Shown in pieces: positions 1 to 48,346 of a stretch of 48,346 bases of DNA. The notes below the pieces were generated by a model. That model worked only from the letters and a program-made list of their open reading frames with translations. It was not told where the DNA came from and made no database searches. Both the position numbers and the translations under genes were made by a program. This DNA is from an uncultured Candidatus Saccharibacteria bacterium (GTDB lineage Bacteria; Patescibacteriota; Minisyncoccia; Phycocordibacterales; Zambryskibacteraceae): NCBI GenBank assembly GCA_964355645.1, contig CAYHDI010000004.1, positions 1 through 48,346 on the forward strand, given 5' to 3'. Positions within the stretch are counted from its first letter, which is position 1. Each line of letters starts with the position of its first letter.

Positions 1-1
1 T

Positions 2-3000
2 TTTCGAGACAACAAGATTTGCCGTTGGATTCGTTGTCCCGATGCCGACGTTGCCACCACTTGGATTCAACGACAAAGGCAGTGCAGTATTGGTGTTATT
101 TTGCTTTGCCTCAATGTATCCGTATCCGGCGACATTTCCTATGGCCACGCGAGTATTCGCTGTTGCATTCCCGACGAAACGCGCCACTTCTCCCGTCGCA
201 TTTTCAACATGAAAGAGTGCCCCCGGCGCTGTTGTGCCAATACCGACGTTGCCTCCATTGGTTGCCAACCAAGTATTTCCACCAGACCAGAGGTTAGTGG
301 TGGAAGCGTTGGTGGCAGTCAACAGATTTCCTGCATTATTCCAATTTAGATTGGTATTGTTTTGAGAGAGGATTCCTCCTGCTCCTGCAAACACTATCGA
401 ACCTTGAGTGAATGGTGAAATGATTCTTGAAGCTTGAAGATTGGTGGAGAAGAAATTGGTCGTGGTGGCTTGAGTCCCCGTGGCATTCACGAACGAGAAA
501 TTCTGGAGAGTGGTGGAAGCACTCAGCAACAAAGTAGTCAACGTGGCAGGTCCACTACTTAGAGAACCAGTAGTTAAATTGCCTATAGCACCAACATTTG
601 CAAATAAGTTTGTGGTGGAAGCAGTATGAGAAACATATAAATCTGTGGTAGTAGCCGAGGTGCCGGTGGCGTTCCCATAAATCAAACTGCCTGTGCCGGC
701 GTTGATTGAATTGTTGTTGGTCACAATTCCATTCGTCCATGTGCCAGCAATTTCAAAAGCTGTTGTTGCCGCTGTCCCAGTATTATTCAAATAAATTCCA
801 TTTTCTGTCGTGCCTGTACCCGTGTTCGTCAGGCTCAAAAGTTTTTGGGTACCACTCGTCGTGTTGTTCGTCAGGAGACCAGAATAAAGATTGGCTCCCG
901 TTCCAATCGAAGTATCGTCCACCGTATAAGTATTATTGAATGGATAGTTGACCGAAAGGTAGCGCTGGTCATTGAGCGTGCCCGAGCTCGCATTCCATTG
1001 CAAAGTAGCATTGCCCGAACCGCTATAGCGTTGAAAGATAAGGGCTTCATTCACATCCGCCACTTCCGTTGAACCAATGGTCCAAGTGTGATTCGAAGTC
1101 GCACCAGTCACCACCGTACCCGAAAGGTTATTCGCGGTGATAGTATCGAAATACCCATTCTTCCAATAAAAGCCGACCGAACCGATGGAATTTGTGTTGT
1201 TGGCTGTAGAAGTAGTTGGACGAAAAGAGCCTGTAGAATCGAAGACGGCTTCCTTGTTCGTGCCCGCATTGAGGTCAAGGAGATATTTAATCCCTGAACC
1301 AATACCAGAACCAGAAACGTTTATGGCCATACCGATGTATCCACCGCCGGCCACAGTTGAATCTACGAGATCGAGAATCTGTCCGTTTGAAACTTGCCCA
1401 TTGCCTGCGTTCGCGGTCAAAGTTTGATGAATCAATGTGCCGTTCGTGATGGCATTGTCAACCACAGAGAAAATATCTCCTGTCGGTACTGTTGAATTAA
1501 TAGAAAACGTCCCATTGTTCTGTTGATAATTGTTGACGTAGAGATTGGTGAAGGTACCGGTGGTTGAGAAGAAGTTCGTGGTAGTGGCTTGCGTACCAGT
1601 CGCATTTACGAAACTAAAGTTCTGCAAAGTGCTCGAAGAATTCAAAAGAAGATTAGAGAGGGTCGCAGAATTAACGTTTAAAGTACCGACGGTACCCGAG
1701 TTAGCGAAAAGATTGGTAGTGGAAGCATTATGAGAAACATAAAGATCAGTGGTGGTCGCATTAGTGGTAGTTGAGTTTGTGATGAGAGCCTCGCCGAGGG
1801 TTTGATTCGTAACTGTTAGGTTCGTGAAGATAGAGTTGGTTGAGAACAAATTTGTAGTGGTCGCATTTGTTGTAGTTGAATTAACCAAAGTTGAATTGGT
1901 CGCAGTCAAAGCTCCAACCGAAATGTCATTCGCAATAATATTAAGAATTGGATTAAGCACGGTTCCAATCGCTTCAGCGAAAAAATTGGTGGAAGTTGCA
2001 TTGGCCACAGACAAATTTGTTCCGAAAATATTTTTGGCCGAAAGATCGCCGGTCACACCGATGGTGGTGAACGAACCACCTTTGGCTATGATTCCGCTTC
2101 CCACTTCGAGTCCGCCTCTGATGTTCGCGTTTTTTCTCACGGACAAATTCCCTCCAGCGAGCACATCGCTTTTCGTATTCACAATACTTTCGAAGTAAGC
2201 CGGCCCGAGAACTTTCAAAGTTTGATTGAATTCTGCGTCTCCGAATACAGAAAGGTTTCCGCCTATTGAAGCACTTCCTCCAACATTCAAAGCAGAAAGT
2301 AGTTTGGTTGCGCCTTTGACCAAGAGGGTTTTGCCCACTTCAACGTGGCCTTCGAGTTTGACATCTTCTGTTGTCACAGAGCCATTCTTGGTCACAAACG
2401 CCAGGGTGAAATCCGTAGAAGATGCCCCGCCCAAATACTCCGCGTTGAGATTTTTGACCATGGTTTTTGAATCCACCACGATCGGGGCTGTACCATCTGC
2501 TAGGTACGAACGGAGTTGGCCTTCGGTCTCGATATGACCCATGATTGAGACATTGCCGTCTTTGTTGAGGAGAAGAATTTCGTTCGCATGCGTACCGGGT
2601 CTGAATCCGAGGACCGTATTTGCGTCCATTAAACTGCTTTTCACAAAATCGAAAGATTTTTCAAACATTCCGAAAACTACTGGGATAGGAAATAAGGTAG
2701 AAATTAAAATAGAAATGAGTGCGATGCCCACGAGCATTTTGTTCGAGAAAACAGTACGAAAAGATTTAAAATGTTTTTTGGGCAACAAAGGAGAATCCAC
2801 TGCTAATAATTTTTTGTCCAAAACTCGTTCGAGAGCCTGCTCCACCGCCGACGTATCTATAGCCGCCGAAACAGTTAGGGGTGAAGAAGATTCATTTGAA
2901 TCAATTAATGTGTTTTTTTCTTTCCTCAAAAGATTTCTAAAGAAATCAAAACCACTATCAAAACTATTTTTTATCTCTTCAAAAAAATTTGAGGCGAATG

Positions 3001-3400
3001 ATCGGCTAGCAACACGTGGTGGAGTGGTTAATTTTTGTGCCTCTTTTTCGGCAATAGGATCTTTATACTCTTTCAAATATTGCTGAATGTCTTCGTGATA
3101 GGAACGAACTGATTTGATCTGTGATTCTTCTTGTTTTACACGAGGTTCGACCTCGTGGGACTGCAAGAGAGAATTAAAGTTTCCATTTTGAACTTGGGCT
3201 CGAAGCATCTGACGCTTCATATAATCCTCGAGGACTGAAAGAGTCGTGTACCATGTATTGTCAATTTTCTTCGCGGTGAGTTTACCTTTGCGCGCGAGAA
3301 GACTCAAATATTCAGAACTGTAAGGAGTATGTTGCGAGGCTTCAGACATCGAAAGCCACTTTTCATCATTCGGTTTGTTTTTTAAAAGTTCGGGGTTCAA
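2..3400 (-). CDS. Giant membrane-anchored surface/adhesin-like protein with N-terminal HTH_17-like domain; 3' end outside window
   Basis: Hand translation of the minus strand in frame with a probable TTG at 3400 (ATG alternative at 3349); no stop in the stretches checked codon by codon (1-360, 2700-3400), remainder read less rigorously. N-terminus EKWLSMSEASQHTPYSSEYLSLLARKGKLTAKKIDNTWYTT (HTH), one hydrophobic helix at ~2680-2745, then T/N/S/G-rich repeats (NATTTNLF, ASTTNL) and two GNVGIGTT motifs near the edge. Absent from the ORF track because its stop is off-window. Confidence 0.85.
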   Translation of the reverse strand, partial: MNPELLKNKPNDEKWLSMSEASQHTPYSSEYLSLLARKGKLTAKKIDNTWYTTLSVLEDYMKRQMLRAQVQNGNFNSLLQSHEVEPRVKQEESQIKSVRSYHEDIQQYLKEYKDPIAEKEAQKLTTPPRVASRSFASNFFEEIKNSFDSGFDFFRNLLRKEKNTLIDSNESSSPLTVSAAIDTSAVEQALERVLDKKLLAVDSPLLPKKHFKSFRTVFSNKMLVGIALISILISTLFPIPVVFGMFEKSFDFVKSSLMDANTVLGFRPGTHANEILLLNKDGNVSIMGHIETEGQLRSYLADGTAPIVVDSKTMVKNLNAEYLGGASSTDFTLAFVTKNGSVTTEDVKLEGHVEVGKTLLVKGATKLLSALNVGGSASIGGNLSVFGDAEFNQTLKVLGPAYFESIVNTKSDVLAGGNLSVRKNANIRGGLEVGSGIIAKGGSFTTIGVTGDLSAKNIFGTNLSVANATSTNFFAEAIGTVLNPILNIIANDISVGALTATNSTLVNSTTTNATTTNLFSTNSIFTNLTVTNQTLGEALITNSTTTNATTTDLYVSHNASTTNLFANSGTVGTLNVNSATLSNLLLNSSSTLQNFSFVNATGTQATTTNFFSTTGTFTNLYVNNYQQNNGTFSINSTVPTGDIFSVVDNAITNGTLIHQTLTANAGNGQVSNGQILDLVDSTVAGGGYIGMAINVSGSGIGSGIKYLLDLNAGTNKEAVFDSTGSFRPTTSTANNTNSIGSVGFYWKNGYFDTITANNLSGTVVTGATSNHTWTIGSTEVADVNEALIFQRYSGSGNATLQWNASSGTLNDQRYLSVNYPFNNTYTVDDTSIGTGANLYSGLLTNNTTSGTQKLLSLTNTGTGTTENGIYLNNTGTAATTAFEIAGTWTNGIVTNNNSINAGTGSLIYGNATGTSATTTDLYVSHTASTTNLFANVGAIGNLTTGSLSSGPATLTTLLLSASTTLQNFSFVNATGTQATTTNFFSTNLQASRIISPFTQGSIVFAGAGGILSQNNTNLNWNNAGNLLTATNASTTNLWSGGNTWLATNGGNVGIGTTAPGALFHVENATGEVARFVGNATANTRVAIGNVAGYGYIEAKQNNTNTALPLSLNPSGGNVGIGTTNPTANLVVSK

Positions 3401-3500
3401 AGTATTTTTTGCTTGCCGATAGACCGTATCGGCATTGAAATAGCGTTGCTACTATTATATATTTTAGAATTGCAATAAACTATCGATTTTCAGCTTTTTC

Positions 3501-3509
3501 TGTGGATAA
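3501..3509. promoter_or_regulatory. DnaA box (TGTGGATAA = revcomp TTATCCACA)
   Basis: Perfect consensus 9-mer in the intergenic region upstream of the giant gene; single copy, function unproven. Confidence 0.4.
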
Positions 3510-3527
3510 ACTGATTTCTTTTTAGAA

Positions 3528-3565
3528 AAAACTAAATCAGCGAAATTTTTTGCTGATTTAGTTTT
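3528..3565 (-). terminator. Intrinsic terminator after lepB
   Basis: 14-bp perfect inverted repeat AAAACTAAATCAGC / GCTGATTTAGTTTT, with a T-run following on the minus strand. Confidence 0.7.
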
Positions 3566-3698
3566 ATATGAGAATTTATATAGTGATTCTGAAAATTTCA
3601 AAAAACTATTAAATTTTAATGAAAATAATATGAAAATTTTGTTTTATAAACTTTCTGTTTCCTTAATAAACCTTAATAATTTGAGTTATTATGGTTGG

Positions 3699-4229
3699 CT
3701 AGAAAGCTACATATTTTAAAGATTTGAAACTAAATATTCCAATCACTTTTCCTTTAATACTCCATTTATCTACTGGGCCTAGTTCTCTTGAATCAATGCT
3801 TACGTCCCTCTTGTCTCCCAAGGCAAAGTACTCTTGAGGATCTAATTGTATAAGAGTTGTACCAACTGCCGGGGTGCTAGTTGAGCCTAAATATGGTTCT
3901 GAAATAATCTCACCCGCATCCAATCGATTACTCTTTATCACCACTCTATTGTTCTCTATTTGAAATCTTTCGCCCGGTAGTCCAATCACTCTCTTCACTA
4001 CTTTGTTTGGATAAATACGCGGGATGACTACAATCACATCTTTCCTCACTGGTTCCTTAAACCAATAAGCTGTTTTATTTATAAAAACAAAATCTCCCGA
4101 ATGAATTGCTGGTTCCATTGAATCGCCCTTCACTACAAATCCTTCAATTATGAAAATTCTAAGAAAAAGCGTGCAAACAAAGACAACTATAAGAACAGAA
4201 ACAATCTTTTGTTTGATGGTTGCTTGCAT
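3699..4229 (-). CDS. lepB: Signal peptidase I
   Basis: N-terminal TM helix, GDSMEP (catalytic Ser), VVKRVIGLPG (catalytic Lys), GDKRDVSIDSR box E. Confidence 0.95.
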   Translation of the reverse strand: MQATIKQKIVSVLIVVFVCTLFLRIFIIEGFVVKGDSMEPAIHSGDFVFINKTAYWFKEPVRKDVIVVIPRIYPNKVVKRVIGLPGERFQIENNRVVIKSNRLDAGEIISEPYLGSTSTPAVGTTLIQLDPQEYFALGDKRDVSIDSRELGPVDKWSIKGKVIGIFSFKSLKYVAF

Positions 4230-4290
4230 AAAGGTTTATGACTATAATTATACTACTTGGTATATACTTATCAATGTTTAGCAAACTATT

Positions 4291-4536
4291 ATGAAGGAAA
4301 TATATTTTTCAATAAAGGAGGCTGCAGAGATCCTTGGGGTCTCTACCCTCACTCTTAGAAACTGGGACAAGTCCGGCAAGTTCAAGCCTCAAAGGCATCC
4401 GATGAACAATTATCGAGTTTACAAACTTTCGGCTCTAGAACACATTATAGAGGATATTGAAAGTGGCACAAACAAAAGCAATGCGGGTAAGGCAGAGAAA
4501 ATTATCAAGAAGCTTATGATAAGGCACGAGGAATAA
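4291..4536 (+). CDS. MerR-family HTH DNA-binding protein
   Basis: SIKEAAEILGVSTLTLRNWDKSGK...NNYRVY is a typical MerR winged HTH. Confidence 0.85.
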   Translation: MKEIYFSIKEAAEILGVSTLTLRNWDKSGKFKPQRHPMNNYRVYKLSALEHIIEDIESGTNKSNAGKAEKIIKKLMIRHEE

Positions 4537-4570
4537 CAAACTTGGACATCGGATGTCCAAGTTTGTTATT
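4532..4570. terminator. Perfect 19-bp palindrome between convergent genes (bidirectional terminator or REP-like element)
   Basis: AATAACAAACTTGGACATC-G-GATGTCCAAGTTTGTTATT; it includes both TAA stop codons. Confidence 0.75.
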
Positions 4571-6023
4571 TGATATTGTCTTCAAGTATTTTTTTAAGAA
4601 TCATAGGATTCGCACTCCCCTTCGTCTCTTTCATTCCCTGCCCAACTAAAAACTGCATCGATGCCTCCTTGCCATTTTTGTATTCTTCTACAGCTTTTGG
4701 ATTTTCAGAAATAATTTTCTTTGCAATTTCATTAAGGTGTTCACTATCACTTGATTGAATAAGATTATTTTCTTCAGCTATTGCTTTTGGATCGCCGTCC
4801 TTGATTAACATTATTTTTAGAATGTCTTTAGCCCCGCGACTACCAAGTTCTCCGGTCTTGATCATACTTATAAGTTTGGCAAAATTCTTTGGGTCAACGC
4901 TCAGATTGGACAGATCGGTTAGAAGATAATTTGAAACTAGATTCGCCAGCTCCCTATCCCCCAAAACAGAAACCACTTTCTCAAAATATACCCCTTTCCC
5001 TAAATCTTGGATATAAACTTCTATATCATCATCTTTAATACCAAAATCTTTTTGGTATCGTTCTCGCTTAGCATTTGGAAGTTCTGGGAGCGAGGCTTTG
5101 AGACTTTCGACTTTAAACTCTTCTATTTCGCCTAAAAAAAGTTTGGGTAAATCAGGTTCAGGAAAATATCTGTAGTCGTGTGAATCTTCCTTGGACCTTT
5201 GAGAAAATGTTTTTTCTTCGTTCTCATCCCACCCACGTGTCTCTTGGACGATTTTCTCTCCTTTCTCAAGTAGCTCTATATGTCTCTCCACTTCATATTT
5301 AATAGCCTTCTCTACTGCCTTAAATGAGTTGAGGTTTTTTACTTCAACCTTAGTACCAAGTTTACTCACCCCCACTTCGCCAAGGCTTCGCGGGGCAAGA
5401 GAAATGTTGGCTTCGACTCTCATCTCCCCTTTTTCCATATTAGCTTCACTGGCACCCAAATATTGAAGAAGAAGTTTAAATTCTTTGGCAAATTTCACCG
5501 CCGTTTCTGCATCATGAATCACTGGTTCGGTCACAAGCTCCATGAGGGGCACCCCGGCTCGATTGAAATCTATACGACTTGCTTCCTCTTCATACACCCC
5601 ACCCTTGCCCTCCCCTTGCCAAGGGGAGGGTTGGGAGAGGTGTACTGATTTGGCTGTATCTTCTTCTAAATGAACACGAGTAATCTTGACCCCGGCCAAT
5701 TCCCCACCAGAAACCAAAGGATATTTATATTGACTAATCTGATAACCCTTAGGAATATCCGGATAAAAATAATTCTTCCTATCAAATTCGGTATAATCAG
5801 CAATCTTTCCACCGACAGCCACACCGACTCGAAGGACTTGCCTGACGGCTTCTTTGTTTATCACCGGTAGAGTTCCCGGATACCCCATACAAATCGGACA
5901 AATATTTGTATTTGGTTTGGTTTCATCTGTATCATTTTTTGAATGACAAAACATCTTCGTCTTGGTTCGAAGTTCGGCGTGTATTTCAAGCCCGATGGTT
6001 GGAAGATAGTCCTTGACTGCCAT
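4566..6023 (-). CDS. gatB: Asp/Glu-tRNA amidotransferase subunit B, with two short in-frame repeat-derived insertions
   Basis: IGLEIHAEL, FDRKNYFYPDIPKGYQISQ, HLEED, DFNRAGVPLMELVTEP, KVEVKNLNSF, DYRYFPEPDLP motifs. Confidence 0.97.
   Translation of the reverse strand: MAVKDYLPTIGLEIHAELRTKTKMFCHSKNDTDETKPNTNICPICMGYPGTLPVINKEAVRQVLRVGVAVGGKIADYTEFDRKNYFYPDIPKGYQISQYKYPLVSGGELAGVKITRVHLEEDTAKSVHLSQPSPWQGEGKGGVYEEEASRIDFNRAGVPLMELVTEPVIHDAETAVKFAKEFKLLLQYLGASEANMEKGEMRVEANISLAPRSLGEVGVSKLGTKVEVKNLNSFKAVEKAIKYEVERHIELLEKGEKIVQETRGWDENEEKTFSQRSKEDSHDYRYFPEPDLPKLFLGEIEEFKVESLKASLPELPNAKRERYQKDFGIKDDDIEVYIQDLGKGVYFEKVVSVLGDRELANLVSNYLLTDLSNLSVDPKNFAKLISMIKTGELGSRGAKDILKIMLIKDGDPKAIAEENNLIQSSDSEHLNEIAKKIISENPKAVEEYKNGKEASMQFLVGQGMKETKGSANPMILKKILEDNIK
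5370..5399 (-). repeat. 30-bp imperfect palindromic repeat in frame in gatB (copy 1)
   Basis: CTTGCCCCGCGAAGCCTTGGCGAAGTGGGG; 29/30 identical to 41531-41560. Confidence 0.9.
5596..5640 (-). repeat. BoxC-like palindromic element inserted in frame in gatB
   Basis: CCTCTCCCAACCCTCCCCTT-GGC-AAGGGGAGGG-CAAGGGTGGGGT: 10-bp stem, 3-nt loop; translated as SQPSPWQGEGKGGV. Confidence 0.85.
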
Positions 6024-6103
6024 GTTTGAATCAGTATATCAAAAAAAATAATGTGTATAAACCCCTCTCGTTCTTCTCCAGTTCCTTCCCTGTTTCTTTT
6101 CCA

Positions 6104-6140
6104 TACGCTATAATATTGTGGTCGCAATATATTAACGTAT
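6104..6140 (+). repeat. 37-bp quasi-palindromic direct repeat, copy 1 (contains TATAAT, overlaps start codon)
   Basis: TACGCTATAATATTGTGGTCGCAATATATTAACGTAT; 32/37 identical to 6716-6752. Confidence 0.9.
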
Positions 6141-6708
6141 GGGGAAACTTGAAAAACATAGCCAAGAAAGAGCCCGGAGAGAACATCTTCAAAAGATTGT
6201 ATTAGGAACAATCAAAGTTGCTGGCATATTAAGTGTTGGCCTCTTGGCACCAAGTGTCATTGGTGCCATGGATAAATTGGGTCTATTACCAAAATCCAGA
6301 CAAAGAGAATATATCACCTCTTCTGCAGCCAAGCTTACAAAAAGAGGATTGTTGAAATACATAAACGGACATTATGAACTAACAAAAGACGGTGAAAAAA
6401 TACTACGTCAATGGGAATTGTCCGACTACATAATCCATCGCCCAAAAAAGTGGGACAAAAAATGGCGAGTGGTGATCTTCGATATTCCGGAAAAGAAAAG
6501 AAAAACCAGAGACAAAATTACTATTCTTTTTAGACAAGCTGGATTCCAGCGACTACAAGACAGTGTCTGGGTTTTCCCGTACGATTGTGAGGATATTATT
6601 GGTCTACTAAAAACAGATTTCCATGTTGGAAAGTATCTTCTATACATGATTGTTGAAGAACTTGAGAATGACAAGCAACTGAGAAAAGATTTTAATTTAA
6701 TCCGATAA
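6139..6708 (+). CDS. PaaX-like transcriptional regulator with Cas2-like (ferredoxin-fold) C-terminal domain
   Basis: wHTH-like segment (YITSSAAKLTKRGLLKYINGHYELTKDG) followed by WDKKWRVVIFDIPEKKRKTRD...GFQRLQDSVWV, the PaaX-M/Cas2-like signature. Confidence 0.85.
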   Translation: MGKLEKHSQERARREHLQKIVLGTIKVAGILSVGLLAPSVIGAMDKLGLLPKSRQREYITSSAAKLTKRGLLKYINGHYELTKDGEKILRQWELSDYIIHRPKKWDKKWRVVIFDIPEKKRKTRDKITILFRQAGFQRLQDSVWVFPYDCEDIIGLLKTDFHVGKYLLYMIVEELENDKQLRKDFNLIR

Positions 6709-6715
6709 AACTAGG

Positions 6716-6752
6716 TACGTTATAATATCGCGGTCGCAAATTATTAACGTAT
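6716..6752 (+). repeat. 37-bp quasi-palindromic direct repeat, copy 2
   Basis: TACGTTATAATATCGCGGTCGCAAATTATTAACGTAT, starting 7 bp after the stop codon; arms TACGTTA/TAACGTA. Confidence 0.9.
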
Positions 6753-6791
6753 TAGATGTACAGAGATTTATAGTTGTATAGATGTATAAAT

Positions 6792-7766
6792 TTAATCTTG
6801 AACTTTGTCTGCTGATTGAGTCAAAAAATCTTTGAGTTGTTTAATTGAATCATCATCAATAATAGACACGGCATAAACAGGTTTGTGCAGAGTTTTCAAT
6901 TCCTCAATCTTCATGGCTTTTTCTTCATCAGAAACAAGATCCGTCTTGGTCAAAAGAATGATTTCGGATTTGCTCATGATGTCTTGGTGATAAAGTTCGA
7001 GTTCGTTTTGAACAATTTTGTAGGTAGCTACTGGGTCAACCTCTTCGGCAGAAATACAATGAATCAAACCTTTCGTACGTTTGATATGACGAAGAAATTT
7101 GTGTCCCAAACCTTTGCCGAGTGAAGCTCCTTCAATCAATCCGGGAATATCACCGAGAATCAGACCGTATAAATCTCCGAGATTCGGCTCAAGGGTAGTA
7201 AAAGGAAAAGCTCCAATCTTCGCCTTCGCATTAGTCAGGGTGTTTAACAAACTTGATTTGCCTGCGTTAGGCAAACCGACCAATCCATAGTCCACGACGA
7301 GTTCAAGTTCAATCTGAAAATCTGATTCTTCTCCTTCAACTCCCAAGGTGAATTCACGCGGGCTAATGTTGGTGGATGATTTGAAATGTTCGTTGCCGAG
7401 TCCTCCCCTGCCTCCTGTCAGCAACTTTATTCTCTCACCATCCTCAACAAGTTCGAAAACATGGCCGGTGGTCAGATTTGTAATTCTCGAACCGATAGGA
7501 AATTTGATTTCTCTGTCTTCCCCACCAGAACCGTGCCAAACATTTTTCATCCCATCACCACCAGGGCCCGCCTCGAAAACCTTCACATCTCTGTATGAAG
7601 CAAGAATTCCTAAATCGCGCACGGCCAAAGCGAAGACGTCTCCGCCTTTGCCCCCATTGCCTCCAGACGGACCACCGCGATCTTTCCCCTTCTCATGGAG
7701 CCAGCGTTCAACACCGTCACCTCCCTTGCCCGCTTTCAAATGTAATTTAATTTCGTCTATGAACAT
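6792..7766 (-). CDS. obgE: GTPase ObgE/CgtA (short form)
   Basis: Gly-rich Obg fold, GLPNAGKSS (G1), PFTTLEPNLG (G2), DIPGLIEGA (G3), TKTD (G4). Confidence 0.97.
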   Translation of the reverse strand: MFIDEIKLHLKAGKGGDGVERWLHEKGKDRGGPSGGNGGKGGDVFALAVRDLGILASYRDVKVFEAGPGGDGMKNVWHGSGGEDREIKFPIGSRITNLTTGHVFELVEDGERIKLLTGGRGGLGNEHFKSSTNISPREFTLGVEGEESDFQIELELVVDYGLVGLPNAGKSSLLNTLTNAKAKIGAFPFTTLEPNLGDLYGLILGDIPGLIEGASLGKGLGHKFLRHIKRTKGLIHCISAEEVDPVATYKIVQNELELYHQDIMSKSEIILLTKTDLVSDEEKAMKIEELKTLHKPVYAVSIIDDDSIKQLKDFLTQSADKVQD

Positions 7767-7780
7767 ATATTTGTATTACC

Positions 7781-8653
7781 TTACGCATTTAAAGCGATTT
7801 GAGCAAGTTTAACCGCTCCTTCCTTAGATTGAGCTACCGCTATAAAACGACTGTTGTGACAGAAAGTGGCATCGCTTACTCCAGAAATTTTGGCCATTTC
7901 TTCATCTCTTTTACCCGCCCAAGGTTCTGGGAAAAGTTTTTTCCTTTCAAACCCGTGGAGCAATATGGGCACCGCTTCTACACCCCACTTATCATCGGTT
8001 CTGGGATAAACTACATACAAAGAGTCTTTTATAGGAATCAAAATTTTTTTCCACGGCAAGTATTCTTCTAAAACAATGAGTCTTTTGTCTTCTGTTTGGT
8101 CAATCAAAATTTTCATTTTTTCCAAATCTATCAAAAATATCTCGGCGTTTCTTATTTCTTTCAACAACAAATCTTTGGCCACCAAGACTACTTCCATAAA
8201 GACTTCATGCAAATATTCCTCATTCTTGTAGGTATGATTAACAAAAGCATCAAAATAATCAGTGATGCCATAATCGCTTATATTTTCAAAAAGCGGTTTG
8301 GACAAACTAATCCCATTGTCTAAAGCATCAATGGGCCAAACAAGCCTTTCTTCGATACAATTCGCCACCTCTCTGCTACCGCACAATTTTTCTCCCATTT
8401 CTTTCCAGACTAAACCAAAAGAAGCATAAGGTATTGAGTTATCCCTCGTCCCAGCACCCCCTTCTTGATGATGATCAAATCTTTTCTGAGTCACATCATA
8501 AACCCCACCCACATCAACAACAATATCAGCTGTTTTTATGATAGATTCCTCACGGCTTCTGATGATATTGAGTTCTGGGTAAAGTAAAGAAAAAACTGCC
8601 ACAGCAAAAACATCATCCGCATGAAACTTACCGCTATGCGTTACTATTTTCAT
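7781..8653 (-). CDS. MYG1 family (UPF0160) DHH-like exonuclease
   Basis: THSGKFHADD, VDVGG, FDHHQ, FCHNSRFI motifs; start moved to the ATG at 8653. Confidence 0.92.
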   Translation of the reverse strand: MKIVTHSGKFHADDVFAVAVFSLLYPELNIIRSREESIIKTADIVVDVGGVYDVTQKRFDHHQEGGAGTRDNSIPYASFGLVWKEMGEKLCGSREVANCIEERLVWPIDALDNGISLSKPLFENISDYGITDYFDAFVNHTYKNEEYLHEVFMEVVLVAKDLLLKEIRNAEIFLIDLEKMKILIDQTEDKRLIVLEEYLPWKKILIPIKDSLYVVYPRTDDKWGVEAVPILLHGFERKKLFPEPWAGKRDEEMAKISGVSDATFCHNSRFIAVAQSKEGAVKLAQIALNA

Positions 8654-9170
8654 TGTGTTTATAGGCACAAAGTTTAATGAAAAGGAGATAAGACACAAGG
8701 GTTAAACTCATGAGCGGAATGGTGATGTAGCCGTACTCGATGACATAAATCCTTGAACATTCACCGCCGACGGCAGTACAAGGTAAAAGAGAAATACCGC
8801 TAAAGTTTGAATAAGATTGATAGAGGGAGACGAAAAAAGCCGCGATTGATAGAGGAAGCGCGTAATCAAAGATTCCCCTGTCTTTCTTGATAATAGCAAT
8901 AAGGAAAAGTACAGCCTGTGGATAAAGGAAAATTCTCTGCCACCAACAAAGCTCACACGGCGCAAAACCTAAAACATTTGAATACATTAGACTGCCAACG
9001 ATAGAAGCCGTGGACAAAATGAATCCGAGCCACAGGGCGTATTTGTGAACAAAGTGAATGAAATCATGTCCCCAAGATTTTCTATAAACGAATGCTAGAA
9101 TGCAAAAAATGAAGAAGATGTGACCAAGGAGAGTGGCGAATGAGAGTACGGGTGTGATAAATGAGGACAT
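8634..9170 (-). CDS. dsbB: Disulfide bond formation protein DsbB family
   Basis: Multiple TM helices, PCELCWWQRIFLYP (CxxC) and a second Cys pair PCTAVGGECS; start moved to the ATG at 9170. Confidence 0.88.
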   Translation of the reverse strand: MSSFITPVLSFATLLGHIFFIFCILAFVYRKSWGHDFIHFVHKYALWLGFILSTASIVGSLMYSNVLGFAPCELCWWQRIFLYPQAVLFLIAIIKKDRGIFDYALPLSIAAFFVSLYQSYSNFSGISLLPCTAVGGECSRIYVIEYGYITIPLMSLTLVSYLLFIKLCAYKHNENSNA

Positions 9171-9175
9171 ACAAA

Positions 9176-9550
9176 TTATTGGGGCAACACACAAGAAGTT
9201 TTCTCCGCCAGAGTAGCTAGAGCTACTTCGCCATTAAGAATTGAGCCGTCTTTAAAAATCCAAGTTGGATAGCCAGTAATTTTTTTGTCTGTGCAAATCT
9301 GAGTTTGACCACTTCCATCCGGAGTTGAACATTCAACATAAGGCAAAAATTTCTCAGATGTTCCGAATAACTTTTTCTGTGATTGACAATGTGAACACCA
9401 AAATGCACCATAGAATGTTGCCCCACTATCCTTTATGCACACAGCAAAAGTATCGTATTTCGATGAGGCCACTCTCTTCGGCGTAACAATTAACCAAACA
9501 ACTAAAGCCACGAATATCACGAAAATAAGAACCCAAATGTATTTTTTCAT
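9176..9550 (-). CDS. Membrane-anchored thioredoxin-like (DsbA-like) protein
   Basis: N-terminal TM helix, FYGAFWCSHC, LPYVECS, ITGYPTW (cis-Pro loop); resembles the Trx domain of VKOR-Trx fusions. Confidence 0.85.
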   Translation of the reverse strand: MKKYIWVLIFVIFVALVVWLIVTPKRVASSKYDTFAVCIKDSGATFYGAFWCSHCQSQKKLFGTSEKFLPYVECSTPDGSGQTQICTDKKITGYPTWIFKDGSILNGEVALATLAEKTSCVLPQ

Positions 9551-9577
9551 AGTGGTATTATAACAAATTTTTAATTC

Positions 9578-10000
9578 AATAACTCCCCTAACCCCTCTTA
9601 CCTTAAGAGGGGTATTCTGGCTATAACATTCTCTATATCTTTCAAAACTTCATTATTCCAAAAACGAACAATCCTTATATCTTCTGTTTCTAAATATTCA
9701 CTCCTTTCTTTATCATAAATTCTAGTATCAACTTTTGTGTGTTGGACACCATCAAGCTCTATGGCCAACCTTAATTTTGGACAATAAAAATCCAAAATGT
9801 ACGGCCCAACACCATATTGACGAAGAAACCTGAACCCATTTATTTGTTTCCTAGATAAACGAGACCACAGAACTTTTTCAGCTTCGGTCGAATTATTTCT
9901 TAATTCACGGCGACGGTCTCTTAAATCTCTATTGTTGTATAGAAATTTGGTTTTCATTTTCTTTTCTTACCCCCTTAACGTAAGGGGGTTGGGGGTTATT
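9578..10000. mobile_element. Candidate mini-element: DUF559 nuclease gene between inverted BoxC/REP-like palindromic ends
   Basis: Left end (+) AATAACTCCCCTAACCCCTCTTA-CCT-TAAGAGGGGT (9578-9613); right end (-) AATAACCCCCAACCCCCTTA-CGT-TAAGGGGGT (9969-10000). Mobility is inferred. Confidence 0.6.
9598..9957 (-). CDS. DUF559 (Vsr-like PD-(D/E)XK) endonuclease domain protein
   Basis: RELRNNSTEAEKVLWSRL, FRFLRQY, YILDFYCPKLRLAIELDGVQH, RIVRFWNNEV signatures. Confidence 0.92.
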   Translation of the reverse strand: MKTKFLYNNRDLRDRRRELRNNSTEAEKVLWSRLSRKQINGFRFLRQYGVGPYILDFYCPKLRLAIELDGVQHTKVDTRIYDKERSEYLETEDIRIVRFWNNEVLKDIENVIARIPLLR

Positions 10001-12512
10001 TTCCTTTCATTAACCTCTGATGCTCATCCGTATTAAGCATCCCGCATTTCTTATATTTCTTGCCCGAACCGCATGGACAAAGGTCGTTTCGGCCAACACT
10101 AGAATTTTCAGATACAACCGAACGAGAAGTATCTGCGACAGCTTCGGCCTCTTTTTGAATTGATGATTCTTTAATCTGCGCAATGGTTTCCGGTTGAAGA
10201 GTAATGAGAAATTCGGCCACCTGTCGAGCAATGGAAAGTTCCATATCTTTGAAAAAACGCAAACCTTCTCGTTTGTATTCCACGAGTGGATCTCGTTGTC
10301 CATACGCTCGAAGATTAACCGAGCTTCGGAGATAATCCATCGTCTCGAGATGCCCGACCCAGAAAGTATCAATTGTTTGAAGAATCAATCGGCGAAGAGG
10401 TTCGACCACTTCGTCATGTTCAAGGGCAGGCCGTTTGTCCAAGAGCATTTGAGCCTTTTCCGGTTCAATCATGGTAGCCACTTCACCAATATATTCGTCA
10501 ATTTCAGCTTTCCCGCCAGTGAGAATATTTCTTCGTCTTTTATAAATAATTCCGCGCTGATAATTTAAAACATCATCGAATTCGAGAACGTGTTTGCGCG
10601 CATCGAAATTAAACCCTTCGATTTTCTCTTGAGCTTTTTCCAAAGAGTTCGTGATTAATTTGTTTTGGATGGCTTCATCTTCGGGAATATTGAATCGACC
10701 CATCATGGATTTGATAGTGTCTGTGGCAAAGATTCTCATCAAACTATCTTCAAGCGAAACGAAGAATTGAGTTTCTCCCGGATCTCCCTGTCTGCCCGAA
10801 CGACCGCGGAGTTGGTTGTCAATCCTTCGAGCATCGTGTCTTTCTGTGCCTAGAACGAAAAGTCCGCCGAGAGAAATAATCTCTTGCATTTCCTCTGGTG
10901 AACCAGGATTCCCACCAAGTTTAATGTCCACTCCGCGTCCGGCCATGTTGGTGGCAATAGTGACCGCGCCCTTCTTTCCTGCCTGAGCAATAATTTCTCC
11001 TTCTCGTTCATGAACCGAGGTATTCTTGGCATTCAAGATTTCGTGTTTGATACCTTCACTCTTCAAATATTCACTGAGCATTTCGTTGTGTTCAATCGAA
11101 ACCGTACCGATGAGCACCGGCTGACCCTTGGAATTTAATTCTTTCACTTTGTTCGAGACAGCTTTCATCTTGCCCTTTTGAGTTTGGAAGATTAAATCAT
11201 TGTGGTCCGCACGACTCGTCGGTTTGTTCGTGGGGATAACGAAAGTTTCCAAGCCGTAAACTTTGTAGAATTCCTCTTTGGAAGTCACGGCTGTACCGGT
11301 CATACCAGAAAGCTTTTTGTACATGCGGAAATAATTTTGGAAAGTGATTGATGCGAAAGTTCTCGATTCTTCTTTGATTTCCACACCTTCCTTTGCCTCA
11401 ATCGCTTGGTGTAATCCCTCTGACCATCTTCGGCCCGGTTGAAGTCGACCAGTGAAAGTATCCACAATCATCACTTCTCCATCCTTGATGACATAATCAA
11501 CATCTTTTAAATACAAAGCTTTGGCTCTCACGGCAGTTTCAAGATGGTGAACGTACTTCACTCCACCTTCGGTATAAATATTTTCAATGCCTAGAAGTTT
11601 TTCGGCTTTAGAAATACCCTGATCAGTAAGACTTATGGCTTTAAGCTTCTCATCCACTGTGAAATCCTCTTCAACATCTAAGGCTGAGGCAATCTTCGCA
11701 AATTTAGTATACAAATCCCCTGCTGCGCCGGTGTTCGCAGAGATAATGAGAGGGGTTCGAGCTTCATCTATAAGGATAGAATCGATTTCATCTACTATAG
11801 AATAGTTGAATTCACGTTGAGAAAGATCTTCTTTTCTGTACAAGAGATTGTCTCGAAGGTAATCAAAGCCGAATTCATTGTTTGTCCCATACGTGATGTC
11901 TGCATTGTAGGCTTCCTGTTTGGTGGAGGGTCGAAGAAATTCATGAATCACGTGGAAAGAGCCGGTTTCATCACGTTCTTTGTCTAGATTTTCTGCAGTA
12001 TGAGCCGGATCATAAATAAACGATTCCTGATGGTTCAAAATTCCCACCGAAAGTCCAAGGGCAGAATAAATTTGCCCCATCCACACGGCATCACGTCTTG
12101 AAAGATAATCATTCACTGTGACCACATGCACTCCAAGGCCGGTTAGGGCATTCAAATAAGCAGGCAGAGTGGCCACCAGAGTTTTTCCCTCTCCGGTTCG
12201 CATTTCAGCAATACCTCCTTTGTGGAGAGCAATGCCTCCGAGAAGTTGAACATCAAAATGTCGCTGTCCAAGTGTGCGCTTGGAAGCTTCACGAACAAGA
12301 GCGAAAGCTTCAGGCAAAATATCATCAAGCGTTTCTCCTCCGCCAGCTGGCGGATTCAATCTCTCTTTCAACTTTTGACTTTCGACTTTCAACTCATCTT
12401 TCGAAAATGATTCAAAAGTTTTCTCAAGAGAATTTATACGCGCCACAAGAGGCATCCAAGATTGAATGATTTTGCTTTCATTTGACTTAAATAAACTGCC
12501 TAAAAATGCCAT
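9996..12512 (-). CDS. secA: Preprotein translocase ATPase SecA
   Basis: MRTGEGKTL Walker A, DEIDSILIDEARTPLIIS, QLRGRSGRQGDPG, C-terminal SEC-C CPCGSGKKYKKC. Confidence 0.98.
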   Translation of the reverse strand: MAFLGSLFKSNESKIIQSWMPLVARINSLEKTFESFSKDELKVESQKLKERLNPPAGGGETLDDILPEAFALVREASKRTLGQRHFDVQLLGGIALHKGGIAEMRTGEGKTLVATLPAYLNALTGLGVHVVTVNDYLSRRDAVWMGQIYSALGLSVGILNHQESFIYDPAHTAENLDKERDETGSFHVIHEFLRPSTKQEAYNADITYGTNNEFGFDYLRDNLLYRKEDLSQREFNYSIVDEIDSILIDEARTPLIISANTGAAGDLYTKFAKIASALDVEEDFTVDEKLKAISLTDQGISKAEKLLGIENIYTEGGVKYVHHLETAVRAKALYLKDVDYVIKDGEVMIVDTFTGRLQPGRRWSEGLHQAIEAKEGVEIKEESRTFASITFQNYFRMYKKLSGMTGTAVTSKEEFYKVYGLETFVIPTNKPTSRADHNDLIFQTQKGKMKAVSNKVKELNSKGQPVLIGTVSIEHNEMLSEYLKSEGIKHEILNAKNTSVHEREGEIIAQAGKKGAVTIATNMAGRGVDIKLGGNPGSPEEMQEIISLGGLFVLGTERHDARRIDNQLRGRSGRQGDPGETQFFVSLEDSLMRIFATDTIKSMMGRFNIPEDEAIQNKLITNSLEKAQEKIEGFNFDARKHVLEFDDVLNYQRGIIYKRRRNILTGGKAEIDEYIGEVATMIEPEKAQMLLDKRPALEHDEVVEPLRRLILQTIDTFWVGHLETMDYLRSSVNLRAYGQRDPLVEYKREGLRFFKDMELSIARQVAEFLITLQPETIAQIKESSIQKEAEAVADTSRSVVSENSSVGRNDLCPCGSGKKYKKCGMLNTDEHQRLMKGK
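12339..12354. repeat. Perfect 16-bp palindrome in frame in secA
   Basis: TCCGCCAGCTGGCGGA, encoding NPPAGG in the ERL..GETLDD loop. Confidence 0.7.
12366..12393. repeat. Four tandem heptamers within secA
   Basis: TTTCAAC TTTTGAC TTTCGAC TTTCAAC; encodes LKVESQKLK. Confidence 0.7.
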
Positions 12513-12570
12513 AAGACGCTTATTTTACCACATTTTCTCTGTTTTGACCAAAACTTGAGGTCTGCAAAGA

Positions 12571-12603
12571 AAAAACATCCTTCGATAAACTCAGGACGTT
12601 TTT
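12571..12603. terminator. Hairpin after the Lys-rich peptide gene; loop contains a CTTCGACAAGCTCAG-like REP motif
   Basis: AAAAACATCCT-TCGATAAACTC-AGGACGTTTTT, with A and T runs on either side. Confidence 0.6.
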
Positions 12604-12619
12604 TCTTTGAAGACAAAGA

Positions 12620-12697
12620 TTATGCTCGCTTCTTCGAAGCCTTTCGCTTCTTTGCTGCTGGCTTTCTCTTTGCTGCTTTTCGCTTTTTTGCTGCCAT
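12620..12697 (-). CDS. 25-aa Lys/Arg/Ala-rich basic peptide (protamine/H1-like)
   Basis: ATG at 12697 gives MAAKKRKAAKRKPAAKKRKASKKRA; it has its own upstream region and a downstream terminator-like hairpin. Confidence 0.75.
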   Translation of the reverse strand: MAAKKRKAAKRKPAAKKRKASKKRA

Positions 12698-12804
12698 TGT
12701 ATTTGTGCGTCTTGATCTGAGACGCAAATTATTGTTAACGTCTATCACGAAAATGTTTTTCGCAAAACATTTTCGCGTGTGACCTGTATATATTATCTTA
12801 TGCA

Positions 12805-12847
12805 TCATCCACACATACAAGGATTTTATTTAGAAATGTGTGGATAA
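12805..12847. promoter_or_regulatory. Two DnaA-box-like 9-mers upstream of the basic peptide gene
   Basis: TCATCCACA (12805-12813, one mismatch) and TGTGGATAA (12839-12847, perfect), in opposite orientations. Confidence 0.4.
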
Positions 12848-12860
12848 CTTTGACGCAAAA

Positions 12861-13586
12861 TTATTTTATTCTTTTCCCCCACACACAAATTGCCGGAAAT
12901 AATTTTTCGCGAATTGATTTGTTCATATCTTTAAGAAAAGGGGAAATTTCGTATTCCCAATCAATAATCTCCGCGCAAAGTTTTCTCACTTCTTCGTTTT
13001 CTAATTTGATGTGTTTCAAAAAAGCTTTGTGGTTCGGCATTTGATGATAAGTGATGTCGAAAACTTCTGCTCCGGCTCTTTCCATTTCTCTTTTCACTTC
13101 TTCTGGGTCAAGGTATCGAACAAATTTGTGTTCAGGCAAAATGAAAGGGAAATTATTGCCTAGAAACACTTGGAATCGCTCTTTCAGAGACGACGGGTGG
13201 AGAGCGTGGCCGAGATCATAGCGGTGAATAATATATCCACCGGGTTTAACTGACTTCACACTAGCCTCAATAAATCTGTCGAGATGCTTCACGTGTTCAA
13301 GAACTGAAAGAGAAAAAGAAAGGTCAAAGAAAGAATCTTTGATGGTCTCATAAGCCAAATGATTCTCAAGCTTCGCGTTTGGTAAATCACCAACTTCCTT
13401 CACTGCGTTCTCATATGCATCATGGCTTGGTTCAATACCCAAATATTTAATTCGATTATTTTCTTTTAGAAAATTGGCAATGGCCTTTGATGTTCCAGAA
13501 CCAAGTTCAAGAATATTAACTTCCCCATCTTTCGGCAAAAGATTATTAACTTTTTTGATAAAATGCTCTTTAAAGGAAACTTCCAT
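12861..13586 (-). CDS. Class I SAM-dependent methyltransferase
   Basis: ILELGSGTS motif I, YLGIEPS, FDLSFSLSVLEHV. Confidence 0.85.
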   Translation of the reverse strand: MEVSFKEHFIKKVNNLLPKDGEVNILELGSGTSKAIANFLKENNRIKYLGIEPSHDAYENAVKEVGDLPNAKLENHLAYETIKDSFFDLSFSLSVLEHVKHLDRFIEASVKSVKPGGYIIHRYDLGHALHPSSLKERFQVFLGNNFPFILPEHKFVRYLDPEEVKREMERAGAEVFDITYHQMPNHKAFLKHIKLENEEVRKLCAEIIDWEYEISPFLKDMNKSIREKLFPAICVWGKRIK

Positions 13587-13588
13587 AA

Positions 13589-15772
13589 TTATTTTAGAGT
13601 TCCATCTTGAATACCTTTGATATATTGGTCAGCTTGAGTTTTGCTCCCCGGTAGAGCTTCTCCGAGTTTTAATAAAGTTTGAATGGCCGAACCTTTATCA
13701 CCCACCTTCACATAAGCAGCTGCGAGAGAAATATAACTTTTCGGATCATTCGGGACAAGAACCACTCGTCGCTTTAGAAGTTCAATTAGAGCGGGATAAT
13801 TTTTGAGATTCATATAAACGCCGGCAATCCTATCGTCAGTTACAATATTTATCTCCGGAATAATCGCCATCAATTGATTAACAGTTTTGATATCACCAGC
13901 ATAAATCGCCCCAACAAGATAAACAATTTGCGCATCAGAATATCCTGGGGCCAAATCATACGCCGCTTTGAGGGTTTTCAAAGCATCAGTGGTGTCGTTC
14001 TTGCTCAAATAAGATCCACCAAGTTCAAAATAGACCAACTGCTTGCCTGGGATAAGAGTTTGAGCAATCTTTAGGTGTTTGATGGCTTCGTCTGGAAATC
14101 CGGTTTTGTTGAAGAACGTTCCGGCCAAAATTTGGTAGCGGGCATCAGTCGGAAGTTCGACTAGCAAATTCTCCAAAGAACCTTTGGCAAAATTGAAATA
14201 ATTGTTTTTCTCTTGAAGCGGGATATCACTACTCAAGACCGCTTCAGAACTGGTGACAACCCATTCCACTACTTCTGTTTTCCCCAGACGAGAATTATTA
14301 AGGGCTGTTGAAAGATAGCCGAAAACTTTTTGTTTCTCAGTGGTATCACCTTGAACAGCCCTGAGAGCATAAATGAGATTCTGATTTCCAAGATAAGGTT
14401 TAATATTGACTACATAAAGCACCCCCACGAGACAAACAATCATAATAGCAGAAGAATAAACAACGGTTTGAGATTTATCTTTGTCCCCGGTTTTGTCCAA
14501 AATTTCTCCTTGATAAGTGGAGCGACTATGAACATAGGCCAAGAGTGATATGAAGAAAATATAACTAATCAAATGATCAAAGACGAATAGATTGTGGAAG
14601 AAATAGGCCACAATGAGTCCGGTCAGGAGCGAACGGTCAAGGTGGGTAAAGTCTTTGTCTTTCTTCCAAATAGAAATCAGGAGAACAACGTACAGAGAAA
14701 GATAAGCGAGTAGTCCGAGGAATCCTCCAGCAATAGCCCAATCCAAGAAAATATTGTGAGCTCGATCAAACCACGGTTCAAGCCGATACATCTCGGGGTT
14801 ATAGTGCTCATTGAAAACATAATTAAAGTTGTCTTGCCCCCAACCGAGGATAGGCTTCTCAAGCACTCCTTTGACCGCCATGGGCCAAACGAACGAACGA
14901 CCTTCGGTCTTTATTTCGGCTAAACTTATTTCTGAAAACCTTGAGAGAACATAGCTCGACTGAATAAACTTTGTGTTGCGCATCAAGAAAAAACCGGAAA
15001 CAAGAACTACAAATAGAATAACACCGGCTAGAGAAACTTTTCTTACCACTTCCGCTTCATGATTCTTAATGTTTAGAATAGCCACAATCAAAAGCCCGCC
15101 GAGCAATCCGAGAATGGTTCCACGCGTCGCCGTGTAATACAAAATAATTGTTTCTAAAATAATCAAAATTCCATAAACCCACCTTAGGAGTGACCACTTT
15201 TTCTCTCTCATAAATAAAACCGAGGCGAAGAAAATATGGAAAAGAAGATAAACCGCGAGGTAAGCTGAATTTCCGAGAGTCCCGTCGACTCGTGTTCCGC
15301 CTTGATGAATTTCGAGAACACCGGCCATTTGAAAGAAACCATAAATCACCATGATGAAAGAGGCCAACAGAGTAGTGTTGAACCATTTTCTCCACTCACC
15401 TTCTCTAAAGACTGAACCGATGACTAAAAAGAAGGCGCCTAAATGCAAAATAGTAATGTAGCCTTCCATACGTTCATAATTCGACCAAAAGCTTTTTAGA
15501 GGGGCTACACCGAAAAGATTAGCCAAACCAATCACCACAGTAAACGCAAGCAAAGCATAAAGAATGATAGATTTTCTGGGCCGATACTTCGGTTCAATTG
15601 TGGACAGAACAATCCACGCCCCGAAAATTATTTCTACTATAATTCTCCAAGCAAAAGCCTTGGTCGTGATAAAAGGAAAATACAAAGAACCGTCTACCAG
15701 AAACGGCACGAAGGGAATGAGAAACAACCCGCCGAAAATTACCCACTTGAGATATTTTCTATACATAGGCAT
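13589..15772 (-). CDS. O-antigen ligase/O-oligosaccharyltransferase (Wzy_C) family protein with C-terminal TPRs
   Basis: ~12 TM segments, RVDGTLGNSAYLA, TATRG, GWGQDNF, DRAHNIFLD (WaaL/PglL-type His), helical TPR-like tail. Confidence 0.85.
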   Translation of the reverse strand: MPMYRKYLKWVIFGGLFLIPFVPFLVDGSLYFPFITTKAFAWRIIVEIIFGAWIVLSTIEPKYRPRKSIILYALLAFTVVIGLANLFGVAPLKSFWSNYERMEGYITILHLGAFFLVIGSVFREGEWRKWFNTTLLASFIMVIYGFFQMAGVLEIHQGGTRVDGTLGNSAYLAVYLLFHIFFASVLFMREKKWSLLRWVYGILIILETIILYYTATRGTILGLLGGLLIVAILNIKNHEAEVVRKVSLAGVILFVVLVSGFFLMRNTKFIQSSYVLSRFSEISLAEIKTEGRSFVWPMAVKGVLEKPILGWGQDNFNYVFNEHYNPEMYRLEPWFDRAHNIFLDWAIAGGFLGLLAYLSLYVVLLISIWKKDKDFTHLDRSLLTGLIVAYFFHNLFVFDHLISYIFFISLLAYVHSRSTYQGEILDKTGDKDKSQTVVYSSAIMIVCLVGVLYVVNIKPYLGNQNLIYALRAVQGDTTEKQKVFGYLSTALNNSRLGKTEVVEWVVTSSEAVLSSDIPLQEKNNYFNFAKGSLENLLVELPTDARYQILAGTFFNKTGFPDEAIKHLKIAQTLIPGKQLVYFELGGSYLSKNDTTDALKTLKAAYDLAPGYSDAQIVYLVGAIYAGDIKTVNQLMAIIPEINIVTDDRIAGVYMNLKNYPALIELLKRRVVLVPNDPKSYISLAAAYVKVGDKGSAIQTLLKLGEALPGSKTQADQYIKGIQDGTLK

Positions 15773-15792
15773 TATACTAGCATAACAATTTT

Positions 15793-16830
15793 ATGAAGAA
15801 AGCCTTCATTACTGGGATTACTGGGCAAGATGGTTCATATTTGGCCGAGCTTTTGCTTGAGAAAAATTATGAAGTCCATGGCCTCATACGCAGAGCTAGT
15901 AATTTCAATACTAATAGAATTGAACATATTTATACAGAACCGCACAGAAAAAATCGCAAACTTTTTTTGCATTTCGGTGACCTTTCTGATTCGAGCAATT
16001 TGAATCGCCTTTTGAGCAAAATTAAACCTGATGAGATCTATCACCTCGGAGCCCAAAGTCATGTTCGAGTAAGCTTCGACATGCCTGAATACACGGCAGA
16101 TGTAACGGGACTCGGGACACTTCGTATTTTGGATGCCATGCGTGAAGTTGGTTTAAACAAGACAAAATTTTATCAAGCTTCTTCGAGTGAAATGTTTGGT
16201 AAGGCCGTAGAAATCCCACTCAAAGAAACAAGTGCCTTTCATCCACGTTCTCCGTACGGTGTGGCCAAAGTTTTCGCTTATTGGACAACCCGAAATTATC
16301 GAGAAAGCTACGGAATGTTTGCGGTGAACGGCATTCTCTTTAATCATGAATCAGAAAGACGGGGGGAAACTTTCGTCACGAGGAAAATTACTAAAGGTCT
16401 CGCTCGAATAAAATTAGGCAAAGAAAAGAAACTTTTCCTTGGAAATTTGGATGCCAAGCGGGATTGGGGCCATGCTAAGGATTTCGTTTATGGAATGTGG
16501 CTCATGCTTCAAGCAGACAAACCGGATGATTTCGTTTTGGCTACCAATGAATCGCACACGGTGCGTGAATTTGTGGAAGAAGCAGTGAAAATCCTCGGCA
16601 TGAAAATTATTTGGAAAGGCAAAGGCTTAAAAGAAAAAGGGATTGACCAGAAAACCGGTAAGACAATCATTGAAATCGATCCGAAATATTTCCGTCCAGC
16701 CGAAGTTGATGAGCTTCGTGGGGATTATTCAAAAGCCAAGAAGAAGTTGGGTTGGAAACCAAAAATTAAATTCAAAGAATTGGTTAAGTTGATGATTGAG
16801 TCTGATTATAATCATGAAAAAAAATTCTAA
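15793..16830 (+). CDS. gmd: GDP-mannose 4,6-dehydratase
   Basis: [52 protein letters not shown]. Confidence 0.97.
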
Positions 16831-17782
16831 AATCTATGTAGCTGGGCACAATGGGCTTGTAGGTTCAGCTATAGTGCGCAATCTCAAAAAACGAGGGTAT
16901 AAAAACTTCCTCCTGCGTTCGCGCAAAGAACTCGATTTGCTCGACCAGAAAGCTGTAGAAAATTTTTTCAAAAAAGAAAGACCTGAATATGTCTTTCTGG
17001 CGGCGGCCAAGGTGGGAGGTATCATGGCCAACAAAACTTATCCTGCTGATTTTATATACGAGAATACTGTTGTTGAATCTAATGTCATCCATTCTTCTTA
17101 TAAATACAAAACGAAAAAATTGCTCTTCCTCGGTAGCGTGTGCATCTATCCAAAATTTGCTCCTACTCCAGTTAAAGAAGAGTACCTACTAACAGGTTCT
17201 CTCGAACCAACAAATGAACCGTATGCATTATCCAAGATATTGGGTATCAATATGTGCCAGTCTTATAACAGACAATACGGCACAAATTTTATCTCAATTA
17301 TGCCAACTAATCTATATGGGCCAAATGATAATTTTGATCTCAATAATTCACATGTATTACCCGCTCTTATGAGAAAATTTCATGAAGCCAAGGAAAAAGA
17401 TCTGAAGGAAGTTATAGTATGGGGCACTGGGAAGGCAAGAAGAGAATTCATGCATGTTGATGATTTGGCCGATGCTTGTGTTTTTTTAATGAACAAATAT
17501 AACCAGTCAGAAATAATAAATATCGGGTTAGGAAGCGATCAAACTATAAAAGAATCGGCAAACATAATTAAGAAAGTTGTTGGATTCAAAGGAAAAATTG
17601 TGTGGGACACCTCGAAGCCCGATGGTACACCCAAGAGACGATTAGATATTAAGAAAATTAAGGCGTTAGGTTGGAAACATAAAATTGGTCTAGAGGGTGG
17701 TCTTCGTTTAACGTACAAATGGTTTAAAGAAAACATAAACACAATCAAAAAAGCTAATAAGATACTACTTGACACCTTTTGA
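16814..17782 (+). CDS. fcl: GDP-L-fucose synthase
   Basis: [51 protein letters not shown]; start moved to 16814. Confidence 0.96.
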
Positions 17783-17796
17783 CACCTTGCTATAAT
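17769..17796 (+). promoter_or_regulatory. Consensus sigma70 promoter containing a 10-bp tandem repeat
   Basis: TTGACA-16-TATAAT with extended TG; TTGACACCTT occurs twice (17769-17778, 17779-17788). Confidence 0.8.
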
Positions 17797-17808
17797 AGGT
17801 CTAATTAT

Positions 17809-18054
17809 ATGCAAGAGATAAAGCCACTTGCGGTCTATACTACTGATGAGACAAAGGACATCCTGCGCATAAGCGAAAGTACTATTAAACGTATGCTCAA
17901 AAAGGGCTTGATAAGAGCAAACAAGGTCGGTGGACAATACCGAATTTTGGGCAAGGAAATTTTGCGCCTCGTCTCCCCCGAACTCGAGAAGGAGGCCATC
18001 AATTCGTATCAATCATTGAAACAAAAAATCGTGAATAAGATAAACAGATGGTAG
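17809..18054 (+). CDS. Excisionase-like HTH_17 DNA-binding protein
   Basis: VYTTDETKDILRISESTIKRMLKKGLIRANKVGGQYRI; start moved to the ATG at 17809. Confidence 0.85.
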   Translation: MQEIKPLAVYTTDETKDILRISESTIKRMLKKGLIRANKVGGQYRILGKEILRLVSPELEKEAINSYQSLKQKIVNKINRW

Positions 18055-18069
18055 AATTCATAAACTAAT

Positions 18070-18894
18070 ATGCACGACCAAATCACAATTATTCGTCCGA
18101 AGAAAATGTTCAGCTGGAACGATATTCGTGAGATATGGCAATACAAAGAACTTCTGTATTTCTTCACTTGGAGAGATTTGAAGGTTAGGTATAAACAAAC
18201 AGCCATCGGCGTCGCTTGGGCCATCTTTCAGCCTTTCATGACCATGGTTGTGTTCAGTGTTTTCTTTGGAAACTTATTAAAAGTCCCGTCTGATAATATC
18301 CCCTATCCGATTTTCGTTTATACAGGTCTTCTTTTCTGGCAATTTTTCTCTGGCGCGCTTTCGAGCACGGCGGGTACCTTAATCTCGAACCAATCCATCA
18401 TTACGAAAGTTTATTTTCCGCGCCTCATTCTTCCACTTTCGGCAGTAGTGACTGAATTAGTTGATTTCTTTGTGGCTGGATTGATGCTCGTAGTTCTCAT
18501 GTTTTATTTCCATTACACCCCGCACCTTATAGGATTGCTTATTTTACCCTTGCTCTTGTTAATCACTTTTCTGGCCGCTGTTGGTGGTGGACTTTTCCTC
18601 GCTTCAATTAACGTGAAATACCGCGATGTCCGCTATATCCTTCCCTACTTTATTCAAATTCTTCTTTTCCTTACCCCCGTCATTTATCCCTCAAGCATCG
18701 CTGGGAAATGGTCTTGGATATTAGCTGCCAACCCCATGACTGGAGTGATTAAAGCCGCGCGTGGAGCGCTTCTCGGCACCGAGCCCGTGAATTGGCTCTT
18801 GCTTCTTATTTCTTTCGTCGCTGTTTCAATCCTCATGATTGTAGGGGTATATTTCTTCAAAAAAACTGAGAGATATTTCGCCGATATAGTATAA
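18070..18894 (+). CDS. wzm: Polysaccharide ABC transporter permease
   Basis: RDLKVRYKQTAIGVAWA, six TM helices, YRDVRY, TPVIYP, NPMTGVI. Confidence 0.93.
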   Translation: MHDQITIIRPKKMFSWNDIREIWQYKELLYFFTWRDLKVRYKQTAIGVAWAIFQPFMTMVVFSVFFGNLLKVPSDNIPYPIFVYTGLLFWQFFSGALSSTAGTLISNQSIITKVYFPRLILPLSAVVTELVDFFVAGLMLVVLMFYFHYTPHLIGLLILPLLLLITFLAAVGGGLFLASINVKYRDVRYILPYFIQILLFLTPVIYPSSIAGKWSWILAANPMTGVIKAARGALLGTEPVNWLLLLISFVAVSILMIVGVYFFKKTERYFADIV

Positions 18895-18908
18895 CTTTAT
18901 AGACTATC

Positions 18909-20180
18909 ATGATCCCTATCATTGAAATAAAAGATTTGTCCAAAAGATACGATATCACGCATCAACGTGGAGGATACGTTGCTCTACGCGACGTTATAGC
19001 CGGAGTTTTCAAAAACCCATTTAAATTTCTTAAACACAAAACTAAAATAATTTTAGGTAGAGAAACCAAAGAGGAATTCTGGGCTCTGAAAGATATAAAT
19101 TTCACTGTTCACAAGGGAGAAGCAATTGGAATTATCGGAGCAAATGGCGCAGGGAAATCTACTCTTTTAAAAATTTTATCGAAAATTACTCCTCCAACCA
19201 CGGGCGAAGTTATTCTTCGTGGTCGAGTAGCTTCTCTACTCGAAGTTGGCACTGGTTTTCACCCAGAACTCACTGGACGAGAAAATATTTTCCTCAACGG
19301 TGCCATTCTCGGCATGTCGAGTAAGGAAATGGCCAAAAAGTTTGATGATATCGTAAAATTTTCGGGGGTGGAAAAATTTCTTGATACCCCGGTAAAAAGA
19401 TATTCTTCTGGGATGTATGTCCGCCTCGCCTTCTCCGTCGCTGCACACATGGAGCCTGATATATTAATCGTGGATGAAGTGCTCGCGGTCGGAGACGCAG
19501 AATTTCAGAAGAAATGTTTGGGCAAGATGGACGAAGTCGCACAAACCGAGGGACGCACCGTGCTTTTTGTAAGCCACAACATGAGTGCTATCCAAAGTTT
19601 ATGCCAGAAAACTATCCTTTTAGAAAATGGCAAAATAAAAATGATTGGAGACACGACCAAGGTTGTTGCGGGATATCTTGAGAATAATCCCCTAACTCAA
19701 AATGAGGAATCACTTCGCGCGCGACGAGATCGAAAAGGGGGGGGGAGGGTTAAATTTACTACTTTTTGGATAGAAAATAATGATGGACAAAAAATAAAAA
19801 CCCTGATAAATGGAGGTTTTTACACATTTTGTTTTGGTTACGAATCATTAGAACAATACCAACCCAAAGATTTAAACATAGATATGGCCATTTCTCAGAG
19901 CGACAACTCTCCGTTAATATTTATATCAACAAAATTTCAACAAGGAATAAAAACCCCCCCAACACATGGTGTGATTCGATGTTCTATTCCTCAGAAGTTT
20001 CCTCTGGCTGAAGGTGTATACAACATTTCGATTAACTTGTTCTCAGGGGGTAATCAGGAGGATTTTATTAAACGTTTCTCATCGTTTGAAGTGAAAGATG
20101 GGAATTTCTTTCCTGGTGGTATTATGGTCAAACACAGTCCAATTTATTTAGAACAAAAATGGTCTATAAACAATGAATAA
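18909..20180 (+). CDS. wzt: Polysaccharide ABC transporter ATPase with C-terminal (Wzt-C) domain
   Basis: GANGAGKST, YSSGMYVRLAFS, IVDEVLAVGDAEF, plus a ~150-aa beta-rich C-terminal extension. Confidence 0.93.
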   Translation: MIPIIEIKDLSKRYDITHQRGGYVALRDVIAGVFKNPFKFLKHKTKIILGRETKEEFWALKDINFTVHKGEAIGIIGANGAGKSTLLKILSKITPPTTGEVILRGRVASLLEVGTGFHPELTGRENIFLNGAILGMSSKEMAKKFDDIVKFSGVEKFLDTPVKRYSSGMYVRLAFSVAAHMEPDILIVDEVLAVGDAEFQKKCLGKMDEVAQTEGRTVLFVSHNMSAIQSLCQKTILLENGKIKMIGDTTKVVAGYLENNPLTQNEESLRARRDRKGGGRVKFTTFWIENNDGQKIKTLINGGFYTFCFGYESLEQYQPKDLNIDMAISQSDNSPLIFISTKFQQGIKTPPTHGVIRCSIPQKFPLAEGVYNISINLFSGGNQEDFIKRFSSFEVKDGNFFPGGIMVKHSPIYLEQKWSINNE

Positions 20181-20865
20181 TAAGAAACTTGAAAATAAAT
20201 ATGTCGCCACCAGTATGGCTCGAGAAGATCAGGCTGTGTTTGATTTTCTGGTTACCTTAAAAAAGGGTATGACTTATGAATGGCTCGAAGCCGGAGCGGG
20301 CCTCGGTAGATTCGCTTTTTTAGTTAAAAATGAATCCCCTAAAAATTTAAAAGCAAATATCGTTTGTTTAGAAATTAACAAAAAATTAGTTGATCATTTG
20401 GAAAAAACTGGTTTGCAAACCATTAATGAATCAGTACAAAGAATGTCTTTTAACGACGAAACATTTGATTTGGTCCATGCCTCCCATTTGATAGAACATT
20501 TTAGTTATCCAACAATTATAGATGTTCTTGATGAACTGTTTAGGGTTACTAAGAAAAACGGATACGTCATAATACGGAGTCCGCTGATGTACTCTGGTTT
20601 CTGGAACGATATTGATCATGTTCGACCTTATCCACCCAAATGCATACTTCAATATTTTGATCATGCCCAACAACAACGAGGCGGACAAAGCAAAATTCGG
20701 TTAATTCATTCATGGCTTAGGCAGGAAGCCATTACCTTAAATTCACCCAATTGGCCGGGATTTTTGTCATGGCCGATTAATTGGTTATTAAAAAGTTTAT
20801 GGATTGCGACTGGTTACCCAAGAGATAGGGCGAATGGGTATGTTGCTGTTTTCCAAAAAATATGA
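20173..20865 (+). CDS. Class I SAM-dependent methyltransferase
   Basis: LEAGAGLG, FDLVHASHLIEH, DIDHVRPY. Confidence 0.82.
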   Translation: MNNKKLENKYVATSMAREDQAVFDFLVTLKKGMTYEWLEAGAGLGRFAFLVKNESPKNLKANIVCLEINKKLVDHLEKTGLQTINESVQRMSFNDETFDLVHASHLIEHFSYPTIIDVLDELFRVTKKNGYVIIRSPLMYSGFWNDIDHVRPYPPKCILQYFDHAQQQRGGQSKIRLIHSWLRQEAITLNSPNWPGFLSWPINWLLKSLWIATGYPRDRANGYVAVFQKI

Positions 20866-21971
20866 AAATTTTGATTGTAGATATATATTATTCTGATTTT
20901 CTAAATAGTTTTTATAAGAAATATTCAGAAATAAAACGTGATTCCTATAATAATCACAAAGACAAAATATTAGCAGAATGTTTTGGTACTTCTGATTTTT
21001 ATTCTAAAAACTTAAAAAAGGTTGGGGTTGATGCAGAGGATATTATCTCCAATGCAGAAATACTCCAAAAAAAATGGGCCAAAGAAAATAAGATTAAATA
21101 CAAAAAAAATTATTTTTCTAAAATTCCTAAACTTCGAAATTGGTTTAAATCGGATTGGGAAGATATCATACTCGCAGCCCAAATCAAGGCCTATAACCCA
21201 GATGTTATATATAGCCAGAAACTAGGCCTCCCCAGCAAGAAAGTTATAGAAATGAGCGGAATAAAACCCAAACTTATTGTTGGTCAAGTAGCTTGCCCCA
21301 TTGATTTTGATAAAGAAAAATTAGGATATTATGATCTTATTCTTACATCGTTTCCACATTTTGTAGAAAAGTTTAAAAATATTGGAATAAATAGTGAATA
21401 TTTTAAAATCGGATTCGAAGAAAGTGTTTTATCCAAACTAAAAAAAGAAGAGACACAACATGATGCGGTATTTGTGGGGGGATTTTCTAGACACCACAAC
21501 AAAGTTATAGACCTTTTTGAATACTTGGCCAAGAACACTAGTATAGATTTTTGGGGATATGGTGCAGGTAAACTTCCATTAAATTCTCCCATTAAATCAA
21601 GACATCATGGTGAAGCGTGGGGCATTGATATGTACAATATTCTTTATAATTCCAAAATATCAGTAAATAGGCACATCGATGCGGCTGAAAACTTTGCTAA
21701 TAATATGCGGCTATACGAATCAACTGGAGTTGGGACACTGCTCATCACCGAACATAAGGATAACATTGAAGGATTGTTCGAGGTAAACAGAGAAATTGTC
21801 ACCTATCACTCTAATGAAGAACTTTTAGAGAAAATAAACTATTATTTAGAGCACGAGGACGAGAGAACGAGAATCGCTGAGGCAGGACAAAAGCGTACTC
21901 TTCGAGATCATACTTATGCAGTGAGAATGCGTGAATTAAAAGAAATCCTTGAGCGTTACCTAACAAAATAA
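20862..21971 (+). CDS. Glycosyltransferase, CgeB/YkvP (Glyco_trans_1_2) type
   Basis: C-terminal SKISVNRHID...NMRLYESTGVGTLLITE...RIAEAGQKRTLRDHTY. Confidence 0.8.
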   Translation: MKILIVDIYYSDFLNSFYKKYSEIKRDSYNNHKDKILAECFGTSDFYSKNLKKVGVDAEDIISNAEILQKKWAKENKIKYKKNYFSKIPKLRNWFKSDWEDIILAAQIKAYNPDVIYSQKLGLPSKKVIEMSGIKPKLIVGQVACPIDFDKEKLGYYDLILTSFPHFVEKFKNIGINSEYFKIGFEESVLSKLKKEETQHDAVFVGGFSRHHNKVIDLFEYLAKNTSIDFWGYGAGKLPLNSPIKSRHHGEAWGIDMYNILYNSKISVNRHIDAAENFANNMRLYESTGVGTLLITEHKDNIEGLFEVNREIVTYHSNEELLEKINYYLEHEDERTRIAEAGQKRTLRDHTYAVRMRELKEILERYLTK

Positions 21972-21976
21972 TTATT

Positions 21977-22747
21977 ATGTTTGAAAAACTAATTATCACC
22001 ATTTTGGGAAGGAGAAATGCAGATAAATTGATTCTGATTTTAAATCGTTGGGTTAGAAAACTAAGCTATTCGTTGCACGGTGCCCAACAGGCTATCCAAT
22101 GGAACACCCCCACTCCTCCTGAATGGTATGACCATTATATTGATCTTCATTATTATTGGAAAAAGAAAGGTATTGCCTTGTGGCTTGAACGAGGCATTTT
22201 CAATTTGCTTGCCATGAAGCAGGGTGCGCGGGTGCTTGAACTTTGCTGTGGAGATGGATTCAATGCGTATCATTTCTATTCATATAGGGCCTCGAGTGTG
22301 GTCGCCGTCGACTTTGATCCCAAGGCCATCGAGCATGCCAAGGAAAATAACCAGGCCAAAAACATTAAATTCGAAGTGGCAGACATAAGGACGGATATGC
22401 CCAAAGGAATTTTCGACAATATTTTGTGGGATGCAGCTATAGAACACTTTACCGCCGATGAGATTGATTCACTCATGAACGAGATTAAAAAACGTTTAAA
22501 TCACGAGGGAATTTTAAGTGGATACACTATATTAGAAATAGAACCTGGGCATGGTCTTATTCATCACGAGACAGAGTTCAAATCCAAAGAAGATTTGATG
22601 CGTTTTTTCACCCCGTACTTCAAACATGTGCGCGTCTTTGAAACGGTTTATTCTTCAAGGCACAATCTTTATTTCTATGCTTCGGATAATGCCACCCTCC
22701 CATTCGAAAATAACTGGCCAAATTCCATATCACAAAATAAAACATGA
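21977..22747 (+). CDS. Class I SAM-dependent methyltransferase
   Basis: VLELCCGDG, VVAVDFD, FDNILWDAAIEHF. Confidence 0.82.
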   Translation: MFEKLIITILGRRNADKLILILNRWVRKLSYSLHGAQQAIQWNTPTPPEWYDHYIDLHYYWKKKGIALWLERGIFNLLAMKQGARVLELCCGDGFNAYHFYSYRASSVVAVDFDPKAIEHAKENNQAKNIKFEVADIRTDMPKGIFDNILWDAAIEHFTADEIDSLMNEIKKRLNHEGILSGYTILEIEPGHGLIHHETEFKSKEDLMRFFTPYFKHVRVFETVYSSRHNLYFYASDNATLPFENNWPNSISQNKT

Positions 22748-23547
22748 AAACTTTTCTAAAAAAATATTTGCCTGCTCCAATATTCAAATTGGGTAAGTTT
22801 GTTTGGAAAATATTCCACAAAGATGAGCCCGGTGTTTCTTATGGTCACAAACATATTAAAGACCCAGATCGAGAAAAATTAAAAGAGATTTTCTCAAACG
22901 CATGGAAGGATAAAAAAATTCCACCTCAACAATTAAAACTGACCCTTAGAGAAATGCCTCACTACAATGATATCCCGGCTGTCAGTGCCTTTATAAATTT
23001 AGTTAAGGAAACAAAAATAAATAATCCTTCTATTCTTGAAATCGGATGTTCAACGGGTTATTACTCAGAATTCCTTGAAAAGGCTGGGATAAACACTTGC
23101 TATGAGGGTTGCGATTATTCTGAAGCCTTTATAGATGTGGCTCGTGAAAGACATCCACACATTAAATTCAAAGTAGAAGACTCCACCAAGCTCGGGTATA
23201 AAGATAATTCGTTTGATATAGCCGTTTCGGGATGTTGTATCCTCCATATTATTGATTATGAGAAAGCTATTGCTGAAACGGCCAGAGTGGCCAAGGACTT
23301 CGCTTTGTTCAGTCGAACTCCTGTTATTCATTCAGAGAAAACTTCTTTCTTTGAGAAGATTGGATACGGCGTTCCTATGGTAGAAATTGTTTTTAATGAA
23401 GAAGAATTGGTACAACTTTTTCATAAATATGGGTTATCAGTAGTAGCTATTAATACCAATCATCAATACGAACTTCCAGACATTAAAGAGCCGTGTTTTA
23501 TAAAAAGTTATTTGTGCCAGAAAATTTCTTCCTATGACCAAAATTAA
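22744..23547 (+). CDS. Class I SAM-dependent methyltransferase
   Basis: ILEIGCSTGYYS, YEGCDYSE, FDIAVSGCCILHI. Confidence 0.82.
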   Translation: MKTFLKKYLPAPIFKLGKFVWKIFHKDEPGVSYGHKHIKDPDREKLKEIFSNAWKDKKIPPQQLKLTLREMPHYNDIPAVSAFINLVKETKINNPSILEIGCSTGYYSEFLEKAGINTCYEGCDYSEAFIDVARERHPHIKFKVEDSTKLGYKDNSFDIAVSGCCILHIIDYEKAIAETARVAKDFALFSRTPVIHSEKTSFFEKIGYGVPMVEIVFNEEELVQLFHKYGLSVVAINTNHQYELPDIKEPCFIKSYLCQKISSYDQN

Positions 23548-24310
23548 AACTTTAATAAAAAAGGTTTCGGGCTTAAAGACAATATTGATTTATTGGCGTT
23601 CGATGAGACCCGAACACCCTTGGTTTGAAAAATTAAAATTACTCAAACATTTTTCAAAGGATTGGAAAACCTATCATTTAATAAAAAGAAATGAGGCTTT
23701 CATTCTCAAAAATGAAATTCTCAAGCCAATGATATTTGATCGAACGAATGAGACACTAATTGACCCAGTTTATTTTTATCAAAATGCATGGTGTGCCAGA
23801 AAGGTGTTTGAAAACAAGCCCACTAAACACATAGATGTGGGCTCTGATTCAAAATTGGTTGGCATCTTGTCTCAATTTGTTCCAACGACAATGGTTGATA
23901 TTCGTCCTGTAAATTTAAATATGCTGGGATTTTCGTTTGTGAAGGGCGACATCACTTCACTTCCTTTTAAAGACGAAGAGATAATTTCTCTAAGTTCAAT
24001 TTGTGTAATAGAACATATTGGTTTGGGTAGATATGGAGATACCATGGATCAATTCGGGACAGAAAAAGCAGTTGGAGAGCTTTTTAGAGTTTTGGGCAAA
24101 AATGGAAATCTTTATATATCAGTACCTGTAGATAGTGAGAATCGGATATACTTCAATGCACATCGGGCTTTTACTCGAGAATATATTCTGTCTCTCTTTT
24201 CGGGATTAAAACTGATTGAAGAGAAATATATTTATGGTCGAGAACTTCAAAATGACTATGCTCCGGTCAAGGGTTTCGGCACGGGTTTATTCTACTTTAA
24301 AAAGATATAA
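23534..24310 (+). CDS. DUF268-type methyltransferase-like protein
   Basis: HIDVGS, VDIRP, SLSSICVIEHIGLGRYGD, YFNAHR. Confidence 0.78.
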   Translation: MTKIKTLIKKVSGLKTILIYWRSMRPEHPWFEKLKLLKHFSKDWKTYHLIKRNEAFILKNEILKPMIFDRTNETLIDPVYFYQNAWCARKVFENKPTKHIDVGSDSKLVGILSQFVPTTMVDIRPVNLNMLGFSFVKGDITSLPFKDEEIISLSSICVIEHIGLGRYGDTMDQFGTEKAVGELFRVLGKNGNLYISVPVDSENRIYFNAHRAFTREYILSLFSGLKLIEEKYIYGRELQNDYAPVKGFGTGLFYFKKI

Positions 24311-24318
24311 TTCGTGTT

Positions 24319-25095
24319 ATGAAAAAGGCTCTCGAAAAAATAGTGAGAAATGTGGAAACCAATAATGCCTTCAATCCGAGATGGTATTCCATTATTTTTC
24401 ATCCTTTCTACATAACGAGAATGGCTTTGTTTAATAGGATAAAAGCCTTCGCTGACACACTTAAACCAAACCAAAGGATTCTCGACGTTGGTTGTGGAAC
24501 GAAGCCTTATGAATCACTTTTTAAAACCAAAGATTTTGTTGGGATAGATGTAGAAGGAGGTGGTCTGGATGATAAAAAGAAATCGGTTGATACGTACTTC
24601 GACGGAGAACATATTCCCTTCCCTGATAATGAGTTCGATGTGGTCATTGCGACTGAAGTATTCGAACACGTGAGCAATCTTGATTTATTGACCCAGGAAA
24701 TTCATAGGGTTTTAAAAAAGAACGGCCAAGTGCTCATTACCATGCCGTTTGTTTGGTCTGAACACAGTGTGCCGTATGATTTTAGAAGGTTTACTTCTTT
24801 CGGTCACAAGAAGAACCTGACCGAGCATCATTTTCATTCGATTGAAACTCGTCCAACAACCGGGGTCTTCGGGACCAGCGGACAGATCATCTCGGATTTC
24901 ATTGCTGTCAGCTCTTTTAATTGGATAGAAAGGATGCCGTCCTCCGGTTTGGGCTATAAATTTAAATTTGTTTTGGAAAGATTGATTGTTATCCTGTTTT
25001 GCTTCCCCATCCAATTGGTCTTCCTCTGTTTGGATAAGGTCTTTGGACATCGAGGAATCACTTTGGACTTTATAGTGACCGCCAAAAAATCATGA
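24319..25095 (+). CDS. Methyltransferase type 11
   Basis: ILDVGCGTKPY, FDVVIATEVFEHV, PYDFRRFT. Confidence 0.85.
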   Translation: MKKALEKIVRNVETNNAFNPRWYSIIFHPFYITRMALFNRIKAFADTLKPNQRILDVGCGTKPYESLFKTKDFVGIDVEGGGLDDKKKSVDTYFDGEHIPFPDNEFDVVIATEVFEHVSNLDLLTQEIHRVLKKNGQVLITMPFVWSEHSVPYDFRRFTSFGHKKNLTEHHFHSIETRPTTGVFGTSGQIISDFIAVSSFNWIERMPSSGLGYKFKFVLERLIVILFCFPIQLVFLCLDKVFGHRGITLDFIVTAKKS

Positions 25096-25889
25096 GGCGC
25101 TTATATTATTTTATGATTGGAAAGATGAAGTATCAAAATTTCTTTAGAAGAATTTATGATTTGGCCATCAAGGGTATGAATATCGGTGAGGGGGCGAATA
25201 TTCACGAGGACGGAGAAATGTTTGTTTTGGAATATATAAAAAATAAACTTTCAAAAAATAGAGCAGAAAATCTAGTGATATTCGACGTGGGTGCAAACAT
25301 TGGAGACTATACAGAAACAGTCACAGAAGTTTTTGTAGAACAAAAACCTAAAATTTATTCATTTGAACCATCAAAGAAAACCTTCGAACAATTAAAATCC
25401 CGACTCGGTTCGAATCAAAATATTAATCTTGAGTGTTTGGCTTTTGGTGAAGAAACTGGTTCCAAGAAATTATATTCGAGTGATGAACATTCCGGTTTAT
25501 CAAGCTTGTACAAAAGGCAGCTCGATCATTTCCTTATTTCTATGGACCAGAGTGAGGAAATCAAAATAGATACTCTGGATAATTTTTGTGAACAAAACAA
25601 TATCAAGCATATTCACTTTCTCAAATTGGATGTTGAGGGTCACGAACTTTCGGTTCTTAAGGGAGCGAAGAATATGATTGACTCTGGTAATATTGATTTT
25701 ATCCAATTTGAATTCGGAGGATGCAACATTGATTCACGAACTTATTTCCAAGATTTCTTCTATCTATTAAGTCCAAAATACAATCTTTATCGCATAGTTA
25801 AGGATGGGCTTTATCCTATAAAGAAATATGACGAGACCTTAGAAATATTTAGGACCACCAATTTCCTTGCTGAAAAAAATGAAATATAA
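25092..25889 (+). CDS. FkbM family methyltransferase
   Basis: IFDVGANIGDY, SFEPS, TLDNFC, LKLDVEGHELSVLKGA. Confidence 0.9.
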   Translation: MRRLYYFMIGKMKYQNFFRRIYDLAIKGMNIGEGANIHEDGEMFVLEYIKNKLSKNRAENLVIFDVGANIGDYTETVTEVFVEQKPKIYSFEPSKKTFEQLKSRLGSNQNINLECLAFGEETGSKKLYSSDEHSGLSSLYKRQLDHFLISMDQSEEIKIDTLDNFCEQNNIKHIHFLKLDVEGHELSVLKGAKNMIDSGNIDFIQFEFGGCNIDSRTYFQDFFYLLSPKYNLYRIVKDGLYPIKKYDETLEIFRTTNFLAEKNEI

Positions 25890-26931
25890 CTATTGCACAT
25901 TATTTGATAAAGGATTTCTTAATCGCTTCATTGCTCTACATGATTCGTTTGAGAAATATCATAAAGATGATTATAGACACTACGTGCTTTGTTTAGACAA
26001 CGAAACTTTAGACATTCTAACCGAAATGAATTTGCCTCACGTTATCCCCGTCCGGCGAAGTGATTTTGAATCATCAGAACTACTTGAAGTAAAGAAAACC
26101 AGAAGTTTGCGTGAATACAGCTGGACCCTATCATCTGTTTTTACCAAATACGTGCTTGATCATTTTGAAAACATAGAAATGGTGGCTTATGTTGATGCAG
26201 ATCTTTATTTCTATGATTCACCAGAAATAATCTTTGAAGACTTCGAAAGAGCCAATGCTTCTATTTTAATCATTCCACACAATCTACCTTCATGGAAAAA
26301 ACAAAAGGAAGAAGCTGTCGGGAAATACAACGTAGCCTTCAATATCTTTCGCAATGATGAGAACGGTCGAGCTTGTCTAAATTGGTGGGCAGAAAGCTGC
26401 ATAAAATGGTGCTATGAGATAGTCGAACCCAGTAGATTTGCGGACCAAAAATATCTTGATTATTTTAAAGAAAAGTTTAATGGTGTATTCGTTTATAATA
26501 ACAAGGGAGCAAACCTTGCTCCGTGGAATATTAAAAACTTTGTAGGAAAGATAAAAGAAAAACATGATTCAGTTTATGTAGATGGTGATAAACTTATTTT
26601 CTTCCATTTCTCTTCATTTAAATTATTTTTTCCAAAATCGTTTATTTTACCAAGCTCGCCTGTCATGGGTACATATGCAGACTATATCCTACCGAGCATT
26701 GAGAGAAAATTAATCTATAGCCCTTACACAGTAGCTCTGTATAAAGCAATGGATAAAATAAGAGCGGTTAGACCAAATTTTATTTTTGGCACTCTCCCCC
26801 GCCCAAATTTTTTGATTCAAATAAAAGATATTATTTTACCGATTGCCATAGATTCTATTAAAATTTCTGTAAAAAAAAATATACCTCTTTGGATTATTGA
26901 AAGAATTGGAGTAGCTAGAAATAAGCCCTGA
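25879..26931 (+). CDS. Putative GT-A glycosyltransferase
   Basis: YCTLFD, YVDADLYF (DxD), KYNVAF, FADQKYLD, NLAPWN, FFHFS. Confidence 0.7.
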   Translation: MKYNYCTLFDKGFLNRFIALHDSFEKYHKDDYRHYVLCLDNETLDILTEMNLPHVIPVRRSDFESSELLEVKKTRSLREYSWTLSSVFTKYVLDHFENIEMVAYVDADLYFYDSPEIIFEDFERANASILIIPHNLPSWKKQKEEAVGKYNVAFNIFRNDENGRACLNWWAESCIKWCYEIVEPSRFADQKYLDYFKEKFNGVFVYNNKGANLAPWNIKNFVGKIKEKHDSVYVDGDKLIFFHFSSFKLFFPKSFILPSSPVMGTYADYILPSIERKLIYSPYTVALYKAMDKIRAVRPNFIFGTLPRPNFLIQIKDIILPIAIDSIKISVKKNIPLWIIERIGVARNKP

Positions 26932-26941
26932 AAACAGTATA

Positions 26942-27946
26942 ATGAGTAAAATTATGACCGCAAAACGAATTTTGGTGACTGGAGGGTTGGGGTTTATTGG
27001 GAGCCATTTCGTGCAAATGGCTTTGGATAGAGGCTACTATGTGATAAACGTAGACAAAAAAACTTATGCTGCTCGAACTGATTTAAATTTTGATGGTAAT
27101 TCAAATTATGAATTTATTTATAAAGATATCTGTGACTTAAAAGAATTACCACAAAATATTGGATACCTTATTAACTTCGCAGCGGAATCTCATGTAGATA
27201 ATTCACTCAAAAATACTGCGAGTTTTTTTAAAAGCAATGTAGGTGGAGTTTATAACCTTTTAGAACTAGTTAGAGGAATTAAACCAGAAGAACGACCGAT
27301 ATTTATTCAAATTTCAACTGATGAGGTTTATGGGGACATTTTAGAAGGTAAACACATAGAGAAAGATATATTAAAACCATCAAGTCCTTATTCGGCAACC
27401 AAAGCGGCAGCCGATCAACTCGTGTTCGGCTGGGGTAGGAGTTATGGTATTAAATATCGCATCTGTCGAAGTGGCAACAACTACGGTTATGGTCAACAAG
27501 CCGAAAAGTTAATACCTCATACAATCAAGACTACAAATAAGGGGCAAAAAATGAAGATGCACGGGGATGGTTCATACAAACGCGAATGGATTTTTGTTGA
27601 TGATAATTGTGAAGGAATTTTCACTGTTTTGGAAAAAGGTAAAGACAACGAAATATACAATATTACTTCAAATGAAGAGCATACAAATCTTGAGGTGGTA
27701 AGAATGATTTTGAAAGACATGAATAAACCTGAAGACTTTTTTGAATTTGTGCCAAATCGACCCGGTCAGGATATCCGGTATTCTATTGATTCAGCCAAGA
27801 TTCGTGTTCTTGGATGGTCACCGAAAATGACTCTAAAGGGGTATATTCCTCTTTATCTTAAAAAATGTGAAGAAGTTGCCCAAACACAAAAACCGAATAG
27901 TTTAAAAAATAAATTGATAGCTAAAATTAATCACTGTATTAAATGA
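26942..27946 (+). CDS. rmlB: dTDP-glucose 4,6-dehydratase
   Basis: TGGLGFIGSHF, FAAESHVD, ISTDEVYG, SPYSATKA, RPGQDIRY. Confidence 0.88.
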   Translation: MSKIMTAKRILVTGGLGFIGSHFVQMALDRGYYVINVDKKTYAARTDLNFDGNSNYEFIYKDICDLKELPQNIGYLINFAAESHVDNSLKNTASFFKSNVGGVYNLLELVRGIKPEERPIFIQISTDEVYGDILEGKHIEKDILKPSSPYSATKAAADQLVFGWGRSYGIKYRICRSGNNYGYGQQAEKLIPHTIKTTNKGQKMKMHGDGSYKREWIFVDDNCEGIFTVLEKGKDNEIYNITSNEEHTNLEVVRMILKDMNKPEDFFEFVPNRPGQDIRYSIDSAKIRVLGWSPKMTLKGYIPLYLKKCEEVAQTQKPNSLKNKLIAKINHCIK

Positions 27947-28371
27947 CAATTCCACTATACAAAATAATAGACTTCCCCGGTTCAAACACAGGCAACGGTA
28001 TCCTCACCATGTACGAACATGGCCCCGGGGAAAAAGATTTGATTCCTTTTGAAATAAAAAAAATTTTAATCATGAGAGGCATGTCAGGCAAAGACATTCG
28101 AGGTGCACATACTCATCACAAAACTAACCAAATCCTCATTTCACTTCAAGGGGCTTGCACGGTCACTCTAGACAACGGTTTTGAAAAAAAAGAAATCCGA
28201 ATGGACAATCCAGATAAAGGCATCGTTTTGTATCCATACGTCTGGCATACTATGAAAGATTTCGATGATAATACAATTCTCATGGTGCTGGCTGATATGG
28301 TTTATGACGAGGTGGATTATATAAGGAATTACGATAATTTCCTTGGTTTTATAAAAAAACAAAAAAAATGA
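27943..28371 (+). CDS. fdtA: FdtA/QdtA-family cupin sugar 3,4-ketoisomerase
   Basis: IPFEIKK, RGAHTHH, LDNG, VWHTM, YIRNYDNF. Confidence 0.85.
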   Translation: MTIPLYKIIDFPGSNTGNGILTMYEHGPGEKDLIPFEIKKILIMRGMSGKDIRGAHTHHKTNQILISLQGACTVTLDNGFEKKEIRMDNPDKGIVLYPYVWHTMKDFDDNTILMVLADMVYDEVDYIRNYDNFLGFIKKQKK

Positions 28372-29462
28372 AAGTTCCTTTTTTCGATGCTATTAGGCAA
28401 TATCACGAGATTGAACAAGAAATAAATTCCGCTGTTTTAAAAGTACTTGCATCCGGTAAATTTGTTTTGGGCGAAGAAGGAATTAATTTTGAGAAAAAAC
28501 TGGCACAGTTTATTGGAGTCAAATATGGTGTAGCGGTTAATTCGGGTACAGATGCCTTGAAAATCGCTCTTCGAGCTCTGGGAGTAGGGGCTGGAGATGA
28601 AATAATTACCGTTTCAAATACAGCAGTACCAACAGTAAGTGCCATACGAGAACTTAGGGCTATTCCTGTTTTTGTTGATATTAATGAATATTTTCTGATT
28701 GATGCAAATAAAATTGAGGAGAAAATCACCTCGAAAACCAAGGTTATAGTGGCTGTGCATTTGTACGGACAACCTGCGGACATCAAGAAAATTATGGACA
28801 TTGCAGAGAAACACAAAATTAAAGTGGTCGAAGATTGTGCTCAAGCAATAGGTGCAGAGATAAATGGGCAAAGAGTAGGCAGTTTTGGTGATGCAAGTTG
28901 TTTTAGTTTTTACCCCACAAAAAACCTTGGAGCTTACGGTGATGGGGGTCTAATTCTAACTAATGATGAGAATTTGGAACATCAGATGAAAATGCTTCGA
29001 TTTTATGGTATGGAAAAAACTTATTACGCTTATTTTGAAGGTTTTAATAGTCGAATGGATGAAGTTCAGGCTACTATTTTAAGTGTTAAACTGAAACATC
29101 TAGAAAAATGGAACAATAGACGCAGAGAGATCGCGGATTTTTATTTGAAAAATATAAAGAACGAAAAGATTATACTGCCTGCACTAAGTGAGAATGTAAA
29201 ACATGTTTTTCATTTGTTTGTAGTGAGAACGAAAGAACGCGACACTTTGAAACAACATTTTGAGAAAAACGAAATAGGTGTGGCTATTCATTATCCCTTT
29301 CCTATTCATTTACAAAAAGCTTATGGATTTTTAAATTACAAAGCTGGCGATTTCCCAAATTCAGAAAAAGCTGCGTCTGAAATTCTTTCTCTCCCAATGT
29401 TTCCTGAACTTACAAATGAAGAATTAAATCAGGTAGTAGAGATTGCCAATGCCTTCAAATAA
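28368..29462 (+). CDS. DegT/DnrJ (FdtB-like) PLP sugar aminotransferase
   Basis: NSGTDAL, VHLYGQ, EDCAQA, SFYPTKNLGAYGDGG, NSRMDE, HYPFPIH. Confidence 0.93.
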   Translation: MKVPFFDAIRQYHEIEQEINSAVLKVLASGKFVLGEEGINFEKKLAQFIGVKYGVAVNSGTDALKIALRALGVGAGDEIITVSNTAVPTVSAIRELRAIPVFVDINEYFLIDANKIEEKITSKTKVIVAVHLYGQPADIKKIMDIAEKHKIKVVEDCAQAIGAEINGQRVGSFGDASCFSFYPTKNLGAYGDGGLILTNDENLEHQMKMLRFYGMEKTYYAYFEGFNSRMDEVQATILSVKLKHLEKWNNRRREIADFYLKNIKNEKIILPALSENVKHVFHLFVVRTKERDTLKQHFEKNEIGVAIHYPFPIHLQKAYGFLNYKAGDFPNSEKAASEILSLPMFPELTNEELNQVVEIANAFK

Positions 29463-30372
29463 AAAAATAATCATTTTGCGCCACGGGGGTGGCCGGTTGG
29501 CAAATCAACTATGGAACTATATTGGGGTATTCACTTATTGTCTCGAACGAGGATATAAATTAGAAAATTATTCTTTTTATAAATATGCGGATTTTTTTGA
29601 TTTGTCTAAACCAAAAAGTTCCTTAATCAAATTTTTGTTTTACGGTTCGCTAATTAAACATGATCAGTATAGATTTAGAGACCCTTATGAAAAATTTACT
29701 AGGCTTGTAGAACATTTTTTTAAAAATCGTTTGGTCAAGTCAGATAAAACATTTTATTTGCCACCAACCACAAACTCTGATTGGAAACAGAGCGAGGAAA
29801 TCAAAAAGGTAGAGAAAAATTCAAAAACAATATTTTTTGAAGGTTGGTTGTTTAGAAATCCCGTCGGTTTAAAGAAATACCAAAATGAAATCAGGAAACA
29901 TTTCCAACCAATTATTGAGATCAGACAAAAAGTTGATGAGGTGATCTCTTCAGCCAAGAAGCAATATAAGCATATTATAGGAGTTCATATAAGGCAGGGG
30001 GATTATAAGGTTTGGGAGGGTGGACAATATTATTTTCCTCCAAAAGAAGTAGTAAACATTTTAAAGGATTATCTACAATATTCTCAAAAAGACCCGAGGC
30101 AAACAGTATTCCTCATAGCTTCAGATGGTGAGATTGATCAGGGCATCTTTCAGGGTCTCAACACTATTATTTGCCACGGAAATCAAGTTGAAGATTTGTG
30201 GACTCTGTCGAGGACCGATATGGTGATAGGCTCAAATAGTACTTACGGACCACTAGCGGCTTATTTAGGAAATATTCCAGTAGCTATCTTTAATAAACCA
30301 AAAATGAATTGGGAGGTATCTGATACTAAAGAATTTAATTATGGAAACGAATGTACTATGGTACATTGGTAA
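29449..30372 (+). CDS. GT11 alpha-1,2-fucosyltransferase-like protein
   Basis: GGRLANQLW, EGW, GVHIRQGDY, SNSTY motifs, GT11-like with a variant HxRxGDY. Confidence 0.72.
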   Translation: MPSNKKIIILRHGGGRLANQLWNYIGVFTYCLERGYKLENYSFYKYADFFDLSKPKSSLIKFLFYGSLIKHDQYRFRDPYEKFTRLVEHFFKNRLVKSDKTFYLPPTTNSDWKQSEEIKKVEKNSKTIFFEGWLFRNPVGLKKYQNEIRKHFQPIIEIRQKVDEVISSAKKQYKHIIGVHIRQGDYKVWEGGQYYFPPKEVVNILKDYLQYSQKDPRQTVFLIASDGEIDQGIFQGLNTIICHGNQVEDLWTLSRTDMVIGSNSTYGPLAAYLGNIPVAIFNKPKMNWEVSDTKEFNYGNECTMVHW

Positions 30373-30376
30373 AAAA

Positions 30377-31369
30377 ATGAATAACCCTACTTGCAAAGTC
30401 TGCGGACATGAAATGATGGTCGCTCTAGAAAATCTTTACGATACTCGCTATGGCTATCCGGATTATTTTGATGTCCTTCGCTGTACAAACTGTGGGCTTT
30501 TCCTAGTTAATCCCCCGCTGACTCAAGAAGAAATAGGCCCGCTTTATACAAACTATTATCCATACGCCGATATTGATGTGGAAAAAATAAAAAATGGATT
30601 TAGACCAGAATTAGGGGTTCGTTCGAAGTTTAAAAACTGGCTCACAGGTAATCATCGAATTCAAAATATGCTTCCAAAAGGCTCTGGACGAGTCCTCGAG
30701 ATTGGTTGCGGGGACGGACGTTCCCTTCTTCAACTAAAGGCTTTTGGCTATGATGCATACGGAATTGAAACTGATGAGAATATTCGTCGGATTAAAGACA
30801 CGCTCAATTTGAATGTTCATATCGGAACAATTGAGAACTCTGACTTTCAATCTTCGACTTTCGACTTAATCACAGCCAACCAGTTGGTTGAACATCTAAT
30901 TAATTTAGATAGTTTCCTTTCAAAAACAAAATCCCTTCTAAAGGATAATGGAACAATAATACTGAGTACCCCGAATGCAAACAGTTTGTATAGAATAATT
31001 TTTGGTAGAATTTGGATAAACTGGCATATTCCCTACCACCAGCAAGTTTTCACCTCAAAATCCGTTAAAACTCTGCTTGAAAAACACGGTTTAGAAATAA
31101 TTAAAATTAAAACTGTTTCTCCAACGGCTTGGACGCTTCATCAGCTTGAAGCTTTTAGACATCCTTCGAAGATTGGGGTGAAAAATCCGTATTGGGCGAT
31201 CAATAGTCAAAAGCTGAAAGTTGAAAGTCAAAAGTCGTTGACACTCGGTGTCCACATAAAGCGCTTAATTTTAAATTTGATTGTTTTCTTGATAACCATT
31301 ACGAATAGAATTATAGATTTGTTTAGGATTGGTGATTGTTTGGTGGTATACATTAAGAATTCATCATGA
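30377..31369 (+). CDS. SAM-dependent methyltransferase with N-terminal zinc ribbon
   Basis: CKVC...CTNC, VLEIGCGDG, NQLVEHL, STPNA, HIPYHQQVFT. Confidence 0.85.
   Translation: MNNPTCKVCGHEMMVALENLYDTRYGYPDYFDVLRCTNCGLFLVNPPLTQEEIGPLYTNYYPYADIDVEKIKNGFRPELGVRSKFKNWLTGNHRIQNMLPKGSGRVLEIGCGDGRSLLQLKAFGYDAYGIETDENIRRIKDTLNLNVHIGTIENSDFQSSTFDLITANQLVEHLINLDSFLSKTKSLLKDNGTIILSTPNANSLYRIIFGRIWINWHIPYHQQVFTSKSVKTLLEKHGLEIIKIKTVSPTAWTLHQLEAFRHPSKIGVKNPYWAINSQKLKVESQKSLTLGVHIKRLILNLIVFLITITNRIIDLFRIGDCLVVYIKNSS
31205..31236 (+). repeat. Tandem heptamers within a methyltransferase gene
   Basis: AGTCAAA AGCTGAA AGTTGAA AGTCAAA AGTC; encodes SQKLKVESQK. Confidence 0.7.
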
Positions 31370-32193
31370 TTCATATTCTTATTCCATTCTTCAATAGGAA
31401 AGAACTCACTCTTAATTGTCTTTCGTCTTTAGATAAACAAACATTAAGAGACTTTTCTATTACTGTTGTGGATGATGGTTCGACCGATTACTCAAGTGAG
31501 GAAATTAAAAATTTATACCCACAAATCAAAATTATACAGGGCTCAGGAAATTGGTGGTGGGCTAAATCGCTTAATGAAGGGTTAAAGATTATTTTGCCCA
31601 AAACTAAGCTTGATGATTTCATTTTAATTTTGAATAATGATACAGAGGTTAAACCTGATTATTTAGAAAAAATAATTGAAGGGAGCAAAACGAATGAACG
31701 AGCAATCGTTGGTTCTCTGGTGAAAAACTTTTATGATCAAAATTTGATTCAAGATGCAGGAAGAAAAATAGATTGGCTAAAATTTACCTTTCCTCAATTA
31801 CCTACCAATTCGCCTTTAAAAATAAACAATGAAGTTGATGAATTAACTACACGGGGCATTCTTATACCTGTAGAGGTATTCAAAAAAACAGGATCTTTCA
31901 CACGGCTTCTTCCCCACCATATGGCTGATTTAAATTTCTCCATAAAAGCCAAGCGGGCGGGATTTAATTTATTAATAAATTATGAAGCCGTTGTTTATAG
32001 CAAGGAGAGAGCTGGTGAGAAGGGCTGGCCGTTTTGGACAAACTTTTTCACTAGACGGTCATCTTCTAATATTGGAGCAAATATTATGTTCATAATGTTA
32101 AATACACCAACTATACATTTAAAAATAAAATGCATTGCTATTGTTTTATTGAGATTCTTAAAAGCCTTCAGAGTTTATTTATTTAAAAATTGA
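31366..32193 (+). CDS. GT2 family glycosyltransferase
   Basis: ILIPFFNR, VVDDGSTD, NWWWAKSLN, LNNDT (DxD-like), HHMADLNFS. Confidence 0.88.
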   Translation: MIHILIPFFNRKELTLNCLSSLDKQTLRDFSITVVDDGSTDYSSEEIKNLYPQIKIIQGSGNWWWAKSLNEGLKIILPKTKLDDFILILNNDTEVKPDYLEKIIEGSKTNERAIVGSLVKNFYDQNLIQDAGRKIDWLKFTFPQLPTNSPLKINNEVDELTTRGILIPVEVFKKTGSFTRLLPHHMADLNFSIKAKRAGFNLLINYEAVVYSKERAGEKGWPFWTNFFTRRSSSNIGANIMFIMLNTPTIHLKIKCIAIVLLRFLKAFRVYLFKN

Positions 32194-33284
32194 AGAATTT
32201 TCTCTGCTCTTTTTTCCCAAGTATAGTTTTGAACATTCTTTAAAGCTTCCTTGGTAATTTCTTTGGTGTGAACTTGATCTTCAGAAGCCTGGTGAATGCC
32301 TCTAATAATGCCGGTAACATCAGCCGGCTTCACCAAAATGGCATTGTTCTCGTTTAATACTTCTCGAATTGAAGACATGTCTGAGGCCACAATTGGTCTC
32401 CCGCTCGCCATATATTCAAAAACTTTTATCGGTGAAGTATAAAGTTCTGATTCTACTGAAATTGGAACATTGGGCAAAAGAAGGACATCCGCACAGGCGA
32501 GATATTTGGGTATTTCTCTTTGTTCTTTTTGGCCAAGAAACATAGCATTATCTAAATGCTCGTATTCTTTAATTTTCCTATATCGAACAAGGTCTTTGTC
32601 TGTTCCACCAACAAATACAAACTTGTAACGAGAATCGCCTTTAGTTTCTTTCGCTGCTTCTACAACCACATCAACTCCCTTCCATGAATATAAGTGCCCA
32701 GTATACATAATAATTATTTGATCTTCAGGGAGATTAAGTCTTCTTCTTAATTCTTTGGTATTTTCTCCAGCTCGAAACATATCTAGATCAACTCCATTCG
32801 GGACTGAATGAGTATTTCTGAATCCTCTTTCTCTATATTCTGTTTCGGTGCCTTTTGAATTGCAGACAATATAGTCTACCCTTCTTAATAAATACTGATG
32901 CAGGCATCGTTTGTTTTCTGGCCACAAATGTGACTCATAAACCGTTTTGTACCCCCGCACACTCATAAGCCAAGCGATCTCAACACTCCGAGTATAAACA
33001 ATTGAATCTTTCGGTATTTTAGCAAAGATAAGTTTTAAGAAAAAAAAGAGACTCTGGATTCTAAAGTTCAATGCATCAAAACTATTAAGCTTCCTGATGG
33101 TGAAATTTCTACGTACCGAATAAAAATCAAAAGGGTTTTCTTTGATAAGGGTCTCCCTACCTGGGACCAAAAGTTCTACCACAAATCCTGCTTCAGCAAA
33201 AGCTTCGCAGGATTTCACAATTTGAATACCGTGCGCTTTCTCAGTAGGAATTCTAATATTGGCTATATAAGTAATATCTTTCAT
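32175..33284 (-). CDS. GT4 family glycosyltransferase
   Basis: PNGVD, YTGHLYSWKG, SPIKVFEYMASGRPIV, YTWEKRA. Confidence 0.9.
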   Translation of the reverse strand: MKDITYIANIRIPTEKAHGIQIVKSCEAFAEAGFVVELLVPGRETLIKENPFDFYSVRRNFTIRKLNSFDALNFRIQSLFFFLKLIFAKIPKDSIVYTRSVEIAWLMSVRGYKTVYESHLWPENKRCLHQYLLRRVDYIVCNSKGTETEYRERGFRNTHSVPNGVDLDMFRAGENTKELRRRLNLPEDQIIIMYTGHLYSWKGVDVVVEAAKETKGDSRYKFVFVGGTDKDLVRYRKIKEYEHLDNAMFLGQKEQREIPKYLACADVLLLPNVPISVESELYTSPIKVFEYMASGRPIVASDMSSIREVLNENNAILVKPADVTGIIRGIHQASEDQVHTKEITKEALKNVQNYTWEKRAEKILQFLNK

Positions 33285-33898
33285 ATTTTCTCCAAAATAA
33301 AAAAATGGTGGTACTGACTTTCAAAAGGCACAAAATGCTTTTTAATCACAAAATATTTTTCAAGGCAGGCAAGAACTCTAGAAACCGAATAATCTTTCTT
33401 CCCTATTTCCCAGTAATGCTCTCCGTTGAATTCATGTTTAGTATAAAAAGGAATTTTAAACGCAAATCGAATAGCCGGTAAAAACGGAATCTTAAACATA
33501 AATTGTACTGGAGGGCCAAAATGTGGAAGGGAGATAACGACATTTCGACTCGTTACCCTATGCAACCCGCGCAAAGCGGTCTCGAATTGTTCAAACGGAA
33601 TATGTTCTAAAACTTCAAAGACACAAATCAAATCAAAGGATTTGTCCTCAAATGGTAAATCTATGATGCTTCCAACAATATCTGGCTTTAAGTCTGGGGC
33701 TATATCAATGCTTTGATAATTTATATCAGTATTGTTTTGAATAAAATTTTTGAAAACTTTATCTCCAACACCAACTTCAAGAATACTTTTTGGTTCTAAA
33801 CTGAGAGCTGATTCTAATTGATAATAATAACTTACCCACCTGTCAACATGGGAGTATTGAAAAAAATTATAATGGTTTTTGGACACTTGTTCTTTCAT
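33281..33898 (-). CDS. Methyltransferase type 11
   Basis: ILEVGVG, SIDIAPDLKPD, FDLICVFEVLEHIPF, EHYWEIG. Confidence 0.85.
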   Translation of the reverse strand: MKEQVSKNHYNFFQYSHVDRWVSYYYQLESALSLEPKSILEVGVGDKVFKNFIQNNTDINYQSIDIAPDLKPDIVGSIIDLPFEDKSFDLICVFEVLEHIPFEQFETALRGLHRVTSRNVVISLPHFGPPVQFMFKIPFLPAIRFAFKIPFYTKHEFNGEHYWEIGKKDYSVSRVLACLEKYFVIKKHFVPFESQYHHFFILEKI

Positions 33899-35736
33899 TT
33901 CAATTTTAAAGCTAGTCTATCTATAACGGTTATTTTATATCTTTTGGCCCAGATTTGGAAAGTAAGAATCATCCAAAGAGCTGTCAAATTGTATTCTTGC
34001 TTGTTTATATGATCGTCAAGCATTTTTTTAACTGCCAACCAATCAAAAAGCTTTCGGGTCTCTTCATAGTAATCCTCTGAAAGAACTTTTCGGGCGATTG
34101 CTTGTATTTCTGGGCGTCTAAGCCATTTTGCTCCTGGTGAAAACCATCCGCGTTTAGGTTCATTGAACAAAACTCTAGGCAATACTGAACGAAAAGCCTC
34201 TTTTAAAATCCTTTTTGTTTTAAATAGAGTTGTTTTATAGGAGATTGGAAATGACATAGCAAGATTAACTAATTCAATATCAAGAAAAGGAACACGTTCT
34301 TCAAGAGATCCATTCATACTCATCCTGTCGCTCAAGGCAAGAGATTGATCCGGCAACCAAGAGGTAAGATCAACCAACATGAGATCCTCAGTCTTATTGC
34401 CAGTATTTCTAATATATTTATTAAATGATTCTTGTACCTTTGTAGAAGGTTGAAAATATTCCTTACGTACAACTTTGGTAAGTTTTTTGTCCTTTTCGAA
34501 TTCAAATTGCACAAGCCTATTGAGTGCGGACGCTTCAACCATTTCCTTTATTTTTCTCGGTAAAATTTTAGACAATCCTGGAATTTTTTCTAAAATGTCT
34601 GCAATCCTTGAGGTGCGATATCTAGCATATCCACCAAAGAGTTCATCACCTCCATTACCAGATAGTACAACCGTCACTTCTTTTTTCGCAAATTTTGAAA
34701 GATGGGCCATGGGAATAGCTGTTGGATTCGATATTGGATCATCCATAGAACCAATAATATCTTCAAGGCTTTCAGCCACGTCTTTTACACTAATGATGAG
34801 TGGGTGATGTTCGGCACCAAAGTATTTGGCTGTCTCTGCGGCAAGTTCAAAATCTCTATTGAATTTCGCTTTCTCTTCTCCTTCTTCCAAGTCAAAACCA
34901 ACTGAAAAAGTTTTCACATTCTTCTTAACCTTGGAAACACTCGCAAGGATTGCACTCGAATCTATGCCGCCAGAAAGATACACACCTACGGGCACATCGG
35001 ACACAAGTTGTCTATTAACAGCTTCCTCGACAGCTTCTTTTACTTTCTTTTTTGCTTCTTTATATGACCATTGTTTGATTTCTAATTTTGGAGAATAATA
35101 TTTCTCAATCAAAATTGCTCCATTTTGAAGAGTCAAAAAATGACCGGGTGGAAGTTTCGAGATTCCCTGTATCATCGTCTTGGGTTCTGGCACATACAAC
35201 ACACGAAGATATTGATTGAATGCATCGAGATCAATCTTGCGTGGTATATCATGCACGAGAATTGCCTTAATTTCTGAAGCAAAAATAAATTTACTTTCAT
35301 CCCATGAATAGAACAGGGGCTTCACCCCTATATGATCACGAGCAATGAAAAGTGATTTGTTTCTCCTATCCCATAGAGCAAAAGAGAAAATACCATTCAG
35401 CCTATTAACTATGCCCTTTCCCCATTTTCGATATCCAGCAAGCAACACTTCTGTATCACTTTCTGTTTTGAAATCATATTCCCCCTTTAGTTCTTCTCGA
35501 AGATTTTTAAAATTATAAATTTCACCATTGAAAATAATAATCAGTTCATTTGCATTATCCATCATTGGTTGATTGGCAAGAGATGAAAGATCAATAACAG
35601 ATAATCGGCGATGAGCCAGAGTTATTCCTTCTTCCGAGAAAAGACCTGATGCATCTGGACCTCGGTGAATAAGGCACTCGCTCATCTTGGCGCCAAGCCC
35701 TTTATCATCCCAATTGAAGCCTGATATTCCACACAT
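33895..35736 (-). CDS. asnB: Asparagine synthase (glutamine-hydrolysing) family amidotransferase
   Basis: N-terminal MCGI, HRGPD, HRRLSVID, FNGEIYN, LSGGIDSS, LSGNGGDELFGGY, ERVPFLD. Confidence 0.93.
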   Translation of the reverse strand: MCGISGFNWDDKGLGAKMSECLIHRGPDASGLFSEEGITLAHRRLSVIDLSSLANQPMMDNANELIIIFNGEIYNFKNLREELKGEYDFKTESDTEVLLAGYRKWGKGIVNRLNGIFSFALWDRRNKSLFIARDHIGVKPLFYSWDESKFIFASEIKAILVHDIPRKIDLDAFNQYLRVLYVPEPKTMIQGISKLPPGHFLTLQNGAILIEKYYSPKLEIKQWSYKEAKKKVKEAVEEAVNRQLVSDVPVGVYLSGGIDSSAILASVSKVKKNVKTFSVGFDLEEGEEKAKFNRDFELAAETAKYFGAEHHPLIISVKDVAESLEDIIGSMDDPISNPTAIPMAHLSKFAKKEVTVVLSGNGGDELFGGYARYRTSRIADILEKIPGLSKILPRKIKEMVEASALNRLVQFEFEKDKKLTKVVRKEYFQPSTKVQESFNKYIRNTGNKTEDLMLVDLTSWLPDQSLALSDRMSMNGSLEERVPFLDIELVNLAMSFPISYKTTLFKTKRILKEAFRSVLPRVLFNEPKRGWFSPGAKWLRRPEIQAIARKVLSEDYYEETRKLFDWLAVKKMLDDHINKQEYNLTALWMILTFQIWAKRYKITVIDRLALKLK

Positions 35737-35742
35737 ATGGGC

Positions 35743-36822
35743 TTATACTATCTTTTCTGGGCCAGTTTTAGAAGCACCCTGTTCCATGTAGACACATATG
35801 TTTTTTATCAAATTCTTGAAATCATATTCCTTAATTGCGTGATCTCGAAGGTTTTTCATAACAATTTCTTTATCTTCTTCGGCTAAAAAGGTTCGGATCT
35901 TAATAGCGAGATCTGAGGGGTTTTTGTACTCGAACAGGAACTTGTCGCTATATTCGGCGAAGACAGGCTTTAGGGCCAAATTTGAGGCAAATACGGGGCA
36001 ATAAGCCATTATAGACTCTATAACCACCTTGTCCCAACCCCCCTTCGGACTCAGGTTAACCGAGAGGTTTGCCCCTGCGTAAACCCCTGAAATCTGTTCA
36101 TTTTTAACAATTCCCTTAAATACAACAACATTCTCTAAATATTTCTCTTTAACCAATTTTTTCAGTTTTTTCACGTAGATTTTGTCTTCATTCGTTAGCC
36201 CTTCTCCATAAATCTCTATGGAAAGATTTTGTATTTTTTTATTTAAAATTTCTCCTGCAAGGATTAAGGTTTCTAAATCTTTTATTGGGGTTATGCGTCC
36301 CACATGAACTATTTTTGTTTTGCTAGTATCAGAATTAAAAACATTATTTATAAATTTATTGGAGTCCACTCCATGTCCAAGATATATGACCTTTTTACTT
36401 TTTATAGTAAAACTCTCGAGTGATGAGGTAAATATATTATCTACAAACTTTTCAGCTAGCCACAAACTAAAGCTTGATTGTCTGTGCACATACCAAAGTA
36501 CAATCTTTTTGTTCCAAATTTTCCAAAACAAACTTCCGAGTAACACATAAATTTGATTCATATGTACAAATACAGAATCATATTCTTTTCTATATTTCCA
36601 AATAAGTTTATAGAAATTTAAAACGTATTCAAGTTTTGATGCGCCAGATTCCTTTCCTAAAGAAAAAACCTTAATATTCTCTGGCAATTCTACTATCCCT
36701 TTTTCTAAACAAATCACCATCACCGATTCACAATTTTTGGAAAACTCTTTAATCCATTCGTGGAAAAAACCCAGGATAGGATCAGCTTTGTCCACTTTTT
36801 GAGTAATTATAATAAGTCTCAT
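35743..36822 (-). CDS. GT4 family glycosyltransferase
   Basis: GHGVD, HVGRITPIKD, GGWDKVVIESI. Confidence 0.87.
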   Translation of the reverse strand: MRLIIITQKVDKADPILGFFHEWIKEFSKNCESVMVICLEKGIVELPENIKVFSLGKESGASKLEYVLNFYKLIWKYRKEYDSVFVHMNQIYVLLGSLFWKIWNKKIVLWYVHRQSSFSLWLAEKFVDNIFTSSLESFTIKSKKVIYLGHGVDSNKFINNVFNSDTSKTKIVHVGRITPIKDLETLILAGEILNKKIQNLSIEIYGEGLTNEDKIYVKKLKKLVKEKYLENVVVFKGIVKNEQISGVYAGANLSVNLSPKGGWDKVVIESIMAYCPVFASNLALKPVFAEYSDKFLFEYKNPSDLAIKIRTFLAEEDKEIVMKNLRDHAIKEYDFKNLIKNICVYMEQGASKTGPEKIV

Positions 36823-37976
36823 TAATTTACATGTGAAGCCGTTTCTCTCCAGGTTTTGAGCAGATGTTCCAGATACTCTTCTTTGGTAATCAAAATCGAA
36901 TCCAATTTTCGCTTAATATTCATACGCAAACTTTCTCTCATAGAATTGTTTTCGACCAAATCATAAACCGCTTTGAACATATATTCGACATCTCCGGGTG
37001 GACAAATGTATACATCATGACCATTTTCTAAATCATTCGCAATTCCCACATTGGTAGTGACGATGGGCAAACCAGAAATTCCCGCTTCAACGAGCGATAG
37101 CCCGTAGCCTTCAAAATTTGAAGTCTGAATGAAAAGATTTGCTGTTTTGTAGTATGAACCTAAATCTTCTTGCCACCCTACAAAGACCACATTATTTTCT
37201 AACTTTAGACTTTTGACTAATAACTTGAGACTACTCTCTTCCGGCCCAGAACCAACAATCACAAGACCGGCATTCGGGAAAAATGTCACCAGCTTTTCCA
37301 AAACCTCCAGAGCCATGGGTAAATTTTTCTCTACAGATAAACGCGAGACTGCCAGCAAAATGAAGTGCCAACCAAATCTCGCATGTAGATCAAAAGAAAC
37401 TTTTTCATTTTCAATTCGATTTTTGTCTACATAAATAGGTAAAACCGAAATGTTTTGATGTTTAATAGAAAATTCCTTGGAAATTTTGTCCCCGAGTGAT
37501 GGGCTGACAACTCGTACATTGTCAGCATATTTAATAACCTTGCGAGCAATAATTTTTCTTATTTCGTTTAAAAACCCAGAAAAATATGGGGAAAAAGGAT
37601 CTGTATGGAGTTGAACCTCAAGAGGAATACGCCATTTATTTTTGACTATAAGCCCCGCTCGTCCACACTCAAATGGATCTTGAGTAGTGATAATCGATTT
37701 TCCTCTGATGAATTTTTTATCGAAAATAATCTTTTTACCCAAGCGTGCAGCACCGCTTGAACGAAACCATTTGAAACTTGAATTTGTGGGATAAACCCAA
37801 ATATTTTTATCTAATGTCGTATCTTTAAGTTTATGAGATGAATCAGAAAGCAAAACTATATGAAGCTCTTCGACCAACCCCCCATATTCCTTCATTCTCT
37901 CCGAAACTGCGCTCCCCGCAGTGAGAATTTGTCTATCGCTACTAATCATTAAAATCCTAAGATCTTTTGATTCCAT
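36822..37976 (-). CDS. GT4 family glycosyltransferase
   Basis: VSRLSVEKN, VGSGPEE, SNFEGYGLSLVEAG. Confidence 0.88.
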   Translation of the reverse strand: MESKDLRILMISSDRQILTAGSAVSERMKEYGGLVEELHIVLLSDSSHKLKDTTLDKNIWVYPTNSSFKWFRSSGAARLGKKIIFDKKFIRGKSIITTQDPFECGRAGLIVKNKWRIPLEVQLHTDPFSPYFSGFLNEIRKIIARKVIKYADNVRVVSPSLGDKISKEFSIKHQNISVLPIYVDKNRIENEKVSFDLHARFGWHFILLAVSRLSVEKNLPMALEVLEKLVTFFPNAGLVIVGSGPEESSLKLLVKSLKLENNVVFVGWQEDLGSYYKTANLFIQTSNFEGYGLSLVEAGISGLPIVTTNVGIANDLENGHDVYICPPGDVEYMFKAVYDLVENNSMRESLRMNIKRKLDSILITKEEYLEHLLKTWRETASHVN

Positions 37977-37997
37977 TTAGCTATTATATCAGAACAA

Positions 37998-39140
37998 TTA
38001 AGAATTTTTGAGAACATTAGTAATCTCTCGAAGCATCCTCTCTTTTCCAAAGAAATCCAACTTCTCTTTTCCTTTCTCTACGTACTTATCCGCAATTTCC
38101 TTATTCTTTAGAATATTGATAATAGAATTTTTAATTGTTTCTTTGTCATTATACTTAAACAATTCACCGTTTAAACCACTGTTTATTACTTCTATATTTC
38201 CTCCCGCATCACTGCAAAGAATCGGAACTTCTAGGTATAAAACTTCTAAAAGTTGATGAGACAAACCTTCGTATGAAGTATTGAGCACAAACAAATCAGA
38301 AGCTTTTATATATTCGAACAAATCATTCTGTTTCATTTTACCAGTCAAAACCACGAGATCTTCTGTCCCATTTTTCTTCACACAATTAGCTAAATAATCT
38401 TTGTCTGGCCCATCCCCAACAATATAAAGCTTCACTCCTTTTACCTTTTTAGAAATATCTTTCATCAAAGAAATCAAGGTGTCGAAACCTTTCCATGACA
38501 CCAATCTGCCGACAGAAATAATCATCGGAAAATTAATATTGAATTTCTTTCTCATTTCATCCCTCGTGCCATGAAAATCTGGAGCATGAAAGGCGTTGTA
38601 GATTACTTGAATCTTGTCTCCATTAATCCCCCAATTTATTACTATTTTCTTTAGATAATTTGAAGGTACGATTATTTTATCTGCATGATTAGTCACAAAA
38701 AATTCTACTTTTTTCAAAACACGAACTAAGAATGGATACTTGTCATACTCTGTGGAAAATTGATCTAGGAGGTCTGTCACTCCACTTCGCTGTAATCCTT
38801 GTTCCCAAGCATAATCTCCAACAATTTTTAAATAAAACTTTTTACATGTAAACTTGGCTACCACTAAAGCCGATAGACCAACAGAAACCGGATCTTGGGC
38901 ATAAATTATTCTGCAACCAAAACTTGAAAACAAAACTTTAAAGAAATATAGAACATGTCTAATAATCTTCGGATATTTGATAACCCAACCGAAGCTCTGA
39001 ACCTTTATACCAATTCCACGTGAAGGCAATTTCTCTAAAAGCAATTTTGAATAAGTCGCTGGTCCACCGATTTGAGGAGGGAAAATACCAGTACAAATTA
39101 AAACTTTTTTATTAGAATTTGCCATAGACATTTTCTCCAT
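37998..39140 (-). CDS. GT4 family glycosyltransferase
   Basis: GIFPPQIGGPATY, SVGRLVSWKG, NTSYEGLSHQLLE; true start may be a downstream Met. Confidence 0.87.
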   Translation of the reverse strand: MEKMSMANSNKKVLICTGIFPPQIGGPATYSKLLLEKLPSRGIGIKVQSFGWVIKYPKIIRHVLYFFKVLFSSFGCRIIYAQDPVSVGLSALVVAKFTCKKFYLKIVGDYAWEQGLQRSGVTDLLDQFSTEYDKYPFLVRVLKKVEFFVTNHADKIIVPSNYLKKIVINWGINGDKIQVIYNAFHAPDFHGTRDEMRKKFNINFPMIISVGRLVSWKGFDTLISLMKDISKKVKGVKLYIVGDGPDKDYLANCVKKNGTEDLVVLTGKMKQNDLFEYIKASDLFVLNTSYEGLSHQLLEVLYLEVPILCSDAGGNIEVINSGLNGELFKYNDKETIKNSIINILKNKEIADKYVEKGKEKLDFFGKERMLREITNVLKNS

Positions 39141-40059
39141 ACCAGTCTATTTCCTTTTTTAATCCTATTCTGAAATCAGTTTCTGGATTATATCCAAGAA
39201 GTTTACGTGCTTTATCTATCCTAGCACCTGTTTCAAGTTGGTCTCCCGGACGTTTTGGTATTATTTTTATTTTAGCTTTTTTGCCCATTAAATCCTCAAC
39301 AATCTTTAGGCCTCCTCCTGTGGTATTTGTTTTGTCATTTCCTAAATTAAAAGTTTCTCCAATTATTTCTGTATATTTATTCAAAGCTTTAATACAGCCG
39401 TCAATAATATCACCTACATAACTATAACTTCGAATATGCTTATCGCTCCCTTCAAACATGGTAATTTCTGAATCTTCGTATAATGCCTTTATAAGTTTAT
39501 AAAAAAACTTTTCTGGTCTCTCTCGTTCTCCGTACACGGAAAAGAAACGTAAATTTACAACTGGTAAACCTTTGTCGCGAAAATATGACAAGGCTAGCTG
39601 TTCGGCCGCAAGTTTAGTCACGCCATAATTAGATGTTGGGGCGGGGGCGTCCGTCTCTGGTCCACTTGCATGTGCCCCATAAACAGAGGATGTCGAGGCA
39701 TTAAAAAATGCTTTCAGATTTTTATTATCCTTAATTGATTCTAATAGCTTTTGTGTTGCAACAATATTATTATTTAAATAATCGTCAAAACTTGTCGATG
39801 AAGATATTCCTGGTTGTGCAGCCAAGTGAAATATAACTTCTGCATCTTTAACAATATCTGCAATATCATCAGAAACTAAATTTTTATAAAACATCTTTAC
39901 CCCTTGATCCTCAAGCTGTTTACACGTTAATTGCTTAATGCGAACATCATAGTAAGGAGTGAGAGTATCTATACCTGCAACTTCATGACCTTCTTTTATT
40001 AATCTCTCTGCGAGATGAGAGCCTATGGCACCAGCGGCACCTGTAACTATAATTTTCAT
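39112..40059 (-). CDS. NAD-dependent epimerase/dehydratase (UDP-glucuronate 4-epimerase-like SDR)
   Basis: TGAAGAIGS, HLAAQPG, ASTSSVYG, SNYGVTK (YxxxK), RFFSVYG. Confidence 0.88.
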   Translation of the reverse strand: MKIIVTGAAGAIGSHLAERLIKEGHEVAGIDTLTPYYDVRIKQLTCKQLEDQGVKMFYKNLVSDDIADIVKDAEVIFHLAAQPGISSSTSFDDYLNNNIVATQKLLESIKDNKNLKAFFNASTSSVYGAHASGPETDAPAPTSNYGVTKLAAEQLALSYFRDKGLPVVNLRFFSVYGERERPEKFFYKLIKALYEDSEITMFEGSDKHIRSYSYVGDIIDGCIKALNKYTEIIGETFNLGNDKTNTTGGGLKIVEDLMGKKAKIKIIPKRPGDQLETGARIDKARKLLGYNPETDFRIGLKKEIDWYGENVYGKF

Positions 40060-40097
40060 ATTAAGCTATTTTAACACAAATTTTATGATAGAAAAAA

Positions 40098-41216
40098 TTA
40101 GAAAAAAGGCTCAAACACTCGTTCTTTCATATTTTTAGCCACCAAATCCCATTCATATTTCTCCTTCACCACGCGACTCGCATTCTGAACTAATTTTATT
40201 TTTAATTCTGGATTATTTATAAGTTTCTTTACCTGTTCGGCAATGCTTTCTGGGTTGTTTACTTTACAAAATAACCCCGTCTCTCCGTCTTTTAGAAAAT
40301 CGACAACACCTCCAACTGGTGTGGTTATCACTGACAATCCTGCGGCCATGGCCTCTATAAAAGAATTCCCCATTCCTTCTGATAATGAAGGCCTAATGAA
40401 AATATCTGCGTCATGTAAATATTTTGGAATATCATCATATTTAATAAATCCTAAAAACTTCACTCTGTCTTCAAGATTTAAATTTTTAACTTTTTGCTTC
40501 AATGCTGATTCTAAAAGACCAATACCGACAATATGCAACTCGATATTTTCTGGTAAATACTTTAAAGCCTCAATAATATCCCCCACTCCATTCTTCGTCA
40601 CTAAACGAGAGGTGGTGATAAGGACAACTTTATCTTTGTGCAACATTCGATGTTGCACGTTTTCAAATTTTTTGACATTTACGCCATTTGGAATAACTTC
40701 AACTCTGCCTTTGTATCCAAGCCTCTGGGCCCGCTCCGCCAAGTAATGGCTGATAACCGTGAGAATATCTGTGTACCTCAGGGCCAACCTCCAAGATAAA
40801 TCAATTAATCCTAGCCATCTAAAACGCAAATGACTTTCGGAATCTCCCTCTTGCAAAGTAAGAACAATCGGTATTTTTTTCTGAAACCAGTTAGCAATGT
40901 AGGCCCCTCCAGAAGCGAAGGTGGCCATAACGCACCAGAACAAATCATAATGGTTTTTCTTATTTAAATTCAAAGCGAAAATTGCTCCCCAAAATGGCAA
41001 AAGAAGTTTATCAAGAAGCGAGAGACCAAACCCAAGTCTGTACACGTTTATATTTCCTATCTTTTCAATTTTTGGTAAATCTTTTTCAAATTTGGCTGTG
41101 ATTAAATCAAATTGGATATCAGGAAGTCTGTCTGTAATTTCTTTTATGGCAATTTCAGCCCCACCAATATATGGCAAATAGGCTGTGGAAAATATAAGGA
41201 TACGCTTGGATATCAT
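40098..41216 (-). CDS. GT4 family glycosyltransferase
   Basis: GGAE, PNGV, TSRLVTKNG, RPSLSEGMGNSFIEAMAAG; start set to ATG 41216. Confidence 0.88.
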   Translation of the reverse strand: MISKRILIFSTAYLPYIGGAEIAIKEITDRLPDIQFDLITAKFEKDLPKIEKIGNINVYRLGFGLSLLDKLLLPFWGAIFALNLNKKNHYDLFWCVMATFASGGAYIANWFQKKIPIVLTLQEGDSESHLRFRWLGLIDLSWRLALRYTDILTVISHYLAERAQRLGYKGRVEVIPNGVNVKKFENVQHRMLHKDKVVLITTSRLVTKNGVGDIIEALKYLPENIELHIVGIGLLESALKQKVKNLNLEDRVKFLGFIKYDDIPKYLHDADIFIRPSLSEGMGNSFIEAMAAGLSVITTPVGGVVDFLKDGETGLFCKVNNPESIAEQVKKLINNPELKIKLVQNASRVVKEKYEWDLVAKNMKERVFEPFF

Positions 41217-41242
41217 AAGATAATCCAATTATATTATGATTC

Positions 41243-43018
41243 TTAGTCAGTTTCAAGTAAGGCCTTTAATTCTTCAGCTGATGGTTCTTTTTTGTTTTTT
41301 TGCTCCGGTTTATGCTCAGTTTTCGGAGGTAATGAAGGATTGGGGGTTTTGACCATCGCCTTTGGCGAGGTCCCGCCACCGGCGGTGACTATATTCGAAA
41401 GAGCACTTCTTAAATCTGAAACATTTTGTTGACTCGGCTGGCGTTGATTGTTGTTTGGTTTCTTTAAATCCTCTAAAGAAATTGCTTTCAAGGGTTTGAA
41501 GTCGTCCCCGGGTACAAGCGGGGGTAGTTCCTTGCCCCGCGAAGCCTCGGCGAAGTGGGGCTTCTGTCGAACTGGTTCGGGTTTTTTTCTAATATCAATA
41601 GGTTGAGGTGCATGAAATTCTGGTCGAGATCTTTCTCTCTCTTTCTCTCTGGTTGGATACGGCCTCGGTTCAGAATTATATTGTGGTTTATATTCTGTTT
41701 GGCTTTCGACTTTTGGCTTTTCACTTTTTTCTATTTTGTGCCATTCGACAATCTCCTTTTCAACCACAGCTTTTGGACGCGAATAAATCTGGCGAGTATT
41801 CTCGATGATTTCCTTCACATATGTATTTTCCGGTAATTTAATCGGGGGAAGAGTGGTGGCCGAGAAAGGTGGAGAAGTCACACTATCAATCATTAATTTC
41901 AAATAAATTTGTCGTAGACCGAGGTTAACCAAATCTTCCTGAGTGAAAGTCGGCAGAAATTCCTTCTCCAAAACTTCAGCATCGTAGGCTCCAACTCGAA
42001 AGACAATCATGGTACCAACGTTCCCGAAAACTGCATCTCGAACTTCTTCTTCCATTTGTTCGATGTACTGATGTGCGATAGTTAAGTTGAGTTTGTATTT
42101 GCGTGCTTCAGAAAGAATGTCGGCGAAAGATTTGTCCGCGAAAGATTGAAATTCGTCTACATATAAATAAAAGTTTGGAAGCTTCGCGAGAGTTGTCGCG
42201 TTCTCGTCTGCTCGGCTCATGGCGGCAAGATAAATTTTGGTAATAAGCATTGAACCGAGGAGCCGAGCATTCCCCTCTCCTACTCGACCTTTGGACAAGT
42301 TCACAATCAAAATCTTCTTCTCGTCCATAATCTTGCGAAGATCGAAGGACGACTTGCTCTGTCCAATAATATTTCGAATCAATGGATTACCCGCGAACTG
42401 TCCAATTTTGTTCTGAATAGCTGGCGTGGCTTCCTGCGCATACTTGTCCGTATACTTCGCATATTCATCGACCCAAAAACTTTTGACTGAAATGTCTGTG
42501 ACATTGTCTACCACCTGTTTCCTAAATTCTTTGTCCGCGTACATTCTATTCACGGCGAGGAGTGTGGCACCCGGGAATTCAAGAAGTGCAAGCAAAGTGT
42601 TCTGAAGAATATAGGCCATACGCGCGCTCCAGGCATCCTCCCAAATCTTCTCAAAGATAGACATAAGACCGTTCACCACCAAGTGTCTTTTGTCTGCGCC
42701 CACATCTTCCATAATGTTGAAAGAAACCGGATAATCCATATCAAACGGCGCGAAATAAACCACATCTTTGATTCTATCCTCGGGAACATAATCCAAAAGC
42801 TTCTCGGCCGTACCTCCGTGTGGGTCGATGAAAACCACTCCTTCGCCATTCTGAATATCTTGAATGGCCATGTTCTCAAGAAGCGTGGACTTGCCCATGC
42901 CGGTCTTCCCTATCACATAAACATGTTTAGAGCGGTCGCTTGATTTTATACCGAAAGGGGTAAGCTTATTCCTCGCATCCGTTTGAGCAAAATATGTAAT
43001 CCTGTCAATATTCGCCAT
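41243..43018 (-). CDS. VirD4/TraG-like (HerA/FtsK superfamily) coupling ATPase with low-complexity tail
   Basis: IGKTGMGKS Walker A, FIDPHG, YLYVDEFQ Walker B, EARKY, AHQYIEQ. Start set to ATG 43018 (TATAAT 7 nt upstream), not 43177. Confidence 0.9.
   Translation of the reverse strand: MANIDRITYFAQTDARNKLTPFGIKSSDRSKHVYVIGKTGMGKSTLLENMAIQDIQNGEGVVFIDPHGGTAEKLLDYVPEDRIKDVVYFAPFDMDYPVSFNIMEDVGADKRHLVVNGLMSIFEKIWEDAWSARMAYILQNTLLALLEFPGATLLAVNRMYADKEFRKQVVDNVTDISVKSFWVDEYAKYTDKYAQEATPAIQNKIGQFAGNPLIRNIIGQSKSSFDLRKIMDEKKILIVNLSKGRVGEGNARLLGSMLITKIYLAAMSRADENATTLAKLPNFYLYVDEFQSFADKSFADILSEARKYKLNLTIAHQYIEQMEEEVRDAVFGNVGTMIVFRVGAYDAEVLEKEFLPTFTQEDLVNLGLRQIYLKLMIDSVTSPPFSATTLPPIKLPENTYVKEIIENTRQIYSRPKAVVEKEIVEWHKIEKSEKPKVESQTEYKPQYNSEPRPYPTREKERERSRPEFHAPQPIDIRKKPEPVRQKPHFAEASRGKELPPLVPGDDFKPLKAISLEDLKKPNNNQRQPSQQNVSDLRSALSNIVTAGGGTSPKAMVKTPNPSLPPKTEHKPEQKNKKEPSAEELKALLETD
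41531..41560 (+). repeat. 30-bp imperfect palindromic repeat (copy 2), in frame in the VirD4-like tail
   Basis: CTTGCCCCGCGAAGCCTCGGCGAAGTGGGG; 29/30 identical to the gatB copy. Confidence 0.9.
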
Positions 43019-43050
43019 TTGAAACATTATACAACATACAGAGAAAAAGG

Positions 43051-43078
43051 TTGACATAAAATTTGGAAAAGATACGAT
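43051..43078 (+). promoter_or_regulatory. sigma70 promoter for the ORFan at 43119
   Basis: TTGACA-16-TACGAT. Confidence 0.6.
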
Positions 43079-43118
43079 AGGCAAAGGAAGTACAAACCCG
43101 AACCAATTGGAGGGCGTG

Positions 43119-43430
43119 ATGGCCTGCCCACAGAACGTTGTGCCAATCATCCCCTCATACGATGAATGGATGGGCATGTTGGGAGTTTTCAGCTCGAATG
43201 AAGAGGCTTTGAAGCTGAGGCTAATTCTGTTCTTGAGGATGCTGGAACGTATTCGGATACATCACTATTCCGAATTCACGAGCCTTATGATTGGCGAAAT
43301 GAACGCAAGGCTCAGAGAGATGAAGTACCCGTGGGTGATTCAACCGGAACGGGAAGGAATCCCCTGGACCGAGCAGTGCCTCATCATCGTTCACCGAGAG
43401 AATGACATTCGTTGCTCGACCACCTGCTGA
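43119..43430 (+). CDS. Hypothetical ORFan (103 aa)
   Basis: GGAGG 5 nt before the ATG, own promoter and terminator; GC-richer than its neighbours by eye. Confidence 0.65.
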   Translation: MACPQNVVPIIPSYDEWMGMLGVFSSNEEALKLRLILFLRMLERIRIHHYSEFTSLMIGEMNARLREMKYPWVIQPEREGIPWTEQCLIIVHRENDIRCSTTC

Positions 43431-43459
43431 TGACCCACGAAGTTGTGGGTCATTTTTTT
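43431..43459 (+). terminator. Intrinsic terminator
   Basis: TGACCCAC...GTGGGTCA followed by TTTTTTT, directly after the TGA stop. Confidence 0.8.
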
Positions 43460-43461
43460 AT

Positions 43462-43548
43462 TCCCCCACCACCTTCAGGTATCGAGACACTCAGAAATTA
43501 TTTACTTAACTTTTATCAAATATATTTAATACCTGAAGTGGTGGGGGA
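43462..43548. repeat. 87-bp element with ~20-bp terminal inverted repeats
   Basis: TCCCCCACCACCTTCAGGTAT ... ATACCTGAAGTGGTGGGGGA (one indel) around an AT-rich spacer. Confidence 0.8.
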
Positions 43549-44772
43549 TTATTTAGGCAAAAACGCTCCAACTGTATAAGTATTCCCCGCGTCCCAAACC
43601 ATCCAAGAATTTAATCCAATATCGTATGTGGCTTTGATTTGAGCTCTGACTTCAGCTACTCCATAAGTGGCACCAAGATCGAAGTCTTGTAGCCACGGAC
43701 GAAGTTTCTGAACTGTTTCGTTTGCATCCATTCCCGGAGTGCTTGAGGCCAGAGCCAGAGCCTTGTCTATTCCACCCTGCATTGAAAACTTCACTACTTC
43801 ATACGGATGTTCGGCAGGATTTTTAAATCCATTCCAGGTGGGTGGATAGTGCGACGGATAAACCATCGGATCAACAAAGTCGAAGTAAGGCAAGGTGTTT
43901 TCCAAAACTTGTCCGATGCCCAAATCGTCTGTAGCCGTAGTATTCATCCCGAACAAATCAGCAGAAGTTTTCACTCCCACGGTTTTTAATTCGTCGTGCA
44001 AATAAACAAAAAAACTTTTCAGGACTTCAGCTTTTGTCATATAAACAGCTTGCCCCGTAGCATCTTCTGTAGAAGATTGCTTCGGGGTCCAGGTATAGTT
44101 CGTGTCTGCCATATTTCCATCCGAAGGATAGCGAATATAATCAAAATTTAATTCATCGAATCCAAGCGCATAGGATTTCTTCGAAAGATTGACAATATAA
44201 TCCCAATACGGCTTGGCCCCAACATCAATGAAAGATAGACCTTTGTGATCCTTCCAAACTCCCCCATCACTTTTTTTCCTTACAGCCAGCTCCGGATGAA
44301 GTTTGCTGTAGTAAGGATCTTGAAACACCGTGATGCGACCGATAGTATAAATATTGCTTTTGTGAAGTTCGGCCACAAAGTCGCTCATATCTTTCACTTT
44401 GCATCCTGAAACATCGTTGCCTTGAATAGTCGGGTCAACAATAGAAATGGTCCCGCTATAATCCTTGATGTCTATGACCACAGAGTTAAGTTCTGTATCC
44501 TCAATCATTTTCTGCATACTTTTTCTCCAAGAAGGAGTGCCCGCCACACAGGCAGTCATATAAATCGCCTTGACCGGATTTGGTGTTTCTACATGGGTAG
44601 CTACAAAGACTGGTTCGGAGTTGTCCAGAGCTATTTCACTTTTGGGATCCTTGTTCAAGATAGCGCTATAAGAAGTTTTAAAGAAAAAAGGTAGAGAAAA
44701 AATTAAAACGCAAAGAACAAAGGTGCCGAGCACCAGTGGCCAAATTAATTTTGAATTTTTCTTTATCACCAT
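43549..44772 (-). CDS. DUF4015-type putative glycoside hydrolase, membrane anchored
   Basis: N-terminal TM helix, KAIYMT, NSVVIDIKD, GRITVFQDP, GFDELNFDYIRYP, PMVYPSHY, RPWLQDF; start ATG 44772. Confidence 0.82.
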   Translation of the reverse strand: MVIKKNSKLIWPLVLGTFVLCVLIFSLPFFFKTSYSAILNKDPKSEIALDNSEPVFVATHVETPNPVKAIYMTACVAGTPSWRKSMQKMIEDTELNSVVIDIKDYSGTISIVDPTIQGNDVSGCKVKDMSDFVAELHKSNIYTIGRITVFQDPYYSKLHPELAVRKKSDGGVWKDHKGLSFIDVGAKPYWDYIVNLSKKSYALGFDELNFDYIRYPSDGNMADTNYTWTPKQSSTEDATGQAVYMTKAEVLKSFFVYLHDELKTVGVKTSADLFGMNTTATDDLGIGQVLENTLPYFDFVDPMVYPSHYPPTWNGFKNPAEHPYEVVKFSMQGGIDKALALASSTPGMDANETVQKLRPWLQDFDLGATYGVAEVRAQIKATYDIGLNSWMVWDAGNTYTVGAFLPK

Positions 44773-44773
44773 A

Positions 44774-45040
44774 CTAGAGTGATGAATCAGCTGGAGGTAA
44801 TGTCTCGTTCGAAAGCATGTTCTCGGCTTCAACATCTGTGAGTGCACGTTTCCTTGCCTGGCGTTTGTGCATCTTCGCTTTCAAAGATAGTCGCTTGTCT
44901 ACCGAAATAAGGACTGACAACAAAACGATAGACAATCCTCCCACTACTTCAAAAAATGATTCCCAGCTGTGAGGGAAGCCCAAAAGAGGCAGAAGGGCGA
45001 TGATGAATCCTATAGTTAAGATGATTTTACTTTTCGGCAT
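44774..45040 (-). CDS. Small two-TM membrane protein
   Basis: IGFIIALLPLLGFPHSW hairpin-type membrane protein with a basic tail. Confidence 0.7.
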   Translation of the reverse strand: MPKSKIILTIGFIIALLPLLGFPHSWESFFEVVGGLSIVLLSVLISVDKRLSLKAKMHKRQARKRALTDVEAENMLSNETLPPADSSL

Positions 45041-45078
45041 GATGTATATTTATAGTGAGCTTGTCGAACCATTATAGC

Positions 45079-45687
45079 TTAATTAGAATCGGTACGAAAC
45101 ATCTTTCTCTTTACCACACTTCCAATCGCAATGACCAAAACAACAATGATGATAATGAAAACAACGTGCTTCACTGTACTGGTGGCAGAGATAAGAGAAC
45201 TGATTTTTTGATGAAAGAAGTAACCAATAAAAAAGAAAAAAGGCGAGAAGGCACAAGCTGATAAAAAGTTAAAAGTAAGAAATTTCTTCCAAGGCACACC
45301 AACATAACCAGCCACGAGAGGCGAAGCGAAACGAAGCCCAGAAACAAACCTCATCAGAAACATAGTTCGAAAAGTATTCTCCTGCATTTTCCTCTTCACA
45401 TAATCAAAGATGTTGTTGCTGATATGCCTCTCGAGCATCAGAGCGAAACGAGAACCTTTTTTAGACAACCAAAAGAAAACTGTATCTGCGGTAAATGAAG
45501 CCAGAATTGAAACAACAAGCATCGGCCAGAGGCTCACATAACCAAGCGAAGTAATATACCCCACTATGATTAAAGAAATATCTTCAGAAATAGGAACGAT
45601 GTGCCCAGAAGCGGCAATCACTAAAAATAACCCGAGATACGAAAGTTGTTCGAGCCATACGATGTGATTGATAATATCTGGGGACAT
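45079..45687 (-). CDS. DedA family membrane protein
   Basis: PISED, ADTVFFWLS, RFVSGLRFASPLVAG (DedA Arg motif). Confidence 0.88.
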   Translation of the reverse strand: MSPDIINHIVWLEQLSYLGLFLVIAASGHIVPISEDISLIIVGYITSLGYVSLWPMLVVSILASFTADTVFFWLSKKGSRFALMLERHISNNIFDYVKRKMQENTFRTMFLMRFVSGLRFASPLVAGYVGVPWKKFLTFNFLSACAFSPFFFFIGYFFHQKISSLISATSTVKHVVFIIIIVVLVIAIGSVVKRKMFRTDSN

Positions 45688-45767
45688 AAATTGACGAAGT
45701 GGTGCGTCCTAAAGTAGAACAAAGTTCACTTCAGGACAGCACAGAACTGAACTTCGTTCTAGTTCTG

Positions 45768-45840
45768 TGCGCGCGCCAGGGGTCGAACCTGGGACCTACC
45801 GAGTATCAGTCGATTGCTCTACCAGCTGAGCTACGCGCGC
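45768..45840 (-). tRNA. tRNA-Ile(GAU), CCA not encoded
   Basis: GCGCGCG acceptor stem, GCTC/GAGC D-stem, ATCGA-CT-GAT-AC-TCGGT anticodon arm, CCAGG-TTCGACC-CCTGG T-arm, discriminator A. Confidence 0.95.
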
Positions 45841-45902
45841 GCGGAGTAAAATATATCAAAAATAGGGCTTTTAAACAATCCTTCGACCAGCTTGGGATAA
45901 AG

Positions 45903-45930
45903 AAAAACGCCCCGACGAAACATCGGGGCG
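45903..45930 (-). terminator. Intrinsic terminator
   Basis: CGCCCCGA/TCGGGGCG stem followed by a T-run on the minus strand. Confidence 0.8.
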
Positions 45931-45947
45931 ATGAAAGGTTCTCTCTT

Positions 45948-46085
45948 CTACCAGAGAGGCCACCCGTGAGTGGCGAGACGAAGAAGAAACAAACCAAGCC
46001 CAACAAGAACTGCGGGCAATCTCCATCGTGGAGACGACCCTGACATGATTCTCTCGCGCCTTTCTCTGGCAGACTGAGTAGACAT
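45948..46085 (-). CDS. 45-aa single-TM small protein
   Basis: AAGGAGG (46091-46097) precedes ATG 46085; MSTQSARERRERIMSGSSPRWRLPAVLVGLGLFLLRLATHGWPLW; terminator follows. Confidence 0.6.
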   Translation of the reverse strand: MSTQSARERRERIMSGSSPRWRLPAVLVGLGLFLLRLATHGWPLW

Positions 46086-46143
46086 TGAATCCTCCTTGGG
46101 ATTCGGTGGTAAACAATGGTGGGGCGTTCGACTTCTAATTCTT

Positions 46144-46171
46144 AACTTACTCTCCTCATAAAATTTGTCAA
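46144..46171 (-). promoter_or_regulatory. sigma70 promoter for the 45-aa ORF
   Basis: TTGACA-16-TAAGTT. Confidence 0.55.
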
Positions 46172-46177
46172 CAAATG

Positions 46178-46206
46178 AAAAGACCCACACAAACTACATG
46201 TGGGCC
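46178..46206 (-). terminator. Intrinsic terminator
   Basis: GGCCCACAT/GTGTGGGTC stem (two G-U pairs) plus TTTT. Confidence 0.65.
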
Positions 46207-46215
46207 GTGTTCCAA

Positions 46216-46683
46216 TTAATGGAAAATTAGGGCATTCATTAGGTCACACTTGAACCAAAATGGAGAAGTGTGTCCATATTCCCCAGTGACCAAATGTGAC
46301 ACCTCATGCTTGAAGGTTTCCGGGGTGACATTACCCCGACCGAATGTGATTGTGTGCCCCCATGCATATCCCACGAACGGACCAACGCCTTCCTTGTTGT
46401 AGAATAGGCTGTCCGGAGACATGAAGAAATGTAGGTCGCTGTACGCCGGTGCATTCTTGCGAATAATTCCTCCATTCGCGATGATGCATACTTTGACTGC
46501 ATCATACGCGAATGGGAACCAGTCCAGCGGAACAATCTCCATCGAAGGAATAATCGGGCTCACTGTTGTGGCCGAATAGAAACCTGCTGTACGGTCAGTC
46601 CCCATGATGGCCGTACAAGATGACACGCAGACTACTAGAAACAGTCTTAGAGCGTCTGCTGATTTGCGAAAGAACGCACGCAT
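46216..46683 (-). CDS. Putative lipoprotein with zincin HExxH motif
   Basis: Signal peptide ending VSS-C (lipobox-like), FKHEVSHLVTGEYGH; GGGAGG SD upstream. Confidence 0.7.
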   Translation of the reverse strand: MRAFFRKSADALRLFLVVCVSSCTAIMGTDRTAGFYSATTVSPIIPSMEIVPLDWFPFAYDAVKVCIIANGGIIRKNAPAYSDLHFFMSPDSLFYNKEGVGPFVGYAWGHTITFGRGNVTPETFKHEVSHLVTGEYGHTSPFWFKCDLMNALIFH

Positions 46684-46726
46684 CCTGCCTCCCGTAGTTA
46701 GTGTGTGCAGTGTGGTGACTACTGCT

Positions 46727-46756
46727 ATTATACGACAATTAGAGGTTAATTGTCAA
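46727..46756 (-). promoter_or_regulatory. Perfect sigma70 promoter with an embedded palindrome
   Basis: TTGACA-18-TATAAT; GACAATTA-N5-TAATTGTC (46734-46754). Confidence 0.8.
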
Positions 46757-46757
46757 C

Positions 46758-46796
46758 AAAAAAGCCCGCCTGCTCCCGACTAAAGGGAAGGCGGGC
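46758..46796 (-). terminator. Intrinsic terminator
   Basis: GCCCGCCT/AGGCGGGC stem plus T6 on the minus strand. Confidence 0.8.
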
Positions 46797-46860
46797 AGGA
46801 CCTCACCGTTTGATGGGTCTGTGTGCGCCCGGGCGTTCGCCCGGGCGCTTGCTTTGAAAC

Positions 46861-47100
46861 CTACTTCCACTCATCCGCGGAATAGTCACATTCGACGTAC
46901 GACTTGCACGGACCCGGAGTCATCCCGTCGGGATAAGTCTCTCGAAATCCGTCGACCCCGGGGCTGACCGCGGGCCAGTTCGGCGCGTTGTCGAACCCGT
47001 GAATGTGCAAGTAGATCAACAACTTCCGATCCGTCGATGTGTGATTCACGGTGAACTTACTGTGTCGGCCGTCGCGGTAACGAACGCGAATGTTTCGTGG
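46861..47100 (-). CDS. High-GC3 ORFan or 5'-truncated gene fragment; start uncertain
   Basis: The frame of ORF 46861..47223 shows strong G/C third-position bias from ~47100 to the TAG. The track's start lies upstream of a terminator, so it is unlikely. Confidence 0.4.
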   Translation of the reverse strand, partial: PRNIRVRYRDGRHSKFTVNHTSTDRKLLIYLHIHGFDNAPNWPAVSPGVDGFRETYPDGMTPGPCKSYVECDYSADEWK

Positions 47101-47142
47101 TCGCGAACTATTAACGTATCTGAACAGTAACCTCAGGCAACA

Positions 47143-47179
47143 CAAAACCCCGCACCAGAGCTTGCGCGCGGTGCGGGGT
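47143..47179 (-). terminator. Intrinsic terminator ending the 16S transcript
   Basis: ACCCCGCACC/GGTGCGGGGT 10-bp stem followed by TTTT on the minus strand, ~190 nt past the 16S 3' end. Confidence 0.8.
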
Positions 47180-47368
47180 AATGTTTGTTTATCGTTCTCT
47201 ATTTTGTTCCGTTCCTTCGACACGCTGTAGCTCTTGCGAGCGCAAGCGGTTTGCGTCTTTCTTTCAAGAGGTCAAAACATTTATAGGAATATGTTTAAAT
47301 CCATTGCGAATCCTTAAGGAATCCACAATATTGACTCGATCAGTCGCGACTCTCGTCGGACATTTTCA

Positions 47369-48346
<978 letters not shown>

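Follow-up and report, generated by a model that had tools for sequence, protein, structure and literature searches.

How did 15 extra codons that form a DNA palindrome come to stand inside gatB, a gene that is taken to be indispensable from what is known about such bacteria? The window considered here, the whole analysed stretch of 48,346 nucleotides, comes from a small groundwater bacterium. Its gatB ORF matches Pfam GatB_N (8e-105) and GatB_Yqey (1.5e-33), with both domains (PF02934 and PF02637) at full length and all invariant residues retained, and the AlphaFold model of the product agrees with the solved GatB structures 3ip4_B and 3al0_B. The closest homologue is 84% identical at the amino acid level (P0001) and 79% at the nucleotide level (gene in L121). 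Our analysis points to a probable answer: positions 5595-5642 most likely hold a solo, fully palindromic copy of the BoxC/PIT/triplex-motif (TM) repeat class, which was inserted in gatB after His128, is tolerated by a loop of the protein and is presumably translated (Table 1).

Alignment of the gatB DNA with the gene of L121, the nearest relative, revealed a single 45-nt gap directly after the His128 codon, on the exact codon boundary. Relatives with an empty site in metagenomes were exactly 45 nt shorter, and the 15-aa insert peptide was missing from all 120 best GatB homologues. These results bear out the in-frame insertion proposed in the original prediction, whose coordinates (5596-5640) were accurate to within 1 nt; its quoted flank left out YEEEASRI, which is ordinary GatB sequence. 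The palindrome itself extends to 5642, beyond the net insert, and includes the His codon. Matches in other contigs of the same metagenomes are confined to about 5596-5645, which marks the bounds of the repeat unit. The insert consists of one palindrome without separate terminal inverted repeats, and no target-site duplication was found flanking it when the filled and empty sites were aligned. Over positions 5200-6000, Logan contigs (12.5-19 kb) assembled in three separate studies matched with 0 differences and 0 gaps; since these independent contigs are identical over the insert, an assembly artefact is excluded.

Table 1. Features of the window in and around the gatB insertion, the DUF559 cassette and the second repeat.
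Feature	Position	Strand	Description
gatB, Asp/Glu-tRNA amidotransferase subunit B	4566..6023	minus	Intact 485-aa ORF with two repeat insertions
Second repeat, gatB loop 2	5370..5399		30 nt, unrelated to the 45-nt element; read as LAPRSLGEVG; net +21 nt vs L121
Net 45-nt (15-codon) insertion	5595..5639	minus	One clean gap vs L121; read as LSQPSPWQGEGKGGV after His128
C-rich leader	5595..5607		CACCCCACCCTTG; candidate third-strand block and 3-nt junction
Hairpin core	5608..5630		CCCTCCCCTT-GCC-AAGGGGAGGG; 10-bp stem, 3-nt loop
G-rich tail	5631..5642		TTGGGAGAGGTG; mirror-type third block; final 3 nt complementary to the His128 codon
Triplex-motif unit, DUF559 gene 3' end	9583..9612		CTCCCCTAA + CCCCTCTT-ACCTT-AAGAGGGG
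DUF559 gene, Vsr-like PD-(D/E)xK	9598..9957	minus	119 aa; Pfam DUF559 1.1e-32
Triplex-motif unit, DUF559 gene 5' end	9970..9995		CCCCCTT-AACGT-AAGGGGG + TTGGGGG; immediately behind the secA stop codon
T4SS coupling-protein-like ORF	41243-43177	minus	C-terminal tail hosts the inverted 30-nt copy
Inverted copy of the 30-nt repeat	41531..41560		97% identical; read in frame as PHFAEASRGK

Dinucleotide shuffles of the window gave 0 matches to the gatB hairpin, and the insert region folded as RNA (81 nt) reached -40.6 kcal/mol (z = -4.6). Pyrimidine/purine hairpins of this kind occur exactly three times in the window, in gatB and at both ends of the DUF559 gene, and 0 times in shuffles; the same architecture had been noted for the insert and the DUF559 gene ends, and the same kind of hairpin was indeed found at all three sites. 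An Rfam scan of the window returned only the 16S rRNA and one tRNA, so the element does not match a known RNA family, and none of the RNA runs searched for the gatB insert region contained it.

BoxC, PIT and triplex-motif repeats have been known since the 1990s. To our knowledge, their origin, their function and any partner protein are all lacking, and we know of no transposase for the class. In the window, the three blocks of the design can be read on the minus strand as CCCTCCCC(TT)-GGC-(AA)GGGGAGGG-CAA-GGGTGGGG, with T for A as the sole difference between the third block and the mirror GGGAGGGG; on the plus strand the reading is GGGAGAGG. The strict TMECO pattern CCCTCNCCC-N3-6-GGGNGAGGG-N3-GGGNGAGGG had no match in a pattern search of both strands of the window, and the blocks here have 8 nt with a TT/AA stem extension. 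The gatB element is a relative of TMECO and not TMECO itself. By its sequence design it is classed as a member of the G/C-rich intrastrand triplex motif (BoxC/PIT/TM) family and an intragenic variant of a known repeat class, with in silico folding covering the hairpin part. This three-block design was described by Holder et al. 2015 (PMC4666352), citing Bergler, Bachellier and Hoyne & Maher, and triplex folding was addressed there by CD/NMR or footprinting.

The hairpin core with any 3-nt loop was found in at least 120 GTDB genome stretches, which span cyanobacteria, proteobacteria, Bacteroidota and Patescibacteria and in which it is mostly intergenic; no protein family recurred beside the solo copies. 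The leader and tail elsewhere follow the consensus ACCCCACCC-TAA ... TTA-GGGTGGGGT, which resembles the E. coli sequence ...GGGAGAGGG-TTA-GGGTGAGGGG adjoining ycjD. The BoxC likeness noted at the outset is thus supported both by the three-block design and by an exact core and a leader/tail consensus common to many phyla. Placed in the gatB frame, the usual TAA/TTA junctions would give TAA and TAG, as read from the sequence; the window copy is open in 6/6 frames, whereas only 4/125 copies elsewhere are.

This stop-free subfamily was found in frame in three Pfam-confirmed genes, namely gatB (the window and L305), mnmA (L303/L310) and tatD (L306/L307/L308), which fits the analogy with the palindromic elements of Rickettsia drawn in the original prediction. 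The mnmA and tatD copies on metagenome contigs are near-identical to the gatB copy, an identity partly due to their retrieval with an exact pattern, and near-identical solo copies also occur in intergenic DNA. A version of the element specified at 36 bases was present in 10 metagenome contigs. Between two tatD orthologues the element is identical at 47/48 nt, against 66.4% DNA identity in the rest of tatD, and the frame in which it is read in mnmA and tatD differs from that in gatB, so that another peptide results. These comparisons indicate that the DNA palindrome is conserved and not the peptide, the opposite of a conserved peptide over a variable hairpin, which had been named as the outcome that would speak against a repeat.

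The place of insertion was examined on AlphaFold models. In the insert-free model of P0001, strands 110-124 and 136-148 are linked by an 11-residue loop, and in the model of the window GatB the loop spans 124-156 with pLDDT below 50. Confidence is also low in the conserved segments 33-52 and 84-95, so low pLDDT alone is no proof of a free surface loop. The models with and without the insert agree in placing the insertion site in the GatB cradle domain, where it falls in the loop that joins the two strands of a beta-hairpin. This loop (site 1) is expanded in 48/121 Parcubacteria GatBs, with at least 30 independent changes on the tree, and unrelated repeat families, at least four in number, account for these expansions; a second loop (site 2) is expanded in 33/121 GatBs, with at least 24 changes. 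L123, L124, L125 and L126 each have a palindromic insert, belonging to different families, and the GatB P0087 carries in loop 2 a PDDEXK_3 domain in frame with inverted terminal repeats. The proposed loop tolerance accordingly agrees with both the models and the length variation of the homologues.

Because unrelated repeat families have entered the same loops repeatedly and independently, the hot spot is best explained by selection, under which insertions would persist only in permissive loops of an indispensable gene. Site-specific targeting was rejected as its main cause, since the same loop is occupied by unrelated families. For single families such targeting may still apply: non-sister lineages carry the 30-nt element of loop 2 at site 2, and in the same orientation. 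L125 has it at the same gatB site with 29/30 nt identical, vs 66% for the gene.

The DUF559 cassette is the candidate source of a partner enzyme. L121 lacks the entire cassette (9583-9995) in its syntenic secA-trx spacer. The 3' unit of the cassette, which takes in the final codons of the DUF559 gene together with its stop, has an identical counterpart in L224, lying upstream of the start codon of DUF559. In a wider comparison of 74 DUF559 loci, 49 had a pyrimidine/purine hairpin within 150 nt upstream, 51 had one downstream and 39 had hairpins on both sides; this frequency is about 70-fold that of control windows (8/906). In E. coli, a TM-like sequence lies at the stop codon of ycjD, with a canonical BoxC 170 nt downstream. 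Among the papers listed by a literature search, none linked DUF559 to repeats in its title or the beginning of its abstract. The link of DUF559 to the gatB element is a statistical association only, which makes the nuclease a predicted partner. The further proposal, that the insert derives from the DUF559 element as a non-autonomous copy, is tentative: the architecture is shared, but the stem is CCCTCCCCTT in gatB and CCCCTCTT and CCCCCTT in the local cassette, the third strands of the cassette face outward, unlike those of most DUF559 loci, and a phmmer search with the window DUF559 protein found 0 DUF559 genes in 120 loci of 8 kb around solo copies in other genomes.

Taken together, the insertion would have occurred at the codon boundary after His128 in the recent ancestry of the lineage, once the relatives at about 79% nucleotide identity had branched off but before those at about 89% did. 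The insert is kept in a strain variant (14 differences/624 nt) and in a relative (41/378 nt). As the subfamily is free of stops in all six frames, it would be transcribed and translated with gatB, adding 15 residues, and it is presumably harmless; its survival may be attributed to its location in a beta-hairpin connecting loop that accepts additional sequence of nearly any kind. The likeliest agent of insertion would be a nuclease specific for DNA structure, working with repair or gene conversion, and the DUF559 family is the only candidate with statistical support.

Several other histories of the insert were weighed against this one. That it is a chance palindrome, a product of local slippage or an assembly chimera outside any repeat family has nothing but the small size of the element in its favour and can be given hardly any credence, considering the empty shuffles, the identical independent assemblies and the recurrence of the exact core with its flanks across many genomes. 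It is also improbable that the insert is the scar of a nuclease cassette that once stood in frame in gatB and collapsed by recombination between its two hairpins. The local cassette does have an outward leader-hairpin ... hairpin-tail layout that would collapse to leader-hairpin-tail, and P0087 illustrates that GatB has room for an entire in-frame nuclease domain. However, a DUF559 domain stands at site 1 in 0/121 GatBs, most DUF559 loci have the opposite layout and would collapse to a bare hairpin, and one would have to assume the same history separately for every near-identical solo copy, whether in mnmA, tatD or intergenic DNA.

We consider it quite improbable that the insert is kept for use, as a new surface peptide of GatB or as an mRNA or DNA structure tuning gatB expression or replication. 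Samples spanning 2019 to 2025 show the element unchanged, as do diverged strains, its RNA hairpin is very stable, and its nucleotide-level conservation in the tatD orthologues amounts to a constraint on DNA. Against this, the closest relatives, whose GatB presumably works, lack it, the same loop accepts unrelated sequences, a peptide function is hard to square with the different reading frame in mnmA and tatD, and PIT elements showed neither promoter nor terminator activity in E. coli (PMC4666352). A bolder version of the repeat insertion itself, which we regard as unlikely, is that triplex-motif palindromes in Patescibacteria, far from being passive debris, are actively written into the same permissive loops of housekeeping genes by a structure-specific process that also keeps their sequence free of changes. 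The enzyme in question would be the Vsr-like nuclease DUF559, in concert with repair or gene conversion that draws on a master copy. Such a process would explain the 47/48 identity of the element in orthologues that are 66% identical, the recurrence of the same site and orientation in non-sister lineages, and the circulation of a stop-free subfamily among these bacteria.

The solo BoxC/PIT/TM copy favoured here would mean that a repeat of this type is carried and probably translated within an indispensable translation-related gene, and that a reduced genome with almost no intergenic space houses selfish or structured DNA in protein loops. The insertions offer a natural map of the insertion-tolerant places in GatB, and the way in which the element keeps its nucleotides while its host genes diverge is a concrete and testable sign that an active process maintains or inserts it. 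In practice, repeat-derived peptides create false similarity between unrelated proteins, and the resulting length variation can mislead the annotation and phylogeny of Patescibacteria. If the active process were real, the 30-year-old BoxC/PIT repeats would gain a partner enzyme.

Among known systems, the gatB element is most readily compared with the BoxC/PIT/TM repeats, with which it shares a pyrimidine block, a short loop, a complementary purine block, a 3-nt spacer and a mirror-type G-rich third block, as well as palindromic double forms, extreme conservation of copies even across phyla, the lack of a known transposase and a presence that varies between relatives. It differs in that the E. 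coli motif is "always located intergenically" (PMC4666352), whereas the gatB copy lies in frame inside a housekeeping gene and belongs to a stop-free subfamily. The REP/REPIN sequences with RAYT (TnpA_REP) are likewise dispersed short hairpins accompanied by a single-copy nuclease-type gene flanked by like hairpins, a place taken here by DUF559; yet this putative partner has a Vsr-like PD-(D/E)xK fold and not that of a Y1 transposase, and the hairpins of the local cassette do not match the solo copy. The Rickettsia palindromic elements (RPEs) and intragenic MITEs (reviewed in PMC10969869) resemble it as in-frame palindromic repeats in unrelated housekeeping genes of a reduced-genome bacterium, adding a peptide at fold-compatible places; for Patescibacteria, none of the papers listed by our literature search dealt with in-frame palindromic repeats. 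RPEs are about 150 bp long with one conserved peptide per family, whereas the gatB element has 45 bp and a frame that varies by gene, bears no sequence relation to RPEs and belongs to a family of its own that spans many phyla.

The window encodes a complete GatB, alignable from end to end with GatB chains of solved structure (3al0_B, E 8e-114), and its gene carries a palindrome consisting of a leader, a 23-nt hairpin and a tail. The hairpin had no match in dinucleotide shuffles. Folding of the 81-nt RNA region around the element gave −40.6 kcal/mol (z = −4.6), with leader-tail pairing predicted to enclose the central 10-bp stem. Since the window copy bears both leader and tail, it represents a palindromic double form. 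Pyrimidine/purine hairpins of this type occurred exactly three times in the window (G+C content 39%), namely in gatB and at both ends of the DUF559 gene, and zero times in shuffles, in line with the architecture that the original prediction had assigned to both.

Features of the window and of related sequences (L, DNA stretches or contigs from other genomes or metagenomes; P, GatB homologue protein)
Source	Feature	Position	Strand	Description
Window	gatB	4566-6023	minus	complete GatB, 485 aa; Pfam GatB_N 8e-105, GatB_Yqey 1.5e-33
Window	palindrome in gatB	5595-5642	plus (reading)	CACCCCACCCTTG / CCCTCCCCTT-GCC-AAGGGGAGGG / TTGGGAGAGGTG
Window	net insert	5595-5639		15 codons, read LSQPSPWQGEGKGGV; alignment with L121
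Window	30-nt repeat	5370-5399		CCCCACTTCGCCAAGGCTTCGCGGGGCAAG; gatB loop 2, in frame; net +21 nt relative to L121
Window	inverted copy (97%) of 30-nt repeat	41531-41560		in frame in tail of T4SS-coupling-protein-like ORF
Window	DUF559 gene	9598-9957	minus	
Window	DUF559 cassette	9583-9995	gene strand	secA stop, CCCCCAA, CCCCCTT-ACGTT-AAGGGGG, 12 nt, DUF559 ORF, end within CCCCTCTT-AAGGT-AAGAGGGG, TTA, GGGGAG
Window	PaaX_M / Cas2-like gene	6139-6708	plus	between obg and gatB; region 6104-6752
Window	37-nt repeat, third copy	47083-47119		near 16S rRNA gene
Window	A+T-rich repeat, TTTCAACTTTTGACTTTCGACTT type	12360-12394, 30839-30867, 31212-31235, 37198-37226, 41698-41726		direct and inverted copies
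L123	triplex-type palindrome			ACCCCCC-ACAA-TCCCCCCTCA-AAT-GAGGGGGGA-...-GGGGGT; same codon as window insert
L124	30-nt element			site 1, opposite orientation, read PTSPRLRGAS
L125	30-nt element			site 2, as in window
L126	palindromes in GatB gene	1501-3012 (GatB)		90-nt A+T-rich palindrome at site 1, CAATTTC repeats ... GAAAATTG repeats; GC hairpin (−27.9 kcal/mol) at site 2
L311	gene of P0087, Parcubacteria GatB	382-2211		complete PDDEXK_3 (PF13366) nuclease domain, in frame, site 2/loop 2; inverted terminal repeats CGCCGAC..ACGCAGA
L305	element in gatB			strain variant, other groundwater site; 36-base scan; host gene Pfam-confirmed
L303, L310	element in mnmA			36-base scan; host gene Pfam-confirmed
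L306, L308, L307 (diverged)	element in tatD			36-base scan; host gene Pfam-confirmed
L057	hairpin core in long ORF	about 265-287		Patescibacteria MAG; host protein QueA-like (family by eye)
L119	hairpin core in long ORF	about 1813-1835		apparent linker of MacB-like ABC transporter (family by eye)
L300	E. coli K-12, downstream of ycjD	5030-5440		diverged duplicate of the gene's final ~70 nt, then canonical BoxC CCCTCGCCCC-TCT-GGGGAGAGGG-TTA-GGGTGAGGGG

The contig L121, which carries the gene of the closest homologue P0001 (461 aa), is syntenic with the window (secA, trx-like, dsbB, MYG1, obg, gatB, merR, lepB), and the two gatB genes share 79% DNA identity. At the element site they differ by one clean 45-nt gap, precisely between the His128 codon and the following codon, and no target-site duplication was seen at the insert in this alignment. 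The extra peptide was absent from all of the best 120 GatB homologues (Parcubacteria/Minisyncoccia, 60–82% identity). Judged from these sequence comparisons, the element in gatB is an insertion, in frame as had been proposed. In three different studies (2019, 2021 and 2025), Logan contigs of 12.5–19 kb spanned positions 5200–6000 with 0 differences and 0 gaps. The insert was also kept in a strain variant with 14 differences in 624 nt and in a more distant relative with 41 differences in 378 nt, yet only 6 within the 166 nt around the element. Other gatB contigs from the same samples were precisely 45 nt shorter at the element site, and further contigs matched the window at about 5596–5645 only, which delimits the repeat unit and shows that those communities contain other copies.

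Scanning with the 36 specified bases of the element retrieved 10 metagenome contigs, in 4 of which it lay between genes or close to gene starts. Its orientation was identical in gatB, mnmA and tatD. The reading in gatB is HLSQPSPWQGEGKGGV, whereas mnmA and tatD use another frame, SPLPTLPL(L/I/V)RGGQGWG; therefore, the peptide is not the conserved entity. The stop-free state originated outside gatB. A peptide conserved without its DNA hairpin was the outcome that would have spoken against the original prediction, and the reverse was observed. Two tatD orthologues shared 66.4% DNA identity outside the element and 47 of 48 positions inside it, the sole change falling in the loop, although this pair is a selected case because both were retrieved by exact pattern. 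The 30-nt element of L125, retrieved through protein homology, was identical to that of the window at 29 of 30 positions, as against 65.6% identity between the host gatB genes. The elements are thus conserved at the nucleotide level within diverged genes.

The gatB gene of the window organism has been struck twice, by two different repeat families. The second, GC-rich repeat is built as CCCC-ACTTCGC-CAAG-GCTTCGC-GGGG, with two GCGAAG(C/T) units on the opposite strand. Its pattern was found in GTDB genomes in 98 copies on 93 stretches, the majority from Patescibacteria of many classes; 71 of the 98 copies sat well within long ORFs, with each of the six frames in use.

Alignment of 121 GatBs placed the bulk of their length variation at two places, site 1 after HLEEDTAKSxH and site 2 between ANIS and GTKVE. 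Site 1 was expanded by at least 4 residues in 48 of the 121 proteins and site 2 in 33; on a tree for which the insert columns had been left out, these expansions require at least 30 and at least 24 changes, respectively. At the DNA level, four carriers (L123–L126) have palindromes from different families. The loop-1 palindrome of L126 is read as NFQFPISNFQS...NSKLKIEN, and variants of this peptide occur in the GatBs P0006, P0033, P0048 and P0092. In L311, a 23S_rRNA_IVP-family gene adjoins the 3′ end of the P0087 gene. In AlphaFold models, both sites fall in loops that connect the strands of beta-hairpins: in P0001, which lacks the insert, strands 110–124 and 136–148 are joined by an 11-residue loop (site 1), and strands 184–193 and 202–207 by an 8-residue loop (site 2). 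In the model of the window GatB, which agrees with solved GatB structures, the first loop widens to 124–156 with pLDDT <50. These models and the variable length of the loop favor the earlier suggestion of a copy tolerated in a loop, and because unrelated elements occupy common sites, the hot spot is most simply explained by tolerance under selection.

Other repeats also occur in the window. Direct repeats of 37 nt (86% identical) bracket the PaaX_M / Cas2-like gene; obg and gatB directly adjoin in L121, so this gene was, together with its repeats, either inserted or gained in the lineage of the window. At least one copy of the A+T-rich repeat lies within the tail of the T4SS-like ORF.

The 413-nt DUF559 cassette, whose ORF terminates within the downstream hairpin, was wholly missing from the syntenic secA-trx spacer of L121. 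A set of 74 DUF559 loci that spans many phyla showed a pyrimidine/purine hairpin within 150 nt upstream in 49 cases, downstream in 51 and on both sides in 39; of 906 control windows taken from these loci, only 8 had one. E. coli ycjD bears a TM-like sequence at the stop codon, and 170 nt downstream there is a canonical BoxC. The third strands point toward the gene in the majority of DUF559 loci (hairpin-TTA-GGGGAG-ATG ... TAA-CTCCTCC-TAA-hairpin), whereas the window cassette is flipped, with both triplex-motif units outward; its downstream unit recurs, without change, upstream of the DUF559 start codon in another stretch, L224. Since its stems are unlike the gatB stem, the cassette is flipped, 120 solo copies among the matches listed had no DUF559 gene within 8 kb and the activity is putative, DUF559 is a candidate partner rather than an established parent of the gatB copy. 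Both the insertion mode of the element and any role of DUF559 are what we infer.

GTDB species genomes yielded at least 120 stretches with the core CCCTCCCCTT-N3-AAGGGGAGGG; hosts among the matches listed include Nostoc and other cyanobacteria, Cellvibrio, alphaproteobacteria, Bacteroidota, Nitrospinota and Patescibacteria. The flank consensus is ACCCCACCC-TAA 5′ of the hairpin or TTA-GGGTGGGGT 3′ of it. Among the matches listed, copies mostly had one flank (55 leader forms, 51 tail forms), 113 of 127 lay outside long ORFs, and TAA and TTA were the commonest junction triplets (26/56 leaders, 28/52 tails). In the gatB frame these junctions would give the stops TAA and TAG; at each of the two, the window copy reads CAA on the coding strand. 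This copy has no stop in any of the six frames, a state shared by only 4 of 125 copies elsewhere among the matches listed.

Taken together, the observation in gatB was confirmed, and its main reading finds support. The element belongs to a known repeat class, and its setting is new: within a gene, in frame and without stops, in Patescibacteria. Our study adds a precisely located empty site, a gene hit twice, elements nucleotide-conserved inside diverged genes, and two GatB loops repeatedly used by at least four repeat families. Because the element does not match the strict E. coli pattern TMECO, it is a relative within the BoxC/PIT/TM class. BoxC, PIT and the G/C-rich intrastrand triplex motifs are extraordinarily conserved and widely distributed, with no tie to known mobile elements (Holder et al., 2015; PMC4666352). 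The gatB core family shares their design, as the BoxC-like character first proposed implied, in its leader-hairpin-tail layout, and its own core and flank consensus are common to many phyla. In contrast to the E. coli copies, whose position is exclusively intergenic (Holder et al., 2015; PMC4666352), the window copy lies in frame within a gene.

Follow-up and report, generated by a model that had tools for sequence, protein, structure and literature searches.

Introduction

The described systems that come closest to the sequence reported here are the REP and REPIN sequences with their RAYT (TnpA-REP) Y1 transposases, known from Proteobacteria (Bertels & Rainey, PMC3116915, PMC3337134; PMC4690160), and the Rickettsia palindromic elements (RPEs), palindromes that lie in frame in conserved genes (PMC10969869, PMC1779305), measure roughly 100–150 bp and are confined to Rickettsia (PMC10969869). 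Like RPEs, the sequence discussed here is an in-frame palindrome in conserved open reading frames, adds a peptide that is tolerated, is read in several frames and has no known transposase. Unlike RPEs, it is only 30 nt long, consists of one small hairpin, is found in Patescibacteria and recurs at identical insertion sites.

The window analyzed here is a 48,346-nucleotide stretch of DNA from an uncultured Candidatus Saccharibacteria bacterium, and two short stretches within it are probably copies of a 30-nt, single-hairpin, non-autonomous mobile DNA family that is widespread in Patescibacteria (CPR), which are ultra-small bacteria. The best reading of this family is that it is REP-like, can persist within genes and depends on a mobilising activity supplied in trans. 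The literature that was searched contains no description of the element, its sequence or its peptides, and no paper that connects REP/RAYT with CPR; the element is apparently undescribed so far.

Two copies of the element in the window

A preliminary description of this DNA reported one palindromic repeat in two unrelated genes, and its account of the pair was confirmed. The minus strand at positions 5370–5399 reads CTTGCCCCGCGAAGCCTTGGCGAAGTGGGG, the plus strand at 41531–41560 reads CTTGCCCCGCGAAGCCTCGGCGAAGTGGGG, and the two are 29/30 identical, with a single T/C mismatch in the apical loop. The copies are in opposite orientation, though both host genes are on the minus strand.

Copy 1 (5370–5399, minus strand; 51.2 bits and an E value of 1e-9 with a covariance model of the family) comprises a CTTG leader (5399–5396) and a 26-nt hairpin (5395–5370), and lies in gatB (4566–6023, minus strand), which encodes a 485-aa product with Pfam matches to GatB_N (8e-105) and GatB_Yqey (1.5e-33). 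Its folding (F) strand is the gatB sense strand, and its peptide, LAPRSLGEVG, follows ...VEANIS in a variable GatB loop, at a position where aligned solved GatB structures have a gap. Copy 2 (41531–41560, plus strand; 47.8 bits) has its CTTG leader at 41531–41534 and its hairpin at 41535–41560, with TC rather than TT in the apical loop. It lies in the gene for a VirD4/TraD-like type IV coupling ATPase (41243–43177, minus strand; matches to T4SS-DNA_transf, TrwB_AAD_bind and TraG-D_C), the start of which is most likely at 43018, for a product of 591 aa, the length of the recorded product. In this gene the F strand is the antisense strand, and the disordered C-terminal tail of the protein contains the peptide PHFAEASRGK; both peptides are those given in the preliminary description.

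When up to three mismatches were allowed, no third copy was found anywhere in the window, and the covariance model detected no further convincing copy there. A weak third match to the model at 33186–33216 was dismissed as an ordinary glycosyltransferase helix, and matches on BoxC-like hairpins (5604–5630, 9588–9612 and 9966–9988) have only a leader-plus-C/G-stem outline in common with the element. In an Rfam scan of the window, the 16S rRNA and one tRNA passed, with nothing at either element.

The short length of the unit is all that speaks for chance resemblance, convergent low-complexity coding or an assembly or adapter artefact, and the probability of such an origin is negligible. With three mismatches allowed, 100 dinucleotide-preserving shuffles did not yield even one match to the 30-mer (none is expected by chance), while there are hundreds of copies in assemblies from many groups and methods, the copies lie in frame in intact conserved genes, and the gatB sequence of the window is present, whole or in part, in runs from five further studies.

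Architecture of the 30-nt unit

The unit is exactly 30 nt long and consists of a 4-nt leader followed by a 26-nt hairpin, CCCCGC-GAA-GCC-TT-GGC-GAA-GTGGGG; the core, in letters, is CGCCAARGGCTTCG. The leader is mostly CTTG, with the variants CTCG, CCTG, TTTA and TTTG, and in the hairpin a symmetric GAA/GAA internal loop separates an outer stem of 6 bp, one of them a conserved G.T wobble, from an inner stem of 3 bp that is closed by a TT tip. Copies form discrete sub-families, with CCCCGC, CCCCTC or CCCGCC stems and CTTG or TTTA leaders. Part of the near-invariance of the core reflects the scans themselves, which demanded a near-exact match to it.

The evidence for the hairpin comes from covariation. 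Among loop matches listed without any filter, 11 copies with a non-canonical outer stem are paired at 6/6 positions (chance 0.003 each), as in CCCGCC/GGCGGG, CCCTAC/GTAGGG, CTCGTC/GACGGG, CACCGT/ATGGTG and CCCTTC/GAAGGG, and the inner stem alternates among GCC/GGC, GCT/AGC and GTT/AAC. The loop is fixed across copies while both stems co-vary, and the pairing signal collapses in slid-partner controls. In standard nearest-neighbour folding the energy of the hairpin is no better than that of shuffles (z about 0), so it is the covariation that carries the case for the structure. Of the palindrome with CCCCGC/GTGGGG arms that had been proposed, the arms are real, as 6 bp with one G.T wobble, and the folding energies are unremarkable.

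Only one strand would fold into a good hairpin, presumably because of the G.T wobble and the purine–purine internal loop. Since the stems co-vary, the loop is fixed and one strand folds well, recognition is probably of a folded single strand. Stop codons are absent from all frames of the unit on both strands; with a length that is a multiple of three, an insertion would thus add ten residues and would be expected to persist where it lands in a tolerant loop.

Filled and empty insertion sites

Empty sites in relatives, which the preliminary description had proposed to compare, were found for both window copies. The closest GatB orthologues lack copy 1, with a length difference of exactly 30 nt between ATTTCT and GTN. 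Copy 2 is missing from a 91%-identical orthologue (L125), where the difference is exactly 30 nt or 10 aa, and also from the syntenic sister genome (L126), of which 37 kb of syntenic sequence (L119/L120/L126) contain no copy of the element. On these alignments, both window copies would be gains, or precise losses in relatives, after the split from the nearest sampled relatives.

Four filled/empty pairs, at two gatB sites (A and B), the VirD4 tail and a DNA ligase gene, each differ by 30 nt, and none of the four has a target-site duplication or has lost target bases. Two unambiguous pairs (gatB sites B and A) set the inserted block as CTTG...GGGG. The verified insertion points follow TCT, TCA, TTC and TTG, and the left flank preference is weak (a last base G in 49%; TTTG or CTTG in 15/120). 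One 30-nt copy is nested within the loop of another (L085/L111). These clean insertions and the nested copy bear out the earlier proposal that the unit invades coding sequence. That the unit moves, as the term micro-mobile family in the preliminary description implies, is inferred from presence/absence patterns at orthologous sites.

Metagenome contigs that align to 41531–41560/65 only, with sequence that diverges on both sides, illustrate how such inserts break assemblies at repeats. Metagenome assembler contigs contained many other copies of the element, but the same strain was not represented by an empty-site allele.

The element is found at the identical nucleotide in non-sister gatB genes and in non-sister DNA ligase genes. 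The gatB carriers at one site are not monophyletic (AU tests, p = 3e-5 and 9e-64), and 7–10 changes are needed on the ligase tree for 12 carriers. Non-sister carriers at gatB site A share a rarer core variant plus an adjacent substitution, and those at site B share a 9-nt loop deletion. The core has diverged far less than its flanks: the inserted 8 aa have 95% pairwise identity versus 68–71% for the flanks, and the core DNA is identical where flanking coding DNA is 55–75% identical. Short-patch recombination as a source of the shared insertion alleles was considered and is not supported, as flank identity is not raised beside the element.

Identical insertion alleles in non-sister genes are what might be expected if the sequence were favoured by the DNA-uptake or recombination machinery of competent CPR cells and spread by homologous allele replacement, like an uptake signal. 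The presence of the sequence in many lineages of the same groundwater communities and the failure to find a transposase also agree with such a drive. It is very unlikely all the same, as biased uptake does not explain exact 30-nt insertions at new sites, one of them nested, and stem covariation points to a folded strand rather than a duplex word. In addition, a density of 2 copies in 48 kb is far under that of known uptake signals, divergence of the flanks begins immediately outside the element and leaves no visible conversion tract, and RecA-type exchange should be very inefficient at the 60–70% identity of these flanks.

Distribution and gene context

At least 118 loci were found in one-genome-per-species contigs, and the CCCCTC sub-family by itself accounts for at least 120 loci in metagenomes. 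Thus, the pair in the window is not an isolated case of two copies with no orthologues that lack them; copies number in the hundreds, and empty sites were found. The hosts of the listed copies are almost all Patescibacteria, from several classes, and their labels cover Paceibacteria-type, Microgenomatia-type and Saccharimonadia groups; a collection of viral contigs yielded 0 matches. Extra copies within the same loci have 0–5 mismatches each, which constitutes a decay spectrum. With few exceptions, namely the nested insertion (L085/L111), one copy in tandem with a more diverged one (L068) and two loci in which a diverged partner may be present (L131/L159), copies are singletons and not inverted doublets.

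The count of intragenic and intergenic copies that had been proposed as a check placed 96/119 and 83/98 copies of two samples (about 81–85%) inside ORFs of at least 120 aa. Besides the two genes in the window, the host genes include an ATP-dependent DNA ligase, a second gatB loop, a PolA-like gene and many more. All six frame/orientation combinations are used among about 240 copies, which yields six different peptides and supports the earlier conclusion that the unit is conserved as nucleic acid and not as protein.

Orientation relative to protein genes is biased about 78:22 in both samples (74:21 and 65:18; 8-kb loci), such that in ~78% of the copies in protein genes the weakly folding strand is the mRNA strand. 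Near tRNA genes, the element is on the tRNA strand in 9/11 element–tRNA pairs within 110 nt (7/9 distinct copies). Four copies (L020, L025, L131 and L159) precede the 5′ end of a tRNA by 0–8 nt and share its strand, versus ~0.06 expected in a comparison made post hoc, and in two of the four the last G of the element is the first base of the tRNA. DnaA boxes were found near 5/240 copies versus ~1% of random positions, which is not significant.

The contrast in orientation between mRNAs and tRNAs would be compatible with a signal that serves tRNA precursors and is detrimental in mRNAs. It therefore bears on the proposal that the hairpin is a site for a conserved host factor (an RNase, or a nucleoid, replication or repair protein) and is kept by selection, with the intragenic copies either by-products or themselves used. 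A fixed loop, co-varying stems and a core that is more conserved than its enzyme-coding surroundings also argue for a functional site. Yet carriers are few in each homologue set (GatB 4/120, VirD4 1/120, ligase 12/117), and this rare, patchy presence means that the element is dispensable wherever it is present. Low density (2 in 48 kb), an origin by block insertion rather than point mutation and the lack of an Rfam family match further make a host function of this kind unlikely.

The tRNA-adjacent copies are also relevant to a model in which each genome has a single conserved template that serves as the source of its copies, and no copy is made from another. The template could be a short RNA, for example the tRNA 5′ leader that RNase P cuts off, and a reverse transcriptase or a different templated polymerase would write it into targets that are nicked or single-stranded; where the last G of the element is the first base of the tRNA, RNase P would release an RNA that ends exactly at the 3′ border of the unit. 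This model could account for a core that hardly varies between copies, sites or classes and has diverged less than its flanks, and the sub-families, with their different stems and leaders, resemble different masters. However, neither a template gene nor a dedicated reverse transcriptase is linked to the element, and no mapped transcript start coincides with the 5′ border of the unit. The tRNA-adjacent cases are four in number and picked post hoc, and could be plain insertions into scarce permissive non-coding spots. Templated writing is judged distinctly improbable.

Search for a mobilising enzyme

As the preliminary description noted, the window contains no evident cognate enzyme, and none was found beside about 240 copies elsewhere (~1.6 Mb of surrounding DNA). 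The search combined a regular expression for the HUH...Y motif, Pfam analysis of 148 neighbouring ORFs and tblastn with RAYT and DUF559 queries, and it revealed no recurrent neighbour; no family among the 148 ORFs has more than 3 members. A nuclease or HUH gene flanked by the element, which had been suggested as a check, did not appear, and a Y1/RAYT gene bracketed by the element occurs at 0 of about 240 copies. Four RAYT-like genes are present in the loci (L043, L110, L128 and L194), each bracketed by its own, different hairpin. No DUF559 homologue was found by tblastn in 238 loci, and the ends of the DUF559 gene in the window (9598–9957) differ from the 30-nt element. Xer-like recombinase genes near 3 intergenic copies, and ruvC near 4 copies, 2 of which are directly at its stop codon, were picked out post hoc and are unconvincing candidates.

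Proposed mode of movement and significance

In the REP-like reading that is preferred here, the 30-nt block is inserted exactly, without target-site duplication or loss of target bases, and lies mostly within genes. The mover would most likely be an enzyme of the HUH or Y1 kind that acts in trans as a single-strand nuclease/ligase specific for hairpins, and this putative enzyme would cut immediately before the leader on its 5′ side and immediately after the foot of the stem on its 3′ side. Several observations count against this reading. The classical REPtron layout predicts that 5–20% of copies flank an enzyme gene, whereas 0 of about 240 do; one core is found across classes of a very deep phylum, unlike lineage-specific REPs; and a core that is better conserved than its flanks is not predicted for a purely selfish, decaying element.

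It is possible, though not probable, that there is instead a phylum-wide ‘hairpin-writing’ process without a dedicated element-linked transposase, which would use a master (possibly tRNA 5′-leader RNA) or a housekeeping single-strand enzyme and insert site-selectively. Selectivity at the nucleotide level would then explain repeated hits, in separate lineages, on one particular loop of an essential gene, and the core would stay identical while the surrounding gene diverges. If this is true, no discrete mobile unit smaller than the element would be known, and the process would represent a new route to peptide insertions.

As a REP-like family, the element would rank among the smallest discrete mobile DNA units known, with 30 nt, a single hairpin and no target duplication. 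It lies mainly inside essential genes, in organisms with almost no intergenic DNA, and this location would provide a steady supply of 10-residue loop insertions (GatB, DNA ligase, PolA-like and type IV coupling proteins). A core that is near letter-identical over deep CPR lineages, together with identical positions in non-sister genes, goes beyond current REP/RAYT and MITE models and points to a probably widespread putative enzyme or templating system. The inserts also inflate apparent protein divergence and can mislead CPR phylogenies and annotation.

Comparison with known systems

Within this genome, the element differs in sequence and architecture from the ends of the BoxC-like, DUF559 cassettes, and it brackets no DUF559 gene. 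Unlike a classical MITE, which has terminal inverted repeats and a target-site duplication, it has no duplication at any verified site. It resembles the uptake sequences of Pasteurellaceae (USS) and Neisseria (DUS), which are short, found in related taxa, often intragenic, read in several frames and without a transposase, and of which recombination can spread the alleles. Those sequences originate through point mutation, occur about once per kb and are recognised as words in duplex DNA, whereas the element is rare and block-inserted and has stems that co-vary.

Like IS200/IS605-family elements, their miniature derivatives (PATEs) and IS91-type HUH elements, which are recognised through sub-terminal hairpins on one strand, the element produces no target-site duplication and has exact boundaries beside a hairpin. 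Precise excision, which is possible in principle for IS200/IS605-type elements, would explain patchy presence at one site. IS91 is described as inserting beside CTTG or GTTC tetranucleotides; here, the nested copy follows CTTG and the VirD4 copy follows GTTC. Those elements have two different ends and measure at least 100 bp, whereas the whole unit here is one 26-nt hairpin plus 4 nt, and its left-flank preference is weak compared with the insertion of IS200/IS605-type elements 3′ of a fixed tetra- or pentanucleotide.

REPs are extragenic, whereas 81–85% of the copies of the element are inside genes and translated; REPINs are inverted doublets, whereas these copies are singletons; the leader is YTTG in place of GTAG; no RAYT gene in the surveyed loci is bracketed by the hairpin of the element; and REPs are lineage-specific, whereas this core is common to classes across a phylum. 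Like REP/REPIN sequences, the element is a short (20–40 nt) imperfect palindrome behind a conserved 5′ tetranucleotide, is dispersed in many copies (at least 238 loci here) that range from intact to decayed, lacks coding capacity, and is structure-dependent and strand-asymmetric, and the presumed substrate in both cases is a folded single strand.

A 30-nt element inserted precisely into unrelated genes

The element occurs twice in the window, in unrelated genes and on opposite strands. Copy 1 (5370-5399, minus) reads CTTGCCCCGCGAAGCCTTGGCGAAGTGGGG and lies in gatB (4566-6023, minus), where it is translated as LAPRSLGEVG, while copy 2 (41531-41560, plus) differs from it by one T>C change and gives PHFAEASRGK in the tail of a VirD4/TraD-like coupling ATPase (41243-43177, minus). 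The near-identical pair 36 kb apart and the two peptides reported in the preliminary description are therefore borne out, the latter by translation. The copies form the longest inverted repeat in the window, and a search allowing up to 3 mismatches found only these 2 across the 48 kb, with 0 matches in 100 shuffled sequences.

The ten-residue GatB insert after VEANIS (gatB site B) is missing from 16 of the 17 closest homologues aligned, the exception being P0010, and among 120 homologues it is common only to the lineage of proteins P0010 and P0011. At the DNA level the empty site reads ATTTCT/GTTAGT and the window reads ATTTCT[CTTG...GGGG]GTGAGT, with borders that cannot be shifted because the adjoining bases differ from the end bases of the element. 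The tail of the VirD4-like gene has empty counterparts in an orthologue of 91% identity (L125) and in the sister genome, which is syntenic here (L126); both read ...AAG/GAACTA..., to which the window adds a 30-nt block, so that the protein alignment sets PEPQIKKELPP against PEPVRQK[PHFAEASRGK]ELPP. Two further lineages (P0009 and P0020) carry the element in a second GatB loop (site A), and a filled/empty pair of loci there, L122/L123, is unambiguous (AGTCA[30 nt]TGATA). In addition, one 30-nt element is nested within the loop of another copy (L085/L111). Together, the filled/empty pairs and the nested copy define a unit of 30 nt: the 4-nt leader CTTG followed by a hairpin of 26 nt. Insertion involves neither target duplication nor loss of target bases, and these exact differences from orthologues lacking the element uphold the proposal that it invades coding sequence.

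Both GatB sites coincide with alignment gaps in solved GatB structures, and the VirD4-like site lies in a low-complexity tail. The GatB loop flanked by HLEEDTAKS.H and DFNRAG (window 5596-5640) is an insertion hot spot. In the window it holds a separate 14-aa GC-hairpin insert, in P0009 and P0020 the 30-nt element, in P0004, P0005 and P0010 a PSTTLETG-type insert, and in P0008 a 25-aa insert; in the closest orthologue, P0003, it has none. A GatB homologue (P0089, 609 aa) contains a PF13366 (PD-(D/E)XK-type) domain and a DNA ligase homologue (P0334, 924 aa) contains intein and LAGLIDADG domains, so genes that host the element also host larger selfish inserts.

Groundwater metagenome contigs from the same studies align to 41531-41560/65 alone and diverge on either side, giving a depth of 95-314 assembler contigs on the element versus ~8 or less on its flanks. 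Contigs assembled from related samples start or end at the element (window 41489-41533), indicating that this 30-nt repeat fragments metagenome assemblies.

Size and range of the family

A scan with the pattern CCCCGCGAAGCCNNGGCGAAGYGGGG, which covered one genome per species and required a near-exact core, found at least 118 element loci with unrelated flanks, so the family extends well past the two window copies; it has empty orthologous sites as well. Searching metagenomes for just the CCCCTC core variant, again as a near-exact match, gave at least 120 loci at no fewer than 98 distinct sites. Among the matches listed, the 4 bases preceding the core are CTTG in 41 of 120, others being CTCG, CCTG, TTTA and TTTG; the base immediately 5' of the core is a purine in every copy, and upstream of the leader there is just a weak preference for G and for T-rich sequence.

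Taxon labels among the matches listed include Woese-, Levy-, Gottesman-, Davies-, Roizman-, Ames-, Nomura-, Staskawicz-, Nealson-, Harrison-, Kaiser-, Lipton-, Colwell-, Andersen- and Uhrbacteria, and Saccharibacteria. Another 21 loci among these matches are labelled Gammaproteobacteria or Pseudomonadales (L003, L007, L011, L013-L017, L025, L031, L039, L049, L053, L057, L076, L087, L094, L097, L098, L101 and L117). These labels look wrong, because all 21 come from a single third-party (TPA) MAG series, have 36-46% G+C, and match contigs labelled as Patescibacteria (CPR) in gene order and proteins. A perfectly paired GCGGGG variant is found on two contigs of 63-67% G+C, labelled Planctomycetaceae (L009 3856-3881, within a larger inverted repeat, GCGGCGT...ACGCCGC) and Caulobacteraceae (L044 3975-4000), which may represent the family outside CPR or mis-binning. 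A viral contig collection contained 0 matches, and the literature searched held no paper with the element sequence or its peptides and none connecting REP repeats or their RAYT (Y1_Tnp) transposases with CPR.

Reading frames and hairpin structure

Most copies are intragenic: among the matches listed, 96 of 119 in a first sample (the other 23 being intergenic) and 83 of 98 in a second, metagenomic sample lie within ORFs of at least 120 aa. The element has no stop codon in any of six frames, and all six frame/orientation combinations are used (PTSPRLRGA, PHFAKASRG, PLRQGFAGQ, PRSLGEVG, PREALAKWG and PAKPWRSG), in agreement with the view that it is conserved as DNA or RNA rather than protein. Orientation is biased 74:21 (p = 4e-8) and 65:18 (p = 2e-7) in the two samples among the matches listed, with the gene sense strand mostly CCCCACTTCGCC..., the poorly folding strand; the frame ranking is near-identical between samples, with a different order of R0 and R2, two frames of the strand opposite the folding strand.

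Nearest-neighbour folding of the element is unremarkable, so sequence variation was examined for structure. When all occurrences of the 14-nt loop module were listed, pairing disregarded, 11 copies with non-canonical outer stems were fully paired (CCCGCC/GGCGGG, CCCTAC/GTAGGG, CCCTGC/GTAGGG, CTCGTC/GACGGG, CACCGT/ATGGTG and CCCTTC/GAAGGG, among others), and the remaining matches, with 0-4 pairs, look like chance. The inner 3-bp stem covaries as well (GCC/GGC, GCT/AGC, GTT/AAC). A 24-row alignment has double changes in 6 of 9 pairs, and controls with slid partners collapse; the unfiltered list is the fairer evidence, because the rows of the alignment had been chosen for their pairing. Which strand folds follows from the conserved G.T wobble and the internal GAA/GAA loop, a possible site of sheared G.A pairs, since both turn into mismatches (A.C and pyrimidine) on the opposite strand.

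Gain, loss and reuse of sites

The syntenic 37 kb of the sister genome contains 0 element copies; therefore both window copies post-date the split or were lost in the sister. Carriers at one site are non-sister lineages: a single clade is rejected by the AU test for the site B carriers (the window plus P0010/P0011, p = 3e-5) and for the site A carriers (P0009 plus P0020, p = 9e-64). In the ATP-dependent DNA ligase of Curtiss- and Levybacteria, 12 of 117 homologues carry the element in one shared position and orientation, and the tree needs 10 changes, at least 7 of them forced by well-supported branches. At this site the leader is of two types, CTTG and TTTA. The flanks are 55-75% identical up to the element borders and the 26-nt core is identical, partly by ascertainment; in an unbiased protein sample the 8 inserted residues are 95% identical pairwise versus 68-71% for the adjoining ten residues on each side. 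Decay is seen in 3 of the 12 carriers (PTLPRLRG, PTSPRLLG and one indel form).

Such patchy occupancy may reflect repeated precise loss, re-insertion at hot spots, or very short conversion tracts. Conversion would fit the rarer core variant and adjacent substitution that site A carriers have in common and the 9-nt loop deletion common to site B carriers, but no raised flank identity suggestive of recombination was seen.

Association with tRNA genes

Four copies lie 0-8 nt upstream of the 5' end of a tRNA, on the tRNA's strand, with ~0.06 expected (L020 7633-7658, L025 1859-1884, L131 7436-7461 and L159 2373-2398; tRNA-Met, -Thr, -Tyr and -Lys); in L020 and L025 the last G of the element is the first base of the tRNA. 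Of 11 cases in which an element and a tRNA lie within 110 nt of each other, 9 have the element on the tRNA's strand (7 of the 9 distinct copies), the reverse of the bias in protein genes. These tRNA-proximal copies and their strand preference are compatible with a reading in which the hairpin would be a leader or RNA-processing element or descend from one, and the association may bear on its mechanism.

In L062 (2045-2227) a tRNA-Leu lies between two family members in inverted orientation. In the tRNA spacers of L131 (7405-7435) and L159 (2342-2372) a diverged hairpin, ATCCTCC TTC GCT GA AGC TTC GGAAGGAT, sits just 5' of the element in opposite orientation, and the two could be an inverted doublet of family members.

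Search for a mobilizing enzyme

No mobilizing enzyme was found in the window or among the loci around copies. The DUF559 gene of the window has hairpin ends that differ from the element, consistent with the earlier statement that no cognate enzyme is evident in the window, and DUF559 homologues are absent from the 238 loci. A nuclease or HUH transposase gene flanked by this repeat, which the preliminary description proposed to look for, was likewise not found beside copies in those loci, and no family among 148 ORFs adjoining copies has more than 3 members. RAYT-like genes occur on four CPR contigs (L043 5413-6120, L128 230-975, L110 1-275 and L194 620-1370), each flanked by its own perfect hairpin unrelated to the element, such as CCACTTGGAGGCTAAGCCTCCAAGTGG (L043), TTGTCCAACCTGCCAGGTTGACCAA (L128) and AACCCCAGGGGTT (L194). 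With no element-flanked RAYT among these loci, they do not fit the classical REPtron layout. The L043 gene also contains its own hairpin in frame within the coding sequence.

The explanation ranked first is that a trans-acting, hairpin-specific single-strand nuclease/ligase would move the element, because the borders are exact beside a strand-specific hairpin, duplication is absent, precise loss is possible and a nested insertion follows CTTG.

In a post hoc inspection, ruvC was noted near the element in L080 (352-865), L053 (1880-2424), L016 and L031; in L080 and L053 the element begins 11-13 nt past the stop codon of ruvC and is oriented oppositely in the two loci. Of 240 copies, 5 have perfect DnaA boxes (TTATCCACA) no more than 300 nt away (L089 5729-5850, L080 866-874, L031 4340-4360, L194 430-580 and L033), some of these boxes being grouped as at a replication origin; this association was rejected as not significant, since ~1% of random positions in these loci are equally close to such boxes.

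Comparison with known systems

In a REPtron the RAYT is bracketed by its own REP, whereas the RAYT-like genes here are bracketed by hairpins other than the element. The 30-nt element resembles HUH-type elements in insertion but may not share all of their defining features. It departs from defining features of Rickettsia palindromic elements, which it resembles in lifestyle, and of REPs, although these offer the closest likeness in how the element works.

Follow-up and report, generated by a model that had tools for sequence, protein, structure and literature searches.

The mini-PaaX gene and its flanking repeats

The window, by which we mean the whole stretch of 48,346 nucleotides (48 kb) that was analysed, comes from an ultra-small groundwater bacterium. 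It contains a gene for a protein of 189 amino acids, here called mini-PaaX, which is bracketed by two copies of a palindromic repeat. The neighbouring genes code for signal peptidase, MerR, GatB, Obg, MYG1, DsbB, a DUF559 protein and SecA. These are housekeeping genes, and neither cas nor paa genes are found among them, in agreement with an earlier reading of this DNA made from the sequence only. A conserved partner gene was not seen across 81 homologous loci. The features referred to below are the following.

6104..6140, no strand: upstream cognate 36-bp dyad, TACGCTATAATATTGTGG and TCGCAATATATTAACGTA, plus T; dyad axis between 6121 and 6122
6109..6114, plus strand: -10-like hexamer TATAAT within the upstream site (left arm), 24 nt 5' of the ATG
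6139..6708, plus strand: mini-PaaX gene, 189 aa, with a long N-terminal helix, a winged helix at about residues 40-95 and a Cas2-like domain at 103-177
6256..6423, plus strand: winged-helix region; R54, E57, Y58 and Y79 co-vary with half-site positions 15-17
6445..6669, plus strand: Cas2-like (PaaX_M) domain; residues 121, 125 and 141 co-vary with core positions 2 and 4
6716..6752, no strand: downstream dyad copy, TACGTTATAATATCGCGG and TCGCAAATTATTAACGTA, plus T, 7 nt past the stop codon (6706-6708)
47083..47118, no strand: solo, partly decayed copy, AACGCGAATGTTTCGTGG and TCGCGAACTATTAACGTA, about 250 nt past the 3' end of the 16S rRNA gene

A direct-repeat search returned the same values that had been given in the sequence-only reading: two copies of 37 nt (6104-6140 and 6716-6752) which are 86% (32/37) identical and have a start-to-start distance of 612. 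A degenerate pattern fitting both copies has 2 matches in the 48 kb, counting both strands, and 0 in 100 shuffles. The inverted arms that had been claimed for the repeat were found as a dyad in the upstream copy (arms 6101-6118 and 6125-6142, 83% complementary); together with a CCA/TGG extension the upstream palindrome covers 6101-6142. The placement of the copies can be read off the sequence just as it had been described. The upstream copy covers the -10 box and reaches into the ATG at 6139-6141, the A and T of which are the final two bases of the repeat, and the downstream copy follows the stop codon after 7 nt. Here the mini-PaaX gene and the convergent obg gene face each other with their 3' ends. 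A TATAAT is found at the equivalent position in most class-1 homologues. It should be noted that a consensus promoter scan of the window did not call the plus strand promoter of the mini-PaaX gene, because no -35 match is present. A search for RNA runs with the locus found none. The upstream copy is probably an operator lying over the gene's own promoter and start codon.

Only two domains were detected in mini-PaaX, a winged helix, to which the Pfam winged-helix models give weak matches, and a PaaX_M/Cas2 domain. The latter matches Pfam PaaX_M (PF20803) over residues 103-177 (E 1.7e-18, 66.9 bits with a cut-off of 24), Pfam Cas2 weakly over residues 109-145 (21.1, below the cut-off of 23.8) and TIGR01573 (Cas2) with a score of 27.3 against a cut-off of 24.5, of which only model positions 2-39 of 96 are matched. 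The PaaX equivalog model TIGR02277 gives 29.2 bits, far under its cut-off of 264.55. The PaaX_C domain was not found in the Pfam search, and residue 189 is the last of the protein. When mini-PaaX is aligned by profile to E. coli PaaX (E 4.5e-6), the alignment spans PaaX residues 55-167 of 316, and the AF2 model (pLDDT 80) has E. coli PaaX (8A39) as its top structural match followed by 3KFW and 3L09. The Cas2-like domain is the best-conserved part of the protein, with W105, D106, W109, R110, D115, R124, Q140, S142, V143, W144, P147, Y148, K158 and Y169 invariant. The winged-helix and PaaX_M matches, together with D115 of the FDI motif, which is unchanged in 52 aligned relatives, bear out the earlier description of a wHTH-like region joined to a Cas2/VapD-like domain that retains the FDI aspartate. 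The Cas2-type motifs IFDIPE and QDSVW are kept in mini-PaaX and are absent from E. coli PaaX and from Rv0674. This retention exceeds what dimerisation would seem to require. The PADLOC defence models gave only partial Cas2 and weak WH_III-A winged-helix matches, and domain-model searches found no HUH/Y1 or other transposase motif and no recombinase domain.

The locus could be taken for a degenerate or minimal CRISPR-like unit, consisting of a repeat, a "spacer" and a second repeat together with a Cas2 relative. The repeat is palindromic and 36-37 bp long, the TIGR01573 score is above its cut-off, and some members of the family are named Cas2 by NCBI. The model is already contradicted, and we give it next to no chance: what would be the "spacer" is the 570-bp gene, neither cas1 nor any other cas gene is found at the locus, the Cas2 match is limited to residues 109-145 while PaaX_M fits far better, and the repeats vary between loci, where they co-vary with the winged helix. 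The sequence-only reading had called the repeats CRISPR-repeat-like without being an array, and no repeat array was detected in the 48 kb.

Generality of the layout and protein-DNA covariation

The mini-PaaX family comprises 560 clusters (50% identity) at E<=1e-30 and about 2,900 at E<=1e-10. Its members have a uniform length of ~190 aa, and their database labels are PaaX, "CRISPR-associated endonuclease Cas2" or hypothetical protein. The family appears to be confined to CPR bacteria of the Parcubacteria type, in which regulators are very scarce. Several orthogonal copies are found per genome; the 29 pairs of paralogues within one genome are 40-69% identical, and there are no identical copies. 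Cassettes which share one syntenic position form deep clades, which suggests long vertical inheritance.

It had been proposed that paired repeats might be general among homologues and co-vary with the wHTH, and both turned out to be the case, the layout being common to hundreds of relatives. At 61 of 74 homologous Parcubacteria loci the upstream/downstream score within the locus is above the 99th percentile of the cross-locus scores. In 20 loci (the window and 19 homologous loci) the distance from the dyad to the ATG is exactly 18 nt, and all of these sites carry a -10-like hexamer. The two sites do not differ in symmetry (14.6 of 18 for the downstream site and 14.4 for the upstream site); the downstream site changes in step with the upstream site across orthologues, and it is therefore under selection. 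The symmetry of the half-site is highest at positions 2-4 and 11-18 and lowest at positions 5-10, which is the expectation for two separate contact zones. The flanking sites are ~610-770 bp apart, and the dyad-to-dyad distances show no 10-11.3 bp periodicity (Rayleigh p ~0.1, range 0.08-0.16). A fixed loop between paired operators, looping having been suggested in the sequence-only reading, is not supported by these distances, since helical phasing between the two sites is absent.

The outer bases of the 18-bp half-site co-vary with winged-helix residues 54, 57, 58 and 79. At half-site position 15 Y58 pairs with G and I, V, T or S58 with A, while R54, E57 and Y79 associate with TAC. The dyad core co-varies with residues 121, 125 and 141 of the Cas2-like domain: N141 is found with G at core position 2 in 11/11 cases and D141 mostly with T (29/35), and T125 associates with C at core position 4. 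The covariation yields a simple recognition code which is open to direct testing.

The model which we consider to be the probable one postulates that mini-PaaX, having a winged helix and a Cas2-like dimerisation domain and lacking the ligand-binding C-terminal domain of PaaX, most likely binds the 36-bp dyad as a homodimer. In each 18-bp half-site (TACG...CGTA) one winged helix would read the outermost 4-5 bp, and the Cas2-like dimer would lie over the central core (GCGG/TCGC). Protein bound at the upstream copy would block RNA polymerase and the gene would thus repress itself; autorepression is the best reading because this copy spans the -10 box and runs into the ATG. The downstream copy would be a second cognate site maintained by selection and one member of a wider population of intergenic palindromes which, when bound, may serve as transcription boundaries (roadblock or insulator). 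The gene would in this way be preceded by a feedback operator and followed by an ordinary boundary site. Of the two options which had been offered earlier, a mobile cassette and an autoregulated DNA-binding protein, the latter is the better supported by the operator over the -10 box and ATG, the PaaX-like geometry and the protein-DNA covariation.

Solo sites and cassette states

Sites away from the gene were searched for by exact-match scans of all GTDB genomes, which gave 41 firm solos against 25 gene-flanking sites, counts that are not per-genome totals. The idea that the sites are private to the mini-PaaX gene was overturned by these scans, in which the solos outnumber the gene-flanking sites. 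Two other searches gave fewer solos: 115 of 122 dyads are gene-adjacent in a search covering only the 3 kb around homologous genes, and a search of public contigs with the 49-nt repeat alone, a method which is insensitive to solos, returned the locus and a single cassette belonging to another organism. Solo cognate sites are present in genomes having a matching paralogue. The window itself has one conserved solo at 47083-47118 (20/23 for the core plus right arm, 27/37 overall), and at the matching position in a related strain the palindrome is better preserved. No dyad sites of other classes were found above background in the 48-kb window. Solo copies away from the gene, including the one in the window, had not been foreseen in the sequence-only reading. 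With many such copies the "self-contained cassette" becomes a protein with a dispersed repeat population.

The solos are intergenic in 40 of 41 cases and favour the 3' ends of genes. They are found more often in convergent than in divergent gaps (15 vs 4), which is not the pattern of a promoter regulon. The reading which we prefer is that the dispersed sites are putative transcription boundaries.

An alternative model takes the palindromes to be RNA hairpins, acting as 3' terminators or stabilisers and as a 5' leader, with the protein as a Cas2/VapD-type RNA binder or RNase that acts on its own and other messages. The preference of the solos for gene 3' ends and convergent gaps fits with this, as does the compensatory symmetry in solo spacers. 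In the merR/gatB gap, where the window has an ordinary 39-nt hairpin, two other loci (L016 and L017) have a cognate solo in its place. The two copies in the window have folding energies of -15 and -9 kcal/mol, and among the downstream copies G:T mismatches are more frequent than A:C mismatches (52 vs 28). However, no such excess is found in the upstream copies (43 vs 40), a T-run is absent after the sites, and positions 5-10 are poorly paired in the gene-flanking sites, which would break the stem. Furthermore the left arm of class-1 sites includes the -10 box and would therefore be missing from the transcript, and homology favours a binder of duplex DNA. We find the model very unlikely.

Perfectly symmetric spacers which differ from site to site are found in 14 of the 41 solos; reading by the protein is alone insufficient to account for them, and they suggest that hairpins or cruciforms are selected for, or that a copying mechanism is at work. 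One genome was found to have as many as 10 solos of a single class (exact matches), palindromes of different classes abut in arrays (7/41 solos against 0.3% background), and in LBYF01 an element of ~110 nt with terminal inverted repeats bears the palindrome at 6 or more loci.

These properties count in favour of a model in which Parcubacteria have a REP/RAYT-like association, i.e., 36-bp repeat families co-evolving with a single-copy winged-helix/Cas2-fold protein that processes them. The model hypothesizes that the palindromes are mobile or self-propagating extragenic repeats which mini-PaaX cuts, spreads or maintains, that its Cas2-like nuclease domain is aimed by the winged helix, and that the flanking copies correspond to the REPs beside RAYT genes. 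The Cas2-like dimer on the dyad would cut or process the repeat, whereby repeats would be spread, lost or symmetrised, at times together with a gene enclosed by two of them; DNA binding and autorepression may still hold as secondary properties. The system agrees point by point with the published features of RAYTs (PMC3337134): a short gene between its cognate repeats, each paralogue tied to its own repeat class, the absence of near-identical paralogues within genomes, the deep clades at one syntenic position and the extragenic dispersal. It is also in line with the model that D115 and many other polar positions in the Cas2-like domain are invariant, and that some residues of this domain track the dyad core. 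On the other hand PaaX-type domains have no known nuclease activity and no transposase motif is present, the observed copy numbers are in tens and not in hundreds, target duplications do not abut the sites, and recent bursts were not seen except for the LBYF01 element, which an unrelated transposase could move. The model is a possible one which we hold only tentatively.

The sequence-only reading had also proposed a cassette that excises or integrates at its repeats. In this model the gene and one repeat leave by recombination between the direct repeats as a 612-bp circle and re-enter at another solo; one repeat is left behind, and the solos are docking sites and footprints. Single-repeat empty sites, which had been suggested as something to look for, do exist. 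The gap between genes 13 and 14 is found in three states, with a full cassette (L002, L004 and L116), with one palindrome of the same class (L088) and with 35-37 nt without a site (L076 and L077). The cassette in the window (gatB/mini-PaaX/obg) is sister to cassettes in a different neighbourhood (L001 and L033), six syntenic relatives have a different cassette one gap further on (obg/mini-PaaX/myg1), and distantly related cassettes occupy sites C and I in different genomes. The two copies also have asymmetric spacer bases in common beyond mirror symmetry (0.75 vs 0.62, p 2.5e-4).

Several observations are at variance with such a hopping cassette. The two copies are inverted in 16/51 loci, where recombination would invert the gene and not excise it, and the empty gatB/obg and obg/myg1 gaps have no repeat. 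In 8 public runs with the locus no contig skipping the cassette was found among the assembled contigs, which hide rare forms, and the junctions listed were all within gatB or from other organisms, with no excision joint. The cassette is retained in a strain ~2% diverged and in a metagenome contig of 95% identity, and recent duplicates of it, or identical copies in any genome, were not seen. The protein has no recombinase domain. No relatives were found in 2.9 million viral contigs; PHROGs gave one weak transcription-regulator match only, and the sole hit in the plasmid collection is a distant match in an 11.8-Mb Nonomuraea record. Target-site duplications abutting the repeats do not occur beyond chance, and longer flank duplications were found in only ~5 loci. 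What stands of the earlier proposal is the single-repeat site in a gap orthologous to a cassette gap; excision itself found no counterpart in the 8 runs, and we consider the model rather unlikely.

The solos, the arrays and the three-state gap mean that CPR genomes hold a structured population of protein-matched palindromes. These could be transcription boundaries in genomes without classical terminators, or alternatively a new kind of intragenomic repeat system, and either outcome would be useful to the annotation of CPR genomes. A repeat system would, if true, bear on the origin of Cas2 and CRISPR repeats. Should the REP/RAYT-like model be true, mini-PaaX would be the first Cas2-fold protein with a sequence-specific action on palindromic repeats outside CRISPR, and it could serve as a living model for the first coming together of Cas2 and CRISPR-type repeats. 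Our literature searches on the family and its palindromes found no paper describing them.

Comparison with known systems

PaaX is the phenylacetyl-CoA-responsive repressor of E. coli and Pseudomonas. Its E. coli site is TGATTC(N27)GAATCA, and it represses its own Px promoter by steric hindrance (PMC9493321). In PaaX (8A39; TIGR02277) as in mini-PaaX an N-terminal winged helix precedes a Cas2-like dimerisation domain, and the half-site geometry predicted for mini-PaaX (TACG-N28-CGTA) is like that of PaaX (TGATTC-N27-GAATCA). Mini-PaaX is shorter (189 aa vs 316 aa) and lacks the C-terminal ligand domain, with which PaaX binds phenylacetyl-CoA, has no paa genes nearby and scores 29 with TIGR02277 against a cut-off of 265. 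Unlike PaaX it retains the Cas2-type motifs, it has a second cognate site behind the gene as well as dispersed solos, and it occurs as several orthogonal paralogues per genome.

In phage lambda OR and OL flank the immunity region, and CI acts at 17-bp operators arranged in triplets, 2.3 kb apart, with looping. As with lambda CI, the mini-PaaX gene lies between putative operators for its own product, and autoregulation is predicted. In contrast to lambda, mini-PaaX has single 36-bp sites ~610-770 bp apart without helical phasing.

With Cas2 and VapD mini-PaaX shares the ferredoxin-like domain, the aspartate ending strand 1 and the QxSVF/W of strand 2. In the Cas1-Cas2 complex the Cas2 dimer lies along the middle of the DNA duplex, a position that resembles the one proposed for mini-PaaX over the dyad core. 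Unlike Cas2, mini-PaaX is fused to a winged helix and has no Cas1, array or CRISPR context, and its catalysis is putative.

The hallmarks of transposons and IS elements, i.e., an abutting target-site duplication, identical copies and a transposase, were not found. The system parallels REP/REPIN-RAYT (Nunvar 2010; Bertels and Rainey 2011, PMC3337134) in having a short single-copy gene flanked by its cognate palindromic repeat, an own repeat class for each paralogue and highly divergent paralogues in the same genome, and in that the repeats are extragenic, lie in many cases at the 3' end of a gene and at times form mosaics, with a largely vertical inheritance. It differs in that the site is a 36-bp zero-loop dyad and not a ~20-nt REP or REP doublet, that tens of sites are seen and not hundreds, that mobility is only putative, and that the partner is a winged helix with a Cas2 fold in the place of the HUH/Y1 transposase.

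The gene and its paired repeats

The mini-PaaX gene codes for a winged helix joined to a Cas2-like (PaaX_M) domain, and with the two repeats flanking it the gene makes up a cassette. The sequence-only reading had proposed two direct repeats, the first overlapping the -10 box and the ATG and the second starting 7 nt 3' of the stop codon. All of this was borne out: the copies are identical at 32 of 37 positions and lie 612 bp apart, start to start, and the last two bases of the upstream copy are the A and T of the start codon.

Features of the cassette and of the distant copy in the window
6104-6140: upstream repeat, palindromic (repeat search and sequence)
6109-6114: TATAAT, within the left arm of the upstream repeat (sequence)
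6139-6141 and 6706-6708, forward strand: start and stop codons of the mini-PaaX gene, 189 amino acids (sequence)
6716-6752: downstream repeat, palindromic (repeat search and sequence)
47083-47118: solo copy about 250 nt beyond the 16S rRNA gene (sequence comparison with the flanking copies)

Both flanking copies are quasi-palindromic, the upstream one with a CCA/TGG extension which takes it to 6101-6142. A pattern covering both has no other match in the window and none in 100 shuffles. An array search of all 48,346 nt found no repeat array, in agreement with the earlier statement that this is not a CRISPR array. The neighbouring genes code for signal peptidase, a MerR-type protein, GatB, Obg, a MYG1-family protein, DsbB, DUF559 and SecA. 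The DUF559/restriction-endonuclease-like small gene (9598-9957), between a thioredoxin-like ORF and secA, is unlinked to the mini-PaaX finding.

A scan of one genome per GTDB species gave 215 loci with relatives of the gene. The best 80 of these were kept, and they all lie in Parcubacteria-type MAGs (Zambryskibacteria, Taylorbacteria, Paceibacterota and similar), a single genome often contributing 2-4 loci. The family has 560 clusters at 50% identity with E<=1e-30, and full-text literature searches gave no paper describing it. Paired repeats are general among the homologues, a possibility raised earlier. Where both flanks are complete (74 loci), the 120 nt preceding the start were aligned locally with the 200 nt following the stop, and in 61 loci the best score exceeds the 99th percentile of cross-locus scores (same-locus median 21.5 versus cross-locus mean 9.2).

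The repeated unit is a 36-bp dyad of two 18-bp half-sites, whose positions we count outwards from the centre. In 20 loci, the window included, the dyad is exactly 18 nt upstream of the ATG, so that its site ends within the start codon. Elsewhere it lies about 14-105 nt upstream, at several loci with TATAAT between the dyad and a near-leaderless start. The arms vary by locus, and the core kinds are few (GCTA|TAGC, CCTA|TAGG, GCGG|TCGC, ACGA|CCGT). In symmetry the downstream copy equals the upstream one (14.6 versus 14.4 of 18 pairs), and the two change together between orthologues; the downstream copy is therefore maintained. Looping between paired operators, part of one of the two options first proposed, finds no backing in the dyad-to-dyad distances (591-771 bp), which show no helical periodicity. 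No adjacent gene family recurs across 81 loci, and neighbours lie on either strand with no clear rule. The two copies are direct in 35 loci and inverted in 16. In the poorly symmetric spacer they share bases at 0.75, versus 0.62 predicted by mirror symmetry and 0.39 across loci (p 2.5e-4), and this excess points to concerted evolution of the two copies or to their common descent. It should be noted that one locus, L025 (CAYGHQ010000085.1, 3154 nt), has an inverted duplication around a 108-nt perfect palindrome spanning the mini-PaaX stop codon, which is probably an assembly or amplification chimera.

The protein and its recognition of the dyad

The ORF matches Pfam PaaX_M at E 1.7e-18 (residues 103-177) and the Pfam Cas2 and winged-helix models weakly. 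It falls far short of the PaaX equivalog model, at 29 versus 265 bits, and the cut-off of the NCBIfam Cas2 model TIGR01573 was barely passed, by a partial match on residues 109-145 alone. It is because of this partial match that several family members (among them P0020, P0086 and P0094) are named "CRISPR-associated endonuclease Cas2" in GenBank, where others bear the name PaaX-family regulator or hypothetical protein. The AF2 model (mean pLDDT 80) has a long N-terminal helix, a winged helix and a beta-alpha-beta-beta-alpha-beta domain; its best PDB match is E. coli PaaX (8A39), followed by Rv0674 (3KFW) and 3L09, with Cas2 lower down. Profile alignment to E. coli K-12 PaaX covers PaaX residues 55-167 of 316 and no more, and mini-PaaX ends where the ligand-binding domain of PaaX would start. 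The Cas2-like domain is the best-conserved part of the family (invariant W105, D106, W109, R110, D115, R124, Q140, S142, V143 and W144, and further P147, Y148, K158, Y169 and F185). Its motifs IFDIPE and QDSVW are like the strand-1 aspartate and the strand-2 motif found in Cas2, whereas the aligned residues are LSEGLD and APSLM in E. coli PaaX and the counterpart in Rv0674 is IVTSIG.

The protein alignment was compared with the consensus half-site in 51 loci with two well-defined dyads, and the suspected covariation of repeat and winged helix was indeed present. Coupling was strongest for residue 57 and position 17 (z 14), 141 and 2 (z 13), 79 and 17 (z 13), and 58 and 15 (z 10). At position 15, fourth from the outer end, G goes with Y58 and A with I, V, T or S58 (24/24); at position 2, G goes with N141 (11/11) and T mostly with D141 (29/35). 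TAC at positions 18-16 accompanies R54, E57 and Y79, and C at position 4 accompanies T125. The outer bases are therefore tracked by winged-helix residues and the core by residues of the Cas2-like domain, in agreement with the mirror-symmetry mismatches, which are few at positions 2-4 and 11-18 and frequent at 5-10.

The E. coli PaaX site is TGATTC(N27)GAATCA, and PaaX hinders RNA polymerase at its own Px promoter and thus represses itself (review, PMC9493321). The site in the window, TACG-N28-CGTA, has a similar geometry; taken together with its position across the -10 box and the ATG, this fits a PaaX-like autorepressor. The best-supported reading is that a PaaX-like homodimer would bind its cognate 36-bp dyad and, when bound, repress the promoter of its own gene; the downstream copy and the solos, palindromes of the same class (core and arm type) without an adjoining mini-PaaX gene, would be additional cognate sites.

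Sites away from the gene

Within 3 kb of homologous genes 115 of 122 dyads are the flanking pairs. Among the exceptions are L016 and L017, where the merR|gatB gap, 2.5 kb from the gene, carries a third cognate site; in the window this convergent gap is filled by an ordinary 39-nt near-perfect palindrome/hairpin (AATAACAAACTTGGACATCGGATGTCCAAGTTTGTTATT, 4532-4570). All GTDB genomes were scanned for exact matches to TACGTTA-N7-GCTATAGC-N7-TAACGTA, which gave 58 sites. Of these, 17 adjoin a mini-PaaX gene, and all but L110, in a MAG labelled Elusimicrobia, lie in Parcubacteria-type MAGs. Genome LBYF01 alone has 10 solos and one gene-adjacent site. For the window's class (core GCGGTCGC) the count is 24: 5 sites adjoin a mini-PaaX gene, 12 are firm solos and 7 fall at locus ends. 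The pooled scans hold 25 gene-adjacent sites, 41 firm solos and 16 undecidable ones, a ratio which is indicative only because the pattern needs perfect outer arms and so favours solos. The sites are thus not private to the gene.

Nearly all solos (40/41) are intergenic, 15 in convergent versus 4 in divergent gaps. Since the sites favour gene 3' ends and replace an ordinary hairpin in one syntenic gap, we infer that the palindromes may serve as transcription boundaries, as this pattern suggests. Wherever a paralogue flanked by the same class could be seen in a genome with solos, it was present (LBYF, MHWN, MHVH, JACOVQ, CAYFFP, DASZYS, JBBTYJ, CAZYRJ, JBBDZA). Perfectly symmetric spacers that vary by site occur in 14 of 41 solos versus 3 of 25 gene-adjacent sites, and 7 of 41 solos abut a palindrome of another class within 36-42 nt versus a background of 0.3%. 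The main rival explanation is that the palindromes would be a REP-like repeat population with mini-PaaX as a RAYT-like partner. It accounts better for these symmetric but variable spacers, for palindrome arrays and for the strong conservation of the Cas2-type residues. Against it stands that cleavage by mini-PaaX is hypothetical.

A subset of the LBYF01 solos is held by a dispersed element of about 110 nt, at no fewer than 6 loci (at least L099, L101, L125, L128, L129 and L131) and also at L110, with terminal inverted repeats of about 23 nt (GATAACTCAACACCTATTCCTTA ... TAAGGAATAGGTGTTGAGTTATC) around a central palindrome TACGTTA...GCTATAGC. L110 is nearly identical to L131 over the aligned stretch, about 110 nt each side of the site, and is therefore probably a mis-binned Parcubacteria contig.

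The window's own solo shares 20 of 23 bases of core and right arm with the flanking copies. A metagenome scan with a half-site pattern gave a relative of this region, about 87% identical, whose copy is considerably more palindromic (AACGTTAATGTTTCGCGG|TCGCGAACTATTAACGTA). It also gave two contigs from unrelated contexts whose solos have the identical right half, one of them in a convergent gap, and a strain that is 95% identical at the cassette locus and carries both repeats. The solo lies in a GC-rich stretch (46760-47230, about 51% versus about 37% around) between the 16S gene and a 155-aa HExxH-motif ORF; the stretch includes a 120-aa minus-strand ORF without Pfam match, and a possible GTG start for a shorter 64-aa reading lies about 33 nt downstream of the solo. 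The 16S rRNA gene (minus strand) has an AT-rich insertion of about 140 nt (47720-47860), which contains two short hairpins (47731-47756, 47834-47859) as well as small tandem repeats. Such insertions are common in CPR 16S genes.

History of the cassette and comparison with REPIN/RAYT systems

The neighbourhood merR-gatB-obg-myg1-...-secA is syntenic with six other genomes, in which a cassette lies in obg|myg1 and the gatB|obg gap is 0-35 nt without repeat (masked by Ns in L017). In the window the cassette lies in gatB|obg, and the obg|myg1 gap measures 14 nt. At L023:985-1019, in a gatB|obg gap that is otherwise empty, lies TTTCCTATAGCATACC; it resembles the core of the cassette site in the same genome (ATGCTATAGCAT) and may be a half-site that has decayed. 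In the protein tree a single deep clade unites the obg|myg1 cassettes, whereas the window protein is sister to L001 and L033, situated in another neighbourhood. At two further positions, C and I, the cassettes of different genomes are distantly related to one another, and paralogues within a genome are 40-69% identical. At a few loci (L001, L003, L021, L051) flanking DNA outside the palindromes is duplicated over 29-38 nt; short abutting target duplications were not found at the loci. So the cassettes are mostly inherited vertically over long periods, with occasional gain, loss or move of the whole unit, and there is no sign of recent copy-and-paste. Absence of target duplication and of a recent burst speaks against the REP/RAYT-like explanation.

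The single-repeat empty sites anticipated in the sequence-only reading do exist. The convergent gap between genes 13 and 14 holds a full cassette in L002, L004 and L116, one same-class palindrome without gene in L088 (223 nt), and no site in L076 and L077 (35-37 nt); in L132 the gap orthologous to the L074 cassette gap has a palindrome array and no gene. The three-state gap reflects either deletion between repeats or insertion at a solo, the genomes being too diverged to tell, and it fits the REP/RAYT-like explanation better. Excised forms, also anticipated, did not appear: in 8 of 14 public runs with the locus, all compared as assembled contigs, no joint skips the cassette, though contigs drop rare forms and may still hide circles. 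Runs that contain the whole locus have a single contig across it with 0 differences, and a strain about 2% diverged has kept the cassette. None of the RNA runs contains the locus. No member of the family turned up in 2.9 million viral contigs or in phage families, and plasmid records gave one distant actinomycete match and no other.

A REPIN/RAYT system is defined by a short single-copy gene with extragenic palindromes of its own class on either side, by class specificity and by dissimilar paralogues (PMC3337134), and the mini-PaaX system has the short single-copy gene, the cognate flanking palindromes, the class specificity and the dissimilar paralogues. However, a RAYT is an HUH transposase whereas mini-PaaX has a winged-helix/Cas2 fold, and its palindromes are fewer than REPIN/RAYT repeats. 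At L085:4594-4696, L102:1416-1493, L128:2861-2981, L132:520-640, L147 and L153, palindromes of more than one class are found next to one another or end to end, each class presumably matched to a different paralogue, and these mosaics recall the BIMEs of E. coli.

Follow-up and report, generated by a model that had tools for sequence, protein, structure and literature searches.

The window, that is, the whole 48,346-nt stretch of DNA analysed, carries a 423-bp cassette in which two modules of about 35 nt, placed in inverted orientation, enclose a gene for a small DUF559 protein. The cassette is inserted between the secA stop codon and a promoter-like box of a thioredoxin-like (Trx-like) gene. 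The features of the locus are the following:

8634-9194, DsbB-like gene, after the thioredoxin-like gene
9176..9550, minus strand, thioredoxin-like gene, the downstream host gene
9557..9565, minus strand, TGTTATAAT, extended -10-like box before the Trx-like gene, on the host side of the insertion site
9578..10000, minus strand, whole cassette (module, DUF559 gene, module), 423 bp
9578-9613, left module, downstream (3') of the gene, plus-strand AATAAC-TCCCCT-AA-CCCCTCTTA-CCT-TAAGAGGGGT, with AATAAC at 9578-9583, the C-tract CTCCCC at 9583-9588 and 10-bp arms at 9591-9600 and 9604-9613
9598..9957, minus strand, DUF559 gene, 119 aa, predicted Vsr-like/EDxHD-like PD-(D/E)XK nuclease fold
9969-10000, right module, upstream of the gene, plus-strand ACCCCCTTA-ACG-TAAGGGGGT-TGGGGG-TTATT
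9996..12512, minus strand, secA, the upstream host gene, its stop supplied by, or overlapping, the module end

Relatives with a filled, an empty or a solo-module site all retain the box at 9557..9565, a putative promoter for which a consensus promoter scan gave no call.

Both modules follow one plan, namely AATAAC, a C-tract and a perfect C/G hairpin of 9-10 bp. On the minus strand, the left module consists of the hairpin ACCCCTCTTA-AGG-TAAGAGGGGT, TTA, the G-tract GGGGAG and GTTATT, and the right module, whose perfect arms of 9 bp span 9969-9977 and 9981-9989, reads AATAA-CCCCC-A-ACCCCCTTA-CGT-TAAGGGGGT. When one is inverted, the left (36 nt) and right (32 nt) modules agree at 31 positions and constitute the terminal inverted repeats (TIRs) of the cassette. 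Folding as single-stranded DNA gave -9.2 and -8.7 kcal/mol for the left and right modules, respectively (z -4.1 and -3.5), and none of 200 shuffles equalled these values; patterns for the hairpin and for AATAAC with its C-tract match only the cassette ends in 48 kb (0.00 and 0.11 matches expected). The left hairpin holds the DUF559 stop (9598-9600) and the last codons (IPLLR), and the GTTATT/AATAA end of the right module contains the secA stop TAA (9996-9998). A preliminary description of this DNA had reported both stops, as well as inverted hairpin ends around a 119-aa Vsr-like gene, and every one of these features was read again at the coordinates listed above. The left module is conserved in the relatives L001-L004, with a variable loop, and the right module lies directly next to the stop codon of secA (L001-L003) or of serS (L006 and L007). 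Covarying stem positions were counted but given no weight, since only hairpins with perfect arms had been selected.

Three consecutive G/C-rich blocks are present in each module, the third being a mirror repeat predicted to allow C+*G-C or G*G-C triplets with the hairpin (CTCCCC, CCCCTC and GAGGGG in the left module; GGGGG, CCCCC and GGGGG in the right one), which is the arrangement that defines BoxC, PIT and TM repeats. Judged by their sequence, the modules belong to this class of "intrastrand triplex motifs". The ITxF geometry given for it has stems of 6-15 nt and loops of 1-6 nt (PMC4666352); in the modules the triplet stem is 6 nt and the second loop 2-3 nt (TTA), and the first loop measures 3 nt with the TTA/TAA pairs assigned to the stem or 9 nt with a stem of G/C blocks only.

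The 119-aa protein matches Pfam PF04480 with 112.6 bits (cut-off 20.6; E 1.1e-32), DUF559 and MTES_1575 being its only Pfam matches, and it matches the solved DUF559 structure PDB 3HRL with an E-value of 1e-27. A Foldseek search with its AlphaFold model (pLDDT 84.7) recovered 3HRL (TMt 0.85) and the homing endonuclease I-Bth0305I (3R3P; TMt 0.73, E 1.2e-4, 27% identity over 95 columns), and Vsr itself (1VSR) ranked behind I-Bth0305I with an E-value of only 0.12. By sequence profile, Vsr and 3R3P were undetectable at E-values up to 10, so that the link is seen by fold only; matches to enterotoxin B chains (E 0.02-0.2) were taken as chance. Residues D56, E67, D69, H73 and D82 are invariant in 31 sequences, and the spacing of D56, H73 and D82 (+17 and +26 from D56) equals that of D196, H213 and D222 of I-Bth0305I. 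The model thus predicts a Vsr-like PD-(D/E)XK fold, the acidic and histidine catalytic residues are kept, and the fold comparison puts the homing endonuclease nearest among characterised structural relatives. The N-terminus is basic and helical only. With a dN/dS of 0.12-0.16, the gene is under purifying selection. The DUF559 family comprises 23,675 clusters at 50% identity (E up to 0.001). Members of this type are scarce on plasmids (34/72,556) and in phages (2 records), a rarity that disfavours either as the vehicle. To our knowledge, no activity, binding site or cut site has been assigned to small DUF559 proteins.

The empty secA-thioredoxin junction that mobility of the cassette would lead one to expect was found in two close relatives, L087 and L090, where the secA stop is joined to the Trx spacer, and a third relative, L086, retains a lone module at this site. 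In the host tree, the empty L090 is sister to the filled L003 (98/95) and hence nested in a filled clade, and L086 is sister to the filled L004 (99/98). The same cassette, in a form comprising DUF559 and an additional gene, x108, is located after serS in another genus, Zambryskibacteria. As a unit, therefore, the cassette is present, absent or decayed in sister lineages, and because it comes and goes in this way the repeats resemble the termini of a mobile element that carries a nuclease.

Comparison with the cassettes of L001 and L003 gave an identity of 0.88-0.94 inside and 0.59 right after GTTAT, the break coinciding exactly with this motif. For the same pairs, DUF559 has a dS of 0.56-0.59 (third-position identity 0.73-0.75), whereas the flanking secA, DsbB, Trx, MYG1 and Obg genes reach at least 2.4 or saturation (third-position identity 0.40-0.50), i.e., the cassette dS is about four times below that of its flanks. 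Between L001 and L003, x108 has a dS of 0.52 and the flanks of 1.1-2.0. Synonymous constraint was considered as a cause of the low cassette values and rejected, since the synonymous sites of DUF559 are saturated between the window and L004 and are therefore not generally constrained. The DUF559 tree joins the window with L001 and L003 (96) and leaves L004 outside, in conflict with the host tree. These distances indicate that the cassette sequence is younger than its flanks.

The DUF559 genes of this clade are mostly found at a single locus, with 84-86% amino acid identity, comparable to secA, and cassette copies within CPR genomes are old (69-75% nucleotide identity). Domestication also fits a fixed locus and secA-like conservation: a host-beneficial, mostly vertically inherited DUF559 protein might process or limit hairpin/triplex repeats, e.g., by resolving stalled forks, and repeats might accumulate beside its gene through action in cis, in the way that RAYTs have been seen as housekeeping-like genes. 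Strong purifying selection would agree with such a role, as would the link of triplex motifs to genome instability (PMC4666352) and a tandem array located at the modules of locus L072. [quoted passage not shown]

~5594..5644 (hairpin 5608-5630), minus strand, solo element in frame in gatB, composed of a C-tract, CCCTCCCCTTG-CCA-AGGGGAGGG and a G-tract

This element contributes 15 amino acids (QPSPWQGEGKGGVYE), and the gatB gene of the relative L001 is without it. It folds into a single long imperfect palindrome (-19.6 kcal/mol, z -4.8). The kinship with the cassette hairpins claimed in the preliminary description holds for the architecture (C-tract, hairpin, G-tract), the element also being in frame, but does not extend to the stem (CCCTCCCC, no TTA/TAA), which differs from those of the resident cassette; the element belongs to the same class but to another sequence family. 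Altogether, the 48-kb window has three triplex-type copies. Other contigs from the same metagenomes match only 9578/9579-9612, and their flanks are unrelated; these 35-nt matches point to a dispersed repeat unit. Among metagenome contigs from the runs found, 4/4 span the cassette unchanged, with no joints. Solo modules of the triplex type are approximately 8 times denser in DUF559-holding CPR loci than in 379 kb of DUF559-less CPR control loci, a figure in line with the suggested dependence of repeat abundance on DUF559 for which locus-level density is a weak proxy.

The association of hairpins with DUF559 genes, proposed from this one locus, extends across phyla. Among 78 complete DUF559 loci, drawn from sets of related loci and covering at least four phyla (Patescibacteria, Nitrospirota, Thermodesulfobacteriota/Myxococcota and Gammaproteobacteria), a C/G hairpin is present at -90..+15 of the start in 65, at the stop in 49 and at both in 43, with about 1.5 of the 78 expected by chance (background of 0.017-0.019 per search window), so that DUF559 flanks are approximately 40-fold enriched for inverted C/G hairpin modules. 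More than one-half of the hairpins (161/266) lie within 120 nt of a DUF559 domain, and about 29% have no DUF559 within 300 nt. Taxon-specific modules likewise flank more remote members of the family (40-46% identity; 6/6 genes) in cyanobacteria, Deinococcus, Sphingomonas, Azospirillum and Neisseria, and E. coli ycjD has a decayed copy at the gene end and a true BoxC about 170 nt downstream. Paralogues of the same genome are alike only from module to module. All cassettes share DUF559 and no other protein, x108 being dispensable. Start and stop codons are embedded in the modules, and their spacing, fixed across phyla, points to long co-evolution of the gene and its ends. Two opposite layouts were observed, with the tracts facing outward or inward; both layout and module type track the DUF559 tree, in which phyla are interleaved, and not the host phylum. 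Layout B has the G-tract GGGGGAG 2-3 nt before the ATG, similar to a ribosome-binding site.

The position of the modules exactly at gene ends, together with this ribosome-binding-site-like tract, could also mean that they serve secA and DUF559 as terminators, insulators or stem-loops that stabilise the mRNA, and take no part in mobility. The terminator variant was rejected, as neither hairpin has a T-run behind it on the coding strand, where a terminator scan also gave no call. The modules have no Rfam match at E-values up to 1, a member of their class is found within the coding sequence of gatB, and work that PMC4666352 cites showed PIT elements to act neither as promoters nor as terminators. 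A regulatory role would leave the empty sites, the TSDs and the dS break unexplained, and its probability is close to negligible.

In related Myxococcota elements, outer inverted repeats are accompanied by perfect target duplications of 8 bp. Specifically, the elements of L023, L032 and L035 are 477-530 bp long and have TIRs of the form G[AG]TTC[AT]TCCGG and perfect 8-bp TSDs; those of L032 and L035 are 98% identical and occupy two loci in one assembly. Among the loci examined, the outer TIR occurs beside DUF559 modules only, and no transposase was seen with it. A clear target duplication was not found at the window's own cassette, nor a consistent direct repeat at other layout-A cassettes: the AATAA direct repeat of L001 and L003 is a single event in A/T-rich DNA, and the TA repeat of layout-A cassettes is indistinguishable from the TIR itself. 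The TIRs and TSDs of related elements, along with a dS below that of the flanks, lend support to the minimal selfish cassette envisaged in the preliminary description.

Eight-bp TSDs combined with short TIRs are the classic product of a DDE transposase, and the cassette may accordingly be mobile with DUF559 as cargo, its nuclease serving in defence, repair or addiction. Movement in trans would then be due to a DDE transposase in the case of TIR/TSD elements, to a RAYT-like or IS630-like enzyme or to plain host recombination at the palindromes, and "mobile insertion cassette" would be the fitting label. Solo modules far from any DUF559 and a RAYT/IS200-like gene in the syntenic region of L001 favour cargo status, and so does the fact that we know of no stand-alone PD-(D/E)XK transposase. 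A mere passenger would, however, hardly be the sole protein shared by all cassettes when x108 is dispensable, nor have its start and stop codons at fixed spacing in the modules across phyla; furthermore, the outer TIR accompanies DUF559 modules and never a transposase in the loci examined, and layout and module type follow the DUF559 tree. We consider this explanation possible, if unlikely.

Our preferred reading, to which we assign a probability of roughly 55%, is that 9578-10000 is a discrete, horizontally mobile gene cassette that has the modules as its ends and DUF559 as its presumed actor. The DUF559 protein, probably dimeric, would recognise the palindromic core of its own modules, either as duplex or as an extruded hairpin or triplex, and nick or cut there. 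Repair of the break by copying of the filled allele would result in homing-like conversion into the same site; an alternative outcome would be insertion at new A-rich sites ending in TAA. Recombination between the two hairpins would delete the gene and leave solo palindromes, such as the gatB element and the lone module of L086. DUF559 would thus be the mover of the cassette or the maker of solo repeats. Against a process driven by DUF559, the TIR/TSD elements could move in trans via a transposase elsewhere in the genomes, and the two opposite layouts are unexplained by one simple mechanism. Also counting against the preferred reading are the lack of a clear target duplication at the window's own cassette, the mostly fixed locus and secA-like conservation in this clade, the age of the copies within CPR genomes, the hairpins remote from any DUF559, the deviating stem of the gatB element, the scarcity of DUF559 on plasmids and in phages and the lack of any known activity of small DUF559 proteins. 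In a wider and rather doubtful generalisation, small DUF559 proteins would be the mobilising enzymes of minimal elements across phyla, which may consist of triplex-motif inverted ends and one Vsr-like PD-(D/E)XK nuclease of about 120 aa, some with TIRs and 8-bp target duplications, and the BoxC/PIT/TM repeats of E. coli, cyanobacteria, Neisseria and CPR would be their gene-less derivatives.

BoxC, PIT and triplex-motif repeats have been catalogued since the 1990s without an assigned origin, partner protein or function, and DUF559 counts among the large nuclease families that are uncharacterised; the locus joins the two in a natural experiment, one and the same site being filled, empty or scarred in sister lineages. 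Should the nuclease act on the ends of its own cassette, it would define a new kind of minimal mobile element, account for in-frame GC-rich peptide insertions in housekeeping proteins and offer a structure- or palindrome-specific nuclease as a possible tool. Even if it is only cargo, DUF559 would still be the most consistent marker of triplex-repeat provenance. The cross-phylum generalisation, if true, would imply a nuclease-repeat partnership independent of RAYT/REP and a function for a family of >23,000 clusters at 50% identity.

Among known systems, the window modules resemble BoxC/PIT/TM(ECO) repeats in their three G/C-rich blocks, ordered C-C-G or C-G-G with the third mirroring a hairpin arm (CTCCCC/CCCCTC/GAGGGG), in the T-T-A second loop of TMECO type A (GAGGGG-TTA-GGGGAG), in a length of about 35-37 nt and in being apparently dispersed, often as inverted pairs, and linked to rearranged loci. 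They differ from E. coli TMECO in the core CTTA-NNN-TAAG beside the loop and in the (A)ATAAC/GTTAT ends; the E. coli copy next to ycjD (CCCCTCGCCCCTCTGGGGAGAGGGTTAGGGTGAGGGG) shares the architecture and the TTA loop with the window but neither the stem nor the ATAAC ends. In the most thorough study of triplex repeats, Holder et al. (2015; PMC4666352) searched their vicinity for mobility genes without success and left the origin of the repeats open, and they reported E. coli K-12 copies as only intergenic, whereas the window repeats form the two ends of a gene cassette and one copy is inside gatB.

MITEs and mobile insertion cassettes are similar in size (420-530 bp), terminal inverted repeats and gene-less derivatives, and the L023, L032 and L035 relatives share their 8-bp TSDs. 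In contrast to these, no cognate transposase was identified among the loci examined, and the same nuclease gene is always carried, with the end modules supplying its start and stop codons.

EDxHD homing endonucleases (I-Bth0305I; Dassa et al., 2009, PMC2677866; Taylor et al., 2011, PMC3239194) have the Vsr-like catalytic fold in common with the DUF559 protein, and I-Bth0305I is dimeric when it acts on its pseudo-palindromic target. The inheritance pattern of the cassette is likewise selfish, being sporadic, at the same site and younger than the flanks. Nonetheless, the DUF559 protein (119 aa in total) is without a NUMOD/HTH domain, its gene stands alone between secA and the Trx-like gene rather than in an intron or intein, and the cassette is bounded by structured inverted repeats, with TSDs in some relatives, which are no product of homing.

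The REP/RAYT systems (REPtrons, REPINs), to which the locus was originally likened, have the same layout, i.e., one small nuclease-type gene between inverted hairpin repeats, with the gene under purifying selection and the hairpin also occurring solo in the genome, sometimes within genes. The parallel stops at the protein, as Pfam places the window nuclease in the PD-(D/E)XK/Vsr-like DUF559 family and finds no HUH Y1 (IS200-like) domain; the window repeats are further distinguished by their mirror third tract and the cassette by its clear horizontal exchange.

The DUF559 cassette lies in a Patescibacteria-type genome (GC content of the window approximately 38%), and its ORF is located between a thioredoxin-like (Trx) gene and the secA stop codon, with one module on either side.

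Features of the window
gatB, obg, MYG1-like, DsbB-like, thioredoxin-like and secA genes, minus strand, from gene calls and domain matches
5608-5630, hairpin of a solo element of module architecture, inside the gatB reading frame
9578-9613, left module, read on the plus strand: AATAAC, CTCCCC, a spacer and a perfect 10-bp hairpin with a 3-nt loop
9598-9957, minus strand, DUF559 ORF of 119 aa (Pfam DUF559 match, E 1e-32)
9969-10000, right module: a hairpin of perfect 9-bp arms around a 3-nt loop, followed by GGGGG and GTTATT

Compared in inverted orientation, the modules have 31 positions in common; folded as single strands they reach z-scores of -4.1 (left) and -3.5 (right), and pattern searches of the window gave a chance expectation of none for such modules in 48 kb. 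The left hairpin encodes the DUF559 stop and the final codons IPLLR, and the secA stop is the TAA of the AATAA end of the right module; the features seen in the preliminary description (two inverted modules, each containing one of these stops) were thus confirmed in full. In both modules the outer tract mirrors the adjoining hairpin arm instead of complementing it (CTCCCC / CCCCTC / GAGGGG), which is the signature of an intrastrand triplex motif. Contigs of four independent runs span the cassette and are identical throughout it, so faulty assembly does not account for the arrangement. Other contigs of the source metagenomes carry the module alone, with the match limited to 9578/9579-9612 and the flanks unrelated; therefore, the 35-nt module is itself a dispersed unit with sharp ends. 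The hairpin in gatB, previously described as related, resembles the modules in architecture but differs in stem sequence. This insert adds 15 residues that are missing from gatB of the relative L001, and folds into a single long, imperfect palindrome in which the outer C-tract pairs with the outer G-tract. Elsewhere in the window, nine consecutive G precede AGGG (GGGGGGGGGAGGG, 19737-19755) in A/T-rich surroundings; this tract could be prone to slippage.

A search with an alignment of 31 homologues, limited to one genome per species, resulted in 80 loci (50-62% identity) from Patescibacteria (CPR), Nitrospirota, Thermodesulfobacteriota/Myxococcota, and Gammaproteobacteria. Hairpins were counted under strict criteria: perfect arms of 7 bp or more, a loop of 3-7 nt, and a pyrimidine-rich 5' arm. 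Among the 78 complete loci, a hairpin was found within -90..+15 of the DUF559 start in 65, at the stop in 49, and at both in 43, whereas the background rate in the same loci (0.017-0.019 per window) predicts approximately 1.5 loci; the enrichment at DUF559 flanks anticipated in the preliminary description is therefore borne out. Of all 266 hairpins, 161 are located no more than 120 nt from a DUF559 domain and 76 are more than 300 nt away. Many DUF559 proteins have module-encoded C-terminal tails (PLLR, PLLK, VTPPHLPLT). As a crude locus-level proxy for a genome-level correlation, 10 tract-bearing hairpins were counted more than 300 nt from the gene in 243 kb of CPR DUF559 loci, versus 2 in 379 kb of control CPR loci selected via the Trx-like gene and containing no DUF559 (rate ratio 7.8, p 0.002).

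Two layouts were observed. In layout A, that of the window, the tracts point outward (ATAAC-Ct-hairpin ... hairpin-Gt-GTTAT); in layout B they point inward, GTTATG overlaps the ATG with an invariant -35 spacing, and the hairpin loop contains the stop. Layout tracks position in the DUF559 tree rather than host phylum; on this tree, sequences from Nitrospirota, Thermodesulfobacteriota, and some CPR members are intermixed. At L081:565-660, sets of three modules (downstream-type, downstream-type, upstream-type) occur without a gene; they resemble either the empty shell of a layout-A cassette or the point at which a layout-B cassette closes into a circle or joins a tandem copy. Four tandem units of approximately 220 bp at L072:3140-3990 are each made up of the upstream host gene's 3' end, a module pair (GCTAAC-Ct-hairpin, 19-nt spacer, hairpin-Gt-GTTAC), and the first DUF559 codons; this array is a local amplification at modules and agrees with reports that triplex-motif loci are unstable.

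Six DUF559 genes of lower similarity (40-46% identity) were also examined, on annotated replicons of Picosynechococcus, Pseudanabaena, Deinococcus, Sphingomonas, Azospirillum, and Neisseria; each is bracketed by C/G hairpins that carry mirror tracts and are specific to the taxon. In Neisseria gonorrhoeae (L167:1960-2660), three 281-bp tandem units downstream of the DUF559 gene, a 3HRL homologue, each contain two triplex-type hairpins, CTCTCTCCCTGTGGGAGAGAG and CCCTCCCCCAC[AG]GGGGAGGG; the 2.17-Mb record is filed as a plasmid and is evidently a mislabelled chromosome. In E. coli K-12, the 3' end of ycjD is a decayed module copy followed by a partial 3'-end duplicate, with a true BoxC approximately 170 nt downstream. 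This degenerate repeat of the final ~60 nt of ycjD (ETVLENIRQGLNR...), located between the ycjD stop and BoxC (L085:6240-6420), suggests that the module was long ago the site of a duplication or rearrangement.

The nearest homologues of the window gene (86, 85, and 71% identity) share the secA ... Trx locus, and the content between the modules varies. A 108-aa gene, x108 (MKKTKNVK.VVFVPETH...YSLE[DE][FL]; no Pfam match), is present between the upstream module and DUF559 in relatives L001-L003, two other small genes precede the module in L004, and the window cassette lacks x108. In Zambryskibacteria L006 and L007, which represent another genus, a layout-A cassette follows serS instead, with x108 and DUF559 in L006 and without x108 in L007, and the host stop TAA is again inside AATAAC. 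x108 (L001:5665-5991, L003:691-1017, L006:3660-3986) travels in the cassettes of three genomes, which occupy two distinct host positions. A metagenome search with the Trx-like protein revealed further close relatives, including the empty secA-thioredoxin junctions that the preliminary description had proposed to look for: in L090 (secA 86% identical) and L087 the spacer between the secA stop and Trx is 20-40 nt long and has no module, and L086 retains the downstream module alone. In the host tree, built on the C-terminal part of secA plus Trx and DsbB, empty L090 is sister to filled L003 (98/95) and nested in the filled L001/L003 clade (100/99), and L086 is sister to filled L004 (99/98).

The membrane-anchored thioredoxin-like and DsbB-like proteins (window 9176-9550 and 8634-9194) form a conserved pair in these CPR genomes (L086-L165). 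The secA-Trx gap is a hot spot whose small genes vary among relatives, being 0.5-1.2 kb long in L093, L102, L113, and L146 and holding x134 and x81 in L004. Between obg and gatB, L001 encodes a 246-aa IS200/RAYT-like protein (..YHLYNRG.., 9199-9939), and at the equivalent position the window carries, on the opposite strand, a PaaX-like gene (6139-6708).

Between the window and L001/L003, dS of DUF559 is 0.56-0.59 (third-position identity 0.73-0.75), versus at least 2.4 or saturation for the flanking secA, DsbB, Trx, MYG1, and Obg (third-position identity 0.40-0.50). Between L001 and L003, DUF559 (0.62) and x108 (0.52) have a similar, cassette-like dS, versus 1.1-2.0 for the flanks. DUF559 and flanks are both saturated between the window and L004, so DUF559 synonymous sites are not generally constrained. 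Nucleotide identity is 0.88-0.94 from module to module, 0.59 in the spacer right after GTTAT, and 0.64-0.68 in Trx. The DUF559 tree unites the window with L001 and L003 (96) and leaves L004 outside; in the host tree its partners are instead L004 and L086. Most simply, the cassette was exchanged horizontally in recent times, entering one and the same site in already diverged lineages, which is the pattern of a site-specific selfish element.

Within-genome paralogues are similar only over the module-to-module stretch. A related branch shows transposon hallmarks. Its copies L032 and L035, at two unrelated loci of one assembly, have 98% identity across 489 nt; these two and L023, which comes from a different genome, are elements of 477-530 bp with outer terminal inverted repeats G[AG]TTC[AT]TCCGG, seen solely beside DUF559 modules among all loci compared, and perfect 8-bp target direct repeats (CGAATTTG, ATAATTCA, AAGTATCA). 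The cassette is a discrete insertion with the modules as its ends, and is gained, lost, and exchanged as a unit.

The DUF559 gene (dN/dS 0.12-0.16) is maintained by selection. It belongs to a large family, with 23,675 clusters at 50% identity (E up to 0.001), that is rare on plasmids and phages. The invariant residues of the protein are D56, E67, D69, H73, and D82. The sole match in a PDB sequence search, the uncharacterised DUF559 structure 3HRL, is also the best superposition of the AlphaFold model (pLDDT 84.7). Second is 3R3P, the catalytic domain of the homing endonuclease I-Bth0305I (E 1e-4, TMt 0.73), and Vsr is weaker (E 0.12); VSR, DUF559, and 3R3P were previously placed in one PD-(D/E)XK clade (Steczkiewicz et al., PMC3424549). 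The spacing of D56/H73/D82 equals that of the catalytic D196/H213/D222 of I-Bth0305I, which works as a dimer on a pseudo-palindromic site (PMC3239194).

The earlier interpretation is supported in part: the evidence for a selfish, mobile cassette is good, and the nuclease is its candidate driver. We give a probability of roughly one in three to a DUF559 dimer binding the palindromic core of its own modules and nicking or cutting there. Repair of the break from a filled allele would produce homing-like spread into the same site, fitting the dS break and the sporadic distribution, and staggered cuts at new A-rich ...TAA sites would create insertions with duplications, fitting the 8-bp target duplications of relatives. 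The main rival, in which DUF559 is cargo moved in trans, is unlikely, though a real contender. A domesticated 'repeat guardian' fits the data more poorly and is improbable, and a purely regulatory role of the modules, likewise a poorer fit, is very improbable. Under the self-driven reading, a layout-A cassette whose two hairpins recombine would lose its gene and be reduced to ATAAC-Ct-hairpin-Gt-GTTAT, exactly the long palindrome of gatB, and after a partial deletion a single module would stay behind, as in L086.

The window modules are members of the BoxC/PIT/TM triplex-motif class by their architecture, including the T-T-A second loop of TMECO type A; their sequence does not match the E. coli consensus. 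Holder et al. (PMC4666352) found no transposase or integrase remnants near triplex motifs and called their origin unclear. The only printed hint of a DUF559-repeat link that we found is the enrichment (odds ratio 14) of 'DUF559 domain-containing protein' among genes overlapping inverted-repeat 'programmed inversion' candidates (PMC9881135). The cassette is similar to REPtrons in layout but is not one of them, having no HUH domain, and similar to homing endonuclease genes in population behaviour but distinct in having no intron, intein, or NUMOD domain. The chance that mobile elements of a truly new class are represented here is fairly low; compared with the literature, the cassette is a variation on known selfish nuclease-plus-repeat systems.
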